NCBI GenBank assembly: GCA_943349825.1
Contig: CALQZQ010000001.1
Coordinates: 34,157-98,156, forward strand
Length of the DNA stretch: 64,000 bases
Source of the DNA: Candidatus Peribacteria bacterium
GTDB lineage: Bacteria; Patescibacteriota; Gracilibacteria; UBA1369; 2-02-FULL-48-14
Direction: 5' to 3'
Part shown: positions 1 through 64,000 of the stretch, piece after piece
How positions within the stretch are numbered: position 1 is the stretch's first letter
How the letters are laid out: each line of letters opens with the position of its first letter
Made by a program: the position numbers and the translations under genes
The notes under the pieces: model-generated
Told to the model about the DNA's origin: nothing
Database searches by the model: none
What the model saw: the letters and a program-made list of their open reading frames with translations, nothing else

Positions 1-626
1 ATGGTTTCGTGACGGTGAATATTTCTAATCCTAGCAGTCTTTCTTATGGGACGGTGAACGTGAGCAATGAAATTCAAGACATTGGAGTGCTGGGCAATTA
101 CGCTTACTTGGCCTTGGATACGCAGGGCACCGGCTTGGGGGTGATGAATATTGTTTCTCCCACGGCGCCGTTTCTCTCTTTTACTCAAGATGTACAGGGC
201 AAGGGTACGGGGGTTTCTGTGGCGGGTTCTTATGTTTACGTTTCTCTGGACACCAGCAATAAAGGTTTGGTGATCACGGGAACTACTGTGGTGGGGGTAG
301 CTACCAGTGGGAACTATGTTTCTTCGATTGTGGATACGGGAAGCACGGATACGCGTTATAACTATTTGTCTTGGTCTGCGACAGTGGTTTCTGGAAGTAC
401 CATTAAGTTTCAACTTCGCACGGCCAGCACTTCCGGAGGAATAGCGAGTGCTACTTTTGTGGGACCGGATGGCACCGCGAGCACTTATTACACCACTTCT
501 CCGACTCAGATTGTACTTTCTCCCACACGTACTGGTCAGCGTTATGCTCAGGTGAAGGTTTTCTTCACTTCCGATGGAGTCAATTCTCCAGCGGTGGATT
601 ACTTTACTCTCGATTATCATCCTTAA
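1..626 (+). CDS. C-terminal part of an LVIVD-repeat / beta-propeller surface protein in the pilus cluster (5' truncated)
   Basis: Repeats such as GNYAYLA..GLGVMNIVSPTAP and GSYVYVS..GLVI; Ser/Thr-rich beta domain; stop codon abuts the next prepilin gene. Confidence 0.6.
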   Translation, partial: GFVTVNISNPSSLSYGTVNVSNEIQDIGVLGNYAYLALDTQGTGLGVMNIVSPTAPFLSFTQDVQGKGTGVSVAGSYVYVSLDTSNKGLVITGTTVVGVATSGNYVSSIVDTGSTDTRYNYLSWSATVVSGSTIKFQLRTASTSGGIASATFVGPDGTASTYYTTSPTQIVLSPTRTGQRYAQVKVFFTSDGVNSPAVDYFTLDYHP

Positions 627-1142
627 ATGAAATTCCTGAAATCCAGGCCGGCAAGCACTTTGATTGAAATAGTGATTTATTTTGTACTCTTGGCCGTGGG
701 CCTTTTTGTAGCCATGAATTTTGCTATTACGATCGGGGATCTTTACGGTCAATCTTCCAACCACAACGAGCTACAAAGCAACGCGGACCTTTTGGAGAAC
801 CGCTTCAGCTATGCGGTGCAGACAGCTACCAGTGTGACTGCCGGGAGCAGTTCTTTTGGAGTGGATAGTGGTCGGCTCACCTTGGTGATGAGCGATGCCA
901 GTAAATCACCGACGGTGTTTTATTTACAGAACGGAGTGGTTTATATGCAACAAGGAGTTGCTGCGGCCGTGGCTTTGACGAGTCCGGCGGTACAAGTGGA
1001 TTACTTTAGACTCACGCAGATCACTGCGACCAAAGCACCCGCTCAAATTCAACTCGATGCACAACTCAGTGTTTTGGGCGTGGATAGAGACGCAATGGAT
1101 GGCACCACGTCGATTCATCTCACGGTAACCCTTCGCCAATGA
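627..1142 (+). CDS. Minor pilin, PilW-like (class III signal peptide)
   Basis: N-terminus ASTLIEIVIYFVLLAVGL resembles the prepilin G/FTLIE motif; located in the pil cluster. Confidence 0.7.
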   Translation: MKFLKSRPASTLIEIVIYFVLLAVGLFVAMNFAITIGDLYGQSSNHNELQSNADLLENRFSYAVQTATSVTAGSSSFGVDSGRLTLVMSDASKSPTVFYLQNGVVYMQQGVAAAVALTSPAVQVDYFRLTQITATKAPAQIQLDAQLSVLGVDRDAMDGTTSIHLTVTLRQ

Positions 1143-1525
1143 AAGCTTTTAATTCTCGAGCTTCGGTACTCCTCATGAGTGTTTTGGTCATCGGTATCTT
1201 TACCCTGTTTTTGGCCTTGGCCATGGCGGAGGTGAATCTTTCTACGGGCTATCAGGTTTTGAATCAACACGAGGCTACTCATAGTTACTACACGGCGGAG
1301 GCTTGTATGGAAGAGAGTGTCTTGCGTTATGAACGAGACAATACTTTTACGGGAACCACTTTGGCGGTCGATAGTGAAACGTCTTGCACCAGCACGATGA
1401 CGGTCACCACCGTCACGGTGACAGTCACCAATGGGTCTTATACGGAAGTTTTTGTAGGCACGATTTCCTCTACGGCTAGCGGAACAGTGAACAATGTGCA
1501 TCTTACGGGTTGGAAAGAGACCTGA
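1139..1525 (+). CDS. Minor pilin, PilX-like
   Basis: ASVLLMSVLV hydrophobic N-terminus lacking E5, plus SYYTAEACMEE typical of PilX N-terminal helices; ATGA overlap with upstream gene. Confidence 0.65.
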   Translation: MKAFNSRASVLLMSVLVIGIFTLFLALAMAEVNLSTGYQVLNQHEATHSYYTAEACMEESVLRYERDNTFTGTTLAVDSETSCTSTMTVTTVTVTVTNGSYTEVFVGTISSTASGTVNNVHLTGWKET

Positions 1526-1547
1526 TTTTCTCTACAATGGGGTAGCC

Positions 1548-3143
1548 ATGATTCCATTCCTCCGTTCCAGTGTCGTTGGTGTTGATTTCCATGATGGACT
1601 TTTGCAGCTCGTGGAGGTGCGTGCCAAAGGCAAGCAATTGGAACTTTTGGCTTTCAACCGTTTGGATCTTCCAGAAGGTGTGATTGTGGATGGAGGTATT
1701 AAGGATGAAGATCAACTCAAGATCGGTGTGACTCATTTGTTGCAAACTGCTAATCCGCGTCCTGTGGATGGTGGAAGGGTGGTTTTAGCCCTGCCTTCTA
1801 AGCATGTCTTCACACATATTTTTAAATTTCCCTCTAGTTTTAGCCTCAAAGACATTCGTAAAGCCTTGGTTTTTGAAGTGGAAACGGTGATCCCATTTTC
1901 CATTGAGGACATGATTTGGGATTGTTATGTGCTCAGCAGTTTGAATTCCAAAGTGGAAGGAGGTTCTCAGTCGATTTTCTTTTCCGGTGTGCCCAAAGTA
2001 GTGGCGGAGGAATATGTGCGTTTTTTCGAATCTATTGGCATTCGGCCACGGCTTTTCGCCACGCATGCCGATGCGCTAACAGCGGCTTTGGAAAGTGATT
2101 TGACGACAGAAAATAGTTTGGTTTTGGAGCTGGATCCTTATGCCAGCAACTATTTGATCATGAAAGGGAAGGTGCTGCGCTACTACCTAAGCGTTGCCGA
2201 AGGCAGCCAGTGGATGGAATCGGGATTAAAAAATCCCGCCGACCCTGAGTTTCAGACTAAGCTCAACGGTTTCGCTTTGGAACGGATCATGCAGGCCAAA
2301 AAAATCCTTGAAGAGCAGGAAGCGGATGGGCAGATGGGCCCCATCAATCAAATTTTCTTGACGGGGGAGTATGCACATATTTCACCTTTTTATGACAAGC
2401 TTAAAATGGCTTTCCCTACGAAAAAGGTAGAGGTGGGAGATCCCAAACACCAGCTCACCGTGGACAATCGTCGCTTTTGGGAGGAGTACCAAAAACACGG
2501 AGGCAGCATTCCTTATTCAGTTTTCTTCGTGGACGCCCTGGGTGTGGCGCGTCAGTATTTATTCAATAGGCAGGGCAGTAATCTTTTGCCGGAAGCTTTG
2601 AAAAAGAGTTTTTTCTTTGAAAAAATGCAACTGCTCATGTTGCTCGGTGCCGTGCTCATGACCGTATTTTCCTTGATGGTGGCGTCTTATTTATTGATCC
2701 TTCATGGTAAATTGGTGCAAACTCGGGATGAGTTGGCTATTGATAAGAAGCGTGTGGAGAACGTTCTTTATGGAACCCGGTACCAGGAAATCAAAGCTCA
2801 GCTGACTCAGTTCAATAATGAAATCAATCAACTCTCTCAGATTGATGCGGCCCTCTTTTCTGTTCCGGATACCTTGAAGGAGATTTTGGAGACCCTTCCC
2901 CCCGGCATTCGTTTGACGGCTTATGTCTACGATGATGCTGCTTTGGATTTAAAAATCACTGGGGTGGCCGACAGCCGTGAAGAACTCTTAGGATTGGAGG
3001 ATCAATTCAAGGCGCTTGGTTTTGTGAAGGATGTGTTTGCGCCACTTTCAAATTACGATGAAAAACAAAATGTTTCTTTTACCATTGAACTTCAACTTTC
3101 TTTTTCCCTACTCCCTATCTATGGAAGTGCCAATCCCTCTTAA
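1548..3143 (+). CDS. Fused PilM-PilN type IV pilus alignment protein
   Basis: VVGVDFH actin-like start, ETVIPFSIEDM and IFLTG (PilM); then NLLP motif, a TM helix and LPPGIRLT..LKITGVA (PilN). ATG at 1548 preferred as start. Confidence 0.8.
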   Translation: MIPFLRSSVVGVDFHDGLLQLVEVRAKGKQLELLAFNRLDLPEGVIVDGGIKDEDQLKIGVTHLLQTANPRPVDGGRVVLALPSKHVFTHIFKFPSSFSLKDIRKALVFEVETVIPFSIEDMIWDCYVLSSLNSKVEGGSQSIFFSGVPKVVAEEYVRFFESIGIRPRLFATHADALTAALESDLTTENSLVLELDPYASNYLIMKGKVLRYYLSVAEGSQWMESGLKNPADPEFQTKLNGFALERIMQAKKILEEQEADGQMGPINQIFLTGEYAHISPFYDKLKMAFPTKKVEVGDPKHQLTVDNRRFWEEYQKHGGSIPYSVFFVDALGVARQYLFNRQGSNLLPEALKKSFFFEKMQLLMLLGAVLMTVFSLMVASYLLILHGKLVQTRDELAIDKKRVENVLYGTRYQEIKAQLTQFNNEINQLSQIDAALFSVPDTLKEILETLPPGIRLTAYVYDDAALDLKITGVADSREELLGLEDQFKALGFVKDVFAPLSNYDEKQNVSFTIELQLSFSLLPIYGSANPS

Positions 3144-3678
3144 ATTCGAATCCATTTTTCGCATCTGTCTTGTGCTGACTTTTGTGAGTGCCTTTGCGAT
3201 CTTTTTTATTGGTCATGCCGATTCAGAATTGCGAGGGGAAGCTAAGGTCATAGAAAAGTTTTTAGAGGCAGCCGCGGATCTTCAGCCTAATTTTGAAAAA
3301 AGTTTGACGATGTATACGGAAAACACTCAAGAAACCATGGACTACTTGGAGCTGCTTCGGCCGGAAGATGAGAATGGCTATATCCAATTCATTTCCACTG
3401 TAGAGAATTTGGGGCAAACTCAAGGAGTGAATTTGAGCCTACAAATTCTGGATGGGGACATTGTAGTGAAAGATGAAACCGGCAGTCATTACATCGATTA
3501 TAAGGTACAATTCTATGGTCGCGAAGATCAAGTTCTTAGTTTTCTTTCTGAGATGGAAGCCCTTCCGTATTTTACCCGCGTTATGGATATTCACTTCCAA
3601 TCCTTTGAATTCATTGAAGCGGGTAAAGTTTCTGATGTTCCTAATGTCACTTTAACGCTTCGACTTTATGTTAAATAA
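3121..3678 (+). CDS. PilO-like protein
   Basis: N-terminal TM helix, then FYGREDQVLSFLSEMEALPYFTRV, a PilO-like ferredoxin-fold signature; follows PilMN. Confidence 0.7.
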   Translation: MEVPIPLKFESIFRICLVLTFVSAFAIFFIGHADSELRGEAKVIEKFLEAAADLQPNFEKSLTMYTENTQETMDYLELLRPEDENGYIQFISTVENLGQTQGVNLSLQILDGDIVVKDETGSHYIDYKVQFYGREDQVLSFLSEMEALPYFTRVMDIHFQSFEFIEAGKVSDVPNVTLTLRLYVK

Positions 3679-3853
3679 GAACTTCATCTTCTTTCTATTG
3701 TCGGCGATACTTTTTACTTCCGCAGCGATTTTTTTGAGCACCATCTATTGGTCTTGGAACAAAGGGCCGGTTTTGGATGGAGATGTCCTTGAGGTGTCTT
3801 TGCCCGTTATCAATTGGGAGAAATATATGAATTTGTCAAAACACTTGGATTAG
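3668..3853 (+). CDS. Small single-TM protein in the pil cluster
   Basis: 61 aa with N-terminal hydrophobic helix; overlaps the pilO stop. Confidence 0.5.
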   Translation: MLNKNFIFFLLSAILFTSAAIFLSTIYWSWNKGPVLDGDVLEVSLPVINWEKYMNLSKHLD

Positions 3854-3894
3854 GTTAGAATCCTCTCGACCTTTTTATTTCTTTTTTCATTTCT

Positions 3895-4344
3895 ATGAAA
3901 ATCTCTCCACGCCACCGAGGGTTCACCCTCATTGAAGTTTTGCTCGTAGTAGTCATCATCGCGATTCTTGCCGGAATCGTCATCATTGCCGTCAACCCGG
4001 CACGTCAGATCGCTCAGACCAATAACGCGCAACGTGACAACGATGTCCGCGCTATTTTGGATGCGGTCCACCAATACGGTATTGATAACCGTGGAGTGCT
4101 GCCCTCTGCTATTACTGCCGTTGCTACGGTAGTGGGCAGTGGAGTTGGGGAAATTGATATTTGTGCAGATCTCGTTCCTACCTATGTTTCTGCTATGCCT
4201 TACGATCCTACGACAGCTACGGCAAGCTATACAGACTGTACGGACTACAGCACGGGTTACACCATCGCAGTGGATGCCAACGGTCGCGTGACTGTTGCTG
4301 CTCCGGATGCAGAAGTTGCTGCCACCGTCTCGGTGACTCGTTAA
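3895..4344 (+). CDS. Type IV pilin (probably the major pilin)
   Basis: RGFTLIEVLLVVVIIAILAGIV N-methylation motif; followed by a strong terminator. Confidence 0.9.
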   Translation: MKISPRHRGFTLIEVLLVVVIIAILAGIVIIAVNPARQIAQTNNAQRDNDVRAILDAVHQYGIDNRGVLPSAITAVATVVGSGVGEIDICADLVPTYVSAMPYDPTTATASYTDCTDYSTGYTIAVDANGRVTVAAPDAEVAATVSVTR

Positions 4345-4354
4345 TTTAGAACTT

Positions 4355-4388
4355 TTAAAAGAGCCCTTCGCAAGAAGGGCTCTTTTAA
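4355..4388. terminator. Bidirectional intrinsic terminator
   Basis: TTAAAAGAGCCCTTC-GCAA-GAAGGGCTCTTTTAA perfect hairpin between convergent genes. Confidence 0.9.
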
Positions 4389-4394
4389 GTTTTG

Positions 4395-4799
4395 TTAGTT
4401 TTGAGCTAAGTGGGCGTCTTGTTCAAAATCATTTCCTTTGCCGCTGCGACCGTAGTCGTCCGCGAGTTTCACCACGTCGTCGAGATCGTCGGTGGAGACT
4501 TCCAGGATTTCAACGTCTTCCAAAGCTTCGGCGCGGTGAATCATGTGGGGGTAGACGTCCAATTTATCACCGGGGTTCAGGATGATTTCACTCAAGGTAT
4601 CGGGGCTTTCACCGAGGTAGAATTTCACTTTTCCTTTCAGTACGTATTGCGTTTCTTTTTTGCGTTCGTGGTATTGCAAGGAATAGCGGTGGCCTTTATT
4701 GATGTGTAAAATTTTCCCCACGTATTCGGGTTGATTGGCGAACCAAATTTCCTTGCCCCAGGGCTTAAGGATTTCCTTGATTTCCGTTTGCTGATTCAT
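4395..4799 (-). CDS. Cupin, type II mannose-6-phosphate isomerase-like
   Basis: KPWG, SLQYH..KKET, HR and EVST..DDVVKLADDYGR motifs; downstream of manC. Confidence 0.8.
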   Translation of the reverse strand: MNQQTEIKEILKPWGKEIWFANQPEYVGKILHINKGHRYSLQYHERKKETQYVLKGKVKFYLGESPDTLSEIILNPGDKLDVYPHMIHRAEALEDVEILEVSTDDLDDVVKLADDYGRSGKGNDFEQDAHLAQN

Positions 4800-5826
4800 G
4801 GAGTTTTTTGAGTAAGATTTTGAGGTCGGCGCTGCGGTTTTTGGGACAGATGAGGGTGTGGCCGTCGGCATTCACCACCACCATGTCTTTGAGGCCGAAA
4901 GCGGCCATGAGGTCCGGGCCTTCATTGTAAAGAAGACAGCCTTCTGAGTCCACGGCCAGCACTTTGCCTTTGGTGAGGTTAGCACCGGGTTCGTTCGCGA
5001 GTTCGTCGTGCAAGGACGCAAAAGTGCCGATGTCGCTCCAGCCCAGATCCGCAGGAATGATGCGTACGCGGTGTGGGTCCACTTTTTCCATCACGCCGTA
5101 GTCGATGGAGATTTTATCGCAGAGCGGGTAGGCCTCTGAGAGTGGAGTGCCGTTTTGGATACGCACGAGTTGTTCGTAGGTTTGGGGCAGGTGTTTTTCG
5201 AATTCTTTGAGAATGGTGGAAACGCGCCAGACGTAGTAACCGGTGTTCCACAAATAGCTGTAGGAAGAAAGAAAACGCTTGGCGGTTTCGTAGTCGGGTT
5301 TTTCTTTGAAGGCTTTGAATTCGTAAACTTCCACGCCGTTTTCTTCTTTGAGCATGCGCCCGATGCGCACGTAGCCCAAGTTGGTGTTGGGGTATTTGGC
5401 TTTCACTTCCATGATGTTGAGGGTGTCCTCTTTTTCAGCGAGAGCTGCTGCCGCTTCTAATTTTTCGCGGAATTCTTTTTCGTCTTGAACCAGGTGATCG
5501 GCGTAGACCACGGCCATGATGGCGTCTGGATTTTTTTGGGCAATGAGGGCGGCAGCCAGGCCGATGGAAGGGCCGGTGTCTTGCACAGTGGGTTCGAGGA
5601 TGAGGTTTTCGGGGCTAAGCTCGGGGATTTGTTCGCGGACCAAGCTTTCGTACTCTTTGTTCGTGCAAATGGTGATATTTTCGATGCCTACAAAAAGCAC
5701 GCGCGCTACGGTTTCTTGGAGCATGGTTTTGCTGGAGACCAGCTTTTGAAACTGTTTAGGTTTTTCTTTGGAACTCATGGGCCAGAGCCGAGTGCCGGCG
5801 CCGCCTGCGAGAATGACGATGTTCAT
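4765..5826 (-). CDS. manC: Mannose-1-phosphate guanylyltransferase
   Basis: ILAGGAGTRLWPMS..PKQF, ADH, FKEKPD, ISIDYGVMEK, GWSDIG. Confidence 0.92.
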   Translation of the reverse strand: MNIVILAGGAGTRLWPMSSKEKPKQFQKLVSSKTMLQETVARVLFVGIENITICTNKEYESLVREQIPELSPENLILEPTVQDTGPSIGLAAALIAQKNPDAIMAVVYADHLVQDEKEFREKLEAAAALAEKEDTLNIMEVKAKYPNTNLGYVRIGRMLKEENGVEVYEFKAFKEKPDYETAKRFLSSYSYLWNTGYYVWRVSTILKEFEKHLPQTYEQLVRIQNGTPLSEAYPLCDKISIDYGVMEKVDPHRVRIIPADLGWSDIGTFASLHDELANEPGANLTKGKVLAVDSEGCLLYNEGPDLMAAFGLKDMVVVNADGHTLICPKNRSADLKILLKKLHESANGNQGNP

Positions 5827-6572
5827 AGGCTCAGATAAAACGCGAGGAGTTGATCACTCCAGAAGAAGCTTAACAGAGTTCCCAAAACGAGGAAAGGACC
5901 CAAGGGCACGGCGGTTTGGCCGTCGGCTTTTTTGGTGGCCAAGAGCACGATTCCGATGAGACTGCCCAAGATGTAGCTGAGTAAAAGTGCAAGTAAAGTA
6001 GCTTTCCAACCGAGCATGGCGCCCATGAAAGCTCCGATGCGGAGGTCTCCACTCCCAATCCATTTTCCTTTGGAAATTAGGTATTGCGCGCCAAAAAAAG
6101 CTACGGGAATGGCAGCTCCCAGGAGGCTGTCTTGAAGATGGCCCATTTGCCAAGCCAAAAACAGAGCATAAACGATTCCCGGGGCCATCACCGCGTCGTG
6201 GATTTCTTTGTAGCGCAGGTCGTAGAAGAAGATGAAAACTAAAACGGCGAAGAGAGGGGCGAGCCAGAGAAAATTGATCCAGTCGGCGGTGTTCAAGAAT
6301 ACACTGCCAAAGAGCAGGGCGGTGGCGAGTTCGGTGAGCGGGTACCAGGCCGTGATGGGCTTTTTGCAGTAACGGCAACGGCCGCGGAGAGCCAGGTAGC
6401 TGAGGAGAGGAATCAGATCCAGTATGCCCAAGGTGTGGTGGCAGTGGGGGCACTCGGAGCGGCCCGCCACGATTCCTTTTTTATCTTCGTGGAGCCGAGG
6501 AATGAGCATGCTGAGGAAGCTGCCTACGATGAGGCCGAGAATCATGCTGCCGATGAATTGCAGGGTGTTCAT
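5823..6572 (-). CDS. pilD: Prepilin peptidase (A24)
   Basis: RSECPHC..LIPLLSYL..RGRCRYC, GSGD and PLGPFL motifs. Confidence 0.92.
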   Translation of the reverse strand: MNTLQFIGSMILGLIVGSFLSMLIPRLHEDKKGIVAGRSECPHCHHTLGILDLIPLLSYLALRGRCRYCKKPITAWYPLTELATALLFGSVFLNTADWINFLWLAPLFAVLVFIFFYDLRYKEIHDAVMAPGIVYALFLAWQMGHLQDSLLGAAIPVAFFGAQYLISKGKWIGSGDLRIGAFMGAMLGWKATLLALLLSYILGSLIGIVLLATKKADGQTAVPLGPFLVLGTLLSFFWSDQLLAFYLSL

Positions 6573-7972
6573 TGTTGAGGGGCGGGATTAGGGAGGAGGG
6601 CGTTATACCTCTCTGCCGCCTGGCTGTGGAGGGGATCGTCTTCACTGGAAAGTTCGAAAGTTTTTTTGTATTCCCATCGAGCCCCTTCAGGGTTGTTTTG
6701 GGCTTCTCGCACTTGGCCGGCCAAGTAGTGGCCGAGCACGAAATTGGAGTCGATTTGAAAAGCGATGTCGATTTCGCTGCTGGCAAGTTCCGGTTTCCCT
6801 TGAGCCAAATAAACCTTGGCGAGCAAGCTGTGGCTCAGGGCTTCGCTGGGGAAGAGGCTGGTGGCCTTTTGGGCTAAGGTCAAGGCGCGGTCTTGGTCTT
6901 TGAGCTGGTCCAGGCAGAGCTCAATCGGCTTTTGAAACAGGCTGACGCTGCTGGGGCTCAGATTGAGCAGCGCCTCGTAAGCTGCCACCGCGTCGGCCCA
7001 CTCTTGTAGGGCTTCGTGGCCGTCCGCTATTTTTTTGTAAGCTTCTTCTGCAGGTTCAAAACCGTAGAGTAGGGCGAGTTCGAGCTCATCGATGGCATCG
7101 GAATATTTTGCCTCTTCCTTCAAGGTGCTCCCCAAGAAATAATGGACTTCTGGCTTGAGGGAGTCGATTTTTTTAGCCTGCCTGAAGGCATCTTCGGCGT
7201 CGCTGTACTGTTCCAATTTGTACTTGGAATAGCCCAGCAGCATCCACACGTCGCGGTAATCGTTTTTCTGAGTGAGGACTTGTTTGGAGAGCACGCTAGC
7301 CAATTCGTATTCTTGGGCATCCACTAAAGATTTGCAGAGTAGTGCTTCCAAATAAGTATTTTCAGCTCCTTGAGCTGCCTCAAAAGTGCTGTAACTGGTG
7401 AGGAAGTTTTGAAGGGTGGCGGGCAGGAGAGGGCCACTGCTTTGGAGCGCAGCTTCCAATTCAATTTTGGCTTGGTCGGGGTGGTTTTGAACCACATTGA
7501 ACAGCGCTTTTTCGTAGAAGAGTTTTTGGTTTGCCTCTGGGATGCTGCCCAAAATGCTTTGGGCTTCAGCCCAGTTTTCGCTGACCATCAAGATGTGCCC
7601 GTAAAATGCGGCGCTGTCGGCGCTGGGACTTAGTGTGTAAGCCGTTTTAAAGTTCTCCAAGGCCGCTTCATTTTGGTGCAGAGCCAGTTGGGCGGAGCCG
7701 AGCTTCATGAATCCTTCTGCGTTTTGAGCATCCAACTCTATGGCGTACTGGTATTCTTGCACGGCTTCTTCGTAATGGGTTTCAGCGAGCAGTTTGTCTC
7801 CTTTGGCGAGACGGGTTTCGTAACTCAAGGAGCCGGTGTCTGTGCTTTCGTCGCTCACGTTCAAAACACTGACTTGGTTCCAATGACTATAGAGTTGTAT
7901 TCCTCCAAAACCCACTCCTACGGTGGCTACTGCCGTCAGCACGATCACGCTCACTTTGAGTGGAGAATCCAT
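6569..7972 (-). CDS. Membrane-anchored TPR protein
   Basis: N-terminal TM segment and multiple TPR-like repeats. Confidence 0.8.
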   Translation of the reverse strand: MDSPLKVSVIVLTAVATVGVGFGGIQLYSHWNQVSVLNVSDESTDTGSLSYETRLAKGDKLLAETHYEEAVQEYQYAIELDAQNAEGFMKLGSAQLALHQNEAALENFKTAYTLSPSADSAAFYGHILMVSENWAEAQSILGSIPEANQKLFYEKALFNVVQNHPDQAKIELEAALQSSGPLLPATLQNFLTSYSTFEAAQGAENTYLEALLCKSLVDAQEYELASVLSKQVLTQKNDYRDVWMLLGYSKYKLEQYSDAEDAFRQAKKIDSLKPEVHYFLGSTLKEEAKYSDAIDELELALLYGFEPAEEAYKKIADGHEALQEWADAVAAYEALLNLSPSSVSLFQKPIELCLDQLKDQDRALTLAQKATSLFPSEALSHSLLAKVYLAQGKPELASSEIDIAFQIDSNFVLGHYLAGQVREAQNNPEGARWEYKKTFELSSEDDPLHSQAAERYNALLPNPAPQQ

Positions 7973-7978
7973 ATGAAG

Positions 7979-8449
7979 CTATCTTAATGTACAGGCGAGC
8001 GAGAGAGCAAGGCTCACCGCATCGGCGGCGTCGTCGGGTTTGGGGACTTCTTTGAGGCCCAGTTCCAGGGTGACCATTTTTTGGATCATTTTTTTGTCGG
8101 CACGTCCGTCGCCGGTGAGGGCGCGCTTCATGGCGCTGGGGGAGACTTCACTGAAAGGAACTTTGAAAGTTTCCAGAGCCATGAGCAAAGCTCCGCGGGC
8201 GTGGGAAACGGCAATTCCCGTGGTGACATTCTTTGAGAAAAAAAGTTGTTCAATGCTGCATGTTTCTGGTTTGTACTGCTGAATAATCGCCTTCATGTCT
8301 TTTTCAATTTCGAGTAAACGCTCGGAAAGACGCAACTTGGGGGAGGTGCGGATCACGCCACAAGTGATGAGTTTTTTTTGGCCCGCGTGCAGGTCGAGAA
8401 TGGCAAAACCGGTGGTGGCGAGGCCGGGGTCGATGCCGAGTATGCGCAT
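7979..8449 (-). CDS. ruvC: Holliday junction resolvase RuvC
   Basis: ILGIDPG, IEQLFFSKN, G.GRADK, DDAADA. Confidence 0.95.
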   Translation of the reverse strand: MRILGIDPGLATTGFAILDLHAGQKKLITCGVIRTSPKLRLSERLLEIEKDMKAIIQQYKPETCSIEQLFFSKNVTTGIAVSHARGALLMALETFKVPFSEVSPSAMKRALTGDGRADKKMIQKMVTLELGLKEVPKPDDAADAVSLALSLACTLR

Positions 8450-8469
8450 GAGCGCAGTCTAGCACAGAC

Positions 8470-9867
8470 TTAAATGCCCATCACTACGAGTGAACGGTTT
8501 TCTCCTTGCAGGCCCAGGTAAACAACGGTGCCTTTAACAGTTTTTGTTTTTTTGAGAAAAGCTTTCACTTCGTCGCTGCGCAGGGGGCCTTTGTGCACTA
8601 GAATTTTTTCTACTCCCCAGTGCAGGTGCAGTAGGCGAGCGGTTTCTTGGTAAGGAGTCACAATAAACACCGGTAGGCTGGGGCGCATGCGGAGGGCTGC
8701 ACGGGCGGTGTAGCCATGGTGCGTGCCCAAAATCAGAGCTTTTGCGCCAATATCATTGGCCAGTTCGATGGCTTCTTTGGCCATATGGTGGTCGTGCATC
8801 CAATCTTTGGTGGGGGTCAGGGCGATTGGCTGAGTCCATTGATAGTCGTTTATGGCGGCTTCCGTGCTTTCGGCCACACGAGCCAAAGTTTGCACCGCTT
8901 TTATGGGATATTTTCCTACGGCACTTTCGTTGGAAAGCATGAATCCATCGGCTTGTTCGAAGACCGCGGTGGCGGCATCGCTCATTTCCGCGCGAGTGGG
9001 AAGGGGACTGTTCGTCATGGATTCCAGTACTTGAGTGGCGACGATCACGGGTTTGCCCAGTTCGCGGCCCATGGCAAGGATGCGTCTTTGTTCCACAGGC
9101 ACTTGTTCTCCGGGAATTTCAATGCCCAGGTCACCACGGGCAACCATGAGTCCGTCCGCTGCCGCTGCGATTTCGCGCAAATTTTTGAGGGCTTTGGGGC
9201 GTTCGATCTTGGCCACCAAAAAAACGGGACGCTTGGTCCAACGGGCGATCAGCTTTTGCACACGCAAAATGTCCTCGGCTTTTTCTACAAAAGAAAGAGC
9301 CACGGCATCCACTTTGAGTTTGAGAACGCCCATGCGTAAATCGGCATGGTCTTTTTTGGAAAGGGTTTCGCTGGAGGGGAGAGCAGAATCGGGAATATTC
9401 ACGCCTTTGTGGCGTTTGAGCAGGCCACCCACTTCTACTTTTGCGCGGATGTCCTCTCCTTTTATGGACAAAATTTTTGTTCGTATCAAGCCGTCTTCGA
9501 TCAACAGAGGCTGGCCGGCTTTGAGAATACGGGTGAGGGGGGCGTAAGGAATGGGGATTCGCCCTTTGTTGACGGTTTTCCCCGTCCAAAAAGTCACGAG
9601 CTCACCGCGTTTTATAAGGATGCCCTCCGGAGCGATTTCGCCCAGGCGGATTTTGGGGCCTTGAAGATCCAGCAAAGTCAGGATGGTTTTTCCACTTTCA
9701 CCTTCGATTTCGCGAAGCTTATCCACCATGCCTTTGAACTGTTCGTAGTTCCCGTGGGAACAATTGAGGCGAGCTGTATTCATGCCCGCCTTCACGAGTG
9801 CCACTAGGGTCGCTTTGTCTTGCGACGCGGGACCCAGCGTGGCGATGATTTTAGTGTGTCGGTTCAT
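8470..9867 (-). CDS. pyk: Pyruvate kinase
   Basis: TKIIATLGPAS, DLQGPKIR, MVARGDLGIE, ATQVLESM. Confidence 0.95.
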   Translation of the reverse strand: MNRHTKIIATLGPASQDKATLVALVKAGMNTARLNCSHGNYEQFKGMVDKLREIEGESGKTILTLLDLQGPKIRLGEIAPEGILIKRGELVTFWTGKTVNKGRIPIPYAPLTRILKAGQPLLIEDGLIRTKILSIKGEDIRAKVEVGGLLKRHKGVNIPDSALPSSETLSKKDHADLRMGVLKLKVDAVALSFVEKAEDILRVQKLIARWTKRPVFLVAKIERPKALKNLREIAAAADGLMVARGDLGIEIPGEQVPVEQRRILAMGRELGKPVIVATQVLESMTNSPLPTRAEMSDAATAVFEQADGFMLSNESAVGKYPIKAVQTLARVAESTEAAINDYQWTQPIALTPTKDWMHDHHMAKEAIELANDIGAKALILGTHHGYTARAALRMRPSLPVFIVTPYQETARLLHLHWGVEKILVHKGPLRSDEVKAFLKKTKTVKGTVVYLGLQGENRSLVVMGI

Positions 9868-12800
9868 TTACGAGAAGGGGTCTTCTTGCGGAAGTATAGT
9901 CCTACTGCGGCAAGACTGGATAGCACTGCGATACTGCCGAGGACAAGAGTCCAAGGAGAGGTTCCACTGGTTTGTCCGCTCACGAAGGCTTCGTTGGTGA
10001 CGTTGAAGGAAACTTGAGTGGGGTTGCTGGTCTTGTTCGTAGTGGGATCGATGGCGTACCAAGTGACCGTGTGAGGACCTACTTCAAGGTCTTCTGCCGG
10101 TTCGGCGTAAAGGATTTGATCGTCTGCATCAGCGATGAGTATTTGGCTGTAGACCGTGCTTCTGAAGGATACGAGCACAATATAACCTTTTTCAGTAGTC
10201 AGGTCGATGGCGGGGGTGGCATCTGTAACGTTACCCGTCTTGAAGGCAAGACTGATGTACTCGGGACGTTTTGTGCCTTCCCACACGCTTACTGTGTAAG
10301 GTTCCGTGATGTCTTCCATATTCTCTTCGGTTCCTTGAATTCCTACGAGGGTATGAGTTCCTGGTTCGAGAGCCACATCGGTATAGATGCTGATGAGCCC
10401 TGTGCCGTCTGAGACAGTGGCACCGAGCAAAGTGAGGGTTCCGTCCTCGCTCACTTCGTAGAGTCCTACGTCGGAATTTGGAGTGGTGCTGCCTAGCACG
10501 AAGATTTCTCCTTGGCTTTGTTCATCTGGCACATTGAGCGTGAAGCCGCTACCCGCAGAACCGCCGTTGTTGGGGTCGGAATCTCTGTAAATGACTTCTT
10601 CACCGTCGGATACTCCGTCGGCGTCGGAGTCGTCGTCTGCAGGGTCAGTACCAATGGCGAGTTCATACTCATCAGGAAGCGTGTCTCCATCGTAGTCGGA
10701 GCTTCCAGGAGCTAGGGCGATTTGTTTTTCTTCCATCCAGTTGGTGAGAGTGATGGAATCTAAGTTGTCCAAAGGATTGTTGTAGACGAGAGGTTCTTTA
10801 TCCAGATTGTCTGGGATCTTATCTCCATCGGTGTCGTATTTTTTGGGATGGAACCCGAGGAATTGGATTTCGTCGAAGTCACTGAGGCCGTCGGCATCGG
10901 TGTCTTTCATTTTAGGGTTGCTGCCCGCTAAGATTTCTTCACTGTTGAGCAGTCCGTCGTTGTCGTCATCTTCACTGAGATCGGCTTCCGTTGCGTCGGC
11001 GCCCAACTTGATTTGGATCAGCTTGATGGGGATGCCTGCTAAGGTTTTGTCGCCGAGGAATTTAGCTTTGAGGAATTTTGCATCGTAGACATCCTTGCGT
11101 GCCGGTTTTGCAGGCATGGTGTCACGAATGCTCACCGGCTTTATTGCGATAGGCTGAATGTACTTTGTGATTCCACTGTAGAAGTTTTTCACTTTGGGAG
11201 TAGTGATGACTGGTTGGGTTGTGGTTTGCGTTGTTGTCCCGACTGTGGTGTTTGTGGAGGAAGAGTTGGAAGTGGTGGGTTCTACTGTTGTAGTAGGTTC
11301 TACGGTTGTGGGTGCGGGTTCTGTTGTGGGTTCAACAGGGGTGTCTACTGGATCTGCCACTTCAATGTCTCCGGCAATGGCAATGGGGTCTTCACCCAAG
11401 TCGCCGGTGTCGATGGGGTCTTCGGTTGGTGTGCTGGGTTTAGGCGGGGTGATTCCACTGCCGCTGCCGCCCCCTCCTCCGACTGATGGGGTTACTGCTA
11501 CGCCTTCAATGCCAGTGATGGTAGCTGTTGCTGCACTGGAAACATTGGACATGGCGTCCACGAGGGTGACACTGAAGGTATTGGTGCCTAAAATGAGCGC
11601 CACTGTAGTGGAAAAGCTCGTGTCTGCAGCGACGATGTTACTTGTGGCTACCCCGTTTACATAGACCGTGGCACCGACTTCTCCTACGCCGTAAATGGCG
11701 GTGGTGCTTCCCGCAATCCCTGAACTAGCGTAGTTGATGCTGGTTGGAGTGGCTGGCGCCGTAGTGTCCACAGGAATATTGGTGAAGGCAGTCGATCCAG
11801 AAGTACTTCCTCCGGCTGATGTGGAAAATGCAGTGATTTGAGTTCCTCCTGTGTCGGTGACACTGGTGGAGAAGTTTCCATTGCCGTCGGCGACGACGGT
11901 GGCCTTCAGTTGGCCGCCTGGGCCGCCGGGTGAGTTTAGAACGTAGATGTGTACAGTACTGTTGGCTGGGGCGGTTCCGCCAACGTTGAAGCTGTTGGGA
12001 TTACTTCTCAAAATAGACGTGAAAGTGGGGCTTGCCCAATTTTCATTGGAAGCCCCCTGCCTTTGAGCATAACCGTTCCCTCCTCCCACTGCGTAAAAGT
12101 TGTTATTGAAAGTGTTGAAGTTTCCTCCGTTGGAGATGATCCCATATTGTCCGCCGGCGATGTTGATTCCATTGCCTTGAACCAGGTTACTGGCAGCCGT
12201 ACCTTGGAATTGTATGGCATTGTTGACGTTGATGAGATTTGGGACGAATTGGAAGTCTTTGTTGTAACCGAAATAGCCGCTCAAAATTTGATTTGAGTTC
12301 GAGTCGACTCGAAGTCCAAAACCACCGTTGGCATCGATGATATTGCGGCAGGTTGTGCACCCGATAGCCCCCAATATATTACTGTCTCCACTTTGTAGGT
12401 AGACTCCACCAAGCGCGTTGTTTAAAGGGGTATAACCGTCTGAAGCCAGTCCAATGTTGCTTCCACCTATGTTTGTGACGGTAGCTCCATTGATGAGGAT
12501 GCCGTAGCCCCCGTTGCCAGAACTGACATTTCCTCCCGTAGCGCCCCCGATGACAACGCCTGAAATGGTGCCCCCTTGGAGTAAGATCCCCGCGGGACCC
12601 GCGTTGGGAATGGCTTGTGGCCCAGTGGCAGCTTGACCGATCCAGTTGCTTTGAATCGTTCCCGCCGTGATATTTCCGAATCCTCCGCTGGCGTCTACCT
12701 GAATTCCCGAACCACTATTTCCGGAAATCACGTTCCCTTCAGCGGCGGTGGGTCCGCCTATTAAAAATCCTGTAGCTTCTGCTTTGATCCCTGCTTGACC

Positions 12801-13730
12801 ATTGGGTTTGGCTGAAGCGCCGTTCTGGTCTGTACCTATGAAATTTCCTTTCACCGTTACTCCGGTTGCGCGGATGTCGATTCCTTGTAGGGTGTTTTGG
12901 CTGATGATGTTACGTTCCCCTGCGGTAGTTCCACCAATCACAACGTTGGTGCCTGTTTGTACAAAAATACCACGGCCACCGTTTCCGGCAGGGGCACCGT
13001 TTTTATCCAGACCGATGTAATTTCCTTTAATGGTAATACCATTGCCCCCTCCGGAGGTGTTGATTCCATGGTTGGTGCTGCTTTGGATCACGTTACGTTC
13101 TGCGACAGTGGTTCCTCCCACTAAAATATTTGTTCCGTTGGTGATTTGGATTCCTACGCCGTTTCCTCCGGCTGCTCCGATGATAGTGTTTTTAATGGTC
13201 ACGCCCGTACTTCCATTCAGCAAAATTCCGTTTCCAGCACAGCTGTTTATATTGACGCCGCCTTGTGCTGCGGTGCTGCCGATGGTAGTATTGGTGGCAC
13301 CCGCTCCTACTTGGATACAATTGCCTGGCTGTTGAATGGTGAGGCCCATGATGAGAGTACCGTCTCCACCGGTGATATTGAGACCGTTCGCGCGGCCTGG
13401 GCCTGCAACGACGAAGGTGGGGTTTTGGGAACTTCCATCGATAGTGACTCCTTCTGTGATGTTGGGTAAATCGGATGCTAGGTTGAGTGTGCCGGTGAAG
13501 CTGAAGTTGATGATGTCACTTCCTCCCACGTTGGCACTGGCGTTGGCATCCGTGATCGCTTGGCGCAGGGAACCTGCTCCGGCGTCGTTGATGTTGCTCA
13601 CCGTGAAGGTGGCTACGGCCGAAGCGCGTGGAGCGTTGGCTAGAAAAACCCCCGGCGCCGTCGCCACGAAGGTGAAGACGAGCGTCAATAGTCCGCTGAG
13701 GGACTTTTGAATAGTGGGGACTTTTGCCAT
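9864..13730 (-). CDS. Large surface adhesin-like protein (beta-helix, Ig-like, Pro/Thr linker, Ca-binding DxDxDG repeats, C-terminal TM anchor)
   Basis: Signal peptide; GAGSLRQAITDANA; repeated IKGNYIG/ERNVIS parallel beta-helix units; DTDADGLSD repeats; C-terminal TM plus RKK. Confidence 0.8.
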   Translation of the reverse strand: MAKVPTIQKSLSGLLTLVFTFVATAPGVFLANAPRASAVATFTVSNINDAGAGSLRQAITDANASANVGGSDIINFSFTGTLNLASDLPNITEGVTIDGSSQNPTFVVAGPGRANGLNITGGDGTLIMGLTIQQPGNCIQVGAGATNTTIGSTAAQGGVNINSCAGNGILLNGSTGVTIKNTIIGAAGGNGVGIQITNGTNILVGGTTVAERNVIQSSTNHGINTSGGGNGITIKGNYIGLDKNGAPAGNGGRGIFVQTGTNVVIGGTTAGERNIISQNTLQGIDIRATGVTVKGNFIGTDQNGASAKPNGQAGIKAEATGFLIGGPTAAEGNVISGNSGSGIQVDASGGFGNITAGTIQSNWIGQAATGPQAIPNAGPAGILLQGGTISGVVIGGATGGNVSSGNGGYGILINGATVTNIGGSNIGLASDGYTPLNNALGGVYLQSGDSNILGAIGCTTCRNIIDANGGFGLRVDSNSNQILSGYFGYNKDFQFVPNLINVNNAIQFQGTAASNLVQGNGINIAGGQYGIISNGGNFNTFNNNFYAVGGGNGYAQRQGASNENWASPTFTSILRSNPNSFNVGGTAPANSTVHIYVLNSPGGPGGQLKATVVADGNGNFSTSVTDTGGTQITAFSTSAGGSTSGSTAFTNIPVDTTAPATPTSINYASSGIAGSTTAIYGVGEVGATVYVNGVATSNIVAADTSFSTTVALILGTNTFSVTLVDAMSNVSSAATATITGIEGVAVTPSVGGGGGSGSGITPPKPSTPTEDPIDTGDLGEDPIAIAGDIEVADPVDTPVEPTTEPAPTTVEPTTTVEPTTSNSSSTNTTVGTTTQTTTQPVITTPKVKNFYSGITKYIQPIAIKPVSIRDTMPAKPARKDVYDAKFLKAKFLGDKTLAGIPIKLIQIKLGADATEADLSEDDDNDGLLNSEEILAGSNPKMKDTDADGLSDFDEIQFLGFHPKKYDTDGDKIPDNLDKEPLVYNNPLDNLDSITLTNWMEEKQIALAPGSSDYDGDTLPDEYELAIGTDPADDDSDADGVSDGEEVIYRDSDPNNGGSAGSGFTLNVPDEQSQGEIFVLGSTTPNSDVGLYEVSEDGTLTLLGATVSDGTGLISIYTDVALEPGTHTLVGIQGTEENMEDITEPYTVSVWEGTKRPEYISLAFKTGNVTDATPAIDLTTEKGYIVLVSFRSTVYSQILIADADDQILYAEPAEDLEVGPHTVTWYAIDPTTNKTSNPTQVSFNVTNEAFVSGQTSGTSPWTLVLGSIAVLSSLAAVGLYFRKKTPSRK

Positions 13731-13820
13731 ACGATTTTGGTTTTAAATTTTATAAATCTTTTCATTATAGCAAAAAACCATGCATTCAACAAGTGTCAAA
13801 CCGGGTGTTTCTACTGGTTT

Positions 13821-15599
13821 TCACTTCACCGTGACCGATTTTGCCAAATTTCGTGGCATATCTGGATTGTTTTGGCGCAAAACAGCGAGTTTGTAGGCCA
13901 AAATTTGAATTGGAATGAGATCCATGATGGGTGAGGCATTTCCGGCACTGGGCACTTTGATCCAGATGTCGAAGATTTCGGCGTTGTCCGGGGACACTCC
14001 AATCAGCAGGGCGCCGCGAGCTTTGAGCTCCATGGCGTTGGATAGGATTTCTTGTTTGTATTCGTCGTTCGGCGCGATGATGATGCAAGGGGTGCCTTCG
14101 GAAATCAGGGCGATGGGTCCGTGTTTGAGTTCGCCACCCGCAAAACCTTCCGCGTGAATGTAGGAAACTTCTTGCAGTTTGATGGCGGATTCTAGGGCGA
14201 TGGGGTAGTTCATGTCGCGACCGATGATCATGATGTCTTTGGCACCTTTGATTTGATCCGCCACGCTTTCGATGTGCTCTTCGTAACGAGGGTTCAGCAT
14301 GTCGTTCAGTTTGCCTTCGGCTTCAATCAACATTTGTTTACCTTCTTTCAGGCGATCGGCCACGGCGTAGGCCAGTAGTGTGAGGATGGCGATTTGAGAA
14401 GTGGTGGCTTTGGTGGAGGCGACGGCCTTTTCGGGGCCGGCTTTGAGGGGGATCACCAGGTCGGAAAGACGAGCCATGGTGGAGGTTTCCACATTCACAA
14501 TGGAAAGGATTTTGGTGCCTTTGGTTTTGGCAATTTCTATCGCTTCCAGCGTGTCTGCGGTTTCACCGGATTGGGAGATGGCGATCATCAGGGAACGGTC
14601 CGTGAGAAAGTGGCGTGCGCTCTTGAACTCGGAACCAAACTTCACGTTCACGTGTTTTTTGGCGACATTGGCAAAGAGGTATTCGCCGACCATCGCGACT
14701 TTTCCGGCAGTGCCGCAGCCCACCAGCGTGGTGCCGTAGGCTTTTTTGATCATCTCAGCGGCTTTGAGGATCAGCTCCGTGTCGGAGTTGATGGCACGGG
14801 CCAAACTTTCTTTTTGTTCCATGATTTCTTTGAGCATGAAGTGGGCGTAGCTGCCTTTTTGAGCTTCTTCTTCTTTCCAGTCGATGGTGATGAGGCGTTT
14901 TTCTAGGGATTGGTCGGTTTCCATGTCGTAGAAGCGGGCCGTCTTGTCAGCGAGGATCACCATCTGATTGTCGTCGAGGTACATGATGTCCTTGGTGTAT
15001 TCCAGGAAGGCGGGCACGTCGGAGGCGATGAAGAGGGCTCCGTCTTTGGCTTTGCCCACGATCAACGGCGAGCCGCGGCGAGCCGCAATGAGAGTCTTTT
15101 CGCCTTTGTGCATGGCCAGCACTCCGAAACGTCCGTGCACTTTTTTGCAAGCACGACGGAAAGCGACTTCAAAACCTTCTTCCATTTCTTCCTCAATCAA
15201 ATGGGCGAAAATCTCGGTGTCGGTTTCGGAGCGGAACTGGTGGCCTTTTTTAATGAGATCTCCTTTCAACTCGAGGTAATTTTCAAAAATACCGTTGTGA
15301 ACCACCACAATGTCTTGGTTCTCTGTGGTGTGAGGATGGGCGTTGTACTCTGTGACGCCACCGTGCGTGGCCCAACGCGAATGACCCATGGCCAAATGCG
15401 CGGGCTCGGTGAGCTCTTTCCCTAAAGTGACGACTTCAGAAATTTTTCCCACGTGCTTTTCAATCACGATCTCTCCGTTTTCTTGTTCGGCAGCAATGCC
15501 CCAAGAATCATAGCCGCGGTACTCGAGTTTCTTGAGCCCCTTGAGCACAATTTCCGCCGCTTTTTCCGATGGCCCGAGATAGGCAAAGATACCGCACAT
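13821..15599 (-). CDS. glmS: Glutamine-fructose-6-phosphate aminotransferase
   Basis: MCGI start, LEYRGYDS, GHSRWATHG, SQSGETAD, PRNLAKSVTVK. Confidence 0.97.
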   Translation of the reverse strand: MCGIFAYLGPSEKAAEIVLKGLKKLEYRGYDSWGIAAEQENGEIVIEKHVGKISEVVTLGKELTEPAHLAMGHSRWATHGGVTEYNAHPHTTENQDIVVVHNGIFENYLELKGDLIKKGHQFRSETDTEIFAHLIEEEMEEGFEVAFRRACKKVHGRFGVLAMHKGEKTLIAARRGSPLIVGKAKDGALFIASDVPAFLEYTKDIMYLDDNQMVILADKTARFYDMETDQSLEKRLITIDWKEEEAQKGSYAHFMLKEIMEQKESLARAINSDTELILKAAEMIKKAYGTTLVGCGTAGKVAMVGEYLFANVAKKHVNVKFGSEFKSARHFLTDRSLMIAISQSGETADTLEAIEIAKTKGTKILSIVNVETSTMARLSDLVIPLKAGPEKAVASTKATTSQIAILTLLAYAVADRLKEGKQMLIEAEGKLNDMLNPRYEEHIESVADQIKGAKDIMIIGRDMNYPIALESAIKLQEVSYIHAEGFAGGELKHGPIALISEGTPCIIIAPNDEYKQEILSNAMELKARGALLIGVSPDNAEIFDIWIKVPSAGNASPIMDLIPIQILAYKLAVLRQNNPDMPRNLAKSVTVK

Positions 15600-15623
15600 A
15601 AACTATTGAGTAACAATGTGGGT

Positions 15624-15652
15624 ATTTTACTCGTTCCCACCGGTGCAGGCAA
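15624..15652 (-). promoter_or_regulatory. Sigma70 promoter of glmS
   Basis: TTGCCT-17 bp-TAAAAT on the minus strand, -10 box about 24 nt before the ATG. Confidence 0.65.
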
Positions 15653-15717
15653 CTGTGCTAAATTTCCTTTACTGCAAGCCAAAAACTTGTTACTTTTTCA
15701 CCGCTTAACGGATTGCT

Positions 15718-17329
15718 ATGTTGTACAATGAGGAGCAGGTGCCACCTGAGGGTGATTTGAATCGTTTGTCCTGGGGGGATGGTCCTCAAATGGATTCTTT
15801 AGGTGCTGCTGTGGTGGCGCATCGAGCCTTTCGAGTGAAGACACGAGAAGAACTGGCGAGAGTGCTTGAAGCTGCAAGAGAAAAAAGAGTTTTAGTGAGG
15901 CCTGCTGGAGCTTTAACTTCTTCTAAGGCTTTTGTGGCCCCGCCCGCTGGTTTTATGGCTGAGCATAAAAAAGAGGGAGTTTGGCTCGTTGGCTTTGATC
16001 CATCGGGTGAATTTGGAGAAATTCATGTCGATTTTGCACGAGAAGAGGTGAGTGTGGGCGCCGCGGTTTCACTCCAGCAGATGGATGATGCGGTTTCTGA
16101 AAGAACCCGTATACAGAATGGTTCCAATAGGCCTCGGTTAGCCAACCGTATGAAGATCACTACCATGGATGCATTGGCTGTCGCTACTGCTTTGGGCAGT
16201 GGTGGGGTTTCTGATGCGGGGCATTCTTCCGTTACTGACATGACTGGGTCTACCTGGATGGATGGACGTGGCATTGTTCACAGGGAAAATTATGACCCGG
16301 GAAATTATTTTGATCTAGCCAGCTCCAGTTTTGCTCGAGTTGACCACAGAAAAGTGGGGCGTGATATGAGCGGACGTGGTGGGCCTTTTGGCATTGGCTT
16401 AACGAGTCGATTTAAACTCGTAGAAGCGCCTGTTTCGGTGAACGCTTCGGTTTACCCTTTTTTCGGGTCACCTCAAGATGTTCGTGAGCAATTGGCTCGT
16501 TTCATTGTGGATATGAATAGAAAGGCAGTTCAGCTGGAAGCGGAACAGTCTTCTCTTCAAATTGCTTCCATGGAACTCATGGATATTCATGCGATGAATG
16601 TAGCTTGAGGGTACGGGATCACGGCCTTTCACTTTTGTAGGTCAAGAGCCTGCCCTTGTCGTGATTGTGGAATTTGCGCAGTATGATTTTTTTGATGAGG
16701 ACAGTGAGCCATGGGGCTCAGATGATGCTGCAGTCAATGCTATGGGAAAGGAACTTGTCCCGTTTCCGTTTGAGGAGTCTTTGGTGGTAGTGCCGGCGGG
16801 TCAGCGTCAACGAGATATGACTACTTTTAGGTTGCAAGGGCCGGAGCATATGCGATCCATCCTCAAAGCTCGAAAAAGGACGGTTCCTCTGGTGGGCTCC
16901 GACTCTACCGACTGGGCTGTGGATCCTCTCAATGAAGAATTGGTCCGATGGTATTTGGGCGAGTTTTATTCTCTTCACGATCGTGTCCAGCAAGATACTC
17001 ATGGCCAAGCTCTTTATGGTCACTTGCTTCGAAGGCTTGATCTTCACCACCGTGTGATCGTTGACGATCCTCTGGCTTTGAAAAAACATTTGGCACGTTC
17101 TACTGAACTGGGTCATAAAGTGGCTGCCCGTCAAAAAATGGGAGAGGCGGTTAGAGTAAGAGGAGAGAAAGTGGAGCTTCCTTTTGGCAGAGATTTGGAG
17201 ACCATTGGAAAACTTAGAGAAGGAGCACATCGGGATTCGAATGTGCGTTTGTTGCGGCGGGTGGATCCCAGCGGTTTGTTCAAAGACCGTGCCCCTGAAC
17301 GTTGGGGTGGCAAGTACGATTATAAGTAG
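15718..17329 (+). pseudogene. Divergent FAD-binding oxidase (GlcD/D-lactate dehydrogenase-like), split by a frameshift near 16603-16608
   Basis: N-half has VRPAGALTS and VSVGAAVSL (FAD-binding PCMH-like); C-half has YGHL..LDLHH and VDPSGLF; the second frame is open from 16604. Confidence 0.55.
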
Positions 17330-17332
17330 ACG

Positions 17333-18328
17333 TTACTTCTCCATCCTCATAAAATTCTCGTAGCCTTTCTCTGTGACGAGGCCGCAGTCTTCGATGCGGA
17401 CGCCGAAGCGGCCTTCCAGGTAGATGCCGGGTTCCACGGTCACGACCATGCCGGCTTTTAGAGTGTCTTTGCTGCGGCTGGAGAGGTTGGGAGCTTCGTG
17501 CACGTCCAGGCCCACGCCGTGGCCGAGGGAATGGCCGAAGAATTCGGCGTCGCTGCCCATGGACTTGCGGGCGATTTCGTCGAGTTTTTTGCAGGCGATC
17601 CCGGGTTTGATGGCGTCTATGGCTAGAGTTTGCGCGCGCAAGACTTTGTCGTAAACGTTTACTTGTTCGGCGCTGGGCTTTTTGGGGAGGAAAGTGCGGG
17701 TCATGTCGCTGCAGTAGCCATCGAATTTCATGCCCATGTCTATGAGCACCAGCTCGTTGGCTTTCAGTTTGGTGGCCGTGTTTTGATGGTGGGGAATGGC
17801 GCTGTGTGGCCCAAAGCCCACAATGGGTTCAAAGGAAATGTCTTCGGCGCCCAGCTCATGGCCGACGACTTTGATCTGCCAGGCCAGCTCCAATTCAGTG
17901 ACTCCAGGCTTGAATAACTTTTGTATTCGCTTCAGCGTTTCTTCGTTGATCTGCTGCGATTTTTTGAGCTTTTTTATTTCGTCCGGAGTTTTGAGCAGAC
18001 GCTGGTCTTCGATGGTATTTTTGTTTGCGATGAACTTGCTTTTGGGCAGTCGTTTCTTCCATGCAGCCAGTTCATCGATGGTCACATGGGCGGATTCGTA
18101 TTCCACGGTTTGAGCTCCTGTGAGGGTGAGCAGTTTTTTCCAGCCGGCTTCGTCGAGTTCCACAAAGGTGAATGGGATTCGTGTGGGGCTTTTTTCCAGG
18201 GCCTGAGCCACTCCACGGTAGCGAAAATCCGTGAAGAAGTAGTTCTTGGCACCGAGCAACATGAAGCCGCTGGTCCCGGTGAAACCGATGAGGTAACGGA
18301 GGTTTTGAAGATGAGTGATGAGGCGCAT
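17333..18328 (-). CDS. Xaa-Pro aminopeptidase (M24)
   Basis: TDFRY, PHH, DMG..YCSDMTRT, HSLGHGVGLDVHE, TVEPGIY, GVRIED. Confidence 0.92.
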   Translation of the reverse strand: MRLITHLQNLRYLIGFTGTSGFMLLGAKNYFFTDFRYRGVAQALEKSPTRIPFTFVELDEAGWKKLLTLTGAQTVEYESAHVTIDELAAWKKRLPKSKFIANKNTIEDQRLLKTPDEIKKLKKSQQINEETLKRIQKLFKPGVTELELAWQIKVVGHELGAEDISFEPIVGFGPHSAIPHHQNTATKLKANELVLIDMGMKFDGYCSDMTRTFLPKKPSAEQVNVYDKVLRAQTLAIDAIKPGIACKKLDEIARKSMGSDAEFFGHSLGHGVGLDVHEAPNLSSRSKDTLKAGMVVTVEPGIYLEGRFGVRIEDCGLVTEKGYENFMRMEK

Positions 18329-18408
18329 GGATTTATCTTATGGTCTGGAGGTTTGGATCGCAAGTGGATTGACCTTGAGCTTTGATTTCCTTTAAAATGG
18401 CGACTTCT

Positions 18409-19206
18409 ATGGGCTTAGACACTTTAAGAACGGCTTTGCGCGATGTGGAGGAGAATGTTCCTTACAATAATTTCCGCCCGCTTTTTGATTTAATGGATAA
18501 AGATTTTCCAGATTCTTTGGGTGGCGATTGTTATCTTCAGGCGCGTCATGTTGCGGGACGTCTGGGAGAGGATTTTAAAGTCGAGTTCATGCGAGAAATA
18601 GAGGGCAATCATGTAGTGGTTTTTGCCAAGCATCGTCCTACTCAGCAGCGTTTTGTCGTTGATCCTTTGATGTTGATTGGAGAACCCATCCCTATGGGTC
18701 ATGTGCTTCGTAGGGATGCTGAACCTTTGACGTTTCCTTTGGGAGGTCCTGATCGTGCTGGCCATACTCGGGCTCGTGTAGAGTATGGGAATCGTGGCCC
18801 GCATCATTTTGCGGCTACGCTTTATAACAATCGTTTTGATCCGGATGATTATGTGGAGTATTTGTATGATTCTCGGCAGAGAACTTTGGATGTGCCCAGT
18901 TGGACTTCAGAGCTTCTGGTGAAGTCTATGACAAAAGAAGAGAAATTTGTTTTGAGATTTGCACTCCCTGATCGAGGAGTGGTGGTTTTTCGTTACGATA
19001 TACCTGAACGTGTTTTTCATTGCACTCACCATACGAATATCGGAGTCTATAGACTTTATTCTGAACGAACCAATGAGGCCTCTTTGGAAAAATTTGGTGA
19101 TCTTGTTCTTGAACGTTTGGGAACGACCACTAAAAAGTTCAGACGTTTGTTGGTAGATGCTTGCCGCATTCGAGAACAAGTTAAGCCCTCTGCAAAAAGA
19201 CTCTGA
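18409..19206 (+). CDS. Hypothetical protein with an arylamine N-acetyltransferase/transglutaminase-like Cys-His-Asp triad
   Basis: GGDCY...NHVVV...FVVDP; own promoter TTGACC..TAAAAT (18369-18398); start 18397 or 18409. Confidence 0.5.
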   Translation: MGLDTLRTALRDVEENVPYNNFRPLFDLMDKDFPDSLGGDCYLQARHVAGRLGEDFKVEFMREIEGNHVVVFAKHRPTQQRFVVDPLMLIGEPIPMGHVLRRDAEPLTFPLGGPDRAGHTRARVEYGNRGPHHFAATLYNNRFDPDDYVEYLYDSRQRTLDVPSWTSELLVKSMTKEEKFVLRFALPDRGVVVFRYDIPERVFHCTHHTNIGVYRLYSERTNEASLEKFGDLVLERLGTTTKKFRRLLVDACRIREQVKPSAKRL

Positions 19207-19744
19207 TTCGTTCCTCGGTGGTGAGTTCTTCGTTGAGTTCGCCGAAGACTTTTTGTATATGGTGGCGTTTGTAGCCCAGGGATTCCAGGGCGGCGACGGC
19301 GTCTTCGTCCAAGTTTCCTAGGGAGGATTTTACAGCTTGAGTGCTGATATCGCCCGGCACGACTTTGCCTTTGAGTTCCAGTACCAGTCTTTCTGCCAAT
19401 TTTTTACCGACTCCAGAAATTTTGGTGAGTGCGGGAAGATTGCCCGAAAGGATGGCGTTTTGGATCACGGCTGCGGGTTCGTTCATGATTTCCATTGCCA
19501 TTTTGGGACCGATGCCGTTCACGGTGATGAGCAGCTCAAAAAAAGCGAGGTCTTCTTTGCTGGCGAAACCGTAGAGAGCCAGCGTGTCCTCGCGCACGTG
19601 CGTGTGGATCCAAAGGGAAAGGTCTTGCTCGGGTAGGGCGGTCAGCGTTTCGGGAGTGGTCACCAAGTAACCGACGCCGTTTGTTTGTAAAACGATGGAG
19701 CGCGCGTCTTTATCGATGACTTGGCCGGAAAGGAAACGGATCAT
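19181..19744 (-). CDS. ruvA: Holliday junction branch migration protein RuvA
   Basis: GVGY, HTHVRED..LYGF, VNGIGPKMA, GVGKKLAERLVLELK, ALESLGY. Confidence 0.95.
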   Translation of the reverse strand: MIRFLSGQVIDKDARSIVLQTNGVGYLVTTPETLTALPEQDLSLWIHTHVREDTLALYGFASKEDLAFFELLITVNGIGPKMAMEIMNEPAAVIQNAILSGNLPALTKISGVGKKLAERLVLELKGKVVPGDISTQAVKSSLGNLDEDAVAALESLGYKRHHIQKVFGELNEELTTEERIRVFLQRA

Positions 19745-19780
19745 GTGGCCAGTTTACGAGAATCTGTGCGTGCGCACAAC

Positions 19781-20890
19781 TTAAGCTTTCAGAAAGCGCG
19801 TCAGGAAATCTTTTTTGAAGCTTTGGAAGGTGCCTGTTTTGATGTGCGCACGGATTTGTTTCATGAGGTGAAAGAGAAACGCGATGTTGTGCAGGGTGAG
19901 CAGGCGCATGCTGAGCAGCTCGTTTTCCATGGTGAGGTGGCGCAGGTAGCTCTTTGAAAAATCGGTGGAGGCGTAGCAGGGGATTCCCGCACAAAGTGGG
20001 CTTTCGTCTTCGCTGTATTTTTGATTGGTGATGTCGTGGCGGCCGTCGAAATCCCAGAAAGATTTGTGGCGGGCGAGACGGGTGGCGAGCACACAGTCGA
20101 ACATGTCGCAGCCGCGGTCCACGGCCTCCAGAATGTCATCGGGGGTGCCGACGCCCATCAGGTAGCGAGGCTTGTCTTTGGGCAAGTGTTTTATAGCGGC
20201 ATCTACTGCATAAAATTTTTGTTCAGTGTCTTCGCCAACACTCACTCCACCGATGGCGATTCCAGGGGTTCCGAGGCTGGCCATGAACTGGGCGGATTCT
20301 TCACGCAAGTTCGCGAAACGGCTGCCTTGGACGATGGGAAAGAGGGCTTGGTCGGCACGGGTTTTGGCGGCGAGGCAACGTTTAGCCCAAGCGTGAGTGC
20401 GTTCCATGGCTTTGCGCGCGTAGGCTTCGTCCACACCGGCGGGAGCACATTCATCAAAAGCCATGATGATGTCTGCGCCCAGATTTTCTTGAATTTCGAT
20501 GACTTTTTCGGGGCTGAAAAAGTGTTTGTTGCCATCGAGGTGGGATTGGAATTCCACGCCGTCGTCTGTGATTTTGGCACTGTCTTTGAGGGAAAACACC
20601 TGAAAACCGCCGGAATCCGTGAGGATGGGGTGATCCCAGTGCATCCATTTGTGGAGACCGCCCATCTTTTTTACGAGTTCGCTACCGGGGCGCATGGCCA
20701 AGTGGTAGGTGTTGGCCAAAATGATCTCGGCGCCGAGGGCTTCAAGGTCTTTGTAATCCAAGGATTTGACCGTGGCTTTGGTGCCGACGGGCATGAATAC
20801 GGGCGTTTCGATGTCTCCGTGAGGTGTACGAAAATTCCCCACGCGGGCTTCGGAGTCGCCGGCGCTGGCTTCTACGGTGAAGTCGAACAT
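19781..20890 (-). CDS. tgt: tRNA-guanine transglycosylase
   Basis: TPVFMPVGT, NTYHL, TDSGGFQVFSL, FDEC, PRYLMGVG, DMFDCV. Confidence 0.95.
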   Translation of the reverse strand: MFDFTVEASAGDSEARVGNFRTPHGDIETPVFMPVGTKATVKSLDYKDLEALGAEIILANTYHLAMRPGSELVKKMGGLHKWMHWDHPILTDSGGFQVFSLKDSAKITDDGVEFQSHLDGNKHFFSPEKVIEIQENLGADIIMAFDECAPAGVDEAYARKAMERTHAWAKRCLAAKTRADQALFPIVQGSRFANLREESAQFMASLGTPGIAIGGVSVGEDTEQKFYAVDAAIKHLPKDKPRYLMGVGTPDDILEAVDRGCDMFDCVLATRLARHKSFWDFDGRHDITNQKYSEDESPLCAGIPCYASTDFSKSYLRHLTMENELLSMRLLTLHNIAFLFHLMKQIRAHIKTGTFQSFKKDFLTRFLKA

Positions 20891-20895
20891 ATCGT

Positions 20896-21252
20896 TTAGG
20901 CCTCGTTAGAGGTCTCTTTGCTCACGACCTCTTTCTTGGCAGCCTTTTTAGCTTCTTTCTCTTTTTCCTTGTGGAGTTGAGCAGCCAATTCGTCGTTCAC
21001 TTTTTCTTCGAGAGTCTTCTTGCTGCGTTCCTTCTTCACACGGCCGGTAGCTGCTGCACGTTTTTGAGTGAATTTGTCCACACGTCCTTCTGTATCGATA
21101 AGAACTTTCTTACCGGTGTAGAAAGGATGACACTTGCCACAGATTTCCACCTGGATTCCTTCTTTGGTTCCACCAAAGGTGAAGAGATTGCCGCAGTTGG
21201 CACATTTAGTACCTGCGTCCTGGAAGTATTGAGGGTGAATTTCCGTTTTCAT
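20896..21252 (-). CDS. rpmE: 50S ribosomal protein L31 with a charged C-terminal extension
   Basis: [29 protein letters not shown]. Confidence 0.95.
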
Positions 21253-21257
21253 AGCAG

Positions 21258-22544
21258 TTATTTCTTCTTTTTAGAGGTTGGTTTTGCAGCTGATTTTGGG
21301 CTTGTTATAAGCTTTTTTGACCGCAAAGCCCGGCGATTATAGCGATACAGGAGATAGAACGCAAGCAAAAGAAGGAGCAGGCTGAAGGCCATGGCTTTCA
21401 TCACAAAAGCGTAATCGAAAATGTGAACGTCTACAGAGCTGGAATCGGATTGGCCGTTTTCATCGAAGACGGTGAGCGTGGCGGTTTGGAAGCCTTTCGT
21501 GTCGAAGGTTCGAGTGACGTTGGCGCCCTCCACGGTGTCCTCGGGATTGTCACCGAATTGCCAGATGTACTTCACAATACCTGCGTCGTCCACGGAGTTG
21601 CTGGCGTTGAAAGTAACGGTATCACCCACATTGGCAATGACCACGCTTTGGTCAATTTGCGCTACAGGAGCGGGATTGCTGGGATCGCCGTCCTCGGAAT
21701 TTTTGAGGCCGTCTCCGTCGATGTCCTCATCGCTGTTGTCACCGGTTCCGTCTTGATCCACGTCGGACCATTCTTGAGGGTCCAAAGGGAAAGGATCGTT
21801 CTTGTCGTCGACTTTGTCGCCATCGGTATCGGTGAGGGTGGGATCGGTGCCCAAGGACTCTTCTTCTTCGTTGCTGAGGCCTTCACCGTCGATGTCGTCG
21901 TCGCTTTCATCGGGAGTGCCATCTTTATCGGTATCAGCCGTGAAGTTGGGATCCAGAGGGAAGGCGTCGGCAATGTCTAGGGTGCCGTCGTTGTCGTCGT
22001 CGGTGTCTTCGTTGTCGCCGGTACTGTCGCCATCGGTATCGGTAGTTTCTTTATTGTTGAGAGGGAAGGCGTCGATGGTGTCTCCGCTGCCGTCGCCGTC
22101 GTCGTCGTTATCTACGCTATTGGCGTAACCGTCGTGGTCGGTGTCTTGATCCACGTAAGCGCTTTTGCTGGCACTGTTGTTGTCTGGGTTGTCTCCGTTG
22201 TTGTCCCAGGGCTGAATAGTGGCTTTGATGGTGTAGGATCCATAAATGGCCGGGACCCAATCTACAAAGACGTCGTCGGTTTTACCAGCGAGCGCTGAAA
22301 TGGGTTGGTCGGAGCCGATTTGAGCTCCGTTGGCGGTGAAATGCACGGTGCCGAGTAGGTCGTTCCCGCTGTTGTTGTGCACACTGGCCCAGATGCGAAT
22401 GGTGTTCCCTTCTAAGTAGGAGTCGGTGCTGAAGTTGAGGTCCGTGCTGGAAATTGCCAAATCTCCGTCGGCGGCCCAGGCGGGCGCAGCGGTGAAGAGT
22501 AGGCTAGAAATAGCAAGAAGGGAGAGGAGGTGGCGTGGTTTCAT
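21258..22544 (-). CDS. Surface protein with CARDB-like, thrombospondin-3-like Ca-binding and PKD domains and a C-terminal TM
   Basis: Signal peptide; DTDGD/DAFPLD repeats; [20 protein letters not shown] motif; TM plus basic tail. Confidence 0.8.
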
Positions 22545-22562
22545 AGGAGGAAGAAGAAAAGC

Positions 22563-25172
22563 TTAAACAAGAGCGGTTTGAGTTTCTTCGGTTTCTGTTT
22601 CTTCCGCACTGGCGGGAGCTTCATCTCCTTTGGCGATGAAGGACATGGAAGCGACTTTGTCGTCGCTCTTCATCCTCATGATATACACACCTTGGGTGGC
22701 TCGTCCACGGGAAGGTACATTTTCCAGATTGGTGCGAATGATGACTCCCTTTTTGGAAACGAGCATTACGTCGCCTTCGGTGCCGGGTTCGATCACACGA
22801 GCGCCCACGAGTTTCCCGGTTTTAGTGGTGAGGTTGGCGGTTTTGACGCCGGTTCCTCCACGGGTTTGGAAGCGGTATTCTTCAATGGGTGTGCGTTTTC
22901 CAAGTCCGTTTTCCATCACCACGAGCAGATCGGATTTCATGTCTTTTACAGCGTCCATTTCCACCACGGAGTCTCCGGTGCGGAGTTTGATTCCACGCAC
23001 TCCGGTGGAAGCGCGGCCCATCGGGCGCACGTCGGCTTGGTCGAATTGAATGCATTTTCCTTCGTGAGTCACCATCATGATGTGGTCGCCGGCGCTGCTT
23101 TGTTTGACCCAAGAGAGGCAATCTCCGTCACGCAATTTGATGGCGATGAGCCCGGATTTTCGGACGTTCTTGAAGTCTTCCACAGGAGTTTTTTTCACGG
23201 TTCCGTCGTGCGTAGCCATGAATAGGAATTCGCCGCCGAATTTTTCGTCGGTCACCACGAGCATGGCGGTCACGGTTTCATCCTTGGTGAGTTGCACCAA
23301 GTTGATGAGAGGAGTTCCTTTTGCTTGGCGAGTGGCCATGGGCAGTTCGTAAACGGGGAGTTGGAAGGTGCGGCCGGTGTTCGTGAAGAACAAGAGTTTA
23401 TCGTGGTTCTTGGCGAAGCGCAGAATCGCAATTTCGTCTTCGTCCTTCGTGGTCATACCGATCTTTCCTTGGCCACCGCGCGCTTGGCGGGTGAAAGCAG
23501 AAGGGTTCACCCGTTTGATGTAGTTTTCTTGAGTGAGTACCACCACCATGTCCTCATTGGGGATGGTGTCTTTAACGGAGAATTCTCCCAAAGCGTGGGG
23601 CACGATTTCCGTGCGGCGAGCGTCTCCGTATTGTTCTTTGATCTCTTTGAACTCTACTTGCATGATTTTGAGCACTTTCTTTTCGTCGTGCAGAATGCCT
23701 TCGAGTTCGGCGATGAGTTTGATCTTTTCTGCGAGTTCGTCTTCGATCTTATTGCGCTCCAGTCCGGCCAGGGTTTGCAAACGCATTTCCAGAATGGCGG
23801 TGGCTTGGAGTTCGCTGAGTTTGAATTTCTTTATCAAAGCCGCGTGGGCTTCTTCTTTGGTGTCGGCGGCACGAATGGTGGCGATGACTTCATCAATATG
23901 GTCGAGCGCGATTTTGAGTCCTTCCAAAATGTGGGCGCGGGCTTTGGCCATCTTTAGCTCGTAGATGGTACGGCGCGTGATCACTTCCTTGCGGTGCAAG
24001 ATGAAGTATTCGAGCACTTGTTTCAGGTTCAAAAGGCGAGGTTGGAGTCCGTCCACCAGCGCGATCATGTTCATGTTGAAGTTGCTCTGCAGAGGAGTGA
24101 GCTTGTAGAGCTGATTGAGGATTTTGTTGGGATAGGAATCCTTTTTGAGTTCAATCACGATGCGCATTCCTTCACGGTTGGATTCGTCGCGAAGATCGGA
24201 AATTCCGATGATTTTTTTGTCGGTGACGAGTTCGGCGATTTTTTCCACCAGTGTGGCTTTGTTGATTTGATAGGGGATTTCGCTGACCACAATGCGGTAG
24301 CGCCCATTCTTTTCTTCTTGGATTTCAGCTTTGGCACGCACGGTGACTCCGCCACGGCCGGTGGTGTACATTTCTTTGATCGCTTCACGGCCATACATGG
24401 TGGCACCGGTGGGGAAGTCGGGGCCCTTGATGTATTTCATCAAATCGTCGATTTCCAGCTCAGGATCCTCGGAAAGTGCGGAGAGTGCGTCCATCACTTC
24501 GTTGAGATTGTGAGGAGGAATGTTGGTGGCCATACCCACAGCAATACCCATGGTTCCGTTGAGCAAGAGTTGAGGAACACGCGTGGGGAGCACGCGAGGT
24601 TCGTCGTAACGTCCGTCGTAGTTGGGCACGAAATCCACGGTTTCTTTTTCGATGTCGGCCATCATTTCATCCGTAATCTTCTCCATTTTGGCTTCCGTAT
24701 AACGCATGGCAGCGGCGTTGTCCCCGTCGATTGAACCGAAGTTACCTTGGCCACGGACGAGGGTATAACGCATGGAGAAATCCTGGGCCAAACGCACCAT
24801 GGATTCATAAACGGCGGCGTCTCCGTGAGGGTGGTATTTGGCGAGCACTTCTCCGACTACAGCGGCGGATTTTCGGTAACCGGCAGAGCTGCGGAGGCCG
24901 AGCTCGTGCATGGCGTAGAGAATACGGCGGTGCACAGGTTTCATACCGTCACGCACGTCGGGCAGAGCACGGGAAACGATCACGCTCATGGCGTAATCCA
25001 GGTAGCTTTCTTCCATTTCATCCACAATGTGGCGAGGGAAGATTTTTCCGAAGGCAAAAAGTTCGGTAGGGGCTTCGGGTGTAGCGGGGGTTTCTGGCTT
25101 GGCTTCGGGCTCTTGATTTTGATCGTTTTCTTCAGGGTTTTCTGCTTCGGGGTTGTCTTTTTTCTTTGCCAT
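22563..25172 (-). CDS. gyrA: DNA gyrase subunit A
   Basis: [30 protein letters not shown], GyrA box QARGGQG. Confidence 0.97.
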
Positions 25173-25288
25173 AAGGGTTTTTAAGTCGCGCGTAGTTTAG
25201 CACAAAGATTTCTTTATCAAACGTTAAAAGTGGCCCCACGGCTGGCGGTTTTGTTGATTAAGTCACGAAATATGTTATAGTGCGCGCC

Positions 25289-25933
25289 ATGATTCTTGAG
25301 CCCTTCTTTTCTGGACCCGGACCACGCTTGGAGAAGCATCGGCCCGACTTGGAGCTTTTGCGAGATCAGGCTCGTGAAATTTTGCCTGGTTTGGAAAGGA
25401 GTGAGGGGCGCCCTGGACGCCCACCGTATAACTCCACGGATTCTTCTTTCAATTCTTTGGAAGCGCGGTCTTCAGAGCCAGCTGCTCAGGCTGGTCAACG
25501 AGTTGCCTTGGCGGTTTCTGACGCCTTGGGGTGGTCGGTCGTTCATCGTCCTGAATCTTTAGCGCGTTTGAATTGGAACTTTTTCTATGTTTCGGTTCCG
25601 GGGTTTAAAGCGGAACCTGGTTCTACGGAAGATTTACATGCCGATACGCTCCGAGAGAGAAGAGGTTTTGGGCTTTGGGTTCCTGACCCTACTTTGGCTT
25701 CCTTTCGACTTTTGGTGCCTCGAGATGAGACCAATCGCGTTTTTTGCAAAGAATCTGAGCGAGAATCTCCTCAAGTTCTTCTTGATTTAGGTAAGGCGAA
25801 ACTACTTAGTTTCTCTGGAAACTGTGTATTTCATCTTCCTGCCGGGGCCTACCACGATAGAGCGCCCATCGATTTTTCCGCTCAACCAGAACAGCCACAA
25901 GAGCGTTTTGCTCTCCGCGTTTGGGTTTCCTAA
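25289..25933 (+). CDS. Hypothetical protein, possible 2OG-Fe(II)/cupin oxygenase
   Basis: LHAD...AYHDR...ERFALRVW fits HxD...H...R; promoter TTGATT..TATAGT with ATG 7 nt downstream. Confidence 0.45.
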   Translation: MILEPFFSGPGPRLEKHRPDLELLRDQAREILPGLERSEGRPGRPPYNSTDSSFNSLEARSSEPAAQAGQRVALAVSDALGWSVVHRPESLARLNWNFFYVSVPGFKAEPGSTEDLHADTLRERRGFGLWVPDPTLASFRLLVPRDETNRVFCKESERESPQVLLDLGKAKLLSFSGNCVFHLPAGAYHDRAPIDFSAQPEQPQERFALRVWVS

Positions 25934-26009
25934 ATTTTTCTGCCTGTTTCGTTCTATGAAAACTAGCCTTTTTGTGATACAATGATAAGATTAAAAAAAG
26001 CGAAAATCC

Positions 26010-28544
26010 ATGAGCGACGCCACGCCCACGCCAAATCCCGCTCCAGTAAGCCAAAGTTCACCAAATCCAGTGAATCCGGTTTCGCCGACTCCGGTCGCGG
26101 CCCCAGTGACGCCAGCTCTTGTGGCACCTGCCGGAGGAACGATGGCTCAGCAAGCAACGGCGGCTGTGGCTAGTGCGAGCACGGCGGTTCAAGCGGCCAT
26201 CAACGAAGCTAAGCCAGAGTTCAAACAGATCTCTGAGGGGGCGAAAAAACTCGCCGGTGAAGCGGCTGCTAAGGTGACGAGCACGGTGAACACTGTGAGC
26301 GCGAAAGTCAGCCCTAAAATTGTGGATGCCGCGGAACGCAAGAAACTGCTGGAAGCTGAAAAGATTTTTCAGGAGGGAATTGCTTCCATTCGTGATTTGA
26401 TTGCGCCTTCTTCGTTTGAAATCGGTTATGACCATTTGAAGATCGACGGCATGTATTCGCAGACCTTTTTTGTTTACACCTATCCTCGTTACATCGACAC
26501 GAACTGGCTTTCGCCGGTGGTGAATTACGACGTGACCATGGATGTGGCGCAGTTCATCTATCCGATTTCGTCCGAGGACATCATGAAGATTTTGAAGACG
26601 AAGGTGGCCCAGTTGCAATCGTCCATTCGCATGGCTGCTGAGAAAGGAAACGTACGTGATCCTGGCCTGGAAACGGCTTTGGAAGACGCGGAAAGTCTGC
26701 GTACGGAGTTGCAGCGTGGTCAAGAAAAATTCTTCCAATTTGGCCTTTATTTTACGCTTTACTCGCCCAACGAAGAGGAGCTGCGCCGTTCTTCCAAAGA
26801 ACTGCAAAGTTTGCTCGCGGGGAAACTCGTGCTCACCAAGCGTGCCGATCTGCAAATGGAGCGTGGAATGAACTCCACTATTCCGATTTGTCTCGACGAA
26901 ATTGCCGTGCAGCGCAACATGAACACTTCGCCTCTTTCCACGACTTTCCCCTTCATTTCTTCCGAACTCACTTCCAACGACGGAATTTTGTACGGGCTCA
27001 ACCGTCACAACGAATCCTTGATCATTTTCGATCGCTTCTCTTTGGAAAATGCCAATTCCGTGGTGTTCGCTAAATCTGGAGCCGGTAAATCCTACGCCAT
27101 CAAACTCGAGATTTTACGCTCCCTGATGTTTGGCACGGACGTGATTGTGATCGACCCGGAGAACGAATATCGCGCACTTTGTGAAACAGTTGGGGGAACT
27201 TATTTGAATGTTTCTCTCAATTCCGATCGACGTATCAATCCTTTTGACTTGCCCACGCCACTCGAAGGTGAAGACGTGAAACCCGGCGATTTGCTGCGCA
27301 GCAGTGTCATCAATTTGACCGGTCTCATGCGTTTGATGCTCGGCACCACGACTCCTCAAGAAGAAGGGATTTTGGACAAGGCGCTGATCGATACCTATGC
27401 CACCAAGGGAATCACTATGGACAGTGTGGATCCTTCTAAGTTCCCCGTGCCGACAATGGTGGACTTCTACAACGTGCTCTCTGCGATGGACGGCGCTGCC
27501 GATATGGCGCAGCGCATCAGCAAATTTGTGACAGGAACTTATGCCGGAGTCTTCAACAAAGAAACCAACGTGACTTTGGATACGGGACTCATGGTCTTCT
27601 CTGTGCGCGATTTGGAGGACGAACTCCGCCCCATCGCCATGTACATCATTTTGAACTACATTTGGAGTCGTGTGCGCTCGTCGCTCAAAAAACGCATGCT
27701 GATCATCGACGAGGCTTGGTCTTTGATGCAACACGAAGACAGTGCTAAGTTCTTGTTTGGTCTGGTGAAACGCGCTCGTAAATATTATTTGGGAGTGACC
27801 ACCATCACGCAAGACGTGGAAGATTTCGTGAGCAGTGCTTACGGAAAACCGATCATCACGAACTCCTCGCTGCAGCTGCTTTTAAAGCAATCGCCGTCGG
27901 CTATTGAGCCGCTCACCAAGATTTTCAACCTGACAGAAGGGGAGAAGTACATGCTGCTCAACTCCGGAGTGGGGCAGGGACTCTTTTTTGCCGGGCTTAA
28001 ACACGTGGCCATTCAGGTCATCGCTTCGTTTAGCGAAGATAAGATCGTGACGACCAACCCAGAAGAATTGCTGGCTCAAAACGCAGTCGCCGCTGAATTT
28101 GAAACGGATGAGACTGCGAGCGGAAGTGAAACAGCTCCTGCTGCAGAACCTGCTGCTCCTGAAGCAGCCCCCGTAGTGTCCACTGAACCAGTGCCTGCAG
28201 CGCCGGTGGCTGAGGCTCCAATGATGACAGAAGTTCCAGCGCCGACTCCTGCGCCTGCTCAAGAATTGGAACCAGTGACTTTGCATGTGTCTGCTCCTCA
28301 CGAGCCCTCTGAAGAAGACTTCACGGAAAATGTAGCGGCCGTTTTGGATCAACCGATTGATGCACCGATCTCTGTGGTGGCACCTGAGCCAGTGGCGCCG
28401 ACTCCAGTAGCTCCAGCAGTGGAGGCTGTTCCCGTGGCTTCTGTTGCACCAGCTATTGAACCGGCTATCATGCCTGTCGCACCTGCCGTGACGCCAAATC
28501 CTTCTGCGCCTCAGGAGGTTCCTGTGGTGTTTGAGGCCAAATAG
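26010..28544 (+). CDS. VirB4/TraC-family ATPase with Pro/Ala-rich termini
   Basis: GILYGLN, Walker A AKSGAGKS, VIDPENEY, INPFD, Walker B IIDEAW, KRARKY, TQD. Confidence 0.88.
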   Translation: MSDATPTPNPAPVSQSSPNPVNPVSPTPVAAPVTPALVAPAGGTMAQQATAAVASASTAVQAAINEAKPEFKQISEGAKKLAGEAAAKVTSTVNTVSAKVSPKIVDAAERKKLLEAEKIFQEGIASIRDLIAPSSFEIGYDHLKIDGMYSQTFFVYTYPRYIDTNWLSPVVNYDVTMDVAQFIYPISSEDIMKILKTKVAQLQSSIRMAAEKGNVRDPGLETALEDAESLRTELQRGQEKFFQFGLYFTLYSPNEEELRRSSKELQSLLAGKLVLTKRADLQMERGMNSTIPICLDEIAVQRNMNTSPLSTTFPFISSELTSNDGILYGLNRHNESLIIFDRFSLENANSVVFAKSGAGKSYAIKLEILRSLMFGTDVIVIDPENEYRALCETVGGTYLNVSLNSDRRINPFDLPTPLEGEDVKPGDLLRSSVINLTGLMRLMLGTTTPQEEGILDKALIDTYATKGITMDSVDPSKFPVPTMVDFYNVLSAMDGAADMAQRISKFVTGTYAGVFNKETNVTLDTGLMVFSVRDLEDELRPIAMYIILNYIWSRVRSSLKKRMLIIDEAWSLMQHEDSAKFLFGLVKRARKYYLGVTTITQDVEDFVSSAYGKPIITNSSLQLLLKQSPSAIEPLTKIFNLTEGEKYMLLNSGVGQGLFFAGLKHVAIQVIASFSEDKIVTTNPEELLAQNAVAAEFETDETASGSETAPAAEPAAPEAAPVVSTEPVPAAPVAEAPMMTEVPAPTPAPAQELEPVTLHVSAPHEPSEEDFTENVAAVLDQPIDAPISVVAPEPVAPTPVAPAVEAVPVASVAPAIEPAIMPVAPAVTPNPSAPQEVPVVFEAK

Positions 28545-28584
28545 TTGGACATGCCGTGATTGACAGGGGTGTTTTTATTGCGCC

Positions 28585-28604
28585 GCAACCCCACGTGGGG
28601 TTGC
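28585..28604. repeat. Perfect 20-bp palindrome after virB4 (terminator or operator)
   Basis: GCAACCCCACGTGGGGTTGC. Confidence 0.6.
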
Positions 28605-28672
28605 CCTGAAACAATTCTTCTTTTGTCAAACTTGCCTTGATTTGTGACGATTTTATATTAAAACTTTTATTT

Positions 28673-28894
28673 ATGGCAGATTTTAAGGGTGGTGAACGTC
28701 AACCGGTATCTTTGGATAGATTGAGTGATGGAGACCGAGCTGCCTTCTTGGAACTCGATGCGAGTGGAGCGTTTGCTTCTTCAGAAGCACGAGTTACCTT
28801 TTTGAGAGATTTAACTGGTGAAGCGGTTATCACGGCTCTTAGTCGAGCTGGAGGAACAGATTGGCGTACGGCTGCACGTGTTGCGCGTCGCTAG
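28673..28894 (+). CDS. Small hypothetical protein
   Basis: 73-aa ORF after an AT-rich leader TTTTATTTATG. Confidence 0.5.
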   Translation: MADFKGGERQPVSLDRLSDGDRAAFLELDASGAFASSEARVTFLRDLTGEAVITALSRAGGTDWRTAARVARR

Positions 28895-28958
28895 TGTTTA
28901 AGGCGGTATATTGACAAAACTCCTAAACTTGTTATTATATCCAAGTTGATTTTTCCCT

Positions 28959-29543
28959 ATGAATCAAGGCATTGAAGCCACTTTTAAAACGGATTTGTCG
29001 ATTCCTAGATCGTTTCGGGCGGGATCGAACTCATTTTTGGAGACCTTGAAGTTGCGTCACGCAGGTTCGCGTTTGGCCAATGGATGTTTTGAAGTTGAAA
29101 TGGCTCATCCATCACCTTTGACTGTGAAGATGGATAGTCCTGATGAAGATCTCGTGGCCAAGCTCACTGGGGGTTGGCAGCCGGGTTCTTTGGTGGCGAC
29201 GAATATGGATCGTTTGTTTCCGCTACACATCTTGGAAGCTCTTTCCAGTTCTCCCCTACGTCGTTTGGAATTGGATAAAATTCAACAGGGAAGGTGCTCC
29301 TTCAGCCAGGAACGTGAAGCTCAACGAGCGGCGTTGGAGGCTTGGTTTACTCGTTATAAGGCTTTTGAACCGGGCAGTCCTACGGGAAGGCCAGCTTTAG
29401 AGGCTTTGGTGCGTGGTGTTGTGGCAAAAAATCGAGGACTTACTCGGCAGGATTCTGATTTTGTTACTCCTGATGACGTGCGAGTTTTGGTGGGAACCTC
29501 CATTTTTGAACAATTCAAGAAGGCTGGAGTGGTTCACTTTTAA
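28959..29543 (+). CDS. Hypothetical protein
   Basis: 194-aa ORF with its own TTGACA promoter at 28911. Confidence 0.6.
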   Translation: MNQGIEATFKTDLSIPRSFRAGSNSFLETLKLRHAGSRLANGCFEVEMAHPSPLTVKMDSPDEDLVAKLTGGWQPGSLVATNMDRLFPLHILEALSSSPLRRLELDKIQQGRCSFSQEREAQRAALEAWFTRYKAFEPGSPTGRPALEALVRGVVAKNRGLTRQDSDFVTPDDVRVLVGTSIFEQFKKAGVVHF

Positions 29544-29578
29544 TTGGCGCTTTCCCGCGTTCCCGTTAGAATCCCCGC

Positions 29579-30061
29579 ATGCGCACCGATGCTTGGCTTC
29601 GTGAACAACTGGATCAGCTCCTTCGGGGGCCGTTTTCAGACATGACGGTGGCGAATCGGCTCACTGTGCATTTTGGTCGTCGGGCCGGTCGGCGTTTTGG
29701 GTCTATCCTTATGACTCGAGATAAACGCGAAAGTCGCATTACCATCAATGGGCATTTTAGAGATGAAACCGTGCCGGAGGCGATTGTTCAGGCGACTTTG
29801 GCGCACGAATTGTCGCATTATGCTCATGGATTTTCGTCGCCCTTGCCCAAGAAGTACAAGAGTCCGCACGCCGGCGGGGTGATTTTGCGCGAGTTTAAAA
29901 AACGCGGCCTCGAAATGCTCTATCATTATGAGAAGCAGTGGTCCAAAAGCCACTGGGGTGAATACCTGAAAGCTCACATGGAGCCTAGAGCTTATCGATC
30001 GCTTTCTCGGCGGCCTGCAGCCACGGGTCTACTCCAGCTTCTGCGTCACTTTGAATGGTGA
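29579..30061 (+). CDS. SprT-like zinc metalloprotease
   Basis: TLAHELSHY zincin motif plus downstream PH.G..F. Confidence 0.75.
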   Translation: MRTDAWLREQLDQLLRGPFSDMTVANRLTVHFGRRAGRRFGSILMTRDKRESRITINGHFRDETVPEAIVQATLAHELSHYAHGFSSPLPKKYKSPHAGGVILREFKKRGLEMLYHYEKQWSKSHWGEYLKAHMEPRAYRSLSRRPAATGLLQLLRHFEW

Positions 30062-31664
30062 TGTCTGGAGTCACTCCTACGCCGTTGATGGAAGTGCCGT
30101 GAGAAGAAAGCCAGTGTGCGATGGTGATTTTGAGTTCGGAACCGTCCCAATACTGGGTGAGCGTTTGAGCGCTGCCTTTGCCGTAGGTTTGAGTACCGAT
30201 CACCGTGGCGCCTGCGACTTCTTTCAGGTCTTGAGTCATGATTTCCGAGGCGGAAGCTGTGGTCTCGTTTACTAAAACATAGAGGGGCACCCCTACGAAT
30301 ATTCCGTCTGAGGAGTTCGTGATCGATTCTGTGAAATCTCCATAATCCAGAGTGACTAGATTGGTGAGGTAGGGCACGTAGTCGCCTGTAATTTGGGCAG
30401 CGGAATTGATGTAGCCACCTCCGTTGCTGCGCAGATCAATGACGATGGCTTTGGGACTAGGCACTTTAGTCCTTAGGGTCTCGACGGTGCTTAGGTAGTC
30501 GCCCACGGTGCTGCTGCCGAAAATATCGATGTCGATGTACCAACTGTTTTTATCGAAGATTTCTCCGGTCACGGTGGTGATTTGGACGGCTGCGCGGGTG
30601 AGGGTGAAGTTCATGCTGGCTCCGTCGCGTTCAATGGTGATGGTCACTTTAGTTCCAGAAGCTCCTTTGATGCGATTGATGAGCTCTTCTAGGGTCATGG
30701 CTTCGGTGCTCACGCCATCCACTTCTAGGATGAGGTCGCCTTCGTGGAGTCCGGAGAGGGCGGCTGGAGAATTGGGGATGAAGCCGCCGAAGGAAAATGC
30801 TCCGGTGATTTCGTCTTGGTTCAAGTAGGCGCCGATGCCTTCGAAGTTGCCACTGAGGGTGTTCGAAAACTCATTGCTTTGGTCGGGAGTGAAATAGACG
30901 GTAAAGGGGTCGCCCAAACTATCCAGCATGCCTTTGATGGCCGCGTTGAAGAGCGCGTCGGGATCGATTTCTTGGTCACTGGGAAGGTAGTAATTGCTCA
31001 TGATTTGAGCCCAAATATTCGCGAAAATATCGGATTTGTAGAAATCGCTGGCGGCGACTTCTTGCTTGTAAATCTGCCATTTTTCGAAGTCTAAAATTAG
31101 GTTTGCAAAGTCTCCACGAGTGATTTTTTTGAAGGGGTCGAGGGCAGTTTCCGGATCAGCAATCAAAATGCCTTCGTTCACCAAACGAGCGATCACTGAA
31201 TAGTAGGGGTGTACGCTGGGCACGTCGGAAAAAAGCGTTGTGCGGTTGCTCCATGGGATAATGCCTCCAGCCACGCCATAAGCAGTGAGCAGTTTTTTCA
31301 TCGCGTCGATTTTATTGAGCTTTTGAGTGGGGCCAAAGGTGTTTTCTTCTTCGAGTCCGTTGTTTTGTGCCAGGTGGGCGTAAGGGGCAAACCAGGCATC
31401 GGTGGGGACGTCTGCAAAAGTGGTTTTTCCACTGGGGACTTCGTCTTGGAAGACTTTGAATAGAATTTTGTAAAATTCAGCCTTTGTCAGGTTCGCTGTA
31501 GGACGGAAAAGGTCGCTGTCGTCCAGGGCGCCGACTAGTTCTAAGTAATCTACACCTTCCTTGTAAGGGGAGTCGTCGGGCACATCCGTATAAGAGGCCT
31601 TGGCCAGGGAAGAGCTCCAAAAAAAGCCCAAAAGGACGGCCAGAAGGATGAGTTGTTTTTTCAT
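29985..31664 (-). CDS. S41 carboxy-terminal protease with N-terminal SLH domains and PDZ
   Basis: Signal peptide; YTDVP/FADVP SLH repeats; DPFTVY, GIGA, DLRSNGGG, ASASEI, GTQTYGKG. Confidence 0.9.
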   Translation of the reverse strand: MKKQLILLAVLLGFFWSSSLAKASYTDVPDDSPYKEGVDYLELVGALDDSDLFRPTANLTKAEFYKILFKVFQDEVPSGKTTFADVPTDAWFAPYAHLAQNNGLEEENTFGPTQKLNKIDAMKKLLTAYGVAGGIIPWSNRTTLFSDVPSVHPYYSVIARLVNEGILIADPETALDPFKKITRGDFANLILDFEKWQIYKQEVAASDFYKSDIFANIWAQIMSNYYLPSDQEIDPDALFNAAIKGMLDSLGDPFTVYFTPDQSNEFSNTLSGNFEGIGAYLNQDEITGAFSFGGFIPNSPAALSGLHEGDLILEVDGVSTEAMTLEELINRIKGASGTKVTITIERDGASMNFTLTRAAVQITTVTGEIFDKNSWYIDIDIFGSSTVGDYLSTVETLRTKVPSPKAIVIDLRSNGGGYINSAAQITGDYVPYLTNLVTLDYGDFTESITNSSDGIFVGVPLYVLVNETTASASEIMTQDLKEVAGATVIGTQTYGKGSAQTLTQYWDGSELKITIAHWLSSHGTSINGVGVTPDITIQSDAEAGVDPWLQAAEKAIDKL

Positions 31665-31751
31665 AGGTGGGGGTTGGCGCAAAAATACCACGCTCTCCTC
31701 TTTTAAAAAAGCGCAAAATCTGGTATAATTTAGAGATTTAAAACAGAAGAA

Positions 31752-34010
31752 ATGAGAAAAGGGCTTATCCTCAATGGGCTGGTACTCGCTCTGCTGGCTG
31801 CGGGAGTGGCAGGATTTTCCTTTGTGGCCTTTCCGGCCCAAGGAATATCCACGACTCAAGGGTGGCAAATGGATGGGGAAATGGTTTTTGACCAAAATCT
31901 CCAGACCACAACGGACAGTGCGGCTCGGCTCAATGGCCGTGACAGCGTGACCTTACTGGGCAACAGTGAAGGAAGTGTCCACTACGAGGAAAGCACTCAA
32001 ACGGTGACTGTGAACTTGGTCAGTGGGGGAGTGATTTTCTCCACTCTTGCCGATGATTTCCAGGTCAGCATCGTGACTCCTTTTGCTCGCGTGAGTTCTC
32101 AGCACAGCACCGCGGTGGTGGCCTTGAGTGAAGATTCTAAGGCCCTCACGGTTTATGCCGTCACGCATCCTAGTTTAGTGACCTTCACCACTGCTTCCGG
32201 TGACTTGAACGCTTTGAGTGTGCCCAGTAATTATCGAATGAAGATTCCCGCTTCCAAGGTCACTGACCTTTTGGGAAAGTTGCGTTTGACCAAATTGACC
32301 AAAGAATTCCCTGTTTTTGCTCTCATGGATGGCGACTTGAGCGCAGCGATGACGACTGTTTTGACTGCGGTTCAAAAGGCTTATGACGACAGTTCTGTGG
32401 CTTTCTTGAATGAAGTTCAGGAAGAAAGCGATTTTGGCCCCGCTTTGTCCGGGATTGGAGGAACGGTTTACGACAGTTATCGCTCTTTCCGCAATGCCCT
32501 GACGGTACTGCCGACCGCTCAAACGCATTTGGAGGAGATTCGTAAAGAAGACGCCCTGATTTTCGCCATGACCAACTATTTGTATGGAGATGCCAGTACG
32601 GCTCAGCTTTGGCTGACCGAGTGGAGTGCAGCCACCCAAGATGCCGCGGAGGTCCAAAAACTCTATTCTTCGCTGTTCTTTGTGCTTCCGGGGGACCAGC
32701 TTTACCCTGTGAAAGCTGCTGCTGCGACTATTTTGTACCCGCAGGAAGATCCTCTTACGGCTCTGCGTCGCCAATATGGGCAGATTGAAAGTCTGCTCGA
32801 TCGAGCTTCGCAAGTGGAAGCGCAACAGGCTTATTTGGATTATCAAACTCAGTTTGAAATGGCCTTGGAAGCTGGGTCCTTCGACGATGCTTCCACCCTT
32901 TCCGATGTCAGTAGAGAGTACACTTTGTTGGAACTGATGCTCCGCAGCAATGCGGTGTTTTACAACGTGAATTCGACCCAGCTCCTCAGTGATCTGGAGG
33001 AGAAGATTTTGGCTTTGGCTGGATCCAGCCAGGATTTGGATGAGGAGCGCCAGGCTTTTGTACAAAGCAAACTGCGCTTCCTCGACAATCTGTTCACTTT
33101 CGTAGAAGAAAAGAAGGTGAGCGTCTCTGATGCCACCGACTTGGCCAACGAGCTCATTTTTGAGGCCAATGTTTACATGGGCAGCATTACTATTCAAGTG
33201 GCGGTGACCGACTACTTTAAGACTCAACTTCAAGAAGACGAACTGTCTGTGGGCTTCATGAATTCTCCGGAATTTTATAGCTATGCTTCGTTTGAAGAAG
33301 GTTTGGTGGCTTACAAAGCCAAGCAAGCCGACTTGGTGGAACTCAACGCTTATATCCAAAACATTCGTGCCGGAGAAACGGAAGTGGCTTCGCTCTCTGC
33401 GGAGGAAGCGCAACTTGCGGTGGAAGTGGACATGAACACGCACGGTATTCAGTTCAGTAGCGTGGTTTCCTTAGGCGACACGGCGAACCGTTTGTTCGAG
33501 ATCAAAGGGGCACGTACGGGCGGCTATGCTTTTGAAACAAAATACGACCGTGAAACCCAAATTTTGTACGATGTTTCTGTGGCGGATCTGCGCTTTTCTA
33601 CCGGACTCAACTTGGCGGACGCCAATACTGTTATAAAGGAAGCCATGGCGAGCCAAGATATCCCTGAAGAGACCGACTCCGGTGAAACCGAAACCGATGC
33701 GGCTAGCAGCGCTTCGCTGACTGAAACGGTGGCTTTGAACTTGGTGAAATCTCAGTTTGAAGCCGCGGACTTGGATCCCGATGACTTTGTGTTCACCGTT
33801 GTGGACACTGCCGACAATACCTTCACGTTTGAAGGAACTCTGACCGTGGCCAACTTGCCCGTTTCCGGTTCTTACGATGCTGATACTAAGAAGGTCACTG
33901 AAATCGTGTGGCAGTTTTCCAGCACTCTACAGACTTTGCCCGACACGGATTTAACCAACTTCGAAGCCGCTCTGTTGGCGACTTACGAGGCTTTGGCCAG
34001 TGCGCAATAG
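31752..34010 (+). CDS. Large acidic exported protein with a possible FecR-like N-terminal beta domain
   Basis: Signal/TM segment, then LVSGGVIF..SIVTPFARV pattern; helical acidic remainder. Confidence 0.55.
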   Translation: MRKGLILNGLVLALLAAGVAGFSFVAFPAQGISTTQGWQMDGEMVFDQNLQTTTDSAARLNGRDSVTLLGNSEGSVHYEESTQTVTVNLVSGGVIFSTLADDFQVSIVTPFARVSSQHSTAVVALSEDSKALTVYAVTHPSLVTFTTASGDLNALSVPSNYRMKIPASKVTDLLGKLRLTKLTKEFPVFALMDGDLSAAMTTVLTAVQKAYDDSSVAFLNEVQEESDFGPALSGIGGTVYDSYRSFRNALTVLPTAQTHLEEIRKEDALIFAMTNYLYGDASTAQLWLTEWSAATQDAAEVQKLYSSLFFVLPGDQLYPVKAAAATILYPQEDPLTALRRQYGQIESLLDRASQVEAQQAYLDYQTQFEMALEAGSFDDASTLSDVSREYTLLELMLRSNAVFYNVNSTQLLSDLEEKILALAGSSQDLDEERQAFVQSKLRFLDNLFTFVEEKKVSVSDATDLANELIFEANVYMGSITIQVAVTDYFKTQLQEDELSVGFMNSPEFYSYASFEEGLVAYKAKQADLVELNAYIQNIRAGETEVASLSAEEAQLAVEVDMNTHGIQFSSVVSLGDTANRLFEIKGARTGGYAFETKYDRETQILYDVSVADLRFSTGLNLADANTVIKEAMASQDIPEETDSGETETDAASSASLTETVALNLVKSQFEAADLDPDDFVFTVVDTADNTFTFEGTLTVANLPVSGSYDADTKKVTEIVWQFSSTLQTLPDTDLTNFEAALLATYEALASAQ

Positions 34011-34053
34011 GAGTGGCGTAAAACAGCATGACAGCCTCGCGGGTCGGTGCTAA

Positions 34054-35982
<1,929 letters not shown>

Positions 35983-36060
35983 GGTTCAACTGAGCGAACT
36001 TGACTTTCAATTAGTTTGGTTTTATAATGAGCTTCTCTTTTTCATTTTACTCCAAAATCT

Positions 36061-36744
36061 ATGCGTCTCTCTGAAGGATTACTCCTCGTTGGTCTAACTG
36101 CTGGTTGCAAGCCTGGTAGTGTTGAGCTTGAGGCAAGGCTGGGGTCGCCTTATGAGGCTCCTGATTCTGAGGATACTGATGACACCGCTGGAGATACGGA
36201 CACCAACGTCGATTCTGGCATGGACAGCGGAACGGATACTGCTACAGATACTGCAGAACCTTGTGATACCGCTACGGAAGATCCTACCCGAGAAATTCTG
36301 ACGACCACGGTGGATCGTTGTGAAGACCTTCTGGATGAAACCTATCGCGTGAATGCTGCTGAATTTGTGGTTCGAAACAATGCTGAAGAACCTTCTATGA
36401 ATTCTTCTTACCAGGTCAGCGATGTATTCAGAGCTTCTTTGAACCCTGACTATCCTTCTGCAGAGTACGAATCTTTGATCGCTTGTGCTCGACTCACTCC
36501 AGTGGACCGTTCTCACCCTGTTCAAACTTTGGGAGCCACTACTGTTCAAAATTTGAACACTCGTATGCTCGATGTCGAACTGGAAGGCATGGATGTTGAA
36601 ACCGGTTCTTTGAACGTCTGGATCGGGACTCAAGATACTGAAGCTGCTTTCACCGGGTTCACCACTCCTTCTGAGGAAGACGACAGTACGGCGCGTGCCT
36701 ATACCGTTTTCTGGGATGGGGCTCGCTACACGGTGACTCGCTAA
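36061..36744 (+). CDS. Putative lipoprotein with an Asp/Thr-rich linker
   Basis: LTAGC lipobox-like motif; DTDDTAGDTDT..DSGTDTATDT tract. Confidence 0.55.
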   Translation: MRLSEGLLLVGLTAGCKPGSVELEARLGSPYEAPDSEDTDDTAGDTDTNVDSGMDSGTDTATDTAEPCDTATEDPTREILTTTVDRCEDLLDETYRVNAAEFVVRNNAEEPSMNSSYQVSDVFRASLNPDYPSAEYESLIACARLTPVDRSHPVQTLGATTVQNLNTRMLDVELEGMDVETGSLNVWIGTQDTEAAFTGFTTPSEEDDSTARAYTVFWDGARYTVTR

Positions 36745-36803
36745 ATTTCGCCCTTAGATTTCCTTGAAATCCCCCTGATTTTCAGGTATAATAATGAGAT
36801 TTA

Positions 36804-37073
36804 ATGAATCTCATGATTGAGCTCGGAAACTTCAAAGATCTTCAGACTTTAGTGGGAATGCTCAACTCTGCGTGGAAGCAGTGGGAATACCGTTTGGAGC
36901 CCGTAGCCGGCGAAGACGGCGTATTTCTATTTGTGGAAGATCCGGTGAAGGAAGATGAATACGAATGTGGTGTGATCACAAAAAAAGGGAAGAAGGCTTA
37001 TGCACTTTCCCAAGACGTTTATGAGCTCGTGATGGGCGCGTATTTGCGCTACAAAGACCAGTTTGGAAAATAG
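36804..37073 (+). CDS. Small hypothetical protein
   Basis: 89-aa ORF with TTGAAA..TATAAT promoter. Confidence 0.6.
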   Translation: MNLMIELGNFKDLQTLVGMLNSAWKQWEYRLEPVAGEDGVFLFVEDPVKEDEYECGVITKKGKKAYALSQDVYELVMGAYLRYKDQFGK

Positions 37074-37379
37074 CGTGAATCTTGAAACCCCAAAACATAA
37101 GAATAGAAGTTCGTGCACCTTTTGTTCAGCATGGAGCGCTCTGAAAAAGTTCATGAACTTTTTCTCTGCTTCCTTTCATGGTTAATGCTTCTCACACGGT
37201 GCACGAACTCCTCTCTGTTGTGGAGTTTCAAACGCTCTTTCCGCCGTTTGGTACACACTGGTTTCTGAAACATAAACCTTAAGGAAGAAGGTAGGCGGAT
37301 CATGCATCCGAGTACCTTCGCTCCTGGCTTCAGAAACCAGTGTGTACCTTAGAGCGAAATGAGGGTTTCAAGATTCACG
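37074..37379. repeat. Two-arm palindromic element (family 1), MITE-like or structured RNA
   Basis: 17-bp terminal IR 37074-37090/37363-37379; arm 1 IR 37108-37119/37198-37209; arm 2 20-bp IR 37250-37269/37329-37348. Confidence 0.85.
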
Positions 37380-37446
37380 TAAAAATAAGGTTGACTAAGG
37401 GGCATGGCCTCTCTTATACTCCACTTCGCTTAAGTGACTTTTTTAT

Positions 37447-37668
37447 ATGGCTCGACCCGCAAATTTCTGGGCTTCCGCTGATCAGAATGAATCTTCTGAG
37501 AAGCGTGTGGCACGTTTCAAACAATGGTTCAACCGTTCTCGTGTTGGTGATCTCGTGAAAGACCGACGTTACCACAAGAAGGCTTTGACTCCTCGTTTGG
37601 TTCGTATTGGTGCTCTCATGCGTGAAGGTTTCCGTACTGAGAAAGAACGAAATAAGTTCTATCAATGA
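37447..37668 (+). CDS. rpsU: 30S ribosomal protein S21 (divergent)
   Basis: 73 aa, basic; ESSEKRVARFK..RRYHKK matches the bS21 pattern ES.E.ALRRFK..R.YY.K. Confidence 0.7.
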   Translation: MARPANFWASADQNESSEKRVARFKQWFNRSRVGDLVKDRRYHKKALTPRLVRIGALMREGFRTEKERNKFYQ

Positions 37669-38468
37669 CCTTGGGTCAGGTTCTCAATTCTGCACAAAAA
37701 GTACAGCTCCGCACTGAAATGGAGCTGTTTTTGAGTCATCTTTTAGGCTGTACTCGCTTGGATTTGATCGCTCACAGTGAACGCGAAGTCCCGGTGGAGC
37801 ATTTGGCGGCGCTTCAGGCGGGGTGGCTCCGCATTCAAGACGGCGTTCCGGTGGCCTATTTGACACATTCCAAGGAATTTTATGGCCACGATTTTTATGT
37901 GGATGAGCGGGTTTTGGTGCCTCGGCCCTGCACGGAATTGCTGGTGGATTGGGTGGCCGCGGTGGCACAGGCGCGCGTGCTCGAAGTGGGCACTGGAAGC
38001 GGAGCTATAGCCGTTTCTTTGAAGCTCAAAAGGCCTGATTTACAGGTGGTGGCAACGGACGTCAGCCCTGAGGTCTTGGAAGTTGCGAGTAAAAATTGTG
38101 TTCAACTGGGCGCGGAAGTGGAATTGCTGGAATCCGATTTGTTGAAAGATCTGCCTCAGGGCGATTTTGATACGCTCGTGACCAACCTTCCTTACATTGG
38201 CACGGCTTCGCACGATGCCATCGCTGAAAATGTACAAAAACACGAGCCGGGTTTGGCTCTTTTTGGGGGAGAAAATGGACTTCAGCTCTATGGGCGACTT
38301 TTTCAGCAAGTTCAGGGCTGGTCTTTCCGCTTCATTTTGGGAGAGATTGGCTTCTCTCAGGCGCAGGACTTAAAAGCCTTGGCGGAGCGGCTTTTGCCAG
38401 GTTGGAAACTCACGCTGCGCCAGGATTTAGAAGGCCTTGATCGGCATTTTCTCCTGGAAAGGAACTGA
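37665..38468 (+). CDS. prmC: Release factor glutamine methyltransferase
   Basis: PVAYL..EFYG..VLVPRP.TE, EVGTGSGAIA, NLPYI; next to prfA. Confidence 0.92.
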   Translation: MTLGQVLNSAQKVQLRTEMELFLSHLLGCTRLDLIAHSEREVPVEHLAALQAGWLRIQDGVPVAYLTHSKEFYGHDFYVDERVLVPRPCTELLVDWVAAVAQARVLEVGTGSGAIAVSLKLKRPDLQVVATDVSPEVLEVASKNCVQLGAEVELLESDLLKDLPQGDFDTLVTNLPYIGTASHDAIAENVQKHEPGLALFGGENGLQLYGRLFQQVQGWSFRFILGEIGFSQAQDLKALAERLLPGWKLTLRQDLEGLDRHFLLERN

Positions 38469-38492
38469 TTTTTCTGATAAAACGAGCCTACT

Positions 38493-39557
38493 ATGCGTGA
38501 GAAATTAAAACAGATCGCCGACGAATACGCTGCTTTGGAAATCCAAATGGGGGATTCGGCCGTGATTGCGAATCAACCGGAATATCAAAAACTCAACCGT
38601 CGCCGCAAAGAATTGGAGCGTACGGTGGAGCTTTATCATGAATTGGTGCGTTTGGATCAGCAGATTACGGACAGCGAGGCGCTGATGAACGATTCCGATG
38701 AAGAAATGCGTGAAATGGCAAGAGAGGAGCTTCAAAATTCGAAGGAAGAATTAGAAAAAGTGGAAGAGGAACTCAAATTGGAATTGGTGCCCAAGGATCC
38801 GATGGATCTGAAAAACTGCATCATGGAAATTCGTGCGGGAACTGGTGGGGACGAAGCGGCTCTTTTTGCCGAAGAACTCTGCCGCATGTACTTGCGTTAT
38901 GTGAAGGACAAGGGCTACCAAACGGAAATGATCAGCCAAAGTGAAGGAGAAAAGGGTTTGAAAGAAGTGATTTTTAAAGTGATTGGGGAGGGGACCTATG
39001 GACGCATGAAGTACGAAAGTGGGGTGCACCGGGTGCAGCGTATTCCCGAAACGGAAGCCAAAGGCCGCGTGCACACGTCGGCGGCTTCGGTGGTGGTGCT
39101 GCCGGAAGTGGACGAATACGAACTGGACATTCGCGATCAAGATTTGCGCATCGACGTGTACCGCTCTGGGGGAAGTGGAGGGCAAAGTGTGAACACCACG
39201 GACAGTGCGGTGCGCATCACGCATTTGCCGTCGGGCTTGGTGGTGACGTGTCAGGACGAACGTTCTCAGCTCAAAAATAAGATCAAAGCCATGGGTGTGC
39301 TGCGTGCACGTTTGTATGCTTTGGAGGAAGAAAAACGTACGAAGGAACTTGGGGAATCGCGACTTTCTCAGATTGGAACGGGCGATCGCAGCGACAAAAT
39401 CCGCACCTACAATTTCCCTCAAGACCGCGTGACCGATCACCGCATCGGTCAAAATTTCAGCAATTTGCCTGGCATTATGGATGGCGACATCGACGATATT
39501 ATCGATGCGTTGCAACTCGACGATCAAACCCAAAAACTTTCTAGAACTGCGGAGTAA
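38493..39557 (+). CDS. prfA: Peptide chain release factor 1
   Basis: [18 protein letters not shown] (PxT), GGQ, RTYNFPQ. Confidence 0.97.
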
Positions 39558-39777
39558 AGTTCTGGAAGCCTTGCTGCTCCATGATCTCGGGGAGGTTTTT
39601 CATGGCGTCTTCTACGCCTTGGTAGAGGACGAAACTTCCCCAAATGGTGAGACCGAGGAAAATGAGTGTGGGGAGCATGCCCAGTACCACTCGCGTGATG
39701 CGGTAGTGACGGGTGCGTTTCATTTCTTCTTTTTGCAGTCCGATGAGTTCTTGCAGGAGGGCTTCGGTGGTGGCCAT
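39541..39777 (-). CDS. Small single-TM hypothetical protein
   Basis: 78 aa with a central hydrophobic helix; fills the prfA-tatD gap. Confidence 0.55.
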
Positions 39778-39813
39778 GTTGTGCGGTTAGATTTCGCACG
39801 CTATTCTACACCC

Positions 39814-40578
39814 ATGTGGATCGATACGCATTGTCATCCGTTCGTGAATGCCAGCTTGGCTGAGCAGGAAGCGATTTTGGCTCGTGCTCGCGAGGCTGGC
39901 GTTGGGCAAATGATCGTGGTGGGTTTTGATAAGGTGGCGAATAGGGAAGCGGTGCGCATGGCGGAGGCTCACGAAGGGCTTTGGGCTGCGGTAGGCGTGC
40001 ATCCGTGTGAGTGTGCGGCTTGGACCGATGAAGAAGAGGTTTTTATCCGTGAAGCGGCCAAAAATCCCAAGGTGGTGGCACTGGGCGAGATGGGGATGGA
40101 TTTTTACCACAAGGATTTCCCCAAAGACGTGCAGGAAGCCACGTTCCGTCGCCAAATTCGCTTGGCCAATGAGTTGGATTTGCCCTGCATCGTGCATTCG
40201 CGCGAAGCGGCGGAAGACACGCTGCGCATTTTATTGGATGAAGGCGCGAAGCGCGCGGTTTTCCACTGTTACAGCTACGACTATGAGTTTGGAAAGAAAG
40301 TCTGGGCCGCCGGGTATTACACTTCATTCAGCGGGGTTTTAACTTATCCCAATGCCAAGCCCATTCAGGAGGCGGCCGCGAAGGGCCCCTTGGACCTAAT
40401 GCTGATTGAAACGGATTGCCCTTGGCTCGCCCCCCAATCCATCCGCGGCAAACCCAACGAAATGGCCTTTGTGGGGGAAGTGGGCAAGAAGCTGGCGGAA
40501 CTCCGGGGTGTGGACTCAGAGGAGATTCAAGAGATCTGCCTTCGGAATGCAAATCGCTTATTCGTGAAGAATACTTAA
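39814..40578 (+). CDS. tatD: TatD-family DNase
   Basis: IDTHCH, GVHP, GEMGMD, VHSR, FHCY, ETDCPWLAP. Confidence 0.93.
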   Translation: MWIDTHCHPFVNASLAEQEAILARAREAGVGQMIVVGFDKVANREAVRMAEAHEGLWAAVGVHPCECAAWTDEEEVFIREAAKNPKVVALGEMGMDFYHKDFPKDVQEATFRRQIRLANELDLPCIVHSREAAEDTLRILLDEGAKRAVFHCYSYDYEFGKKVWAAGYYTSFSGVLTYPNAKPIQEAAAKGPLDLMLIETDCPWLAPQSIRGKPNEMAFVGEVGKKLAELRGVDSEEIQEICLRNANRLFVKNT

Positions 40579-41553
40579 GCACTCTTCTGCAGATTGAGGG
40601 CGCGCTTCTGGTTCGTCTTCTAAGATGTGGTCCAGCATATTAACGAAGCCTTTTACGTGTTGATTCCCGCTCAATGCCAGCCAGTTAGGGCTTTGCCTAA
40701 TGATCTCCCAGTAGCCTTCTTTTTTAAAGCCTAGGCGTACTCTTTTTGAAAGGAGCTTGGCTAAGGTTCTTCCCGTATCGTCGTAGTCATCCCAGCCACG
40801 TACTTGCAGCGGTTTATCTTTAGCCTGTTGTCCTTGAGGGACACCGCCCAGAATATAGGTTGCACCTATGACGCCTATGCTAAAAAGATCGGAAGTGGCG
40901 TGTATTCTTCCTTCACAAGCTTCCGGAGCTAAAAACCAAGCTTGGCCCAAGGGGCCTTCTCCTTGAAGCTCGTCGATTCTTCCCACGCCGTCTGGATCAA
41001 TAAAAGTGCCCGCAGGCATGGTGTTTCTAAGCGATATATCTCTATGAGCCAGTCCCCGTTTGGCTAAAATATTCCAGTTTTCAATCAAACGTAAAGTGTG
41101 TACCATCCCCCGATCTATGTCGGTAGCGGCATCTGCCTTTTCCTTAAATTGATGAGATAAATCCTTTCCATCTACGTAGCTGTAGAGCACCAGATTGTCT
41201 GCTCCCACTTCTTGACTGACGAATTTTTGAATGGTCCCGTCGGGGATGCTTGCCTCCTCGTGCAGTGTTCTCATCGCTCTATCTAAATCCTGTTTTTCTT
41301 TTTTGCTTAAATCTTTGAATACTTTTAGGGTGAATAATTCTCGAGTTTCCCAATCCATCACTAACCATGCGGTGCCGAAAGCACCTTCACCCATCCTCCC
41401 TAAGATCTTAAGTCGCTTACCTTCGAATTGAATCTCCGAATTCGGCTTGTAGATTCTTCCTTGATATCGAAAATGGTTTCGGGTGTCTCCACGTGCATGA
41501 TCCACATGGGAGTGCTCTACCCCTAAATCTTTGAGATACTTGTCAGCAGGCAT
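40558..41553 (-). CDS. Hanks-type protein kinase with atypical motifs
   Basis: GEGAFG, TLKVF, HRDISLRN, IDPDG, LAPE, SDLFSIG, PEARP. Confidence 0.85.
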   Translation of the reverse strand: MPADKYLKDLGVEHSHVDHARGDTRNHFRYQGRIYKPNSEIQFEGKRLKILGRMGEGAFGTAWLVMDWETRELFTLKVFKDLSKKEKQDLDRAMRTLHEEASIPDGTIQKFVSQEVGADNLVLYSYVDGKDLSHQFKEKADAATDIDRGMVHTLRLIENWNILAKRGLAHRDISLRNTMPAGTFIDPDGVGRIDELQGEGPLGQAWFLAPEACEGRIHATSDLFSIGVIGATYILGGVPQGQQAKDKPLQVRGWDDYDDTGRTLAKLLSKRVRLGFKKEGYWEIIRQSPNWLALSGNQHVKGFVNMLDHILEDEPEARPQSAEECLSILHE

Positions 41554-41603
41554 GTATATATTATATAATATATACCGTCTTTGTCAATAACGCTCACATT
41601 CAT

Positions 41604-43427
41604 CTAAGCCGCCTGTCTAAAAAACTCCGGATTTTTGGCCAGGAACTCTGTGCGAGCGGTGCCGGTGGCTTTTTGAAGAATTTCGATGCGGTCCAGCTCC
41701 CAGTTGCAGACGCGATGAGTGATGAGAGAAATGGATTGAGGTGCCAAGTCTTTGGCCATCTTGAATTCCAGTTGGCGTTCTTTCACTTTGTGGTGCATCC
41801 CAGAACCGTCGGCTTCTTCAAAGGCATGAGTGTCTACGCAGATGAGCATGACTTCAACTCGTACCCCTTTTTTTGTCACTCCCAGAAGAGAAATTTTGGG
41901 ATAACGAGCGTGTTTGAAGTCTTTTTCTATAACGAATTGGCCGGGTTCGAGATCGGTAGGTTTTAAGGTTCCTGCTTCTAGTTCAGCAGTTCTATTGGTT
42001 TCCATTCCTAAGCCGTGGGCGGTAGCGACGAGGTTTTCGTACACCATATTTTGTAATTCTTCATCGCTTTCGAGTTCGGTGGAAGTGATCCCGGCCAAGA
42101 TTCCACGGGTTCGGATTTCATCGGGGAAACGATCGGGGCCTACATCTCCGTAACTTTTCCCAAAATATTTATAAACACGAGATTTTTCCATTTTGTCGTC
42201 CACTTCCACAAGGTGGACCAGTTTTTGATATTCTGCCACACTTCGTGCGGTGCGGAGTTTTCTACAGCTTAAAATGGCACCGTTCCCAGTGGCTTCAAAC
42301 TTTTTACCCGTGAATTTTAGCGTTGGGTAGCGCATTTTTTGATTGGGCTGCTGACTTTCAAACATGTTTTCGAGGATTTTTGCATCGGCGTCTTTCACTT
42401 TGTTCGTGGCCTCAATGTTTTGGATCCGACGATTTTGAATGAAATGGATGAAACCGATCACCCACAAGATTTGGGCATCGTTGACGTCGCGTACGTCATC
42501 TCCGGTGTAGAGGTATTCTAAAATTTCATAGGGTGATTTGTTGCGCAGGGATTGATTGAGGTTGGGGGCTTCGTTGTCTTCTCCTTGGATTTGACCAGTG
42601 GCTTCGTAGTGCCGAATGAGGTCTCTTACGGAAAGCATGATGTCGCGAATGAAGTCGCCGGCCCAGTGTAAACTTTCTTGGATATCTGCTTCGAGGCTAG
42701 TCACGTTGTAGCCTTGGATCTCTTTGGGTTGAAGAGGCCTTCTAAGTAACGAGCTAAGTTCTGTTCCACCACTATGGACTTGAAGGTAGCTGGATACGGC
42801 ACGAACTGTTGGGGTTTTTAGAATTTCGGTTTCCGGTATTGCTCCCAAAAGGTATAGGACAGCTGTACTGGCTTTGTCCCTGGGGAGTGCCTCTTTTCCT
42901 ACTAAGATCTGTATTCTTTTGAAGGCTTCCCGGACCTCTAGAGGGGAGAAACTGCGACCTCCTTCTAAGTGAAACTGTGCGTTCTTGAAAATAGAGACCA
43001 AGCGGTCTCGTAAATGAGCTCTTTGAGCCAGGCCGATTTTATGGCGGATTCCATCTCTTTCTTCCTTGATGTCTGGAGCGGTTTTTTCTATCGCTGCCGA
43101 AATATTGTTTGCCGTTTCATCGAGGACTGTCTTCACCATTTCTTCATTTGGCGCTATGGTGATCAGCAACTGACGATGTCCCAGCTCTCTTTGGAGATCT
43201 TTTCCTCCCAATAAAATCCTGTAAATGTCGTTGGTACGAACGGCTTCAGGGAGAACTTCTGGTTTTTGGTCTACGATGGCGCCGGTTTGTTTGCCCAAAT
43301 CTGTAAGCAGTTGAACCTCACTTTCACCCACTCCCACGCTAAAATGGCGCCCAAGAACGGCTCTGCCAGAAAAACCGGCTAGCCCTTGGAGTAAGTCGGA
43401 ATAGTCCTCTGCGCCTTCGGTTGACAT
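41604..43427 (-). CDS. Hypothetical protein with a degenerate C-terminal RelA/SpoT-like nucleotidyltransferase domain
   Basis: DKMEKSRVYK, PDEIRTRGIL, YPKISL, VEVMLI and HHKVKE occur in RelA synthetase order. Confidence 0.45.
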   Translation of the reverse strand: MSTEGAEDYSDLLQGLAGFSGRAVLGRHFSVGVGESEVQLLTDLGKQTGAIVDQKPEVLPEAVRTNDIYRILLGGKDLQRELGHRQLLITIAPNEEMVKTVLDETANNISAAIEKTAPDIKEERDGIRHKIGLAQRAHLRDRLVSIFKNAQFHLEGGRSFSPLEVREAFKRIQILVGKEALPRDKASTAVLYLLGAIPETEILKTPTVRAVSSYLQVHSGGTELSSLLRRPLQPKEIQGYNVTSLEADIQESLHWAGDFIRDIMLSVRDLIRHYEATGQIQGEDNEAPNLNQSLRNKSPYEILEYLYTGDDVRDVNDAQILWVIGFIHFIQNRRIQNIEATNKVKDADAKILENMFESQQPNQKMRYPTLKFTGKKFEATGNGAILSCRKLRTARSVAEYQKLVHLVEVDDKMEKSRVYKYFGKSYGDVGPDRFPDEIRTRGILAGITSTELESDEELQNMVYENLVATAHGLGMETNRTAELEAGTLKPTDLEPGQFVIEKDFKHARYPKISLLGVTKKGVRVEVMLICVDTHAFEEADGSGMHHKVKERQLEFKMAKDLAPQSISLITHRVCNWELDRIEILQKATGTARTEFLAKNPEFFRQAA

Positions 43428-43465
43428 GGAGAATTAATGTTTTGGCGCTAAGCTTACAATAGTTT

Positions 43466-44767
43466 CTACAGCTTTGGCAAGCTTTTCAGATCTGATAGCT
43501 TCTGGATTTTTAGGCCCATTTTCTCTACGGCCTTGCCGCGTTCTTTGTCTTTGTAGCTGGGGCGGACTTCTCCGGTGAGGCTGATTTCGCCGAAAAAGAC
43601 ACTGCCTATGGGAAGAGGTCTTTTTTGAATGCTGGAGGCGATGGCTGCACATACGGCCAGATCTGCGGTGGGATCGCTGAGGGTGAGACCGCCGGTGATG
43701 TTGATGTAGACGTCTTGGTCGGCCAGATTCAGGGTGGTGTGTTTTTGCAGGACGGCGATGAGGAGCTCCAGACGGTTTCTGTCGTAGCCGCTGGCCATGC
43801 GTTTGGGATAGCCAAAGTCTGTATGGTGAACGAGGGCCTGGACTTCCATGAGGAGAGGCCGATTGCCTTCCATGCTCATGGTGAGCGCGCTGCCGATGGC
43901 GGCTTCTGGGCGGTTTTTGAGCACGCGTTCGCCGGGATTTTTCACTTCCGTGAGGCCTTCGCCGGTCATTTCGAAGAGCCCCACTTCGCTTACGGGGCCG
44001 AAACGGTTTTTGAGCGCGCGGAGCATGCGCAGTTCATGATCACGTTCGCCTTCTAGGAGAAGCACCGTGTCCACGAGGTGTTCCAGTACTTTAGGGCCGG
44101 CGATGTTGCCGTCCTTGTTCACGTGGCCAATGAGCAGGGTGGGAATTTTAGCGGTTTTAATGGTGTTCATGATCATTTCCGTGACATAACGGACTTGGCT
44201 GATGCTGCCCGCTACACCTGGAATTTCTGCCGAAGACATGACTTGGATGGAATCGATCACTAGGAACTCCGGTTTTTCGTTCGCGATGGTGGTGAGTATG
44301 TTTTCGAGCGAAGTTTCGTAGAGGATTTGCAGATTGTTTTCACTGGCACCGAGGCGACGCGCGCGGTCTGCGATTTGATCCACGGATTCTTCGCCGGTGA
44401 TGTAGAGCACGCGCTCTTTTTGAGCAGCCATGCGGCTGACCACTTGCAAGGTGAGGGTGGATTTCCCGATGCCGGGTTCGCCGGAAAGGAGAATGAGGCT
44501 GCCTTCCACGAAGCCGCCGCCCAGCACTTGGTCGAATTCGCTGAGGCCGGTGACGAGGCGAGCTTTGGGTGCTGCCTGGTCGGCGAGGCGGCGAGGCTTT
44601 TCTGCGGCGGTGCGCGGGATGCCGTGGCTAGAAAGGGTGTCGCTTTTGCCCACGTTCACCACGTCTTCCACAAAAGTATTCCACTCTCCGCAGCTCGGGC
44701 ATTTCCCTTGCCACTTGGAACTTTCTTGGGAGCAGTTTTGGCAGACGTAGATGGTTTTGAGTTTCAT
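43466..44767 (-). CDS. radA: DNA repair protein RadA/Sms
   Basis: CQNC..CPSC zinc finger, GEPGIGKST, KNRFG. Confidence 0.96.
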   Translation of the reverse strand: MKLKTIYVCQNCSQESSKWQGKCPSCGEWNTFVEDVVNVGKSDTLSSHGIPRTAAEKPRRLADQAAPKARLVTGLSEFDQVLGGGFVEGSLILLSGEPGIGKSTLTLQVVSRMAAQKERVLYITGEESVDQIADRARRLGASENNLQILYETSLENILTTIANEKPEFLVIDSIQVMSSAEIPGVAGSISQVRYVTEMIMNTIKTAKIPTLLIGHVNKDGNIAGPKVLEHLVDTVLLLEGERDHELRMLRALKNRFGPVSEVGLFEMTGEGLTEVKNPGERVLKNRPEAAIGSALTMSMEGNRPLLMEVQALVHHTDFGYPKRMASGYDRNRLELLIAVLQKHTTLNLADQDVYINITGGLTLSDPTADLAVCAAIASSIQKRPLPIGSVFFGEISLTGEVRPSYKDKERGKAVEKMGLKIQKLSDLKSLPKL

Positions 44768-44855
44768 GGCCTTAGGGTAGTATATACTCACCCTATGTGT
44801 CCAGCCTAAATTCAGCCCTTGCCGCTCCAGAGGTGTTTTGCTAAAGTCTCCGCGT

Positions 44856-44931
44856 GGATCGGTAGCTCAGTTGGTAGAGCAGAAGACTCTTAATCTTTTG
44901 GTCGCGGGTTCGACTCCCGCCCGGTCCACCA
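44856..44931 (+). tRNA. tRNA-Lys(CTT)
   Basis: Complete cloverleaf, anticodon loop CT-CTT-AA, TTCGA, encoded CCA. Confidence 0.95.
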
Positions 44932-44946
44932 TTTTAACTTTACGCC

Positions 44947-45504
44947 ATGTCCGATCTACTCACGGTCATCTCTGGAATGTGTTTCATTCGTCCTTTGCCG
45001 CCTCTGCGCAGCACACCGAATGTGGAGTTCAATGTGATTCCTGTTTTGGATCAGCTCTCAGCCATCGACCGTGTGCGTCATGCGCCGGGGGCTTACAGTC
45101 CTTCTGTGCCTGGTACGGAGTTGCGGCCGTGGTACATGCATCCGGATCAAGAGGACAATTTATTGGTGTGTGAGGGAAGACGCGTGGTGGAACTCTACAA
45201 TAAAGAACATGGCACCGTGGAAACTTTTGAAGTCACTCCCAATCGCTTGATGCAGTGCAAACCGAATCTTTCCGAATGCCGTGTGATTTACGAAGGCCCG
45301 CACATTTTCGGTTGGCCCAAAAACGTTTTCCATCGTGTATACAGCCCAGAAGGCAGTTTCTCCATCAATTTTGCTCGGCACTACGAGGGTTTTGACATGT
45401 CGACCAACTTCAACATTTATGAACTCAACACCGATACCGGTGATTATTCCGTAGTGCGAGAAGGCCACCTGGATCAACCCAGCAACTTAGTGATGGGTGA
45501 CTAG
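44947..45504 (+). CDS. Cupin-fold protein (RmlC-like family)
   Basis: PWYMHPDQEDNL...FHRV two-motif cupin pattern. Confidence 0.65.
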   Translation: MSDLLTVISGMCFIRPLPPLRSTPNVEFNVIPVLDQLSAIDRVRHAPGAYSPSVPGTELRPWYMHPDQEDNLLVCEGRRVVELYNKEHGTVETFEVTPNRLMQCKPNLSECRVIYEGPHIFGWPKNVFHRVYSPEGSFSINFARHYEGFDMSTNFNIYELNTDTGDYSVVREGHLDQPSNLVMGD

Positions 45505-45548
45505 GGCTTGAGCTCGCGGGCTCTTCTGTGTAAAGTTCCTGCGGTTAC

Positions 45549-45623
45549 GGCAAGGTGGCGGAGTGGCTACGCAGCAGTTTGCAAAACTGTACCACATGGG
45601 TTCGAGTCCCATCCTTGCCTCCA
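45549..45623 (+). tRNA. tRNA-Cys(GCA)
   Basis: Cloverleaf GGCAAGG/CCTTGCC, anticodon GCA, U73, CCA. Confidence 0.95.
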
Positions 45624-45644
45624 TTCATTTTCGGATTCCACCGC

Positions 45645-45730
45645 GCCTGGGTGGTGAAATGGTATACACGCGAGACTTAAAATCTTGTGGCCGCAAGGCC
45701 GTGTGGGTTCGAGCCCCACCCCAGGCACCA
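45645..45730 (+). tRNA. tRNA-Leu(TAA)
   Basis: Cloverleaf with long variable arm GGCC-GCAA-GGCC, anticodon TAA, CCA. Confidence 0.95.
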
Positions 45731-46684
45731 TCAATAATCGTAGAAGTGTTCCAGCTGAACGCCTTCTTTCTCTAAGCTGGGAAGAAGATTTTGGAGTTCA
45801 CCCACTGAGGCGCTGATGCCTACTCTTTTTCGTGTGGGATCCGTGAGGATTTTCATGGAAAAAAGCACAGAGGCGTTTTCCACTTGTTCATCCCATTCGT
45901 GCGGGGCCAGTACAGTCATAAAAAGAGTTTCGTTGCCGGCGATGTCGTGGAGCACGAGGCCTTCTTTGAGCAGCTGAGGCAGCGTTTCGGTGAAGAGGCG
46001 GTAGCGGGGGATTTGAATGACTTCTCCTGAAGTGCTGGTGGCGTAGATGGTGTCCGGTTGGATGCCGTAAACTCCGTGACTTGCTGCACCCACCAGTTTG
46101 GCGTAGAGGCTTTTTGTCCCGAGTTCTAAGGAAAGGGCAAAACGACGTTCCCATTTTCGCAGCATGTGATCCCCTAATAATGGGGTTTCGGTCCAGAGTT
46201 GCTTCAGTTCAGTTCCGAAATCAAATTCGTACCAGGGGCGGTCGTAAATGAAACCGACATAATCTTGGTTGTATTGATACGCGAACAGGTCCTCTTCGGT
46301 TTTTTCGTTGTGAGCGCTCCATTCGCTGGCCCAACCTGTAGTGTGTTCGTAGGCATTTTTGATCAGCGCCTCTGCAGTGAAACTGCTCCCGATCACCCAG
46401 AGCATCAAATGGTCGCCGGCGTTGAAACCGTAACGGCTTTTGGTGATCGTGTAAACCTTGTAGTAACTGCTCCAAAACTGCTGAGCTGAGGCCAGGTAGG
46501 GAAATTCGCTGGGGTTTTGGTCTTGAATGAAATCCGCGTACTCTTCAGAACTATAAACAATGAACCACTCCGGAAAGGTGAGGTAAGTGCTTTCTTCGGA
46601 ACGAGCGTAATCTTCAGGCACGTCTGCTAGGGCCGTGGAAGCGCTCAGGGCCAGTACGATGAGTGTGGCGAGAGTTTTTTTCAT
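45731..46684 (-). CDS. Exported hypothetical protein
   Basis: Signal peptide MKKTLATL..ALA; TYLTFPEW; ATGA-coupled to the upstream membrane gene. Confidence 0.7.
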   Translation of the reverse strand: MKKTLATLIVLALSASTALADVPEDYARSEESTYLTFPEWFIVYSSEEYADFIQDQNPSEFPYLASAQQFWSSYYKVYTITKSRYGFNAGDHLMLWVIGSSFTAEALIKNAYEHTTGWASEWSAHNEKTEEDLFAYQYNQDYVGFIYDRPWYEFDFGTELKQLWTETPLLGDHMLRKWERRFALSLELGTKSLYAKLVGAASHGVYGIQPDTIYATSTSGEVIQIPRYRLFTETLPQLLKEGLVLHDIAGNETLFMTVLAPHEWDEQVENASVLFSMKILTDPTRKRVGISASVGELQNLLPSLEKEGVQLEHFYDY

Positions 46685-47106
46685 GCGCGGAACATTTTTG
46701 TACGACTGAAGTAAAAACCAAGCAATGCGGCGCTGCCTCCCAGTATCAAATGAGGTATGTTGACTTCTAGGCGGGTCAGCCAGCCAGACACGGCGACTTC
46801 TTGAAAGAAAACGCCCAAGTCCAGATAACCCTTTCCAATCAAAAGCCCCATCACTCCATCGAGACAATAGGCGAGGCCATACCATTTGAAGTAGAAGATG
46901 GTGGCTCCACGTGAGTAAAGACCAGCTGAAAGTGCCCATAGAGCGGAAGCTAGGTGAAGGCCATCGTCGATGGGATCCAGTTTGAAGAGGCCGAACATGA
47001 GCCCGTTTTCATCGTGAATGAAGGGGAGTGCATTCATGGCAACCACTCCGAAAAATAGGAAAGAATAAAACCAAGCGAGCTTTTGCAGGCGGGAGTACTT
47101 TTTCAT
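46681..47106 (-). CDS. Four-TM membrane protein (DUF4383-like)
   Basis: LMFGLF...DDGLHL...NIPHL pattern with four hydrophobic segments. Confidence 0.65.
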   Translation of the reverse strand: MKKYSRLQKLAWFYSFLFFGVVAMNALPFIHDENGLMFGLFKLDPIDDGLHLASALWALSAGLYSRGATIFYFKWYGLAYCLDGVMGLLIGKGYLDLGVFFQEVAVSGWLTRLEVNIPHLILGGSAALLGFYFSRTKMFRA

Positions 47107-47164
47107 AGTGGGGCGTGAAGAATTGTGCTAATACTAAAGCACCTTCCACTCCTCTACAACTCCT

Positions 47165-48754
47165 ATGAAGAAAACCCACGCTCCCCGTTCACGGAAGCTT
47201 CGCTATGTCCTTTTTTTAAGCGCGGCCTGCGCACTTTTGGTGGCTAAAAAAATCTATGATTTTGCGGTGCCTCCTTACGAAGCTAAGGATTGCACTTTTG
47301 CTTATCCTGAAGCTACGGATACGACCAAGGAAACGACCATCACCATGCTTCCTGAGTCTCCTGTCGTCTTTGAACAAGAGGGAGGTGTGATCAATGACGC
47401 GAGTTGCCTCAATCAAACGGCGGTCTATGGAATTGTGGACGTGCAGAGCGAAGACGACATTAAAAATGCTTTGTTCTTTGCCCAGGAAAATGATCTCAAA
47501 GTGACGGCGGCGGGGCAACGACACAGCATGGGAGGCCAGAGTTTTACGGCCGGTGGCTTGGTACTGAATATGAAAACTTTCAATGAAATGACTTTGGATA
47601 AAGAAAACAAAGTGCTGCACGTGCAAACCGGTGCTCTGTGGCAAGACGTGCAGGAGCTTTTGGATAAAGAAGGCCTGTCCGTGAAGGCCATGCAGTCCAT
47701 CAATATTTTTACGGTGGGAGGGACTTTGAGTGTGAATGCCCACGGCATTGCGCACGACCCTGGGCCCATTGCTCCCACGGTGCGTTCTCTACGCATCATG
47801 CTCAGCGACGGCACCATCAAAACAGCGAGTCCCACGGAAAATGAGGACTTGTTCCGCGCGGCTTTGGGGGGTTATGGCCTGGTGGGAGTGATTTTGGATG
47901 TGGACCTGGACGTGGTGGACAACGAGGCTTATGAACTTTCTAGTGAATACATGGATTACACGGAGTTTGCGGATTACTACGCTCAGCATGTGGAGGGCAA
48001 TAAAGATGTGGGGCTTTTCTATGGTCGCCTTTCGGTGTCTCCTTTGAGCTATCTCACGGAGGCTGTGGTGCATGTGTATAAAAAAACAGAGGAAGAGGTG
48101 GAGATTCCGGTCCTGCAGCCCGATCAGCACGACACAATCAACCGTTTCATCATCAACTTTTCTAAGACGGGTTCCATCGGGCGTTGGTTCCGCTGGACCT
48201 TGGAAAAGTATGTGGAACCCTCTGTGCATCGCTGTTCTCGCAATCAGGCCATGAGCCAAAAAGAAGTGTGTTTGGTGTCGCGCAATCAAGAAATGTACGA
48301 TTCCATGGGTTATTTGAAGAATCGCCTTGAGGACACCGATATTTTGCAGGAATACTTTATTCCTCACGATCAAATGGCGGCTTTTGTGGATGGCCTTCGT
48401 AGCACCGTTCAAAAGAATGGGGCGAATTTATTGAATGTGACCATTCGTATTGTGAGCAAAGATACGGTCACTTCGCTCCCGTATGCCAAGGAAGATATGT
48501 TTGCCTTTGTGCTCTACTTCAACCAAAAACTCAGCGTAGAAGAGAGCAAAACGTTACAACAAACCACGGTGGACCTGATTGATGTGGCTACCAATTTGGG
48601 GGGCACGTATTATTTGCCCTACCAGCTTTATTATTCTCCGGAAGAATTGCGGGCTGCTTATCCTGAGATTGACGCTTTCTTTGCTCAGAAGCAGAGCTTT
48701 GATCCGCTCGGACTCTTTAGCAATAAATTTTATCAAAAATATGGTCCCCAATGA
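47165..48754 (+). CDS. Membrane-anchored FAD-binding oxidoreductase (gulonolactone/DprE1-like superfamily)
   Basis: GQRHSMGGQ, TVGGTLSVNAHG, LFRAALGGYGLVGVI, YYLPYQ, FDPLGLFSN. Confidence 0.88.
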   Translation: MKKTHAPRSRKLRYVLFLSAACALLVAKKIYDFAVPPYEAKDCTFAYPEATDTTKETTITMLPESPVVFEQEGGVINDASCLNQTAVYGIVDVQSEDDIKNALFFAQENDLKVTAAGQRHSMGGQSFTAGGLVLNMKTFNEMTLDKENKVLHVQTGALWQDVQELLDKEGLSVKAMQSINIFTVGGTLSVNAHGIAHDPGPIAPTVRSLRIMLSDGTIKTASPTENEDLFRAALGGYGLVGVILDVDLDVVDNEAYELSSEYMDYTEFADYYAQHVEGNKDVGLFYGRLSVSPLSYLTEAVVHVYKKTEEEVEIPVLQPDQHDTINRFIINFSKTGSIGRWFRWTLEKYVEPSVHRCSRNQAMSQKEVCLVSRNQEMYDSMGYLKNRLEDTDILQEYFIPHDQMAAFVDGLRSTVQKNGANLLNVTIRIVSKDTVTSLPYAKEDMFAFVLYFNQKLSVEESKTLQQTTVDLIDVATNLGGTYYLPYQLYYSPEELRAAYPEIDAFFAQKQSFDPLGLFSNKFYQKYGPQ

Positions 48755-49133
48755 TTTCCTAAGAAAAGTGCTTTGGTTTTTCTTCTTGGCTTCTATTCTC
48801 ACTTATGTGGAGATGTGTTTTCTTTTGGAAGCAGTGGTTTTGGATGGAAGCAGTGGAGGTTTTGTGTTTGAAGATGGGGAAGTGGTGCCGAGTCTTATTT
48901 TCTACGGATTCATTGCGGCGGCTGTTTTTGCACTGGTCCTTCAGTTTGTGCTTCCGAATAAGATAAAAGATCCTTTCGCTCGCGATCTTTTACGTTACGC
49001 CTGTTTTGAAATGGTGGGAGTCCTTGGATTCACCCTCTTTTTGTTTGGTGGACATTATCAAGAACCCTTGGTGTTTATAGGAGTTGCTTTCATCGGTATG
49101 CTCTCAGTTTTTCCTCGCAATAAGGCTCTTTAG
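48741..49133 (+). CDS. Membrane hypothetical protein
   Basis: About four TM segments; overlaps the oxidoreductase stop. Confidence 0.6.
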   Translation: MVPNDFLRKVLWFFFLASILTYVEMCFLLEAVVLDGSSGGFVFEDGEVVPSLIFYGFIAAAVFALVLQFVLPNKIKDPFARDLLRYACFEMVGVLGFTLFLFGGHYQEPLVFIGVAFIGMLSVFPRNKAL

Positions 49134-49877
49134 GAGCACTGCTACTCCCAGCGTAAAGAAAGGGAGGCTCAGCATTTGCCCGGTGGTCAGGCTGAAGAAA
49201 CTTTCGTGAAGCGGAAAATCTTTGAAGAATTCCACCGTGAAACGTAGGGCAAAGTAGAGGGTGAAAAACACACCGAAGAAGAAGCCCGGCTTCGCGGTTT
49301 TGCTATGGTTGTGCCAGAGCGCGAACATGATGGCAAACAGAGCCATGCCCATGCCGAATTCGTAGAGTTGTGAGGGGTGGCGGGCGAGTTCGTCCACGCG
49401 CGTGAAGGTCACAGCCCAGGGCACATCGGTGGCGCGGCCCACGAGTTCACTGTTGAAGAAATTGCCCAGGCGAATGAAACTCACGGGAATACAGGCTACG
49501 ACCACGATGAGATCGGCAAAGTCGAAGAATTTGAGTTTTTTGTGGCGCCATAAAAAGAGTCCGTAAGCGATGAGCAGTCCGATGGCCGCTCCGTGACTGG
49601 CCAGGCCGCCCTTCCATACTGCTAGAATTTCAATGGGGTGAGCGAGGTAGTAAGCCAGTTCGTAAAACACAATGTGACCGAGGCGCGCGCCCACAATGAG
49701 GCCAATCACCAAGTAAACGGTGAGGCTGTCGAGCAGCTCCAGCGGGAGTTTTTTTTCTTTGCACAGTTTGCGCGCCAGTTCGTAGGCCAGCAGCAGCGCT
49801 ACCGCAAATAGGACTCCGTAATAACGGATTTCTAGCGGGCCAAGGTGAACGAGTACGGGATCAATGTTCCAAATCAT
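49104..49877 (-). CDS. lgt: Prolipoprotein diacylglyceryl transferase
   Basis: IRYYG, GARLGH, GGLASHG, RLGNFFNSE..G, RHPSQLYE, R..VEFFK. Confidence 0.95.
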   Translation of the reverse strand: MIWNIDPVLVHLGPLEIRYYGVLFAVALLLAYELARKLCKEKKLPLELLDSLTVYLVIGLIVGARLGHIVFYELAYYLAHPIEILAVWKGGLASHGAAIGLLIAYGLFLWRHKKLKFFDFADLIVVVACIPVSFIRLGNFFNSELVGRATDVPWAVTFTRVDELARHPSQLYEFGMGMALFAIMFALWHNHSKTAKPGFFFGVFFTLYFALRFTVEFFKDFPLHESFFSLTTGQMLSLPFFTLGVAVLLKSLIARKN

Positions 49878-50452
49878 CGGACAGCGAAAGAGTTAAGCAT
49901 GGTTTCCATTTGTTCCACGGTTGCGTCTTCTTCGTCCGGACGGTAGCTGGCGGTCACGACCCAGGCACGATCGGCTTTGCAGAGCACCAGTTGCATGAAG
50001 TTCAAGGTGGGCCCCTCAGTGGTGTTTTTTCCCGCGAAAATGTTCAAAATGGTGGCGCTGTCCGCTCCGGCCACAGTGAGGGTGAGTTCTTCCTGTGAAA
50101 TCAGTTCGTAGTTGAGCAAGTGATCGTCGTGGTTTTGCAGCTTGGTTTGGGTGTAGTCCGCGCTGGTCAACTTCTTTGCGTTTTCTTCGCGCACCACGGT
50201 GACGTTGGCGGTGAAACTGGTATTTTGCACATTGTTTTTAAAAGCGATGCGTAGTCCTGAGGGGTAGTCGTCGGTGAAATCATTGAGGGTTTCCCAAGTG
50301 TCGGGCACGTCGATGTTGAAATCGCTGGTTTTGTAGGTCACGTAACGGGGGGTTTCAGAATTACTGCTAGTGACGTCTATGACGGTGGAAGAACCTCCAC
50401 AGCCGGTGAGCAGCAGAGAAGTGAGGAAAATGGTGGCGAGGAACTTTTTCAT
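49874..50452 (-). CDS. Lipoprotein, PsbP/DUF1795-like
   Basis: LLLTGC lipobox; FNIDVPDTW; FTANVTV; coupled to lgt. Confidence 0.65.
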   Translation of the reverse strand: MKKFLATIFLTSLLLTGCGGSSTVIDVTSSNSETPRYVTYKTSDFNIDVPDTWETLNDFTDDYPSGLRIAFKNNVQNTSFTANVTVVREENAKKLTSADYTQTKLQNHDDHLLNYELISQEELTLTVAGADSATILNIFAGKNTTEGPTLNFMQLVLCKADRAWVVTASYRPDEEDATVEQMETMLNSFAVR

Positions 50453-50540
50453 GTGGGTATTTTAGCAGATTTTTTAGGGAAATCTCTTGACTTCATTTTA
50501 CGTATTCTATAAATATGTTCCACGTAAGTTTGCTCTTTGA

Positions 50541-50728
50541 AAAATCATCTTTCTGTAAGAATTCTCTTTTTCTTCTCCTCGCGGAGAAGGAAGGGCCTAA
50601 GCCGGTAACGAATTCAGCAAGTCAAATAAGGTTTTCCCTGAAGATCTCTTTGAATTTCTGAGCCTCGTCGGTTGCTTTTAGTAGGGGGAGTGAAGAATAG
50701 GAGAATTCTCATCGTAAGGTGGGATTTT
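50541..50728 (+). ncRNA. Probable 6S RNA
   Basis: About 190-nt irregular rod (AGAATTCTC/GAGAATTCT, TTCTTC/GAAGAA, CTCCTC/GGGGAG, central bubble, AGCCGG/TCGGTT, GAATTCA/TGAATTT); G-U pairs favour the + strand; upstream TTGACT promoter. Confidence 0.5.
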
Positions 50729-50746
50729 ATTATTTTATTTTTATTT

Positions 50747-50941
50747 ATGACGGATCGTTTACCTACGATAGGTGTTGATGAAAGCAATACTTTTGTTTCG
50801 CTTGAGCACCGTATTGGCATTGCAGTGGAAGCTGCTCGCTTGAGGAATCTTACGGGGCGTGAGCCAGAGGCAAGAGAAGTTTTGGAGGGTGTGACAGCTG
50901 GTGTGAGAGCTCGTTTTGAAGGGAATGTTGACCGCAGTTAG
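50747..50941 (+). CDS. Small hypothetical protein
   Basis: 64-aa ORF after an AT-rich leader TTTTATTTATG. Confidence 0.45.
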   Translation: MTDRLPTIGVDESNTFVSLEHRIGIAVEAARLRNLTGREPEAREVLEGVTAGVRARFEGNVDRS

Positions 50942-50962
50942 TTTCTCCCCTTCAATAGAGGC

Positions 50963-51856
50963 ATGAAAATCGGTATTCTTTGTTTTCGCTCCTACGATTC
51001 TTACGAAGGGAAAAGTGAACGAGCGCTTCAAGAAGCTGCGAAAAATTTGGGGTACGAAGGCTTGTTGATTCAAGTCCCGCTCCTCAGCTTTGAGCCCGAT
51101 GGTGAAATTTTGTATGATGGCCAGCTTTTCCCTGCAGTGGATGGTCTGGTTTCTCGTGCGCGGGTGATCGACCAGGTGGAAAACCGACTTTTTGTACTCA
51201 AACTCCTAGAAGAAAAAGGATTTCCGATGGTGAACTCTTATGGAGCTTTGGTGGCTTCTAAAAACAAGTGGTTTGCCACTGAGCAGTTGCGAAAGGCGGG
51301 TGTAGCCACGGTGCCCACTTGGGTGGTGGAAGATGAAGCGATGGCTTTTCAGACTGCTGAAAAAATCGGCTACCCGGTGGTGGTGAAAATGTCTTATGGA
51401 ACCTATGGATTGGGAGTCGCTAAGGCGGAGAATGAAGTGGAGCTGCGAGGAATTTTAGGGCGATTTTGGAAGGCAGATTTTATTCAACCTATTTTGCTGC
51501 AACCCTTTATTGCTGAAGCGAAAGGGAAGGATCATCGAGTGTTTGTGGTGGGTGACCGAGTGGTGGCGAGCATGGAGCGCAGGGCACCTGCGGGGGATTT
51601 TAGAGCCTACTCGCCTAAGGTGGAGAACGCCTTGCCTATAGAAATTTCTGCTCAAGAAAAGGCCCTGGCCATTGCCGCCGTGGCTGCTGTGGGCTTGGAT
51701 TATGCCGGAGTGGATATCATTGAAACGGCGACTGGCCCTGCGGTGCTGGAAGTGAATGGCAACGCAGGACTCATGCGTATTTCCGGTGTGACGGGGGTGG
51801 ACGTGCCTCGCGCCCTCATTGAATTTGCCGTTTCACGCTTTCGGAAAGCCGCGTGA
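50963..51856 (+). CDS. RimK-family ATP-grasp ligase
   Basis: KNKW, YPVVVK..GTYGLGV, QPFI, DHRVFVVG, GDFRA, YAGVDI, LEVN. Confidence 0.88.
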   Translation: MKIGILCFRSYDSYEGKSERALQEAAKNLGYEGLLIQVPLLSFEPDGEILYDGQLFPAVDGLVSRARVIDQVENRLFVLKLLEEKGFPMVNSYGALVASKNKWFATEQLRKAGVATVPTWVVEDEAMAFQTAEKIGYPVVVKMSYGTYGLGVAKAENEVELRGILGRFWKADFIQPILLQPFIAEAKGKDHRVFVVGDRVVASMERRAPAGDFRAYSPKVENALPIEISAQEKALAIAAVAAVGLDYAGVDIIETATGPAVLEVNGNAGLMRISGVTGVDVPRALIEFAVSRFRKAA

Positions 51857-52901
51857 GGAGCTCGTAGGGAATAGTGCCGGCTTTGGAAGCTTGGCTCTGT
51901 ATGCTGTTTTTGTCGGCGGGATTTTTGGAGTACACGGTGACTTCGTCGCCGACGCTGGCGGTGACGCCTTTTAGCGAAATGAGGGTGTGGTTCATGCAGA
52001 CGCGGCCCAGGATGGGGCAGCTGATGCCGTTGATGTTGACCGTGCCTTTGTTGCTCAGGCTGCGTGGAATTCCTTCGTAGTAGCCCGCAGCTATGATTCC
52101 GATGACTTCGTTTTTCTTTGCAGTGTAGGTTTCGCCGTAGCTCACACTTTCCCCTTTTTGAATACTCTGGATTCCGATCAAAGTGCTGCGGAATTCCAAA
52201 GTGGGGCGGAGGGATTTTAGCTCGGGCTGGATTCCATACATTCCAATCCCAATGCGGGCCATATTGAATTCGGGACTTTTGGCTTTGAGAGCGCCCGCCG
52301 AATTGGCGATGTGCACCCACTTGGGCTTGAAGCCGGCTTTTTTCAGTGAGGCAAGCACTTTGTTGAAACGCGTGATTTGGAGTTTGGTCAGGGGACTTTT
52401 TGCGTCGTCGGCGCTGGCAAAGTGGGAGTAAATCCCCTCAATTTTCGGATTGAGTTTTTGAATGTAGGGCAAGATCTTGGGCCATTCGTTCCAAGAAAAT
52501 CCCATTCGGTTCATGCCGGTGTTGATCTTCAAATGGATGGGCAGCTTGAGTTTGCTCAGCACTTCCAAACTGTGCAGATCGTGCGCGGTGAAATGAAAGG
52601 GAAGTCCTTTGTGTAGGTTTTCCTCGAAGTTGTAGCCCAGGATCAAAATGGGGGTTTTGATGCGCGCTTTTTGGAGTTCGTAAGCTTCGTAGAGCGAATC
52701 CACGCAGAAAAAATCGCAGCCTTCGCGGTCTAGAATTTTGGCGGTGAGTGTGAGCCCATGGCCGTAGGCGTTGGATTTGAGCACGGGGCACACAGCAGTG
52801 CCGGGCAGCAGCTTCCTATATAAAGAGAGGTTGTGCTTCAAAGCGGATTCATCGATGAGAATCCGATTGAGCGTGCGGTATTTTTGCCAGGGAAGGCGCA
52901 T
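51816..52901 (-). CDS. alr: Alanine racemase
   Basis: VLKSNAYGHG, HLKINTGMNRMG, SHFASAD, ANSAG, VSYG, GRVCMN, TIPYELL; ATG at 52901 preferred because the longer start lies inside a palindromic element. Confidence 0.93.
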   Translation of the reverse strand: MRLPWQKYRTLNRILIDESALKHNLSLYRKLLPGTAVCPVLKSNAYGHGLTLTAKILDREGCDFFCVDSLYEAYELQKARIKTPILILGYNFEENLHKGLPFHFTAHDLHSLEVLSKLKLPIHLKINTGMNRMGFSWNEWPKILPYIQKLNPKIEGIYSHFASADDAKSPLTKLQITRFNKVLASLKKAGFKPKWVHIANSAGALKAKSPEFNMARIGIGMYGIQPELKSLRPTLEFRSTLIGIQSIQKGESVSYGETYTAKKNEVIGIIAAGYYEGIPRSLSNKGTVNINGISCPILGRVCMNHTLISLKGVTASVGDEVTVYSKNPADKNSIQSQASKAGTIPYELLTRLSESVKRQIQ

Positions 52902-53072
52902 TGAGGAACCTGTGAAAAAGTACATTCAGCATGTCTCAAGGGATCTTTTTTCGCAAGTCGTCGTTAATTCTCCTCGACGTATCCATCTGATACGCCTTCG
53001 TCGTCTTGCCTAGACTTGCGAAAAAATCTCTACCTTTTTCCAAAGCAGAAGTACTTTTTCACAGGTTCCTTA
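52902..53072. repeat. Single-arm palindromic element (family 2) filling the clpP-alr junction
   Basis: 20-bp IR 52904-52923/53051-53070; inner IR 52946-52959/53013-53026; tip hairpin CGTATC-CATCT-GATACG. Confidence 0.85.
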
Positions 53073-53744
53073 GCGGCTGGTCACAATCGCGTCGATGAGG
53101 CCGTATTTCTTGGCTTCTTCGGCGGTCATGAAATTGTCGCGATCCGTATCCGCTTCCACTTTGGCGAGTTTTTGCCCCGTGTGTTTGACCAAAATGCCGT
53201 TCAAGAGGTTCTTGGTGCGGATGATGTGGTCGGCGTGAATGCGGATGTCTGTGGCTTGGCCTTCTGTTCCTCCCAAAGGTTGATGAATCATGATTTCAGC
53301 GTTGGGAAGGGAGAAGCGTTTGCCTTTTTGTCCTCCAGTGCAGATGATGGCGCCCATGGAAGCAGCCATTCCCATCACCACGGTGGAAACGTCGGGTTTC
53401 ACGTATTGCATGGTGTCGTAAATGGCGAGACCCGCGGTCACGTGGCCCCCGGGGGAGTCGATGTACATGATGATGTCGCGTTTGGCATCCTCGTTTTCTA
53501 AGAAGAGCATTTGCGCGATCAAGAGCCCTGCCATATTGGATTCCACTTCGGTGAACATGAACATCACGCGATCCTTTAAGAGGCGAGAGTAAATGTCGTA
53601 GGCGCGTTCTCCTTCGTGCGATTTCTCAATCACGGTGGGAACGAGCATTCCGGTGATCTCTTTGGAGATGCCGGTGTTGTTGGATAAACCTTTAACCTGA
53701 CTTTTAAGAAGACTCGAACGAGTAAAATGAAAGAAGTTGGACAT
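53070..53744 (-). CDS. clpP: ATP-dependent Clp protease proteolytic subunit
   Basis: [35 protein letters not shown]; N-terminal propeptide or later start. Confidence 0.96.
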
Positions 53745-53854
53745 AGGCGTGGTTAAGACTCAAAGATTTTAGCACCGATTGTTTTTGAAAGGCAGGCCGG
53801 ACGGATTGACGCAATTTTTATTTATGTTTAGACTGGACGCTCTTTATTGTGTGT

Positions 53855-54295
53855 ATGGTGGAAAGAACTGGTATTTGTTTCGGACTTCCAGAGAAAGAGA
53901 CGGCTGATCTGCAGGCTTTTATAGAAAGAAGTGAACGCACGCTGCGTTTGGCCATTTGGCCCGATTTGCGTACTTTTAAGGCTTATGGGTTGAGCCGCTA
54001 TATTGAACCCATAAGGGAAAAGGTGTCTTTGGTGGTTTTGCATAGAGATTTGGCGAGTGATCCTGTGGTGACGGGTGAATTGCCGCGTTTGTTAGAGGAG
54101 GTGGTGGCACTTTTCCCTGAAGCGCAGATCATTTTCGCGACCCATGTTCCTTTTCGGCTCGAAAGGGAGTTGGAGCGTGAGTTTCCTGAGGATCTTCCCC
54201 CTGAAGTCTTTGGTGTTTTAGCCTATGCTTCGGCTTATTCCCCAGAACATCTGCATTCCCTGGCCCTTACTTTTAAGATTGAAGACCCGGTTTAG
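53855..54295 (+). CDS. Hypothetical protein, possible degenerate receiver-like alpha/beta fold
   Basis: GICFG..SLVVLHRD..FPEAQIIFAT resembles REC beta1/beta3/beta4. Confidence 0.4.
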   Translation: MVERTGICFGLPEKETADLQAFIERSERTLRLAIWPDLRTFKAYGLSRYIEPIREKVSLVVLHRDLASDPVVTGELPRLLEEVVALFPEAQIIFATHVPFRLERELEREFPEDLPPEVFGVLAYASAYSPEHLHSLALTFKIEDPV

Positions 54296-54316
54296 ACGCT
54301 TTCCCGGAAAATCCTC

Positions 54317-54344
54317 TTGACTCTAAGACTAGGAAGGCTAAAAT
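54317..54344 (+). promoter_or_regulatory. rRNA promoter
   Basis: TTGACT-16 bp-TAAAAT; boxA-like TGACCTTTGACA downstream. Confidence 0.75.
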
Positions 54345-54536
54345 CGTCTGGCACACTTCCCTGTAAAAAGGGTTCGAGTGCTTCAATTGACCTTTGACAG
54401 TTCAGATCTAATAGAGAGTTCCCAAATTTCAGGTTTTAATCTTCGGGCAGAAACTTGTTTCTGCAACGAATGAAATCAAAATTTTTGTAACTTTTTTATC
54501 TTTTTTTAAAAGATAAGAGAGCCATCAAATTCTACT

Positions 54537-55991
<1,455 letters not shown>

Positions 55992-56130
55992 TAAGGAGTT
56001 AACAGGGCTTCGAAAGAAGCTATGTAACCATTCCTAGGTCGTCTCTGTCTTCGGACAGAGCTGGTCTGCCGCGAGGCATGACCACCCTGGAGTTTGGTCT
56101 CTCTACTAGATCTGGATTGTCATGGTCAAT

Positions 56131-56158
56131 CAAAGAAAGTCCTTTGGGGCTTTTTTTC
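56131..56158 (+). terminator. Terminator after the 16S gene
   Basis: AAAGAAAGTCC-TTTG-GGGCTTTTTTT. Confidence 0.7.
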
Positions 56159-56210
56159 GTTGTTTAAATTTACTATTTTGTATAGATTAACAATAATTTA
56201 TCGCCTCTTC

Positions 56211-56543
56211 ATGGACACGTTCAAGCAATGGCTTGCTCAAGTTGCCTCGAATCCTAATGAACTTTTGTTTGTTTTTTTAATTTTTCTTAGTATTTTTTGC
56301 TTTGTTTTGACTGGGTTGCTGATGGGCAATCCTAAACGCTTTGCCTCGTCTTTCTCTGGTGTGCCCCTTAGACATGCGATTTATAATGAGATCGCCAATA
56401 TTAAAGTTAAACCGCCAAAGAACCCTGTTCCATTGATGGTTATAGTGAATGTTCTTTTTACTTTTGGTCTTGGGCTGGGGTGTCTTATTGGGGCTTTGAT
56501 GATGAAAGGCGTTCTCATTGTTGTGTCTTTGCCACAAAATTAG
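56211..56543 (+). CDS. Small two-TM hypothetical protein
   Basis: Two hydrophobic segments; low GC. Confidence 0.5.
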   Translation: MDTFKQWLAQVASNPNELLFVFLIFLSIFCFVLTGLLMGNPKRFASSFSGVPLRHAIYNEIANIKVKPPKNPVPLMVIVNVLFTFGLGLGCLIGALMMKGVLIVVSLPQN

Positions 56544-56636
56544 CTATGTCACTCATTTTGTGTAACTTTTTTTTGCGAGCCTTGTTTAAGGGAATGACAT
56601 GCACGTCTTTCTACTAGTTTTTTAACCCCCAAAACT

Positions 56637-58076
56637 ATGTTGCTCAAACGTTTTATTACTATAGCGCTTTTACTTGCGCTTTCCAGCAGTGCAGTGATGC
56701 CGCTGGCTGCTTTTGCAGAAGATGGTGAAGATACTGCTGCCCAGGCACAAGCCGATGCTGATGCCGCCGCTGCTGCCCAGGCACAAGCCGATGCTGATGC
56801 TGCCGCTGATGCTGCCGCTGCCGCTGCTGCTGAATCTGATGTAGTAGTGGAAGTTGTTTCTGATGAGGCTCAAGACGCTGTAGATGCAGTGGCCGACTAT
56901 GCTGGAGAAAGTGAAGGTGAAGTTCAGGTGACGGAGGAAGGCACTACGGTGACTTCTGAAGAAGTGGATGAAGAGGCCTTTACTACGGAGATGCAAGAAG
57001 ATTTGGTGGCTTCAACTGAAGCTCCAGACCAATTTTTTGTGGCAGTGATGTGGGGTGCCTTTAGCGACGGTGACACCGACCTGCAAAGATCAAGTGAAGA
57101 CACATCGACCATCGCTTCCACTACTTGGGACGGAATGATCACTATAGATAATGATGCTGGTGAAGGAGTTTTCTCTCGTCCAGTGAAGACCCTTTTGTTT
57201 GAACGTGATCAGGATTCTCTGGATTTCGAAAACATGACTATCAACGAATTACCTTTTGTTTCCACCATCTACAATCATCACGATGGGGTTCTCATTAAGG
57301 TTCGAACGGATCTCGACAGTTCTGACTCAGGAAAAATCTCCTTTGAGACCGCTTTCAGCACTGATGTGACCGCTGTTTATTTGGCTGATCTTGTGGGTGC
57401 CGGCAGTGCCGAATTCACTTATGGTGACTATAAGGTGGTCATGACAGTGCTTTCCAGAGAAGACTGGATCAATGCGCAGGGCTCCGGCTCCAGCTCAACA
57501 GGTACTCGACCCACGGATGCTGAACCAGGTGCTTGGTATGAAGGGTTCATGAATTATAACTTGGCTCACAACATCATCAGTGGTTATGCGGATGCCAATG
57601 GAAGGTTCAATGGAAAAGTAGGTCCTGGGGACACTTTGACTCGTCTTCAACTCCTCAAGATTGTTTACGAAATTTCTGATAACACCTGTGACCCTAAAAC
57701 AGTAGCGCAGGATTCTTCTACGGACTGGATGGGGGACAATTGGGCACGTGGCTATGTGGAGTGTACAGAGGGGCTTGGCCTCACTTTACTGGATGATGTG
57801 ATTCAGAGTGATTTGAGCAAAGCACAGGCGCCAGCCTTTCGTTGGGAAGTAGTGGTGCTTGCTTGTGAACTGCTTGGTCTGGAATCTGCAGGAGCACCTG
57901 ACACTACTCTTTCGGATGTTGCCAACAGTGGGTTGGATCCTGTCTTCATCGACATGATCGATGAACTGGTTGACCTGGGAGTCATCTCTGGAAATCCAGA
58001 TGGCACTTTTAGACCTTACAACACTGTCAATCGAGCCGAAGCCTTTAAGATTTTGGCCCTCCTTGACGTCCTCTAA
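56637..58076 (+). CDS. Acidic S-layer-homology (SLH) domain protein
   Basis: Signal peptide; 36-nt Ala/Asp tandem repeat near 56736-56810; IISGYAD..LTRLQ and VISGNPDGTFRPYNTVNRAE. Confidence 0.85.
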   Translation: MLLKRFITIALLLALSSSAVMPLAAFAEDGEDTAAQAQADADAAAAAQAQADADAAADAAAAAAAESDVVVEVVSDEAQDAVDAVADYAGESEGEVQVTEEGTTVTSEEVDEEAFTTEMQEDLVASTEAPDQFFVAVMWGAFSDGDTDLQRSSEDTSTIASTTWDGMITIDNDAGEGVFSRPVKTLLFERDQDSLDFENMTINELPFVSTIYNHHDGVLIKVRTDLDSSDSGKISFETAFSTDVTAVYLADLVGAGSAEFTYGDYKVVMTVLSREDWINAQGSGSSSTGTRPTDAEPGAWYEGFMNYNLAHNIISGYADANGRFNGKVGPGDTLTRLQLLKIVYEISDNTCDPKTVAQDSSTDWMGDNWARGYVECTEGLGLTLLDDVIQSDLSKAQAPAFRWEVVVLACELLGLESAGAPDTTLSDVANSGLDPVFIDMIDELVDLGVISGNPDGTFRPYNTVNRAEAFKILALLDVL

Positions 58077-58096
58077 TTTACTTAAGGTTGTATACG

Positions 58097-58135
58097 TCGG
58101 GGCTGCTCCGGGGAGGGAGTGGCCCCGATTTTTTG
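58097..58135 (+). terminator. Intrinsic terminator of the SLH gene
   Basis: TCGGGGCTGCTCC...GGAGTGGCCCCGA followed by a T-tract. Confidence 0.75.
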
Positions 58136-58136
58136 T

Positions 58137-58407
58137 TAGGAGCTATCTCCACAAAATTGCTCTAGATGGAAGCACTCCATTTCTTTCAGGCTAAGGAATG
58201 ACAACGAAGGTGTGCCAGAGGCACATCAAGGAGGAATGACGCAAGAATGAATGAAATGGGAAGCTTCCCTTCGGGTTGATAAGTAAGTAGCTCATCTGCT
58301 TTGTCATTTGTCGCTCACGCACCACAGGGTGCGTCACGCTCCTCTTTCCGTGCATCTAAACTACTTACTTATCAACCATCAGAGCAATTTTGTGGAGATA
58401 GCTCCTA
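58137..58407. repeat. Two-arm palindromic element (family 2), MITE-like
   Basis: 27-bp terminal IR TAGGAGCTATCTCCACAAAATTGCTCT 58137-58163/58381-58407; arm 1 about 58168-58268; arm 2 17-bp IR 58274-58290/58361-58377. Confidence 0.88.
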
Positions 58408-59076
58408 TATGCAAAGTTGGTAGCCCAGGCAAGGAATGGTTCGGATCAAGGGGTCGGTGCGTTTCACGTAGAGTTTTTTTCTGAGTCGACTCACGGTTAC
58501 GTCCACGGTGTTGGACTCCACATAAGTGTTTTGATCCCACAAGTGATCGATGATCATGTCGCGACTGATGATTTGCCCCGGATGTTTGAGCAGTAGCTCC
58601 AGGAGAAAATATTCCTTTTTAGTGAGGACACTGGCTTGTTTCCCCACGCGCACCAGGCGCTGGCTGCGATCGAGCGTGAAGGCTCCCAGGTTGATTTGTT
58701 TGATGTTGTCCCCTGGCGGTGCTTTTTGAATCACGTCTTTCACCAACAAGGGAATTTCGTCGATGCTCAAGGTTTGATCCACTAGAATGCTTTGTCGTGC
58801 CAGGGAATGAAATTGGCGCTCTTTGAAGAGGAAAGGATCCACTTTGGTGAGAAAAATGAGAGGCAATTTGGGGCTGACATTCAACAGAAATGGCAGGAGG
58901 GCTTTCCAATCCTTTGCTTCTAAAATGTGGGGGAAGACGATGGCGTCCGTGGAAGGGCACCAGTCTTGCACGAGACTGCCTGGGGTGCAGACCAAACTTT
59001 TGATGTTTTGCCGCTGGAGGGCGCCGCGCAGTAAAGTGCTGTGGAGCAGGCGAGGGGTGATGATGAGCGTGTGCAT
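58405..59076 (-). CDS. OmpR/PhoB-type winged-helix regulator with a pseudo-receiver domain
   Basis: LTKKEYFLLELL..PGQIISR..LW..NTVDVTVSRLRKKL..IRTI..GY; acidic pocket absent. Confidence 0.85.
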   Translation of the reverse strand: MHTLIITPRLLHSTLLRGALQRQNIKSLVCTPGSLVQDWCPSTDAIVFPHILEAKDWKALLPFLLNVSPKLPLIFLTKVDPFLFKERQFHSLARQSILVDQTLSIDEIPLLVKDVIQKAPPGDNIKQINLGAFTLDRSQRLVRVGKQASVLTKKEYFLLELLLKHPGQIISRDMIIDHLWDQNTYVESNTVDVTVSRLRKKLYVKRTDPLIRTIPCLGYQLCI

Positions 59077-59277
59077 GTGGGAGGGGTGTCAGTGGATTCT
59101 AGCTTAAGATGGCAGTGGAGTTTTGCCTAGCGCGGCCGACTTTTTCCAGATCAAAATCGCGCTGTCGGAGTTCCGACGACACCCTTTTTGCTGGCAGCTG
59201 TCATCAGCTCCTGACAACAGCTGTTGCTTTACAATTTAGTCTTTTCCCCACACACTGGGCTCGATAACACTACTGCC

Positions 59278-59997
59278 ATGTGTATCGATAAGCTCTCCAA
59301 ACTCGGATTTTCCGAGAAAGAAGCTCAGGTCTATTTGATGTTGTTTAGACTGGGCCCTTCTCATGTTAGTGCACTGGCTCAGCGTTTGAATATGAAACGC
59401 GTGACTGTCTACGGCATTTTGGATATTTTGGCCGGGCGAGGGCTTGTGAATGTGGTGGATACGAATATCGGACGGCGCTATGTGCCCCAAGATCCTTCGT
59501 GTCTTTTGGAACATCTGGAAGAAGAAAGGATCATTTTGCAGCGCAAGGTGGAGATGGCGGAAGAATGTGTGCGTGAATTGGAAAATCCTTTTTTTGCCAC
59601 TATCTCTGAACTCAAACGGGTGCGTTTTCACGAAGGGTTTCAGGCTGTGAAAAAGGCTTTACTGGAGTGTTTTTTGGAATCGACTCCTTTGAACGCCTTG
59701 ATTTCTGTGGACGATTCGAGCTCTGCAGGGAGGTGTCTTGCGGAGCTTCTCTTGGAGCGCGGTAAACAAGCCCTTTCTACAATTTACCGCTCTGCGGAAG
59801 CTCAGCTTTTTTCGGAGGGATCGCTCTTGGTTCAAGAAGACACCGTGGGCTTTTTGGCTCAACGCGGTGAGTTGGAACTCATGGTGATTCGAGATCCTTT
59901 TTATGCTCAGTATGTGAAGCAGGTTTTGTTTTCGCCTTATTTCTCAAAAAAATCTGTGGGCGCCACAATTTCCAGAGCTACTCCGGTGAAAGGGTGA
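59278..59997 (+). CDS. TrmB-family transcriptional regulator
   Basis: LSKLGFSEKEAQVYL..LG...LAQRL..KRVTVYGIL..L..RGLV; VRFHEG. Confidence 0.85.
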   Translation: MCIDKLSKLGFSEKEAQVYLMLFRLGPSHVSALAQRLNMKRVTVYGILDILAGRGLVNVVDTNIGRRYVPQDPSCLLEHLEEERIILQRKVEMAEECVRELENPFFATISELKRVRFHEGFQAVKKALLECFLESTPLNALISVDDSSSAGRCLAELLLERGKQALSTIYRSAEAQLFSEGSLLVQEDTVGFLAQRGELELMVIRDPFYAQYVKQVLFSPYFSKKSVGATISRATPVKG

Positions 59998-60617
59998 ATG
60001 GCGTTCCACTTCCAAGCGTGCAAAAAGAATTCACCGTGGCCTTTGTGTTTGCGCTGATACTCGTTGTCAAAATGGCGATCGCCGTAATCTTTGTCCAGAA
60101 GTAGCGGATTGCCGATCATGGCAAGGTGCTGGCGAATTTGGTGTTTGCGGCCGGTTTCAATCTGAACTTCGAGCAGGGAGACGTTGTCCATCAATTTGAT
60201 GGTTTTGTAGTGCGTGATGGCGGGTACTTTTTTGTCCGTGGTGCGGGCTACCAGGGGAAAATCGATGGTGCCTTCGCGTTCCTTTGGAACCCATTTGACC
60301 AAGGCCAAGTAGGTTTTTTTGGTAGTGGGCTCTTTGAACATGTCCACCAGTTTTTGCCGGTCACGCGGAAACTTGCCGAAAAGAATGACTCCGGAGCTTG
60401 GACGGTCCAGACGGTGAAGGGGGTAAGGCTTGTAGCCTTTTTCTTCCCGCAGCGCCCAGTTGCGGAGCTTACCCTGTAAAGTGCGGTGTTCGGGAATGCG
60501 CGGGGCGGGCACGGTGGCGAGGCCACTAGGTTTGTTTACGGCCAAAAAATACTCGTCTTCGTAGAGGATTTCTGGATCTGCGTTTTTATTGACCGCTGAG
60601 GTCTTGGAGTTTTTCAA
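59937..60617 (-). CDS. RluA-family pseudouridine synthase
   Basis: ILYED..VNKPSGL, HRLDRPSSG, KTYLALV, TGRKHQIRQH, LHA. Confidence 0.92.
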   Translation of the reverse strand: MKNSKTSAVNKNADPEILYEDEYFLAVNKPSGLATVPAPRIPEHRTLQGKLRNWALREEKGYKPYPLHRLDRPSSGVILFGKFPRDRQKLVDMFKEPTTKKTYLALVKWVPKEREGTIDFPLVARTTDKKVPAITHYKTIKLMDNVSLLEVQIETGRKHQIRQHLAMIGNPLLLDKDYGDRHFDNEYQRKHKGHGEFFLHAWKWNAIHPFTGVALEIVAPTDFFEK

Positions 60618-61146
60618 GGGGTTTGCCGTTCAGGTTTATGATGACAGTCATTTTTCGGTCGCTGTCGATGTTGTTTTCCACGGTTCCACGAATTTGTTCC
60701 ACCATACGAGGATCGTCACATTCACCGCCGGACATCGTTTCGCCGCTGATTTCCACCTCTACAGTGCCGTCTTCAATGGTGACGCTATCCACGGTGAGGG
60801 TCGATTGGTAGAGGGCATTGTAGAGGCCGGATTCGCCTAAGAATTGGTCTTTGTTCGAGAATAGGTTCTCCAGAGCCATCTTTATGCGCTCTTTTACGCT
60901 CACGTTGCCCGTGACAGTGACCGTGGTGAGAATTTCTGAATCGCCGCAGCCCACTAGGGGACCGCTGGCTCCGTTGTCCCCCATGGCAATGTAGGCAATT
61001 TCCATACTGCTCTCTAAAGTCGGATTGGTATCCGTATCCTCTTCAGAAGCCTCGGTAGGAGTTTCGATGGGTTCTGGTATGGGCACGCCACTACAAGCGG
61101 TCAAAAGGAGACCGCTGAGTAGTAGGATGGAAAGTCGAGGATGCAT
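60586..61146 (-). CDS. Lipoprotein with a GerMN-like domain
   Basis: LLTAC lipobox; ALENL..VTIEDGTVEVEI..GG.CD...QIRGT. Confidence 0.7.
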   Translation of the reverse strand: MHPRLSILLLSGLLLTACSGVPIPEPIETPTEASEEDTDTNPTLESSMEIAYIAMGDNGASGPLVGCGDSEILTTVTVTGNVSVKERIKMALENLFSNKDQFLGESGLYNALYQSTLTVDSVTIEDGTVEVEISGETMSGGECDDPRMVEQIRGTVENNIDSDRKMTVIINLNGKPLEKLQDLSGQ

Positions 61147-61445
61147 TATTTACGTTTAGCCTTTTTGCCGGCTGGCTTCTTGGCTACGGGCATCATATCA
61201 CAAGAACAGGGGTTGCTGCTACAGTCTTTGCAAGCACTGTCCATGGTGCTGCAGCTGTCGCCGCTGCCGCAGGAATTGCCGGAGAGCATCCATTTGAGAC
61301 CGCTCACTACGAGAATGCTGGGCCAGAGGTAATTCCAGGTTTCATCAGGAACAACATCGAAACGTTGTAGGAGCACAACGGCACCAACAACAAAGGCAAC
61401 GAGACCCCACCAAAGGCGATCATCTTTTGAGCAACAGGACATCAT
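61146..61445 (-). CDS. Small two-TM protein (LiaF/DUF5668-like) with a Cys-rich tail
   Basis: WWGLV..VGAVVLL...LWPSILVVSG; 8 Cys; Lys-rich end. Confidence 0.7.
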   Translation of the reverse strand: MMSCCSKDDRLWWGLVAFVVGAVVLLQRFDVVPDETWNYLWPSILVVSGLKWMLSGNSCGSGDSCSTMDSACKDCSSNPCSCDMMPVAKKPAGKKAKRK

Positions 61446-61501
61446 AGAGGGCGTGGTTAATGTGCATCCATTATCGTCTAAAAAAAAGTTTTTGCAAGGG
61501 C

Positions 61502-61604
61502 GTGGTTCCTAAGAGAGGGTGTTCACCCGGGAGCGGGAAAGGACGGATCATGATTCGTCCTTTCCCTTCCTAGTTTATGGGTTCCACCCTCTCTTAGGAA
61601 CCAC
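61502..61604 (-). ncRNA. Single-arm structured element (family 1), candidate small RNA
   Basis: Perfect 20-bp IR 61502-61521/61585-61604 with inner hairpin; minus-strand TTGGAA-16-TAAAGT promoter-like sequence ends 4 nt from the IR. Confidence 0.55.
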
Positions 61605-61703
61605 CGAAACTTTAGGCCAATGGACTTCTGTTCCAAAGGGCGTGACCGTGGGTAAATTTTATGCTATACTTTAGTGAACAATAAAAATTAACCCCGTAAT
61701 GCT

Positions 61704-62165
61704 ATGGCAGATGCCAACCCCAATCCGGCCGGTCAAGGCCAGAACCAACAACTTCAAGTGAAGGTTCCTGACGATGTACAAAAGGGCGTTTATTCCAACG
61801 CTGTTTCTGTGAACGTGAATACCAATGAAGTGGTGCTCGATTTTGGCTATCTCTTGCCAAACACCGCTGCTCCGATCATCGAAGTGGTGAGCCGCGTAAA
61901 CATGAATCAACGCACCGCGGAATCTTTCCTCGGAGTGCTTTCCGGCGCTATGGACGACTTCAAAAAGAAACAAGCCGCTCAAGCCCAAGCTCCTCAGGCT
62001 CCGATGGGTCCGGCTCCAATGGGTCCTCAGCCTATGGGACCCGCTCCAATGGGACCTCAAGCGATGGGTCCGGCTCCGATGGGTCCTCAGCCTATGGGAC
62101 CCGCTCCAATGGGACCTCAACCGATGGGTCCGGCGCCTATGGCACCTTACCCGACCAACGCCTAA
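61704..62165 (+). CDS. DUF3467-family protein with a pentapeptide-repeat tail
   Basis: GVYSN....EVVLDF...VVSRV; (PMGPA/PMGPQ)n tail. Confidence 0.8.
   Translation: MADANPNPAGQGQNQQLQVKVPDDVQKGVYSNAVSVNVNTNEVVLDFGYLLPNTAAPIIEVVSRVNMNQRTAESFLGVLSGAMDDFKKKQAAQAQAPQAPMGPAPMGPQPMGPAPMGPQAMGPAPMGPQPMGPAPMGPQPMGPAPMAPYPTNA
62001..62142 (+). repeat. 15-nt coding tandem repeat with a 60-nt higher-order unit
   Basis: About 9 copies of CCNATGGGNCCN(GCT/CAR); 62004-62063 and 62064-62123 differ at 2 positions. Confidence 0.9.
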
Positions 62166-62230
62166 GCGGCGCTCTCCTTTGACTCTCAGGGTTAAGTCTC
62201 CTAAAATAGCGGGGCTTAACCCTTTTTTAA

Positions 62231-63598
62231 ATGTCCGCCAAGCTGATGGAAGATGTGATGTCCCTCTGTAAACGTCGCGCTTTTGTGTATCCGGGCAGCG
62301 AAATCTACGGCGGATTGGCGAATACTTGGGATTACGGACCTTACGGTGTGCTCCTCAAAAAAAACATTCTGGATTTCTGGTGGAAGACCTTTGTGCAGGA
62401 TCGCGACGACATGGTGGGTATCGACAGCGCCATTTTGATGAATCCTCGCGTGTGGGAGGCCAGCGGCCATGTGGCGAACTTTGCGGATCCTTTGATGGAC
62501 TGCAAGAGCTGCCAAGAACGCGTGCGTGGAGATAAGATTTTGGAAGAACACCTCAAAACTACGATCGCCGGCCTTTCGAATGCGGAAATCTTTGCAAAAG
62601 TGATGGATGAAAAAATTCCGTGCCCCAAATGTGGCAAAGTGAACTGGACAGAGCCTCGTGCTTTCAACCTCATGTTCAAGACTTATCAGGGAGTGGTGGA
62701 GGACACGGCAGAACAGATCTACCTGCGTCCGGAAACGGCCCAGGGGATCTTTGTGAACTTCAAGAATATTTTGGATTCCACTCGCATGCGTTTGCCGTTT
62801 GGAGTGGGTCAGTACGGGAAATCTTTTCGCAATGAAATCACTCCGGGAAACTTCATTTTCCGCACTCGTGAATTTGAACAGATGGAAATTGAGTATTTTG
62901 TGCGACCGGAAGAAAAAGAAGCCCTTTTTGACCAATGGGTGGCGGATTATAAGACTTTCTTTGAAAAATTGGGTATTCCGAATGATAAATTGCGACTTCG
63001 TTTCCATGAAAAGGACGAATTGTCTCATTATTCCAGCAAAACCGTGGATTTTGAGTACGAATTTCCGTTTGGATGGGGAGAATTGATGGGAATTGCAGAC
63101 CGTGGGACTTTTGATCTCGATCAACACACCAAGTTTTCAGGTGAAAAACTCCAATATCGCGACCCTGTGACGAATGAACTTTTTGTTCCTCATGTGGTGG
63201 AACCGGCGCTCGGGCTCACTCGTACCTTCTTGATCACGCTGCTCAGCGCCTATGAAGAACAGAAGTTGGAAGGCGACGAAATGCGCACGGTGCTGCACTT
63301 CGCTCCTCAAATCGCTCCTGTGCAGGTGGCTGTGTTCCCGCTGCAAAAACAGCAAAGTGAAGAGGCTACGAAGCTTTACAAAGAACTGAAGCCTCTGTTC
63401 CGCGCTGAGTACGACGAAAGCGGGGCCATTGGGAAGCGTTATCGCCGCCAGGATGAGATTGGAACGCCCCTTTGCGTGACCATGGACTTCCAAACGGTTG
63501 AAGATGGCTGCGTGACGGTGCGTGAACGCGACAGCATGAAACAGGAACGGGTGAAGGTGGAGGAGCTCAAAACTTATCTGTTTTCAAAACTGATGTGA
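62231..63598 (+). CDS. glyQS: Glycine-tRNA ligase (alpha2 type)
   Basis: EIYGG..WDYGP, YLRPETAQG, FRNEITP..FIFRTREFEQME, IGKRYRRQDEIGTP. Confidence 0.96.
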   Translation: MSAKLMEDVMSLCKRRAFVYPGSEIYGGLANTWDYGPYGVLLKKNILDFWWKTFVQDRDDMVGIDSAILMNPRVWEASGHVANFADPLMDCKSCQERVRGDKILEEHLKTTIAGLSNAEIFAKVMDEKIPCPKCGKVNWTEPRAFNLMFKTYQGVVEDTAEQIYLRPETAQGIFVNFKNILDSTRMRLPFGVGQYGKSFRNEITPGNFIFRTREFEQMEIEYFVRPEEKEALFDQWVADYKTFFEKLGIPNDKLRLRFHEKDELSHYSSKTVDFEYEFPFGWGELMGIADRGTFDLDQHTKFSGEKLQYRDPVTNELFVPHVVEPALGLTRTFLITLLSAYEEQKLEGDEMRTVLHFAPQIAPVQVAVFPLQKQQSEEATKLYKELKPLFRAEYDESGAIGKRYRRQDEIGTPLCVTMDFQTVEDGCVTVRERDSMKQERVKVEELKTYLFSKLM

Positions 63599-63870
63599 AG
63601 AATCATTTAGAACAAGCTGTGGATGAGCTTTTGGTGAATGGTATGGCTCCTGACGAGGTGGAAGCTCTATTCAGAACGATGAGAAATGGAGTTTTAATGG
63701 ATCCAGGAGTCGGTAAAAGTGTTCGTCGTCAGACTATTCCCGACGGAGACCTGCGGTTTAGATTTATTGAACAGGCGGAAGGATGGCTAGAAACTTGGGA
63801 GCATCCAGAAGCATTGATTCCCCATGTACGCCATTTCGCCGTGCAGGTGGCCAATCTTTATCTGGCTTAG
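63595..63870 (+). CDS. Hypothetical protein
   Basis: 91-aa ORF with GTGA overlap on the glyQS stop. Confidence 0.5.
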   Translation: MKNHLEQAVDELLVNGMAPDEVEALFRTMRNGVLMDPGVGKSVRRQTIPDGDLRFRFIEQAEGWLETWEHPEALIPHVRHFAVQVANLYLA

Positions 63871-63945
63871 TGGGATTGGCCTATACAAAGCGTTGCCAGT
63901 GTAGCGTTTATATGCTATAATGATTTGATTTTAAAACAAAAAAAT

Positions 63946-64000
63946 ATGTCTCGTCTCAAAACCCTCGTCAACGGGAAGGCCGCTTCTGCACAGCAAAAGT
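63946..64000 (+). CDS. Start of a CDS truncated by the window edge
   Basis: TGCTATAAT extended -10, A-rich leader, ATG TCT CGT open to the end. Confidence 0.5.
   Translation, partial: MSRLKTLVNGKAASAQQK

Follow-up and report, generated by a model that had tools for sequence, protein, structure and literature searches.

Palindromic elements beside stop codons in a Candidatus Peribacteria genome are probably non-autonomous mini-transposons

The four long palindromes found in the window, the whole stretch of 64,000 nucleotides that was analysed, are insertions relative to the genomes of the same genus: all four are missing at matching sites there. They are probably non-autonomous, MITE-like DNA transposons with at least two or three end-types, which have invaded one compact CPR lineage. 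The elements are short and non-coding, carry terminal inverted repeats and are present or absent at orthologous sites, as is typical of MITEs; target duplications were found for the family of the element at 37074 and for the element at 61502, and are ambiguous at 58137. They are termed non-autonomous because a search of the genome for ten transposase families gave no match. The initial annotation had proposed a non-autonomous system that inserts at gene ends, a proposal supported by the empty sites, the target duplications, the IS5-type ends and a second locus in genome G003. In CPR bacteria, which are commonly called poor in mobile DNA, genomes measure about 1.2 Mb and spacers a few nucleotides. 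No title or abstract opening found in the literature dealt with elements of this kind in CPR bacteria, Patescibacteria or Peribacteria.

The genome studied (G000) was assembled from metagenome data into 12 contigs and has a completeness of 98.8%. It was compared with five genomes of the same genus (G001 to G005) and with wider sets of 28 family genomes and 151 genomes of the same order. Gene calls behind the stop and spacer statistics were made with our own simple caller, which is crude; the median spacer in G000 is 22 nt between co-directional, 3 nt between convergent and 100 nt between divergent genes. Genome-wide, a count of perfect inverted repeats with arms of at least 14 nt gave 43, compared with 1–3 per shuffle in three shuffles. 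The palindromes fold far better than shuffled sequences, with z-scores from -8.9 to -12.8 over both strands, and are thus non-random. Those of the window (Table 1), three of which touch a stop codon, are 103–306 bp long with inverted-repeat arms of 17–27 bp; they contain only short spurious ORFs and are therefore without coding capacity. At E values up to 1, none of the Rfam 15 covariance models matched an element in window positions 36000–62500.

Table 1. Palindromic elements of the window and their parts (positions within the window)
Feature	Position	Strand	Remarks
Doublet element, 306 bp, 'CGTGAATCTTGAAAC' family; terminal inverted repeats around two long hairpins	37074..37379	.	CGTG...CACG palindrome
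Left terminal inverted repeat	37074..37090	+	15 invariant pairs in 6 copies
Right terminal inverted repeat	37363..37379	-	15 invariant pairs in 6 copies
Motif-A core, hairpin 1	37123..37197	+	covariance model R1 match G000:C1:71279-71353, E 2.7e-16
Motif-A core, hairpin 2, reverse orientation	37261..37334	-	R1 match G000:C1:71417-71490, E 8e-16
Target duplication AAAATA, left copy	37067..37072	.	its TA and base 37073 form the stop TAG
Target duplication AAAATA, right copy	37382..37387	.	
Single long hairpin, 167 bp, motif-B core; occupies the entire spacer from clpP stop to alr start	52904..53070	.	arms 20/20 perfect
Element of 271 bp with 27-bp perfect ends TAGGAGCT... and two inner hairpins	58137..58407	.	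IS5-family-type ends, TA at both tips
Inner hairpin 1, motif-B core	58164..58272	+	core also present in 52904 and in three further copies in the genome
Inner hairpin 2; not demonstrably motif B	58274..58377	.	
Single motif-A hairpin, 103 bp	61502..61604	+	core 61520-61589
9-bp direct repeat AAGGGCGTG, left copy	61496..61504	.	single copy at G004 empty site
9-bp direct repeat AAGGGCGTG, right copy	61636..61644	.	

The element at 37074 directly follows a TAG (37071–37073), as had been noted, and this triplet is the stop codon of an 89-aa ORF. The element is missing at the orthologous site in all five genomes of the genus; the empty site of G005 reads GAAAATAAGG. About 12 copies make up its family, in which the terminal inverted repeat is invariant over 15–19 bp. 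Beyond the four window elements, the sites of four further copies are empty in G005. Of 16 repeat-bounded elements, 11 are flanked by direct repeats of at least 5 nt, a feature seen in 0.8% of 240 mismatched flank pairs; the target duplications of the family vary in length from 5 to 8 bp and are absent in 5 of the 16 elements. Pairs of the end repeat, 165–305 bp apart, occur in 9 of the 28 family genomes, and in G004, G021, G023 and G042 the same type of end surrounds a different inner sequence. A terminator was considered for the different cargo of the G004 elements and dropped, as scanning the element revealed none. Within the 37074 family, copies are only 72–83% alike, yet their stems are near-perfect and their end repeat is invariant. 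Neutral decay following insertion fails to account for this combination; it calls either for copies that arrived recently from diverged sources or for selection that acts on the structure in place.

Contigs covering positions 36700–53500 were inspected in four DNA metagenome runs. In two runs, contigs include the 37074 element and its junctions, and no contig skips the whole element cleanly; short joints inside the element in these contigs resemble other copies of the family. Among 21 runs listed, no carrier was an RNA run. A scan of metagenome contigs with the 19-mer of the end repeat gave nine loci: five are pairs about 168 bp apart, one is an element of about 45 bp that consists only of the two ends, and three are solo ends, one of them within a gene and none with a partner or a transposase ORF. 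Among the matches listed for an exact 15-mer scan of species genomes, scattered singles in unrelated phyla were read as chance, and one locus, in a Gracilibacteria-labelled MAG, is paired. No autonomous element with 37074-type ends was found in the 28 family genomes or at the nine metagenome loci. The delimited IS types of G004 and the inverted ends of other transposase loci in relatives do not match this end, and a search for partner ends within 4 kb of eight solo ends yielded only matches with four mismatches.

The element at 61502 shares motif A with the 37074 doublet and is missing in G005, G004 and G003. Because the right copy of its flanking repeat lies at 61636–61644, the insertion includes a 31-nt tail (61605–61635) beyond the hairpin. 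It is situated between divergent gene starts. A role in supplying a -35 box was considered and dropped, as the spacing is unfit.

The singlet at 52904 ends, as described in the initial annotation, in the clpP stop codon: on the plus strand, the TTA at 53070–53072 begins with base 53070, the last of the element. Its other end does lie beside the alr start, 2 nt from the CAT at 52899–52901. The element is missing in G005 and G003, where the clpP–alr spacer measures approximately 5–6 nt. No clear target duplication was found at this element or at three near-identical motif-B singlets, and a BLAST search of the 28 family genomes with the motif-B singlet gave matches in G000 only, plus one weak match in G043. 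The alr ORF seems to start within the element, and elsewhere some ORFs end within a terminal repeat; for annotation, this means that gene ends and starts beside the elements are easily mis-called.

At 58137, the terminal CTA (58405–58407) is both the end of the outer repeat, perfect at 27 of 27 positions, and the stop codon of an OmpR-type regulator, in accordance with the first description. The site is empty in G005, and an 84%-identical copy of this type is present in G003 at another locus. A separate terminator-like hairpin just upstream is present in G005 too, without the element. The ends resemble those of an 849-bp insertion sequence of the IS5 family, which is multi-copy in G004 and matches the Pfam families DUF4096 (6e-21) and DDE_Tnp_1 (5.5e-14). 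The ends of this IS read TAGGAGCTGTTAACATAA; with one row shifted by eye, they are identical to the G003 copy at 17 of 18 positions and to the G000 copy at 13 of the first 19. All four IS copies in G004 are flanked by CTA...TA[A/G]. TA flanks both ends of the 58137 element as well, and could belong to the repeat rather than to a duplication. From its matching ends and its TA-type target, the element appears to be an IS5-family-derived MITE. The corresponding IS5 subgroup is, we presume, the IS427/IS1031-like one with two ORFs and TA or YTAR-type targets.

The absence of transposases noted for the window extends to the whole genome: none of the ten Pfam transposase families has a match in G000, and the recombinases found are two tyrosine recombinases only. 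The suggestion of an IS5-family transposase with matching ends holds for the 58137 family and for that family only. The suggestion of an HUH/RAYT enzyme is unsupported, given that Y1_Tnp has no match in G000 and that the Y1_Tnp of the relatives sits in a 552-bp IS200-like element (in G004) with hairpin ends unlike motifs A and B. A multi-copy HNH-like gene was also considered as mobiliser and rejected, as it occurs in 113 of 151 genomes against 22 of 151 for motif A and does not track the motif. We propose that a DDE transposase supplied in trans may have moved the elements, which for 58137 would be the IS5-family enzyme, and that hairpins A and B are cargo or putative structural cores, with pairing kept by compensatory change.

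Enrichment at stop codons was confirmed genome-wide. Among 13 sharply bounded elements, nine come within 3 nt of a called stop at one end, against 4.39 expected under uniform placement of each element in its own spacer (P ~5e-6); over all intergenic insertion points, 2.4% lie this close to a stop (P ~2e-12). The four misses, 61502 among them, are all between divergent gene starts. Such start/start spacers hold four of the 22 elements in total, and none of the 22 lies within a called gene. The left end repeat of the 37074 element contains TGA in two of the three reading frames within 13 nt, counted from the preceding base. We infer that the anchoring is due to the targets, to element ends by which stops are restored or supplied, and to selection in a compact genome. 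Targets would contain TA or be A/T-rich, and where a spacer measures only a few nucleotides, the stop codon would often be the sole such site. As the elements start with a purine, the TA together with the first element base would remake TAA or TAG, and the 37074-type end would add TGA in two further frames, so that clipped genes may end at once. Selection would presumably purge insertions in genes and in promoter or start regions.

The motif-A core consists of GGAGCG, a helix with a CATG loop, CTTCC and an asymmetric 3' loop, from which a covariance model was built. The model finds 22 matches in G000, two in G001 and none in G002–G005; in the order, 22 of 151 genomes contain motif A, with up to 29 copies each. 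The doublets had been described as an outer inverted repeat enclosing two opposed arms. This architecture is found in the 37074 element, whose two motif-A cores lie on opposite strands; in 58137, the outer repeat and two inner hairpins are present, but alignment with the 52904-type core is limited to the first hairpin, and the second has no significant similarity to it, whichever way it is oriented (best BLAST E 0.13).

We considered the alternative that the hairpins are gene-3'-end modules selected by the host, such as stabilisers, RNase III-type sites or insulators, for which mobility is only the means of spread and doublets serve both directions. The stems do show compensatory change: among six copies of the 37074 family, in which the 15 end pairs are invariant, double changes occur at 25 of 103 predicted pairs, and covariation of the motif-A stems includes compensation at 6 of 13 core pairs across 33 sequences. 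Conservation of the core extends over two bacterial families, stops adjoin most elements, end repeat and stems are undecayed though a transposase is absent, and in every doublet that was paired by eye a (+) core is followed by a (-) core, so that both strands read alike. However, motif A has no match in four of the five same-genus genomes and is therefore not a needed function, and the orientation of its singlets relative to flanking co-directional genes is evenly split (8 sense, 8 antisense), which speaks against an RNA role tied to one strand. Nor are G.U pairs limited to one strand (82 vs 118), and four of the 22 elements are situated between divergent starts. No terminator-like site (G+C-rich hairpin followed by a T run) was found in 36900–37700, and no Rfam family matches. 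We consider this alternative unlikely, and the 3'-UTR processing module of the initial annotation is unsupported as the primary explanation. The hairpin pairing most likely serves propagation of the element at the DNA level.

Still less probable is a reading in which the cores, and not the end repeats, are recognised on single-stranded DNA by a structure-specific enzyme (HUH/Y1-type, as in REP/REPIN and IS200/IS605, or an unknown nuclease), the modules being the true mobile units, sometimes nested in end-repeat shells. It would account for a core that is conserved though the outer stems are entirely different between elements, for the same cores within different end types, for motif-B singlets without detectable target duplication, and for perfectly paired arms, as a folded single-strand intermediate would predict. 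Against it, the repeat-bounded elements make duplications of 5–8 bp, which HUH transposition does not, and the Y1_Tnp results and the distribution of the HNH-like family given above count against it too. With a metagenome assembly in 12 contigs, one might suspect artefacts of assembly or inverted repeats that arose by chance; this is already refuted by their excess over shuffled sequences, by independent contigs from other runs that include the 37074 element with its junctions, and by related copies in other genomes.

As mini-transposons, the elements would follow a simple rule of persistence for mobile DNA in a maximally compact genome, namely landing on stops and repairing them with their own ends. 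More than 20 such structured elements are present in G000 without the ten transposase families, while a genome of the same genus holds dozens of IS copies. It is a long shot that motif A, and perhaps B, is a new structure-defined module, mobile or domesticated, of CPR bacteria, carried in several unrelated transposon shells and always placed head-to-head in doublets. Such a module would be a conserved asymmetric hairpin core whose stems of 20-30 bp covary freely, and its pairing would remain perfect in genomes lacking a transposase. If so, it would either be kept by the host, e.g., as an orientation-independent boundary between genes a few nucleotides apart, or spread by an unrecognised hairpin-dependent mechanism in trans, from a phage or a neighbouring cell. 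The motif-A covariance model makes the family traceable in other metagenomes, and effects on transcripts can be tested.

Among known systems, bacterial MITEs derived from the IS5 family are similar to the 58137 element, which is short and non-coding with 27-bp inverted ends that match the 849-bp IS and TA at its tips. By contrast, its interior consists of two long hairpins with no remnant of a deleted IS, one hairpin motif is common to elements with other ends, and the cognate IS was not found in the genome that carries it. REP, BIME and REPIN sequences, associated with RAYT, are palindromic units of 20–40 nt that occur intergenically in many copies, as singlets and inverted doublets with paired stems. 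These features are also present here, but the units measure 100–160 nt, the doublets have terminal inverted repeats and 5–8 bp duplications, and no Y1/RAYT gene was found in G000. Pneumococcal BOX elements have a modular boxA-boxB-boxC build; compared by description, they share a variable number of structured inner modules between conserved ends, whereas the modules described here are mutually inverted, have a conserved asymmetric core and reside in a host of another phylum. The Correia (NEMIS) elements of Neisseria, which duplicate TA, and the Rickettsia palindromic elements, which are tolerated through a coding-level trick, are likewise small, bounded by repeats, strongly folding and located in or beside genes. 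Rickettsia palindromic elements insert in-frame within genes, unlike those of G000; the comparison is again by description, and tolerance here would come from a remade or supplied stop codon instead of in-frame insertion.

The four window palindromes, named by their first position, are MITE-like elements (MITE, miniature inverted-repeat transposable element). All of them fold better than shuffled sequence on both strands (z −8.9 to −12.8), and perfect inverted repeats with arms of at least 14 nt number 43 in the whole source genome versus 1–3 in each of three block shuffles. The stop-codon contacts described in the initial annotation were borne out. TAG 37071–37073 directly precedes the 37074 element, the minus-strand clpP stop (TTA 53070–53072) shares base 53070 with one end of the 52904 element, and CTA 58405–58407, at the tip of the 58137 element, doubles as the stop codon of an OmpR-type regulator gene. 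The other end of the 52904 element lies 2 nt from the alr start (CAT 52899–52901), as also described; this start is conserved with relatives, and automatic annotation would probably extend the gene wrongly to the longer alr frame listed in the table. The 61502 element touches no stop and occupies the spacer between two divergent starts. The G+C-rich hairpin and T run beside the 58137 element also occur at the G005 site that lacks it, and probably serve the convergent gene pair as its native terminator.

Elements and neighbouring features (window positions unless a contig of the source genome, C1 to C3, is named)
Feature	Position	Ends or arms	Description
Palindrome 37074	37074–37379	outer arms CGTGAATCTTGAAACCC	two inner hairpins
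Palindrome 52904	52904–53070	arms 20/20 perfect	
Palindrome 58137	58137–58407	arms 27/27 perfect	two inner hairpins
Palindrome 61502	61502–61604	arms 20/20 perfect	
Loci L031, L032, L034–L036, L038–L040 (G004, G023, G021, G042)		CGTGAATCTTGAAAC ends	different ~200 bp interior centred on a short G+C-rich hairpin
Four variant-core hairpins	C1:26262–26385, C1:217270–217380, C3:119081–119197, C3:189207–189307		core AACTAGAAAG, a perfect 32-nt palindrome centred on TCATGA, then CGCTTCC
Longest alr ORF	51816–52925		begins at ATG 52923–52925, within the 52904 element
Hairpin and T run	58098–58136		between SLH-domain gene and 58137 element
16S rRNA gene	54537–55991		solitary; no 23S or 5S match within 36000–62500
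Gene end with repeats	62002–62166		eight in-register 15-nt repeats, giving a Pro/Met/Gly-rich tail (PMGPA/PMGPQ-like)
HNH-like family member	C2:198894–199685		~265–300 aa; 11 more matches in the source genome, outside the window

Empty sites, which the initial annotation had proposed to look for, were found in same-genus genomes (G001–G005) for all four window elements. Both flanks of the 37074 element align in these five genomes, and its 306 bp are absent from every one. G005 reads ...GAAAATAAGGTTGAC where the source genome reads ...GAAAATAG, the element and TAAAAATAAGGTTGAC; AAAATA is thus duplicated, and the insertion point lies inside a former stop TAA. The 52904 element is absent from G005 and G003, in which ~5–6 nt separate the clpP stop from the alr start. 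The 61502 element is absent from G005, G004 and G003. On either side it has a copy of the 9-bp direct repeat AAGGGCGTG (61496–61504 and 61636–61644), which is present once at the empty G004 site. The 58137 element is absent at the G005 site, and an 84%-identical copy occupies an unrelated locus in G003; the two copies differ by several paired changes, in outer and inner stems alike. Four more copies in the source genome, outside the window, correspond to sites that are empty in G005 too.

The 58137 element is an ordinary IS5-derived MITE-like element with an unusual cargo. An 849 bp insertion sequence of G004, whose copies are 99–100% identical, codes for DUF4096 and DDE_Tnp_1, the build of the IS5 family, and has the ends TAGGAGCTGTTAACATAA. 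The 58137-type ends agree with these at 17/18 positions in the G003 copy (our reading, with a one-base shift) and at 13 of the first 19 in the source genome. All four delimited copies of the insertion sequence have CTA next to one end and TA[A/G] next to the other, and the 58137 element carries TA at each tip in either genome. At the empty G005 site the regulator stop is CTA; in the source genome its C comes from the element and its TA from the flank. G004 is assembled as one 1.3-Mb contig and has very many insertion sequences for a CPR genome of that size (DDE_Tnp_1 18 matches, Y1_Tnp 18, rve 22), with at least four types delimited (849, ~1281, 1137 and ~946 bp) and a 552-bp IS200-like element; the source genome has none of them.

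The initial annotation saw no transposase in the window, and this extends to the whole source genome for the families searched, none of which had a match there: DDE_3, DDE_Tnp_1, Y1_Tnp, rve, Transposase_mut, TnpB zinc ribbon, IS110, IS1595 and ISL3. Two tyrosine recombinases of ~306 aa each are encoded. Of the transposases that the initial annotation proposed to search for, the IS5-family kind is borne out for the 58137 element, through the G004 ends; the HUH/RAYT kind is not supported, Y1_Tnp having no match in the source genome.

The 37074 family and the hairpins carrying conserved cores A and B are a modular MITE-like variant. In the source genome the family has ~12 copies or fragments, 72–84% identical by BLAST, seven of which retain both end repeats. 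The end word, allowing one mismatch, occurs in 9 of 28 family genomes, nearly always as inverted pairs 165–305 bp apart, against 0–1 matches per genome for the reversed word; in four of these genomes the ends surround a quite different inner sequence of ~200 bp (see table). A direct repeat of 5–8 nt lies within 2 nt of the ends in 11 of 16 bounded elements (seven from the source genome, nine from relatives), compared with 0.8% of 240 mismatched flank pairs. Because the preceding base is A at 12/15 ends (our reading), the element is best written A-CGTG...CACG-T. Comparison of six full copies shows no variation in the 15 end pairs, and pair-keeping double changes in 25/103 predicted pairs. This pattern fits ends that a protein recognises by sequence and inner stems needed as structure. 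No autonomous partner was found in the 28 family genomes, near solo ends, at metagenome loci or at the relatives' transposase loci. One metagenome contig (L260) holds a ~45-bp element consisting of two CGTGAATCTTGAAAC ends alone. A multi-copy protein family considered as mobiliser was rejected, as its distribution among the order genomes does not follow that of the hairpin elements. Its members match no Pfam entry and carry a His/Cys-rich, HNH-like motif (by eye) at the C terminus; the family occurs in 113/151 order genomes, with as many as 30 matches in one 1.2-Mb genome, and looks like a selfish multi-copy gene.

Motif A occurs in both 37074 hairpins, in that of the 61502 element and in hairpins from other genera. 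It comprises GGAGCG, a helix with a CATG-centred loop cap, CTTCC and an 11-nt 3' loop ending in GTTTATG, with double changes in 6/13 core pairs among 33 sequences. A covariance model trained on 32 of them matches 22 of 151 order genomes: 17/22 of the same family, 4/9 of a second, and none in the 17 other families sampled. Copies number 22 in the source genome, 25 in G042, 29 in G074 and 17 in G009; of the same-genus genomes, G001 has two and G002–G005 none. Matches paired ~100–140 nt apart are always (+) then (−). The four variant-core hairpins are kin of motif A with a different asymmetric part. Motif B is shared by the 52904 element, three other hairpins of the source genome (162–164 bp, 93–96% identical) and the first inner hairpin of 58137. 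The second inner hairpin does not align significantly with it (E 0.13), so the earlier claim that each strand of a doublet reads one motif holds for 37074 only. In DNA run X3 a 157-nt contig corresponds to 52904–53060 over nearly its full length and shows 15 differences; its depth is 11.6, versus ~2 for neighbouring sequence. Another organism in the sample probably has a related element in repeated copies.

A strand-specific RNA function of the hairpins is argued against by several observations. Among 28 classed motif-A matches in G074, 16 lie between co-directional genes, eight sense and eight antisense (6 between convergent genes, 1 between divergent genes, 5 unresolved or within a called ORF). 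In 57 modules, with outer stems of ~27 pairs on average, G.U pairs occur on both strands (82/1548 on the motif strand, 118/1560 on the other), and the non-motif strand folds better by 4.3 kcal/mol on average. No Rfam match was found at the elements (window 36000–62500) and no terminator pattern in 36900–37700. The hairpins may have a symmetric structural effect. Simple decay is no explanation for stems and ends that are intact although copies are only 72–83% alike and the source genome has no transposase.

Stop-codon enrichment, the test suggested initially, was found genome-wide in the source genome (1.25 Mb, 12 contigs, 98.8% complete); all stop-adjacency and spacer figures rest on our own simple gene caller. 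It gives 1178 genes, 89% coding, median spacers of 22 nt (co-directional), 3 nt (convergent) and 100 nt (divergent), and stops TAA 541, TAG 329 and TGA 308. Nine of 13 sharply bounded elements have an end no more than 3 nt from a called stop, where uniform placement in their own spacers predicts 4.39 (simulated P ~5e-6); such positions make up 2.4% of all intergenic insertion points (binomial P ~2e-12). All five elements with room to sit elsewhere in the spacer lie at its stop-proximal end. Across the A, B and 37074 groups, 17/22 elements have a called stop overlapping or within 27 nt of an end, and 0/22 lie inside a called gene.

Three causes can produce this anchoring. Known or inferred targets contain TA, which may steer insertion to stops; a stop trinucleotide or its complement is present in 8/11 target duplications (our reading). 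The first base of the elements is a purine, which turns TA into TAA or TAG, as at 37073, 53070 and 58405; in the 37074-type end, TGA at bases 4–6 and 11–13 closes two further frames. Selection may act as well, since what is left of a co-directional spacer holds the promoter of the following gene: a promoter-like site, TTGACT-18-TATACT (37391–37420), immediately follows the 37074 element.

The mechanism is already of a known kind. A literature search, judged by titles and abstract openings, gave no paper on such elements in CPR bacteria, and as far as this search shows, the host group, cargo and anchoring rule are without earlier description. The modular variant (37074, motif A and motif B) resembles REPIN doublets, BOX and Correia elements. 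It differs from REPINs in that no RAYT-type (Y1_Tnp) match was found in the source genome, and beyond its likeness to all three it adds the habit of rebuilding the stop codon.

Follow-up and report, generated by a model that had tools for sequence, protein, structure and literature searches.

The DNA analysed here, called the window, is a stretch of 64,000 nucleotides of contig CALQZQ010000001.1 from a Candidatus Peribacteria bacterium, whose genome (G000) has a size of 1.25 Mb and is 98.8% complete. Two insertions lie in intergenic spacers of this window (Table 1). The first is a 309-bp unit, in which a terminal inverted repeat (TIR), a beta module on the minus strand, a 37-nt linker, an alpha module on the plus strand and a second TIR follow each other in that order; the second holds a single module, gamma. 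The first base of the unit (37073) is the G of the TAG stop codon of the upstream gene (37071-37073), and the promoter-like site which follows the unit is the host's, not the element's. The only open reading frames overlapping the unit are chance ones of at most 75 aa. No promoter-like site was found inside the two window elements; at the gamma insertion, a promoter-like -35 box, TTGCAA, begins at 61497. Terminator-like sites (a short GC-rich hairpin, then a T run) were absent from both 36900-37600 and 61300-61800, which ruled out an intrinsic terminator.

Table 1. Features of the two insertions in the window (positions of the window; a dot means no strand; TSD, target-site duplication).
Feature	Coordinates	Strand	Evidence
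Left TSD copy, AAAATA, 6 bp	37067..37072	.	Empty site in G005 reads ...GAAAATAAGGTTGAC
Whole 309-bp MITE-like repeat unit	37073..37381	.	nhmmer loci, empty sites in relatives, junctions of other copies
Left terminal inverted repeat, 19 nt, GCGTGAATCTTGAAACCCC	37073..37091	+	TIR core matches, inverted pairs
Beta module	37105..37212	-	Fold; model R1 match at C1:71282-71349
Alpha module	37250..37348	+	Fold; R1 match at C1:71421-71487, 75.1 bits
Right terminal inverted repeat	37361..37380	-	Alignment of four units; TIR core matches
Right TSD copy, AAAATA	37382..37387	.	Sequence; G005 empty site; flank survey
Promoter-like site of downstream gene, TTGACT-18-TATACT	37391..37420	+	10 nt past the unit; conserved in relatives' empty sites
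Insertion holding gamma, about 140 nt	61496..61644	-	Comparison with G004 and other same-genus genomes
Gamma module, diverged solo, 20-bp outer stem	61502..61604	-	Fold; R1 match, 58 bits

The original prediction described three copies of a structured motif with different stems and conserved loops, at 37250-37348 (+), 37209-37108 (-) and 61604-61502 (-), which we now name alpha, beta and gamma. All three are present and real, and their outer stems are indeed unrelated in sequence while pairing over 12-20 bp. The first two are nevertheless not independent, being the diverged right and left halves of the same 309-bp unit. When folded as RNA, the three copies gave z = -9.8, -5.7 and -10.9, respectively (200 shuffles each), and their complementary strands folded about equally well (z = -11.2, -6.6 and -9.8). 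A module measures about 105 nt and its core consists of an unpaired A-rich segment J with TAAAC, a GGA/TCC helix with a bulged A, CGC and a TCATG tip. In the beta module we observed an outer stem, a 3x3 loop, a helix P2 (GCAT/ATGC), the unpaired J, a helix P3 (GGA/TCC) and an inner hairpin with a TTCATGAA tip; in the alpha module, a 20-bp outer stem, the unpaired J (ACATAAACCTTA), P3 (AGGA/TCCT) and an inner hairpin with a ATCATGCAT tip.

For the pattern AGGAAG-N15-45-CGCTCC, the window contains 4 matches where 0.26 are expected, and none of 100 shuffles reached 4. The whole genome contains 24, as against 3 for the reversed control, with a CATG tip in 17 of the 24 genome-wide matches. The fourth window match (33044-33082) was rejected: it is part of a coding stretch, lacks the CATG tip and does not match the covariance model (R1). 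A search for further copies with this model showed that the motif is not limited to three members, since it detected 24 modules in the genome. With a crude ORF-based gene set, coding sequence makes up about 89% of the genome, yet 23 of 23 modules lie between genes.

By nhmmer, 12 loci of the 309-bp unit were found on 6 contigs of the genome, 4 of them full length. Copies of the same subtype are 80-90% identical, so that duplication is part of the story, and in public contigs the junctions of other copies fall at 37074 and at 37378/37380. The 14-nt TIR core GTGAATCTTGAAAC has 28 genomic matches with at most 2 mismatches, compared to 5 for the reversed control, and forms 7 inverted pairs lying 167-304 bp apart. 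TIR-bounded units have a size of 167-309 bp, and in the genome under study their usual form is a unit of about 305 bp in which two diverged modules, the left one on the minus and the right one on the plus strand, stand head to head between TIRs of about 19 nt. These units are inserted in intergenic DNA with a TSD of 5-7 bp: the flanks of 10 of 15 TIR-bounded units carry a direct repeat of at least 5 nt (5-7), as compared to 4.8% of 210 mismatched-flank controls. The TSD is irregular, with a length of 5-7 bp and an offset from the TIR of 0-3 nt, and 5 of the 15 units have none. The unit at 37073-37381 is missing in five out of five genomes of the same genus, and in one of these (G005) its flanks abut. 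This is the anatomy of a MITE, i.e. insertion-sequence ends without a transposase gene. The 19-nt TIRs, the 6-bp TSD and the empty site in all five relatives therefore identify the window unit as a non-autonomous transposon of the MITE type. In addition, the same TIR bounds 7 elements of about 200 bp with unrelated interiors in four other genomes, indicating that it is the TIR, and not the interior, that is mobilised.

The gamma, delta and epsilon modules occur alone, without the TIR of the 309-bp unit. The gamma insertion, whose corresponding spacer contains no gamma in any of the five other genomes of the genus, is bounded by 9-nt direct repeats, CACGCCCTT, at 61644-61636 and 61504-61496. 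Such solo modules fit the MITE anatomy poorly, because they have no such TIR and because gamma is flanked by a 9-nt instead of a 5-7-nt repeat. The epsilon copies have cores that are about 85% alike on outer stems that are wholly unrelated, a combination that is hard to account for if the hairpin was simply inherited as one piece. One epsilon module, in a tRNA-gene spacer, is common to G000 and G005. Between these two genomes, three inner-stem pairs differ at both bases, and the outer stem, which also differs, is still paired.

To the extent searched, the motif is restricted to one family. The covariance model matched 22 of the 28 genomes of this family, with 1-25 modules per genome and all 11 genera represented, and none of the 147 and 148 genomes sampled outside the family in the class and the phylum. 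Copy number among the 28 genomes thus ranges from 0 to 25, and in the genus under study only 2 of the 6 genomes were matched. Head-to-head doublets are found in G000, G009, G020, G022 and G042. The members of the host family are tiny bacteria of groundwater and lakes.

Covariation, which the original prediction proposed to look for, is strong, the pairing being kept through many two-sided changes. Among 49 modules, 84.0% of the cells are paired, compared to 64.9% after shuffling, and the covariation score is 0.463, compared to 0.143; none of 500 shuffles reached 0.463, and all slid controls stayed at or below 0.200. In a further set of 24 modules and 8 partial echoes, 92.5% of the cells are paired versus 64.0%, for a covariation score of 0.711 versus 0.205. 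Even the "invariant" AGGAAG/CGCTCC helix contains one pair that covaries two-sidedly: in this further set, the middle pair of GGA/TCC is G-C in 13, A-T in 12 and unpaired in none. In nine alpha copies, 12 of the 34 pairs show two-sided changes.

We then looked at known families. With Rfam 15 at gathering thresholds, the window contains only 16S rRNA and three tRNAs, and no self-cleaving ribozyme, SRP or 6S RNA. The motif therefore belongs to no Rfam family at these thresholds and is undescribed, in agreement with the novelty first proposed. At E <= 10, the elements match only hairpin models of the miRNA type, the best one at 28.4 bits for a threshold of 100. As for a transposase, six Pfam families (Y1_Tnp, rve, DDE_Tnp_1, DDE_Tnp_1_3, DDE_Tnp_Tn3 and DDE_5) gave no match in the genome. 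The part of the family's DNA that was examined yielded no full-length insertion sequence with the ends of the unit. IS982-like and rve elements, which occur in relatives, are bounded by TIRs that differ from those of the unit, and lone TIR matches in G004, G015 and G019 adjoin ordinary genes.

Our preferred interpretation, to which we give a probability of about 0.62, takes the motif to be the conserved core of a hairpin module of about 105 nt that is carried by small, non-coding mobile elements of DNA. These elements would form a family confined, as searched, to one Peribacteria-type CPR family, and their units would have been moved in trans by a transposase reading the TIRs, with the core serving as a recognition surface. 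The transposase would be of the cut-and-paste (DDE) type. Since such an enzyme is absent from the assembled genome, the copies present there are probably old and now immobile. The core would most likely be recognized by a protein on a folded single strand, the stems needing only to pair; this would explain why stems drift or are replaced with their pairing kept, even at a fixed locus after speciation. The solo gamma, delta and epsilon modules would be older or decayed relatives. The original prediction had offered an undescribed RNA or ssDNA motif, either a ribozyme, a protein-binding site or a substrate of a recombinase or transposase. An undescribed structured motif it is, and the last option comes closest, because the motif rides an element with TIRs, TSDs and empty sites in relatives; we found nothing in favour of a ribozyme. 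The contrast also drawn there, selection on structure rather than recent duplication, turned out to be a false choice, the copies being products of transposition which are also kept paired by compensated changes.

The module could also function as a structured RNA, be it a small RNA, a signal for transcript ends or processing, an RNA that binds a protein or even a ribozyme, and have been spread by a mobile element, the head-to-head pair giving one sense copy whichever way the element lands. The strong covariation of the pairing would be expected for such an RNA, as would the asymmetry of the conserved unpaired segments. The motif strand is the better RNA fold in 41 of 54 modules, with a mean advantage of 3.1 kcal/mol, its unpaired positions are 43% A and 66% purine, and several internal loops of the folds can be read as tandem G-A pairs. 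At the orthologous epsilon locus the pairing is kept, and the motif strand shows one T-G intermediate; one epsilon copy occupies the place of a GC-rich hairpin that follows a tRNA gene in relatives, which again suits an RNA. However, G-U pairs are rare and not enriched on the motif strand (80/2130, 3.8%, as compared to 108/2141 on the other strand), functional RNAs do not usually have stems of 18-30 perfect pairs, and in Rfam only generic hairpin models score, far under threshold. Moreover, the six solo modules are mixed in orientation with respect to neighbouring genes (one sense, two antisense, two between convergent and one between divergent genes), the two window elements have neither a promoter-like nor a terminator-like site inside, and copy number varies from 0 to 25 among close relatives. 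The G-U counts, the mixed orientation of the solo modules and the lack of internal promoter-like or terminator-like sites speak for an element of DNA rather than of mRNA. We consider a functional RNA unlikely. It is quite improbable that the pairing is kept without any selection, palindromes being homogenised by hairpin-templated repair or template switching, with covariation as a by-product, only the ends mattering for mobility and the core conserved because the copies are young. In favour of this, changes between close copies are all-or-none, being two-sided in 3 of 3 inner-stem pairs between G000 and G005 and in 2 of 2 between the near-identical copies of G015 and G019; the tips are themselves palindromic (CATG, TCATGA, CATGCATG) and about 96% of the stem pairs are Watson-Crick on both strands. 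But templated repair should erase asymmetric features, yet the unpaired J of 8-12 nt, the bulged A and the extra CGC are kept in all 11 genera, and modules with outer arms no more alike than expected at random still share the conserved core (87% of 342 pairs of modules with a core identity of 0.7-0.8).

We also considered a REP/REPIN-like system, where the hairpins are ssDNA substrates of an HUH transposase (Y1, RAYT-type), replication acts on the inverted doublet as its unit, and a site for cleavage or guiding lies in the conserved tip or J. In having a conserved loop but variable stems, the modules resemble the nick sites of HUH enzymes, and in E. coli BIMEs the Y and Z REPs alternate, as the alpha and beta module types do here. 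But REPs are GC-rich palindromes of 20-40 nt with a GTAG head, whereas our modules have about 105 nt with nested helices, and we know of neither TIR nor TSD in REP or IS200/IS605 elements, whereas the units carry both. Furthermore, the genome, although 98.8% complete, has no RAYT/Y1 HUH gene detectable with PF01797 (Y1_Tnp) at E <= 0.01, a search which was positive in 6 of 14 reference genomes used as a control. This makes such a system very improbable, even though REPINs are defined in PMC3116915 by just such a form, conserved hairpins arranged as inverted doublets and showing compensated changes. With the REPINs and BIMEs (REP doublets mobilised by RAYT) of that account, the likeness extends to doublets as the common form with singlets looking like decay products, to hairpins kept by compensated changes and to extragenic, family-specific copies; the differences lie in the missing RAYT gene, in the TIRs and 5-7 bp TSDs, and in nested helices with a long unpaired segment in place of short GC-rich palindromes.

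The preferred MITE-type reading also has its counterparts and its difficulties. Integron attC sites are recombination sites folded from a single strand, in which structure is kept over sequence and extrahelical bases stand on variable stems of about 60-140 nt. The modules share with them the conservation of structure but not of sequence and the conserved extrahelical bases on variable stems; unlike attC, they have no readable paired R''/R' boxes, have TSDs and are dispersed, not arrayed in cassettes. Structured interiors are also known from two MITEs of bacteria, Correia/NEMIS in Neisseria and bcr1 in the Bacillus cereus group, the latter described as 'cruciform-like with two independent stem loops' (PMC3184786). 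Like our units, they are non-coding and shorter than 400 bp, with TIRs, flanking direct repeats and long stem-loops, and their numerous copies are scattered between genes, often a short distance upstream of one. Our units differ in that the interior as well as the ends has been conserved over 11 genera, its core being asymmetric and its stems covarying. Their two hairpins are copies of one module that have diverged and stand head to head, no parent insertion sequence is known and solo modules without TIR occur. Since a MITE needs only its ends, TIR-based transposition does not explain why an asymmetric interior has been kept over 11 genera; this deep conservation may reflect a function beyond it, in RNA or for the host. 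A somewhat different possibility, which we also hold to be rather doubtful, is that the core is a functional folded motif, an RNA or an ssDNA ligand of a protein of this family, which has persisted for as long as the family itself and has hopped from one stem and carrier to others unrelated to them. Near-identical cores on unrelated, perfectly paired outer stems would then imply an undescribed mechanism that moves the core into new palindromes or rebuilds it there, for instance by inserting it into hairpins already present or by fold-back synthesis.

The genomes of CPR bacteria are tiny, dense in genes and thought to be poor in mobile DNA, and the literature that we searched on these bacteria gave no description of dispersed repeats. 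Here, one family-specific element has provided 24 structured insertions in 1.25 Mb. Several insertions lie 5-11 nt from promoter-like sites and one rebuilds a stop codon, so that such elements can mislead gene callers and may alter expression. With a fixed core, stems that are free but paired, orthologous copies in sister species and 0 to 25 copies per genome, the family also offers clean data from nature, with which selection and templated repair can be tested against each other as the keeper of palindrome pairing. Should the core turn out to act as an RNA or as the ligand of a protein, it would add a new structured motif, specific to this lineage, to those known.

The original prediction had described three hairpins with conserved motifs. 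By reading the window sequence we found all three at their positions and with these motifs, and each copy of the module, a unit of about 105 nt, folds as one long hairpin, with RNA-fold z-scores of -9.8, -5.7 and -10.9; the strands opposite the motif fold about equally well. The outer stem of the module has 12-20 bp. Its further parts are the short helix P2; J, 8-12 unpaired nt that contain (C/T)A-TAAAC; P3, a helix of three pairs, GGA with TCC, with a bulged A; P4, the inner hairpin, with the tip TCATG; and, on the 3' side, CGC as two or three extra bases. In the window we counted 4 matches to the pattern AGGAAG-N15-45-CGCTCC, with 0.26 expected and 0/100 shuffles reaching 4. The fourth match was rejected as a member, since it lies in coding sequence, lacks the CATG tip and is not matched by the covariance model. 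As had been supposed, the motif matches no known RNA family: at the curated gathering thresholds Rfam reports in the window only the 16S rRNA and three tRNAs, none on the hairpins, and at E <= 10 the hairpins match only miRNA-type hairpin models, far under threshold. A conserved short peptide as product was also discarded, because by reading it is not conserved between module types.

Coordinates of the features (window positions unless a locus or contig is named)
Feature	Position	Strand	Remark
Module beta	37105-37212	-	first half of the unit
Module alpha	37250-37348	+	second half of the unit
Module gamma	61502-61604	-	solo
309-bp unit	37073-37381		TIR, beta, linker, alpha, TIR
Target duplication, left	37067-37072		AAAATA
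Target duplication, right	37382-37387		AAAATA
Stop codon of upstream gene	37071-37073		TAG; TAA in the empty site of G005
16S rRNA gene	54537-55991		complete
Epsilon module	C3:119105		
HNH-like gene	L152:829-1689 (G000:C2:198828-199688)		~285 aa
HNH-like gene	G000:C1:20260-21075		~285 aa
HNH-like gene	C3:51293-52101		broken
rve-type insertion sequence of G004	L110:916-1836		perfect 18-nt TIRs

In the whole 1.25 Mb genome the same pattern was found 24 times, against 3 with a reversed control, and the CATG tip is present in 17 of these 24 matches. The covariance-model search that had been suggested did find more copies. The model, R1, covers the core only (66 positions, 17 pairs) and was built from 49 modules of 9 genomes; it detects 24 modules in the genome that holds the window and has matches in 22/28 genomes of the same bacterial family, in all 11 genera, with 1-25 copies each. 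Within the genus itself only 2/6 genomes have matches. Outside the family, with filters stricter than elsewhere, R1 had no match in samples of the class (0/147 genomes) and of the phylum (0/148 genomes). In positions, motifs, folds and further copies, the structured motif family is thus confirmed.

The first two window copies are the two halves of a single unit, bounded by terminal inverted repeats (TIRs), and the order TIR, beta (minus strand), linker, alpha (plus strand), TIR is common to four aligned units. Alpha and beta are homologous, with GAAGCAT-AAAC, P3, the tip and CGC in common. With nhmmer we found 12 unit loci, 4 of full length and 8 internally deleted, and the copies are 80-90% identical. 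The 14-nt core of the TIR gave 28 matches against 5 for the reversed control, among them seven inverted pairs spaced 167-304 bp apart. In every head-to-head module pair (doublet) observed, in five genomes, the minus-strand module is on the left and the plus-strand module on the right, and therefore one motif copy lies in the 3' half of each strand. Two related genomes, G009 and G020, carry diverged forms of the TIR of the window unit. Several doublets of G009 (L074, L075, L079, L081) have a partner module from which exactly the stretch between J and the 3'-side CTCC is missing, with J directly followed by the 3' part of P3; such a precise loss of the inner hairpin is recurrent or inherited. 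By a hand count the TIR resembles the P2-J segment at 11/15 positions, with one gap; we give this likeness no weight.

The unit is absent between the same two genes in all five same-genus genomes, and in one of them, G005, the flanks abut. Comparison with G005 reveals a target duplication of 6 bp. The insertion took place inside the stop codon of the upstream gene, the third base of which is the first base of the element, and this gene was not lengthened. A direct repeat of 5-7 nt within 12-nt flanks was found for 10 of 15 TIR-bounded units (7 from the same genome and 8 from relatives), compared with 4.8% of 210 controls with mismatched flanks. In contigs of four public DNA runs, junctions of other copies fall precisely at 37074 and 37378/37380, the depth climbs over the modules, from 14 to a maximum of 246, and no empty-site form of the unit was found. 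Gamma is likewise missing from its spacer in 5/5 same-genus genomes; its carrier is an insertion of about 140 nt, flanked by the 9-nt repeat CACGCCCTT, in which the TIR of the unit is not present. For one epsilon copy (table) an empty site is not readable, because its left flank has no counterpart in relatives.

Seven elements of about 200 bp (L101-L107; genomes G042, G023, G021 and G004) have the same TIR, ACGTGAATCTTGAAAC, around unrelated interiors, and several carry flanking duplications of 5-7 bp. They are a second MITE family that shares these ends, and the ends are therefore what a transposase reads. A scan of public contigs with the 16-nt TIR gave at least 115 stretches, most of them single chance matches; among the matches listed, the records with inverted TIR pairs were all titled Ca. 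Peribacteria or Ca. Gracilibacteria. In Terribacillus (L163, L176, L237, L189, L216) a small terminator-like hairpin repeat has the identical 16-nt word in its loop, probably by coincidence in a 596-Gb scan, though it is repeated within two genomes.

The pairing of the module is kept through sequence change. Among the 49 modules of the seed, pairing holds in 84.0% of cells against 64.9% after shuffling, 161 cells have changed on both sides against 50.7, and covariation scores 0.463 against 0.143; 0/500 shuffles reach this score and all slid controls remain at or below 0.200. A second alignment, in which 8 partial echoes on the reverse strand join 24 full modules (18 of them from 11 genomes outside the seed), gave 92.5% pairing against 64.0% and a score of 0.711 against 0.205, figures that are flattered because this alignment was fitted to the model. 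Within the 'invariant' helix the middle pair reads G-C in 13 modules and A-T in 12, and no module has it unpaired; AGGAAG/CGCTCC therefore turns jointly into AGAAAG/CGCTTC. Within the genome alone, nine alpha copies show two-sided changes at 12/34 predicted pairs. Divergence is much quicker in the outer arms than in the core: the outer arms are at random-level identity in 49% of the module pairs with a core identity of 0.8-0.9 (n = 138) and in 87% of those at 0.7-0.8 (n = 342). In addition, the genome studied and G005 share an orthologous epsilon module in one and the same spacer of a tRNA gene; in G001, G003 and G004 a GC-rich hairpin takes its place. In the inner stem of this module three pairs differ, all changed on both sides, and its outer stem is mostly rewritten with pairing retained and one T-G pair. 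Pairing was therefore maintained in place after insertion, owing either to selection or to hairpin-templated repair in this single case (n = 1). The original prediction, which read the copies as structure rather than duplication, is only half right: pairing is kept by compensated change, but the copies spread as a mobile repeat.

We then considered whether the conserved form is a palindrome of the DNA or the fold of one strand, as single-stranded DNA or as RNA. Watson-Crick pairs make up about 96% of the total, G-U pairs number 80/2130 on the motif strand against 108/2141 on the other, the tips are palindromic and the orientation relative to genes is arbitrary (of six solo modules, which have no partner, one is sense, two are antisense, two lie between convergent genes and one between divergent genes), all of which favours a palindrome at the DNA level. 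A strand-specific fold is favoured by the motif strand giving the better RNA fold in 41/54 modules, by its unpaired bases being 43% A and 66% purine, and by the asymmetric J, the bulged A and CGC, which are retained in all genera. By a crude gene set coding sequence occupies about 89% of the genome, and each of the 23 tabulated modules falls between genes. A promoter-like -35 box belonging to the following gene lies 5-11 nt beyond the end of both window elements and is conserved in the empty sites of relatives; the two promoter-like sites are at 37391-37420 and 61497-61470. No promoter-like or terminator-like sites were found inside the elements. Elsewhere in the window, no 23S or 5S was matched at Rfam gathering thresholds in the 8 kb after the 16S gene, so that the rRNA genes seem not to be linked here.

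No match to Y1_Tnp, rve, DDE_Tnp_1, DDE_Tnp_1_3, DDE_Tnp_Tn3 or DDE_5 (Pfam) was found in the genome, and the genes located between one doublet or module and the next have housekeeping functions: HtrA, LeuRS and MetRS by Pfam and, by reading, one epimerase-like and one membrane protein. Lone TIR matches in G004, G015 and G019 adjoin ordinary genes, with no parent transposase there. The rve element of G004 was rejected as parent for its other TIR, TCAATAGCTTTGCATCAC, and so were the IS982-like copies of G004 and G024, with CTAGGAGCTGTTAACATAA; ends of the IS982 family start with AC. The IS982-like element of G004 (L122/L120) is present in six copies, some with an internal TGA. Given these two elements in G004, mobile DNA is no rarity in the genus, though no match to these transposases was found in the genome studied. 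A multi-copy family of proteins of about 285 aa has an HNH-like C-terminal motif by reading and no Pfam match; with 12 matches in the genome and up to 52 in G010, 33 in G007 and 30 in G018, many with stops, it looks like selfish or homing genes. It was rejected as mobiliser because its copy number does not track that of the modules (52 matches vs 1 module in G010, 30 vs 0 in G018), and modules occur in G008, G013, G001 and G016, all without a copy. The copies in the genome are probably old, and the units would have been moved in trans by an enzyme now lost, unassembled or unrecognised.

Integron attC sites were excluded as identity, the paired R boxes being absent by reading. Inverted doublets and compensated changes are common to REPINs (PMC3116915) and the unit, but the unit has TIRs and duplications and its genome has no RAYT. 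MITEs are defined, in PMC3184786, by TIRs, target duplications, small size, the lack of a transposase and a long stem-loop fold, and by this definition the unit is a MITE. It differs from described MITEs in three respects: two copies of one conserved, asymmetric and covarying module stand head-to-head in its interior, this module is kept across 11 genera, and it also occurs solo, on unrelated stems. The main text of PMC4736985, which presents complete genomes of Peribacteria, does not mention transposition, palindromes, hairpins or mobile elements, and at the level of titles and abstracts no such elements were found in the literature on Peribacteria repeats, CPR MITEs or Peregrinibacteria transposases. 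The module repeat is thus real, previously undescribed, mobile and restricted to the family; it is of the MITE kind, and the unit carries as its cargo an unusual conserved structured interior.
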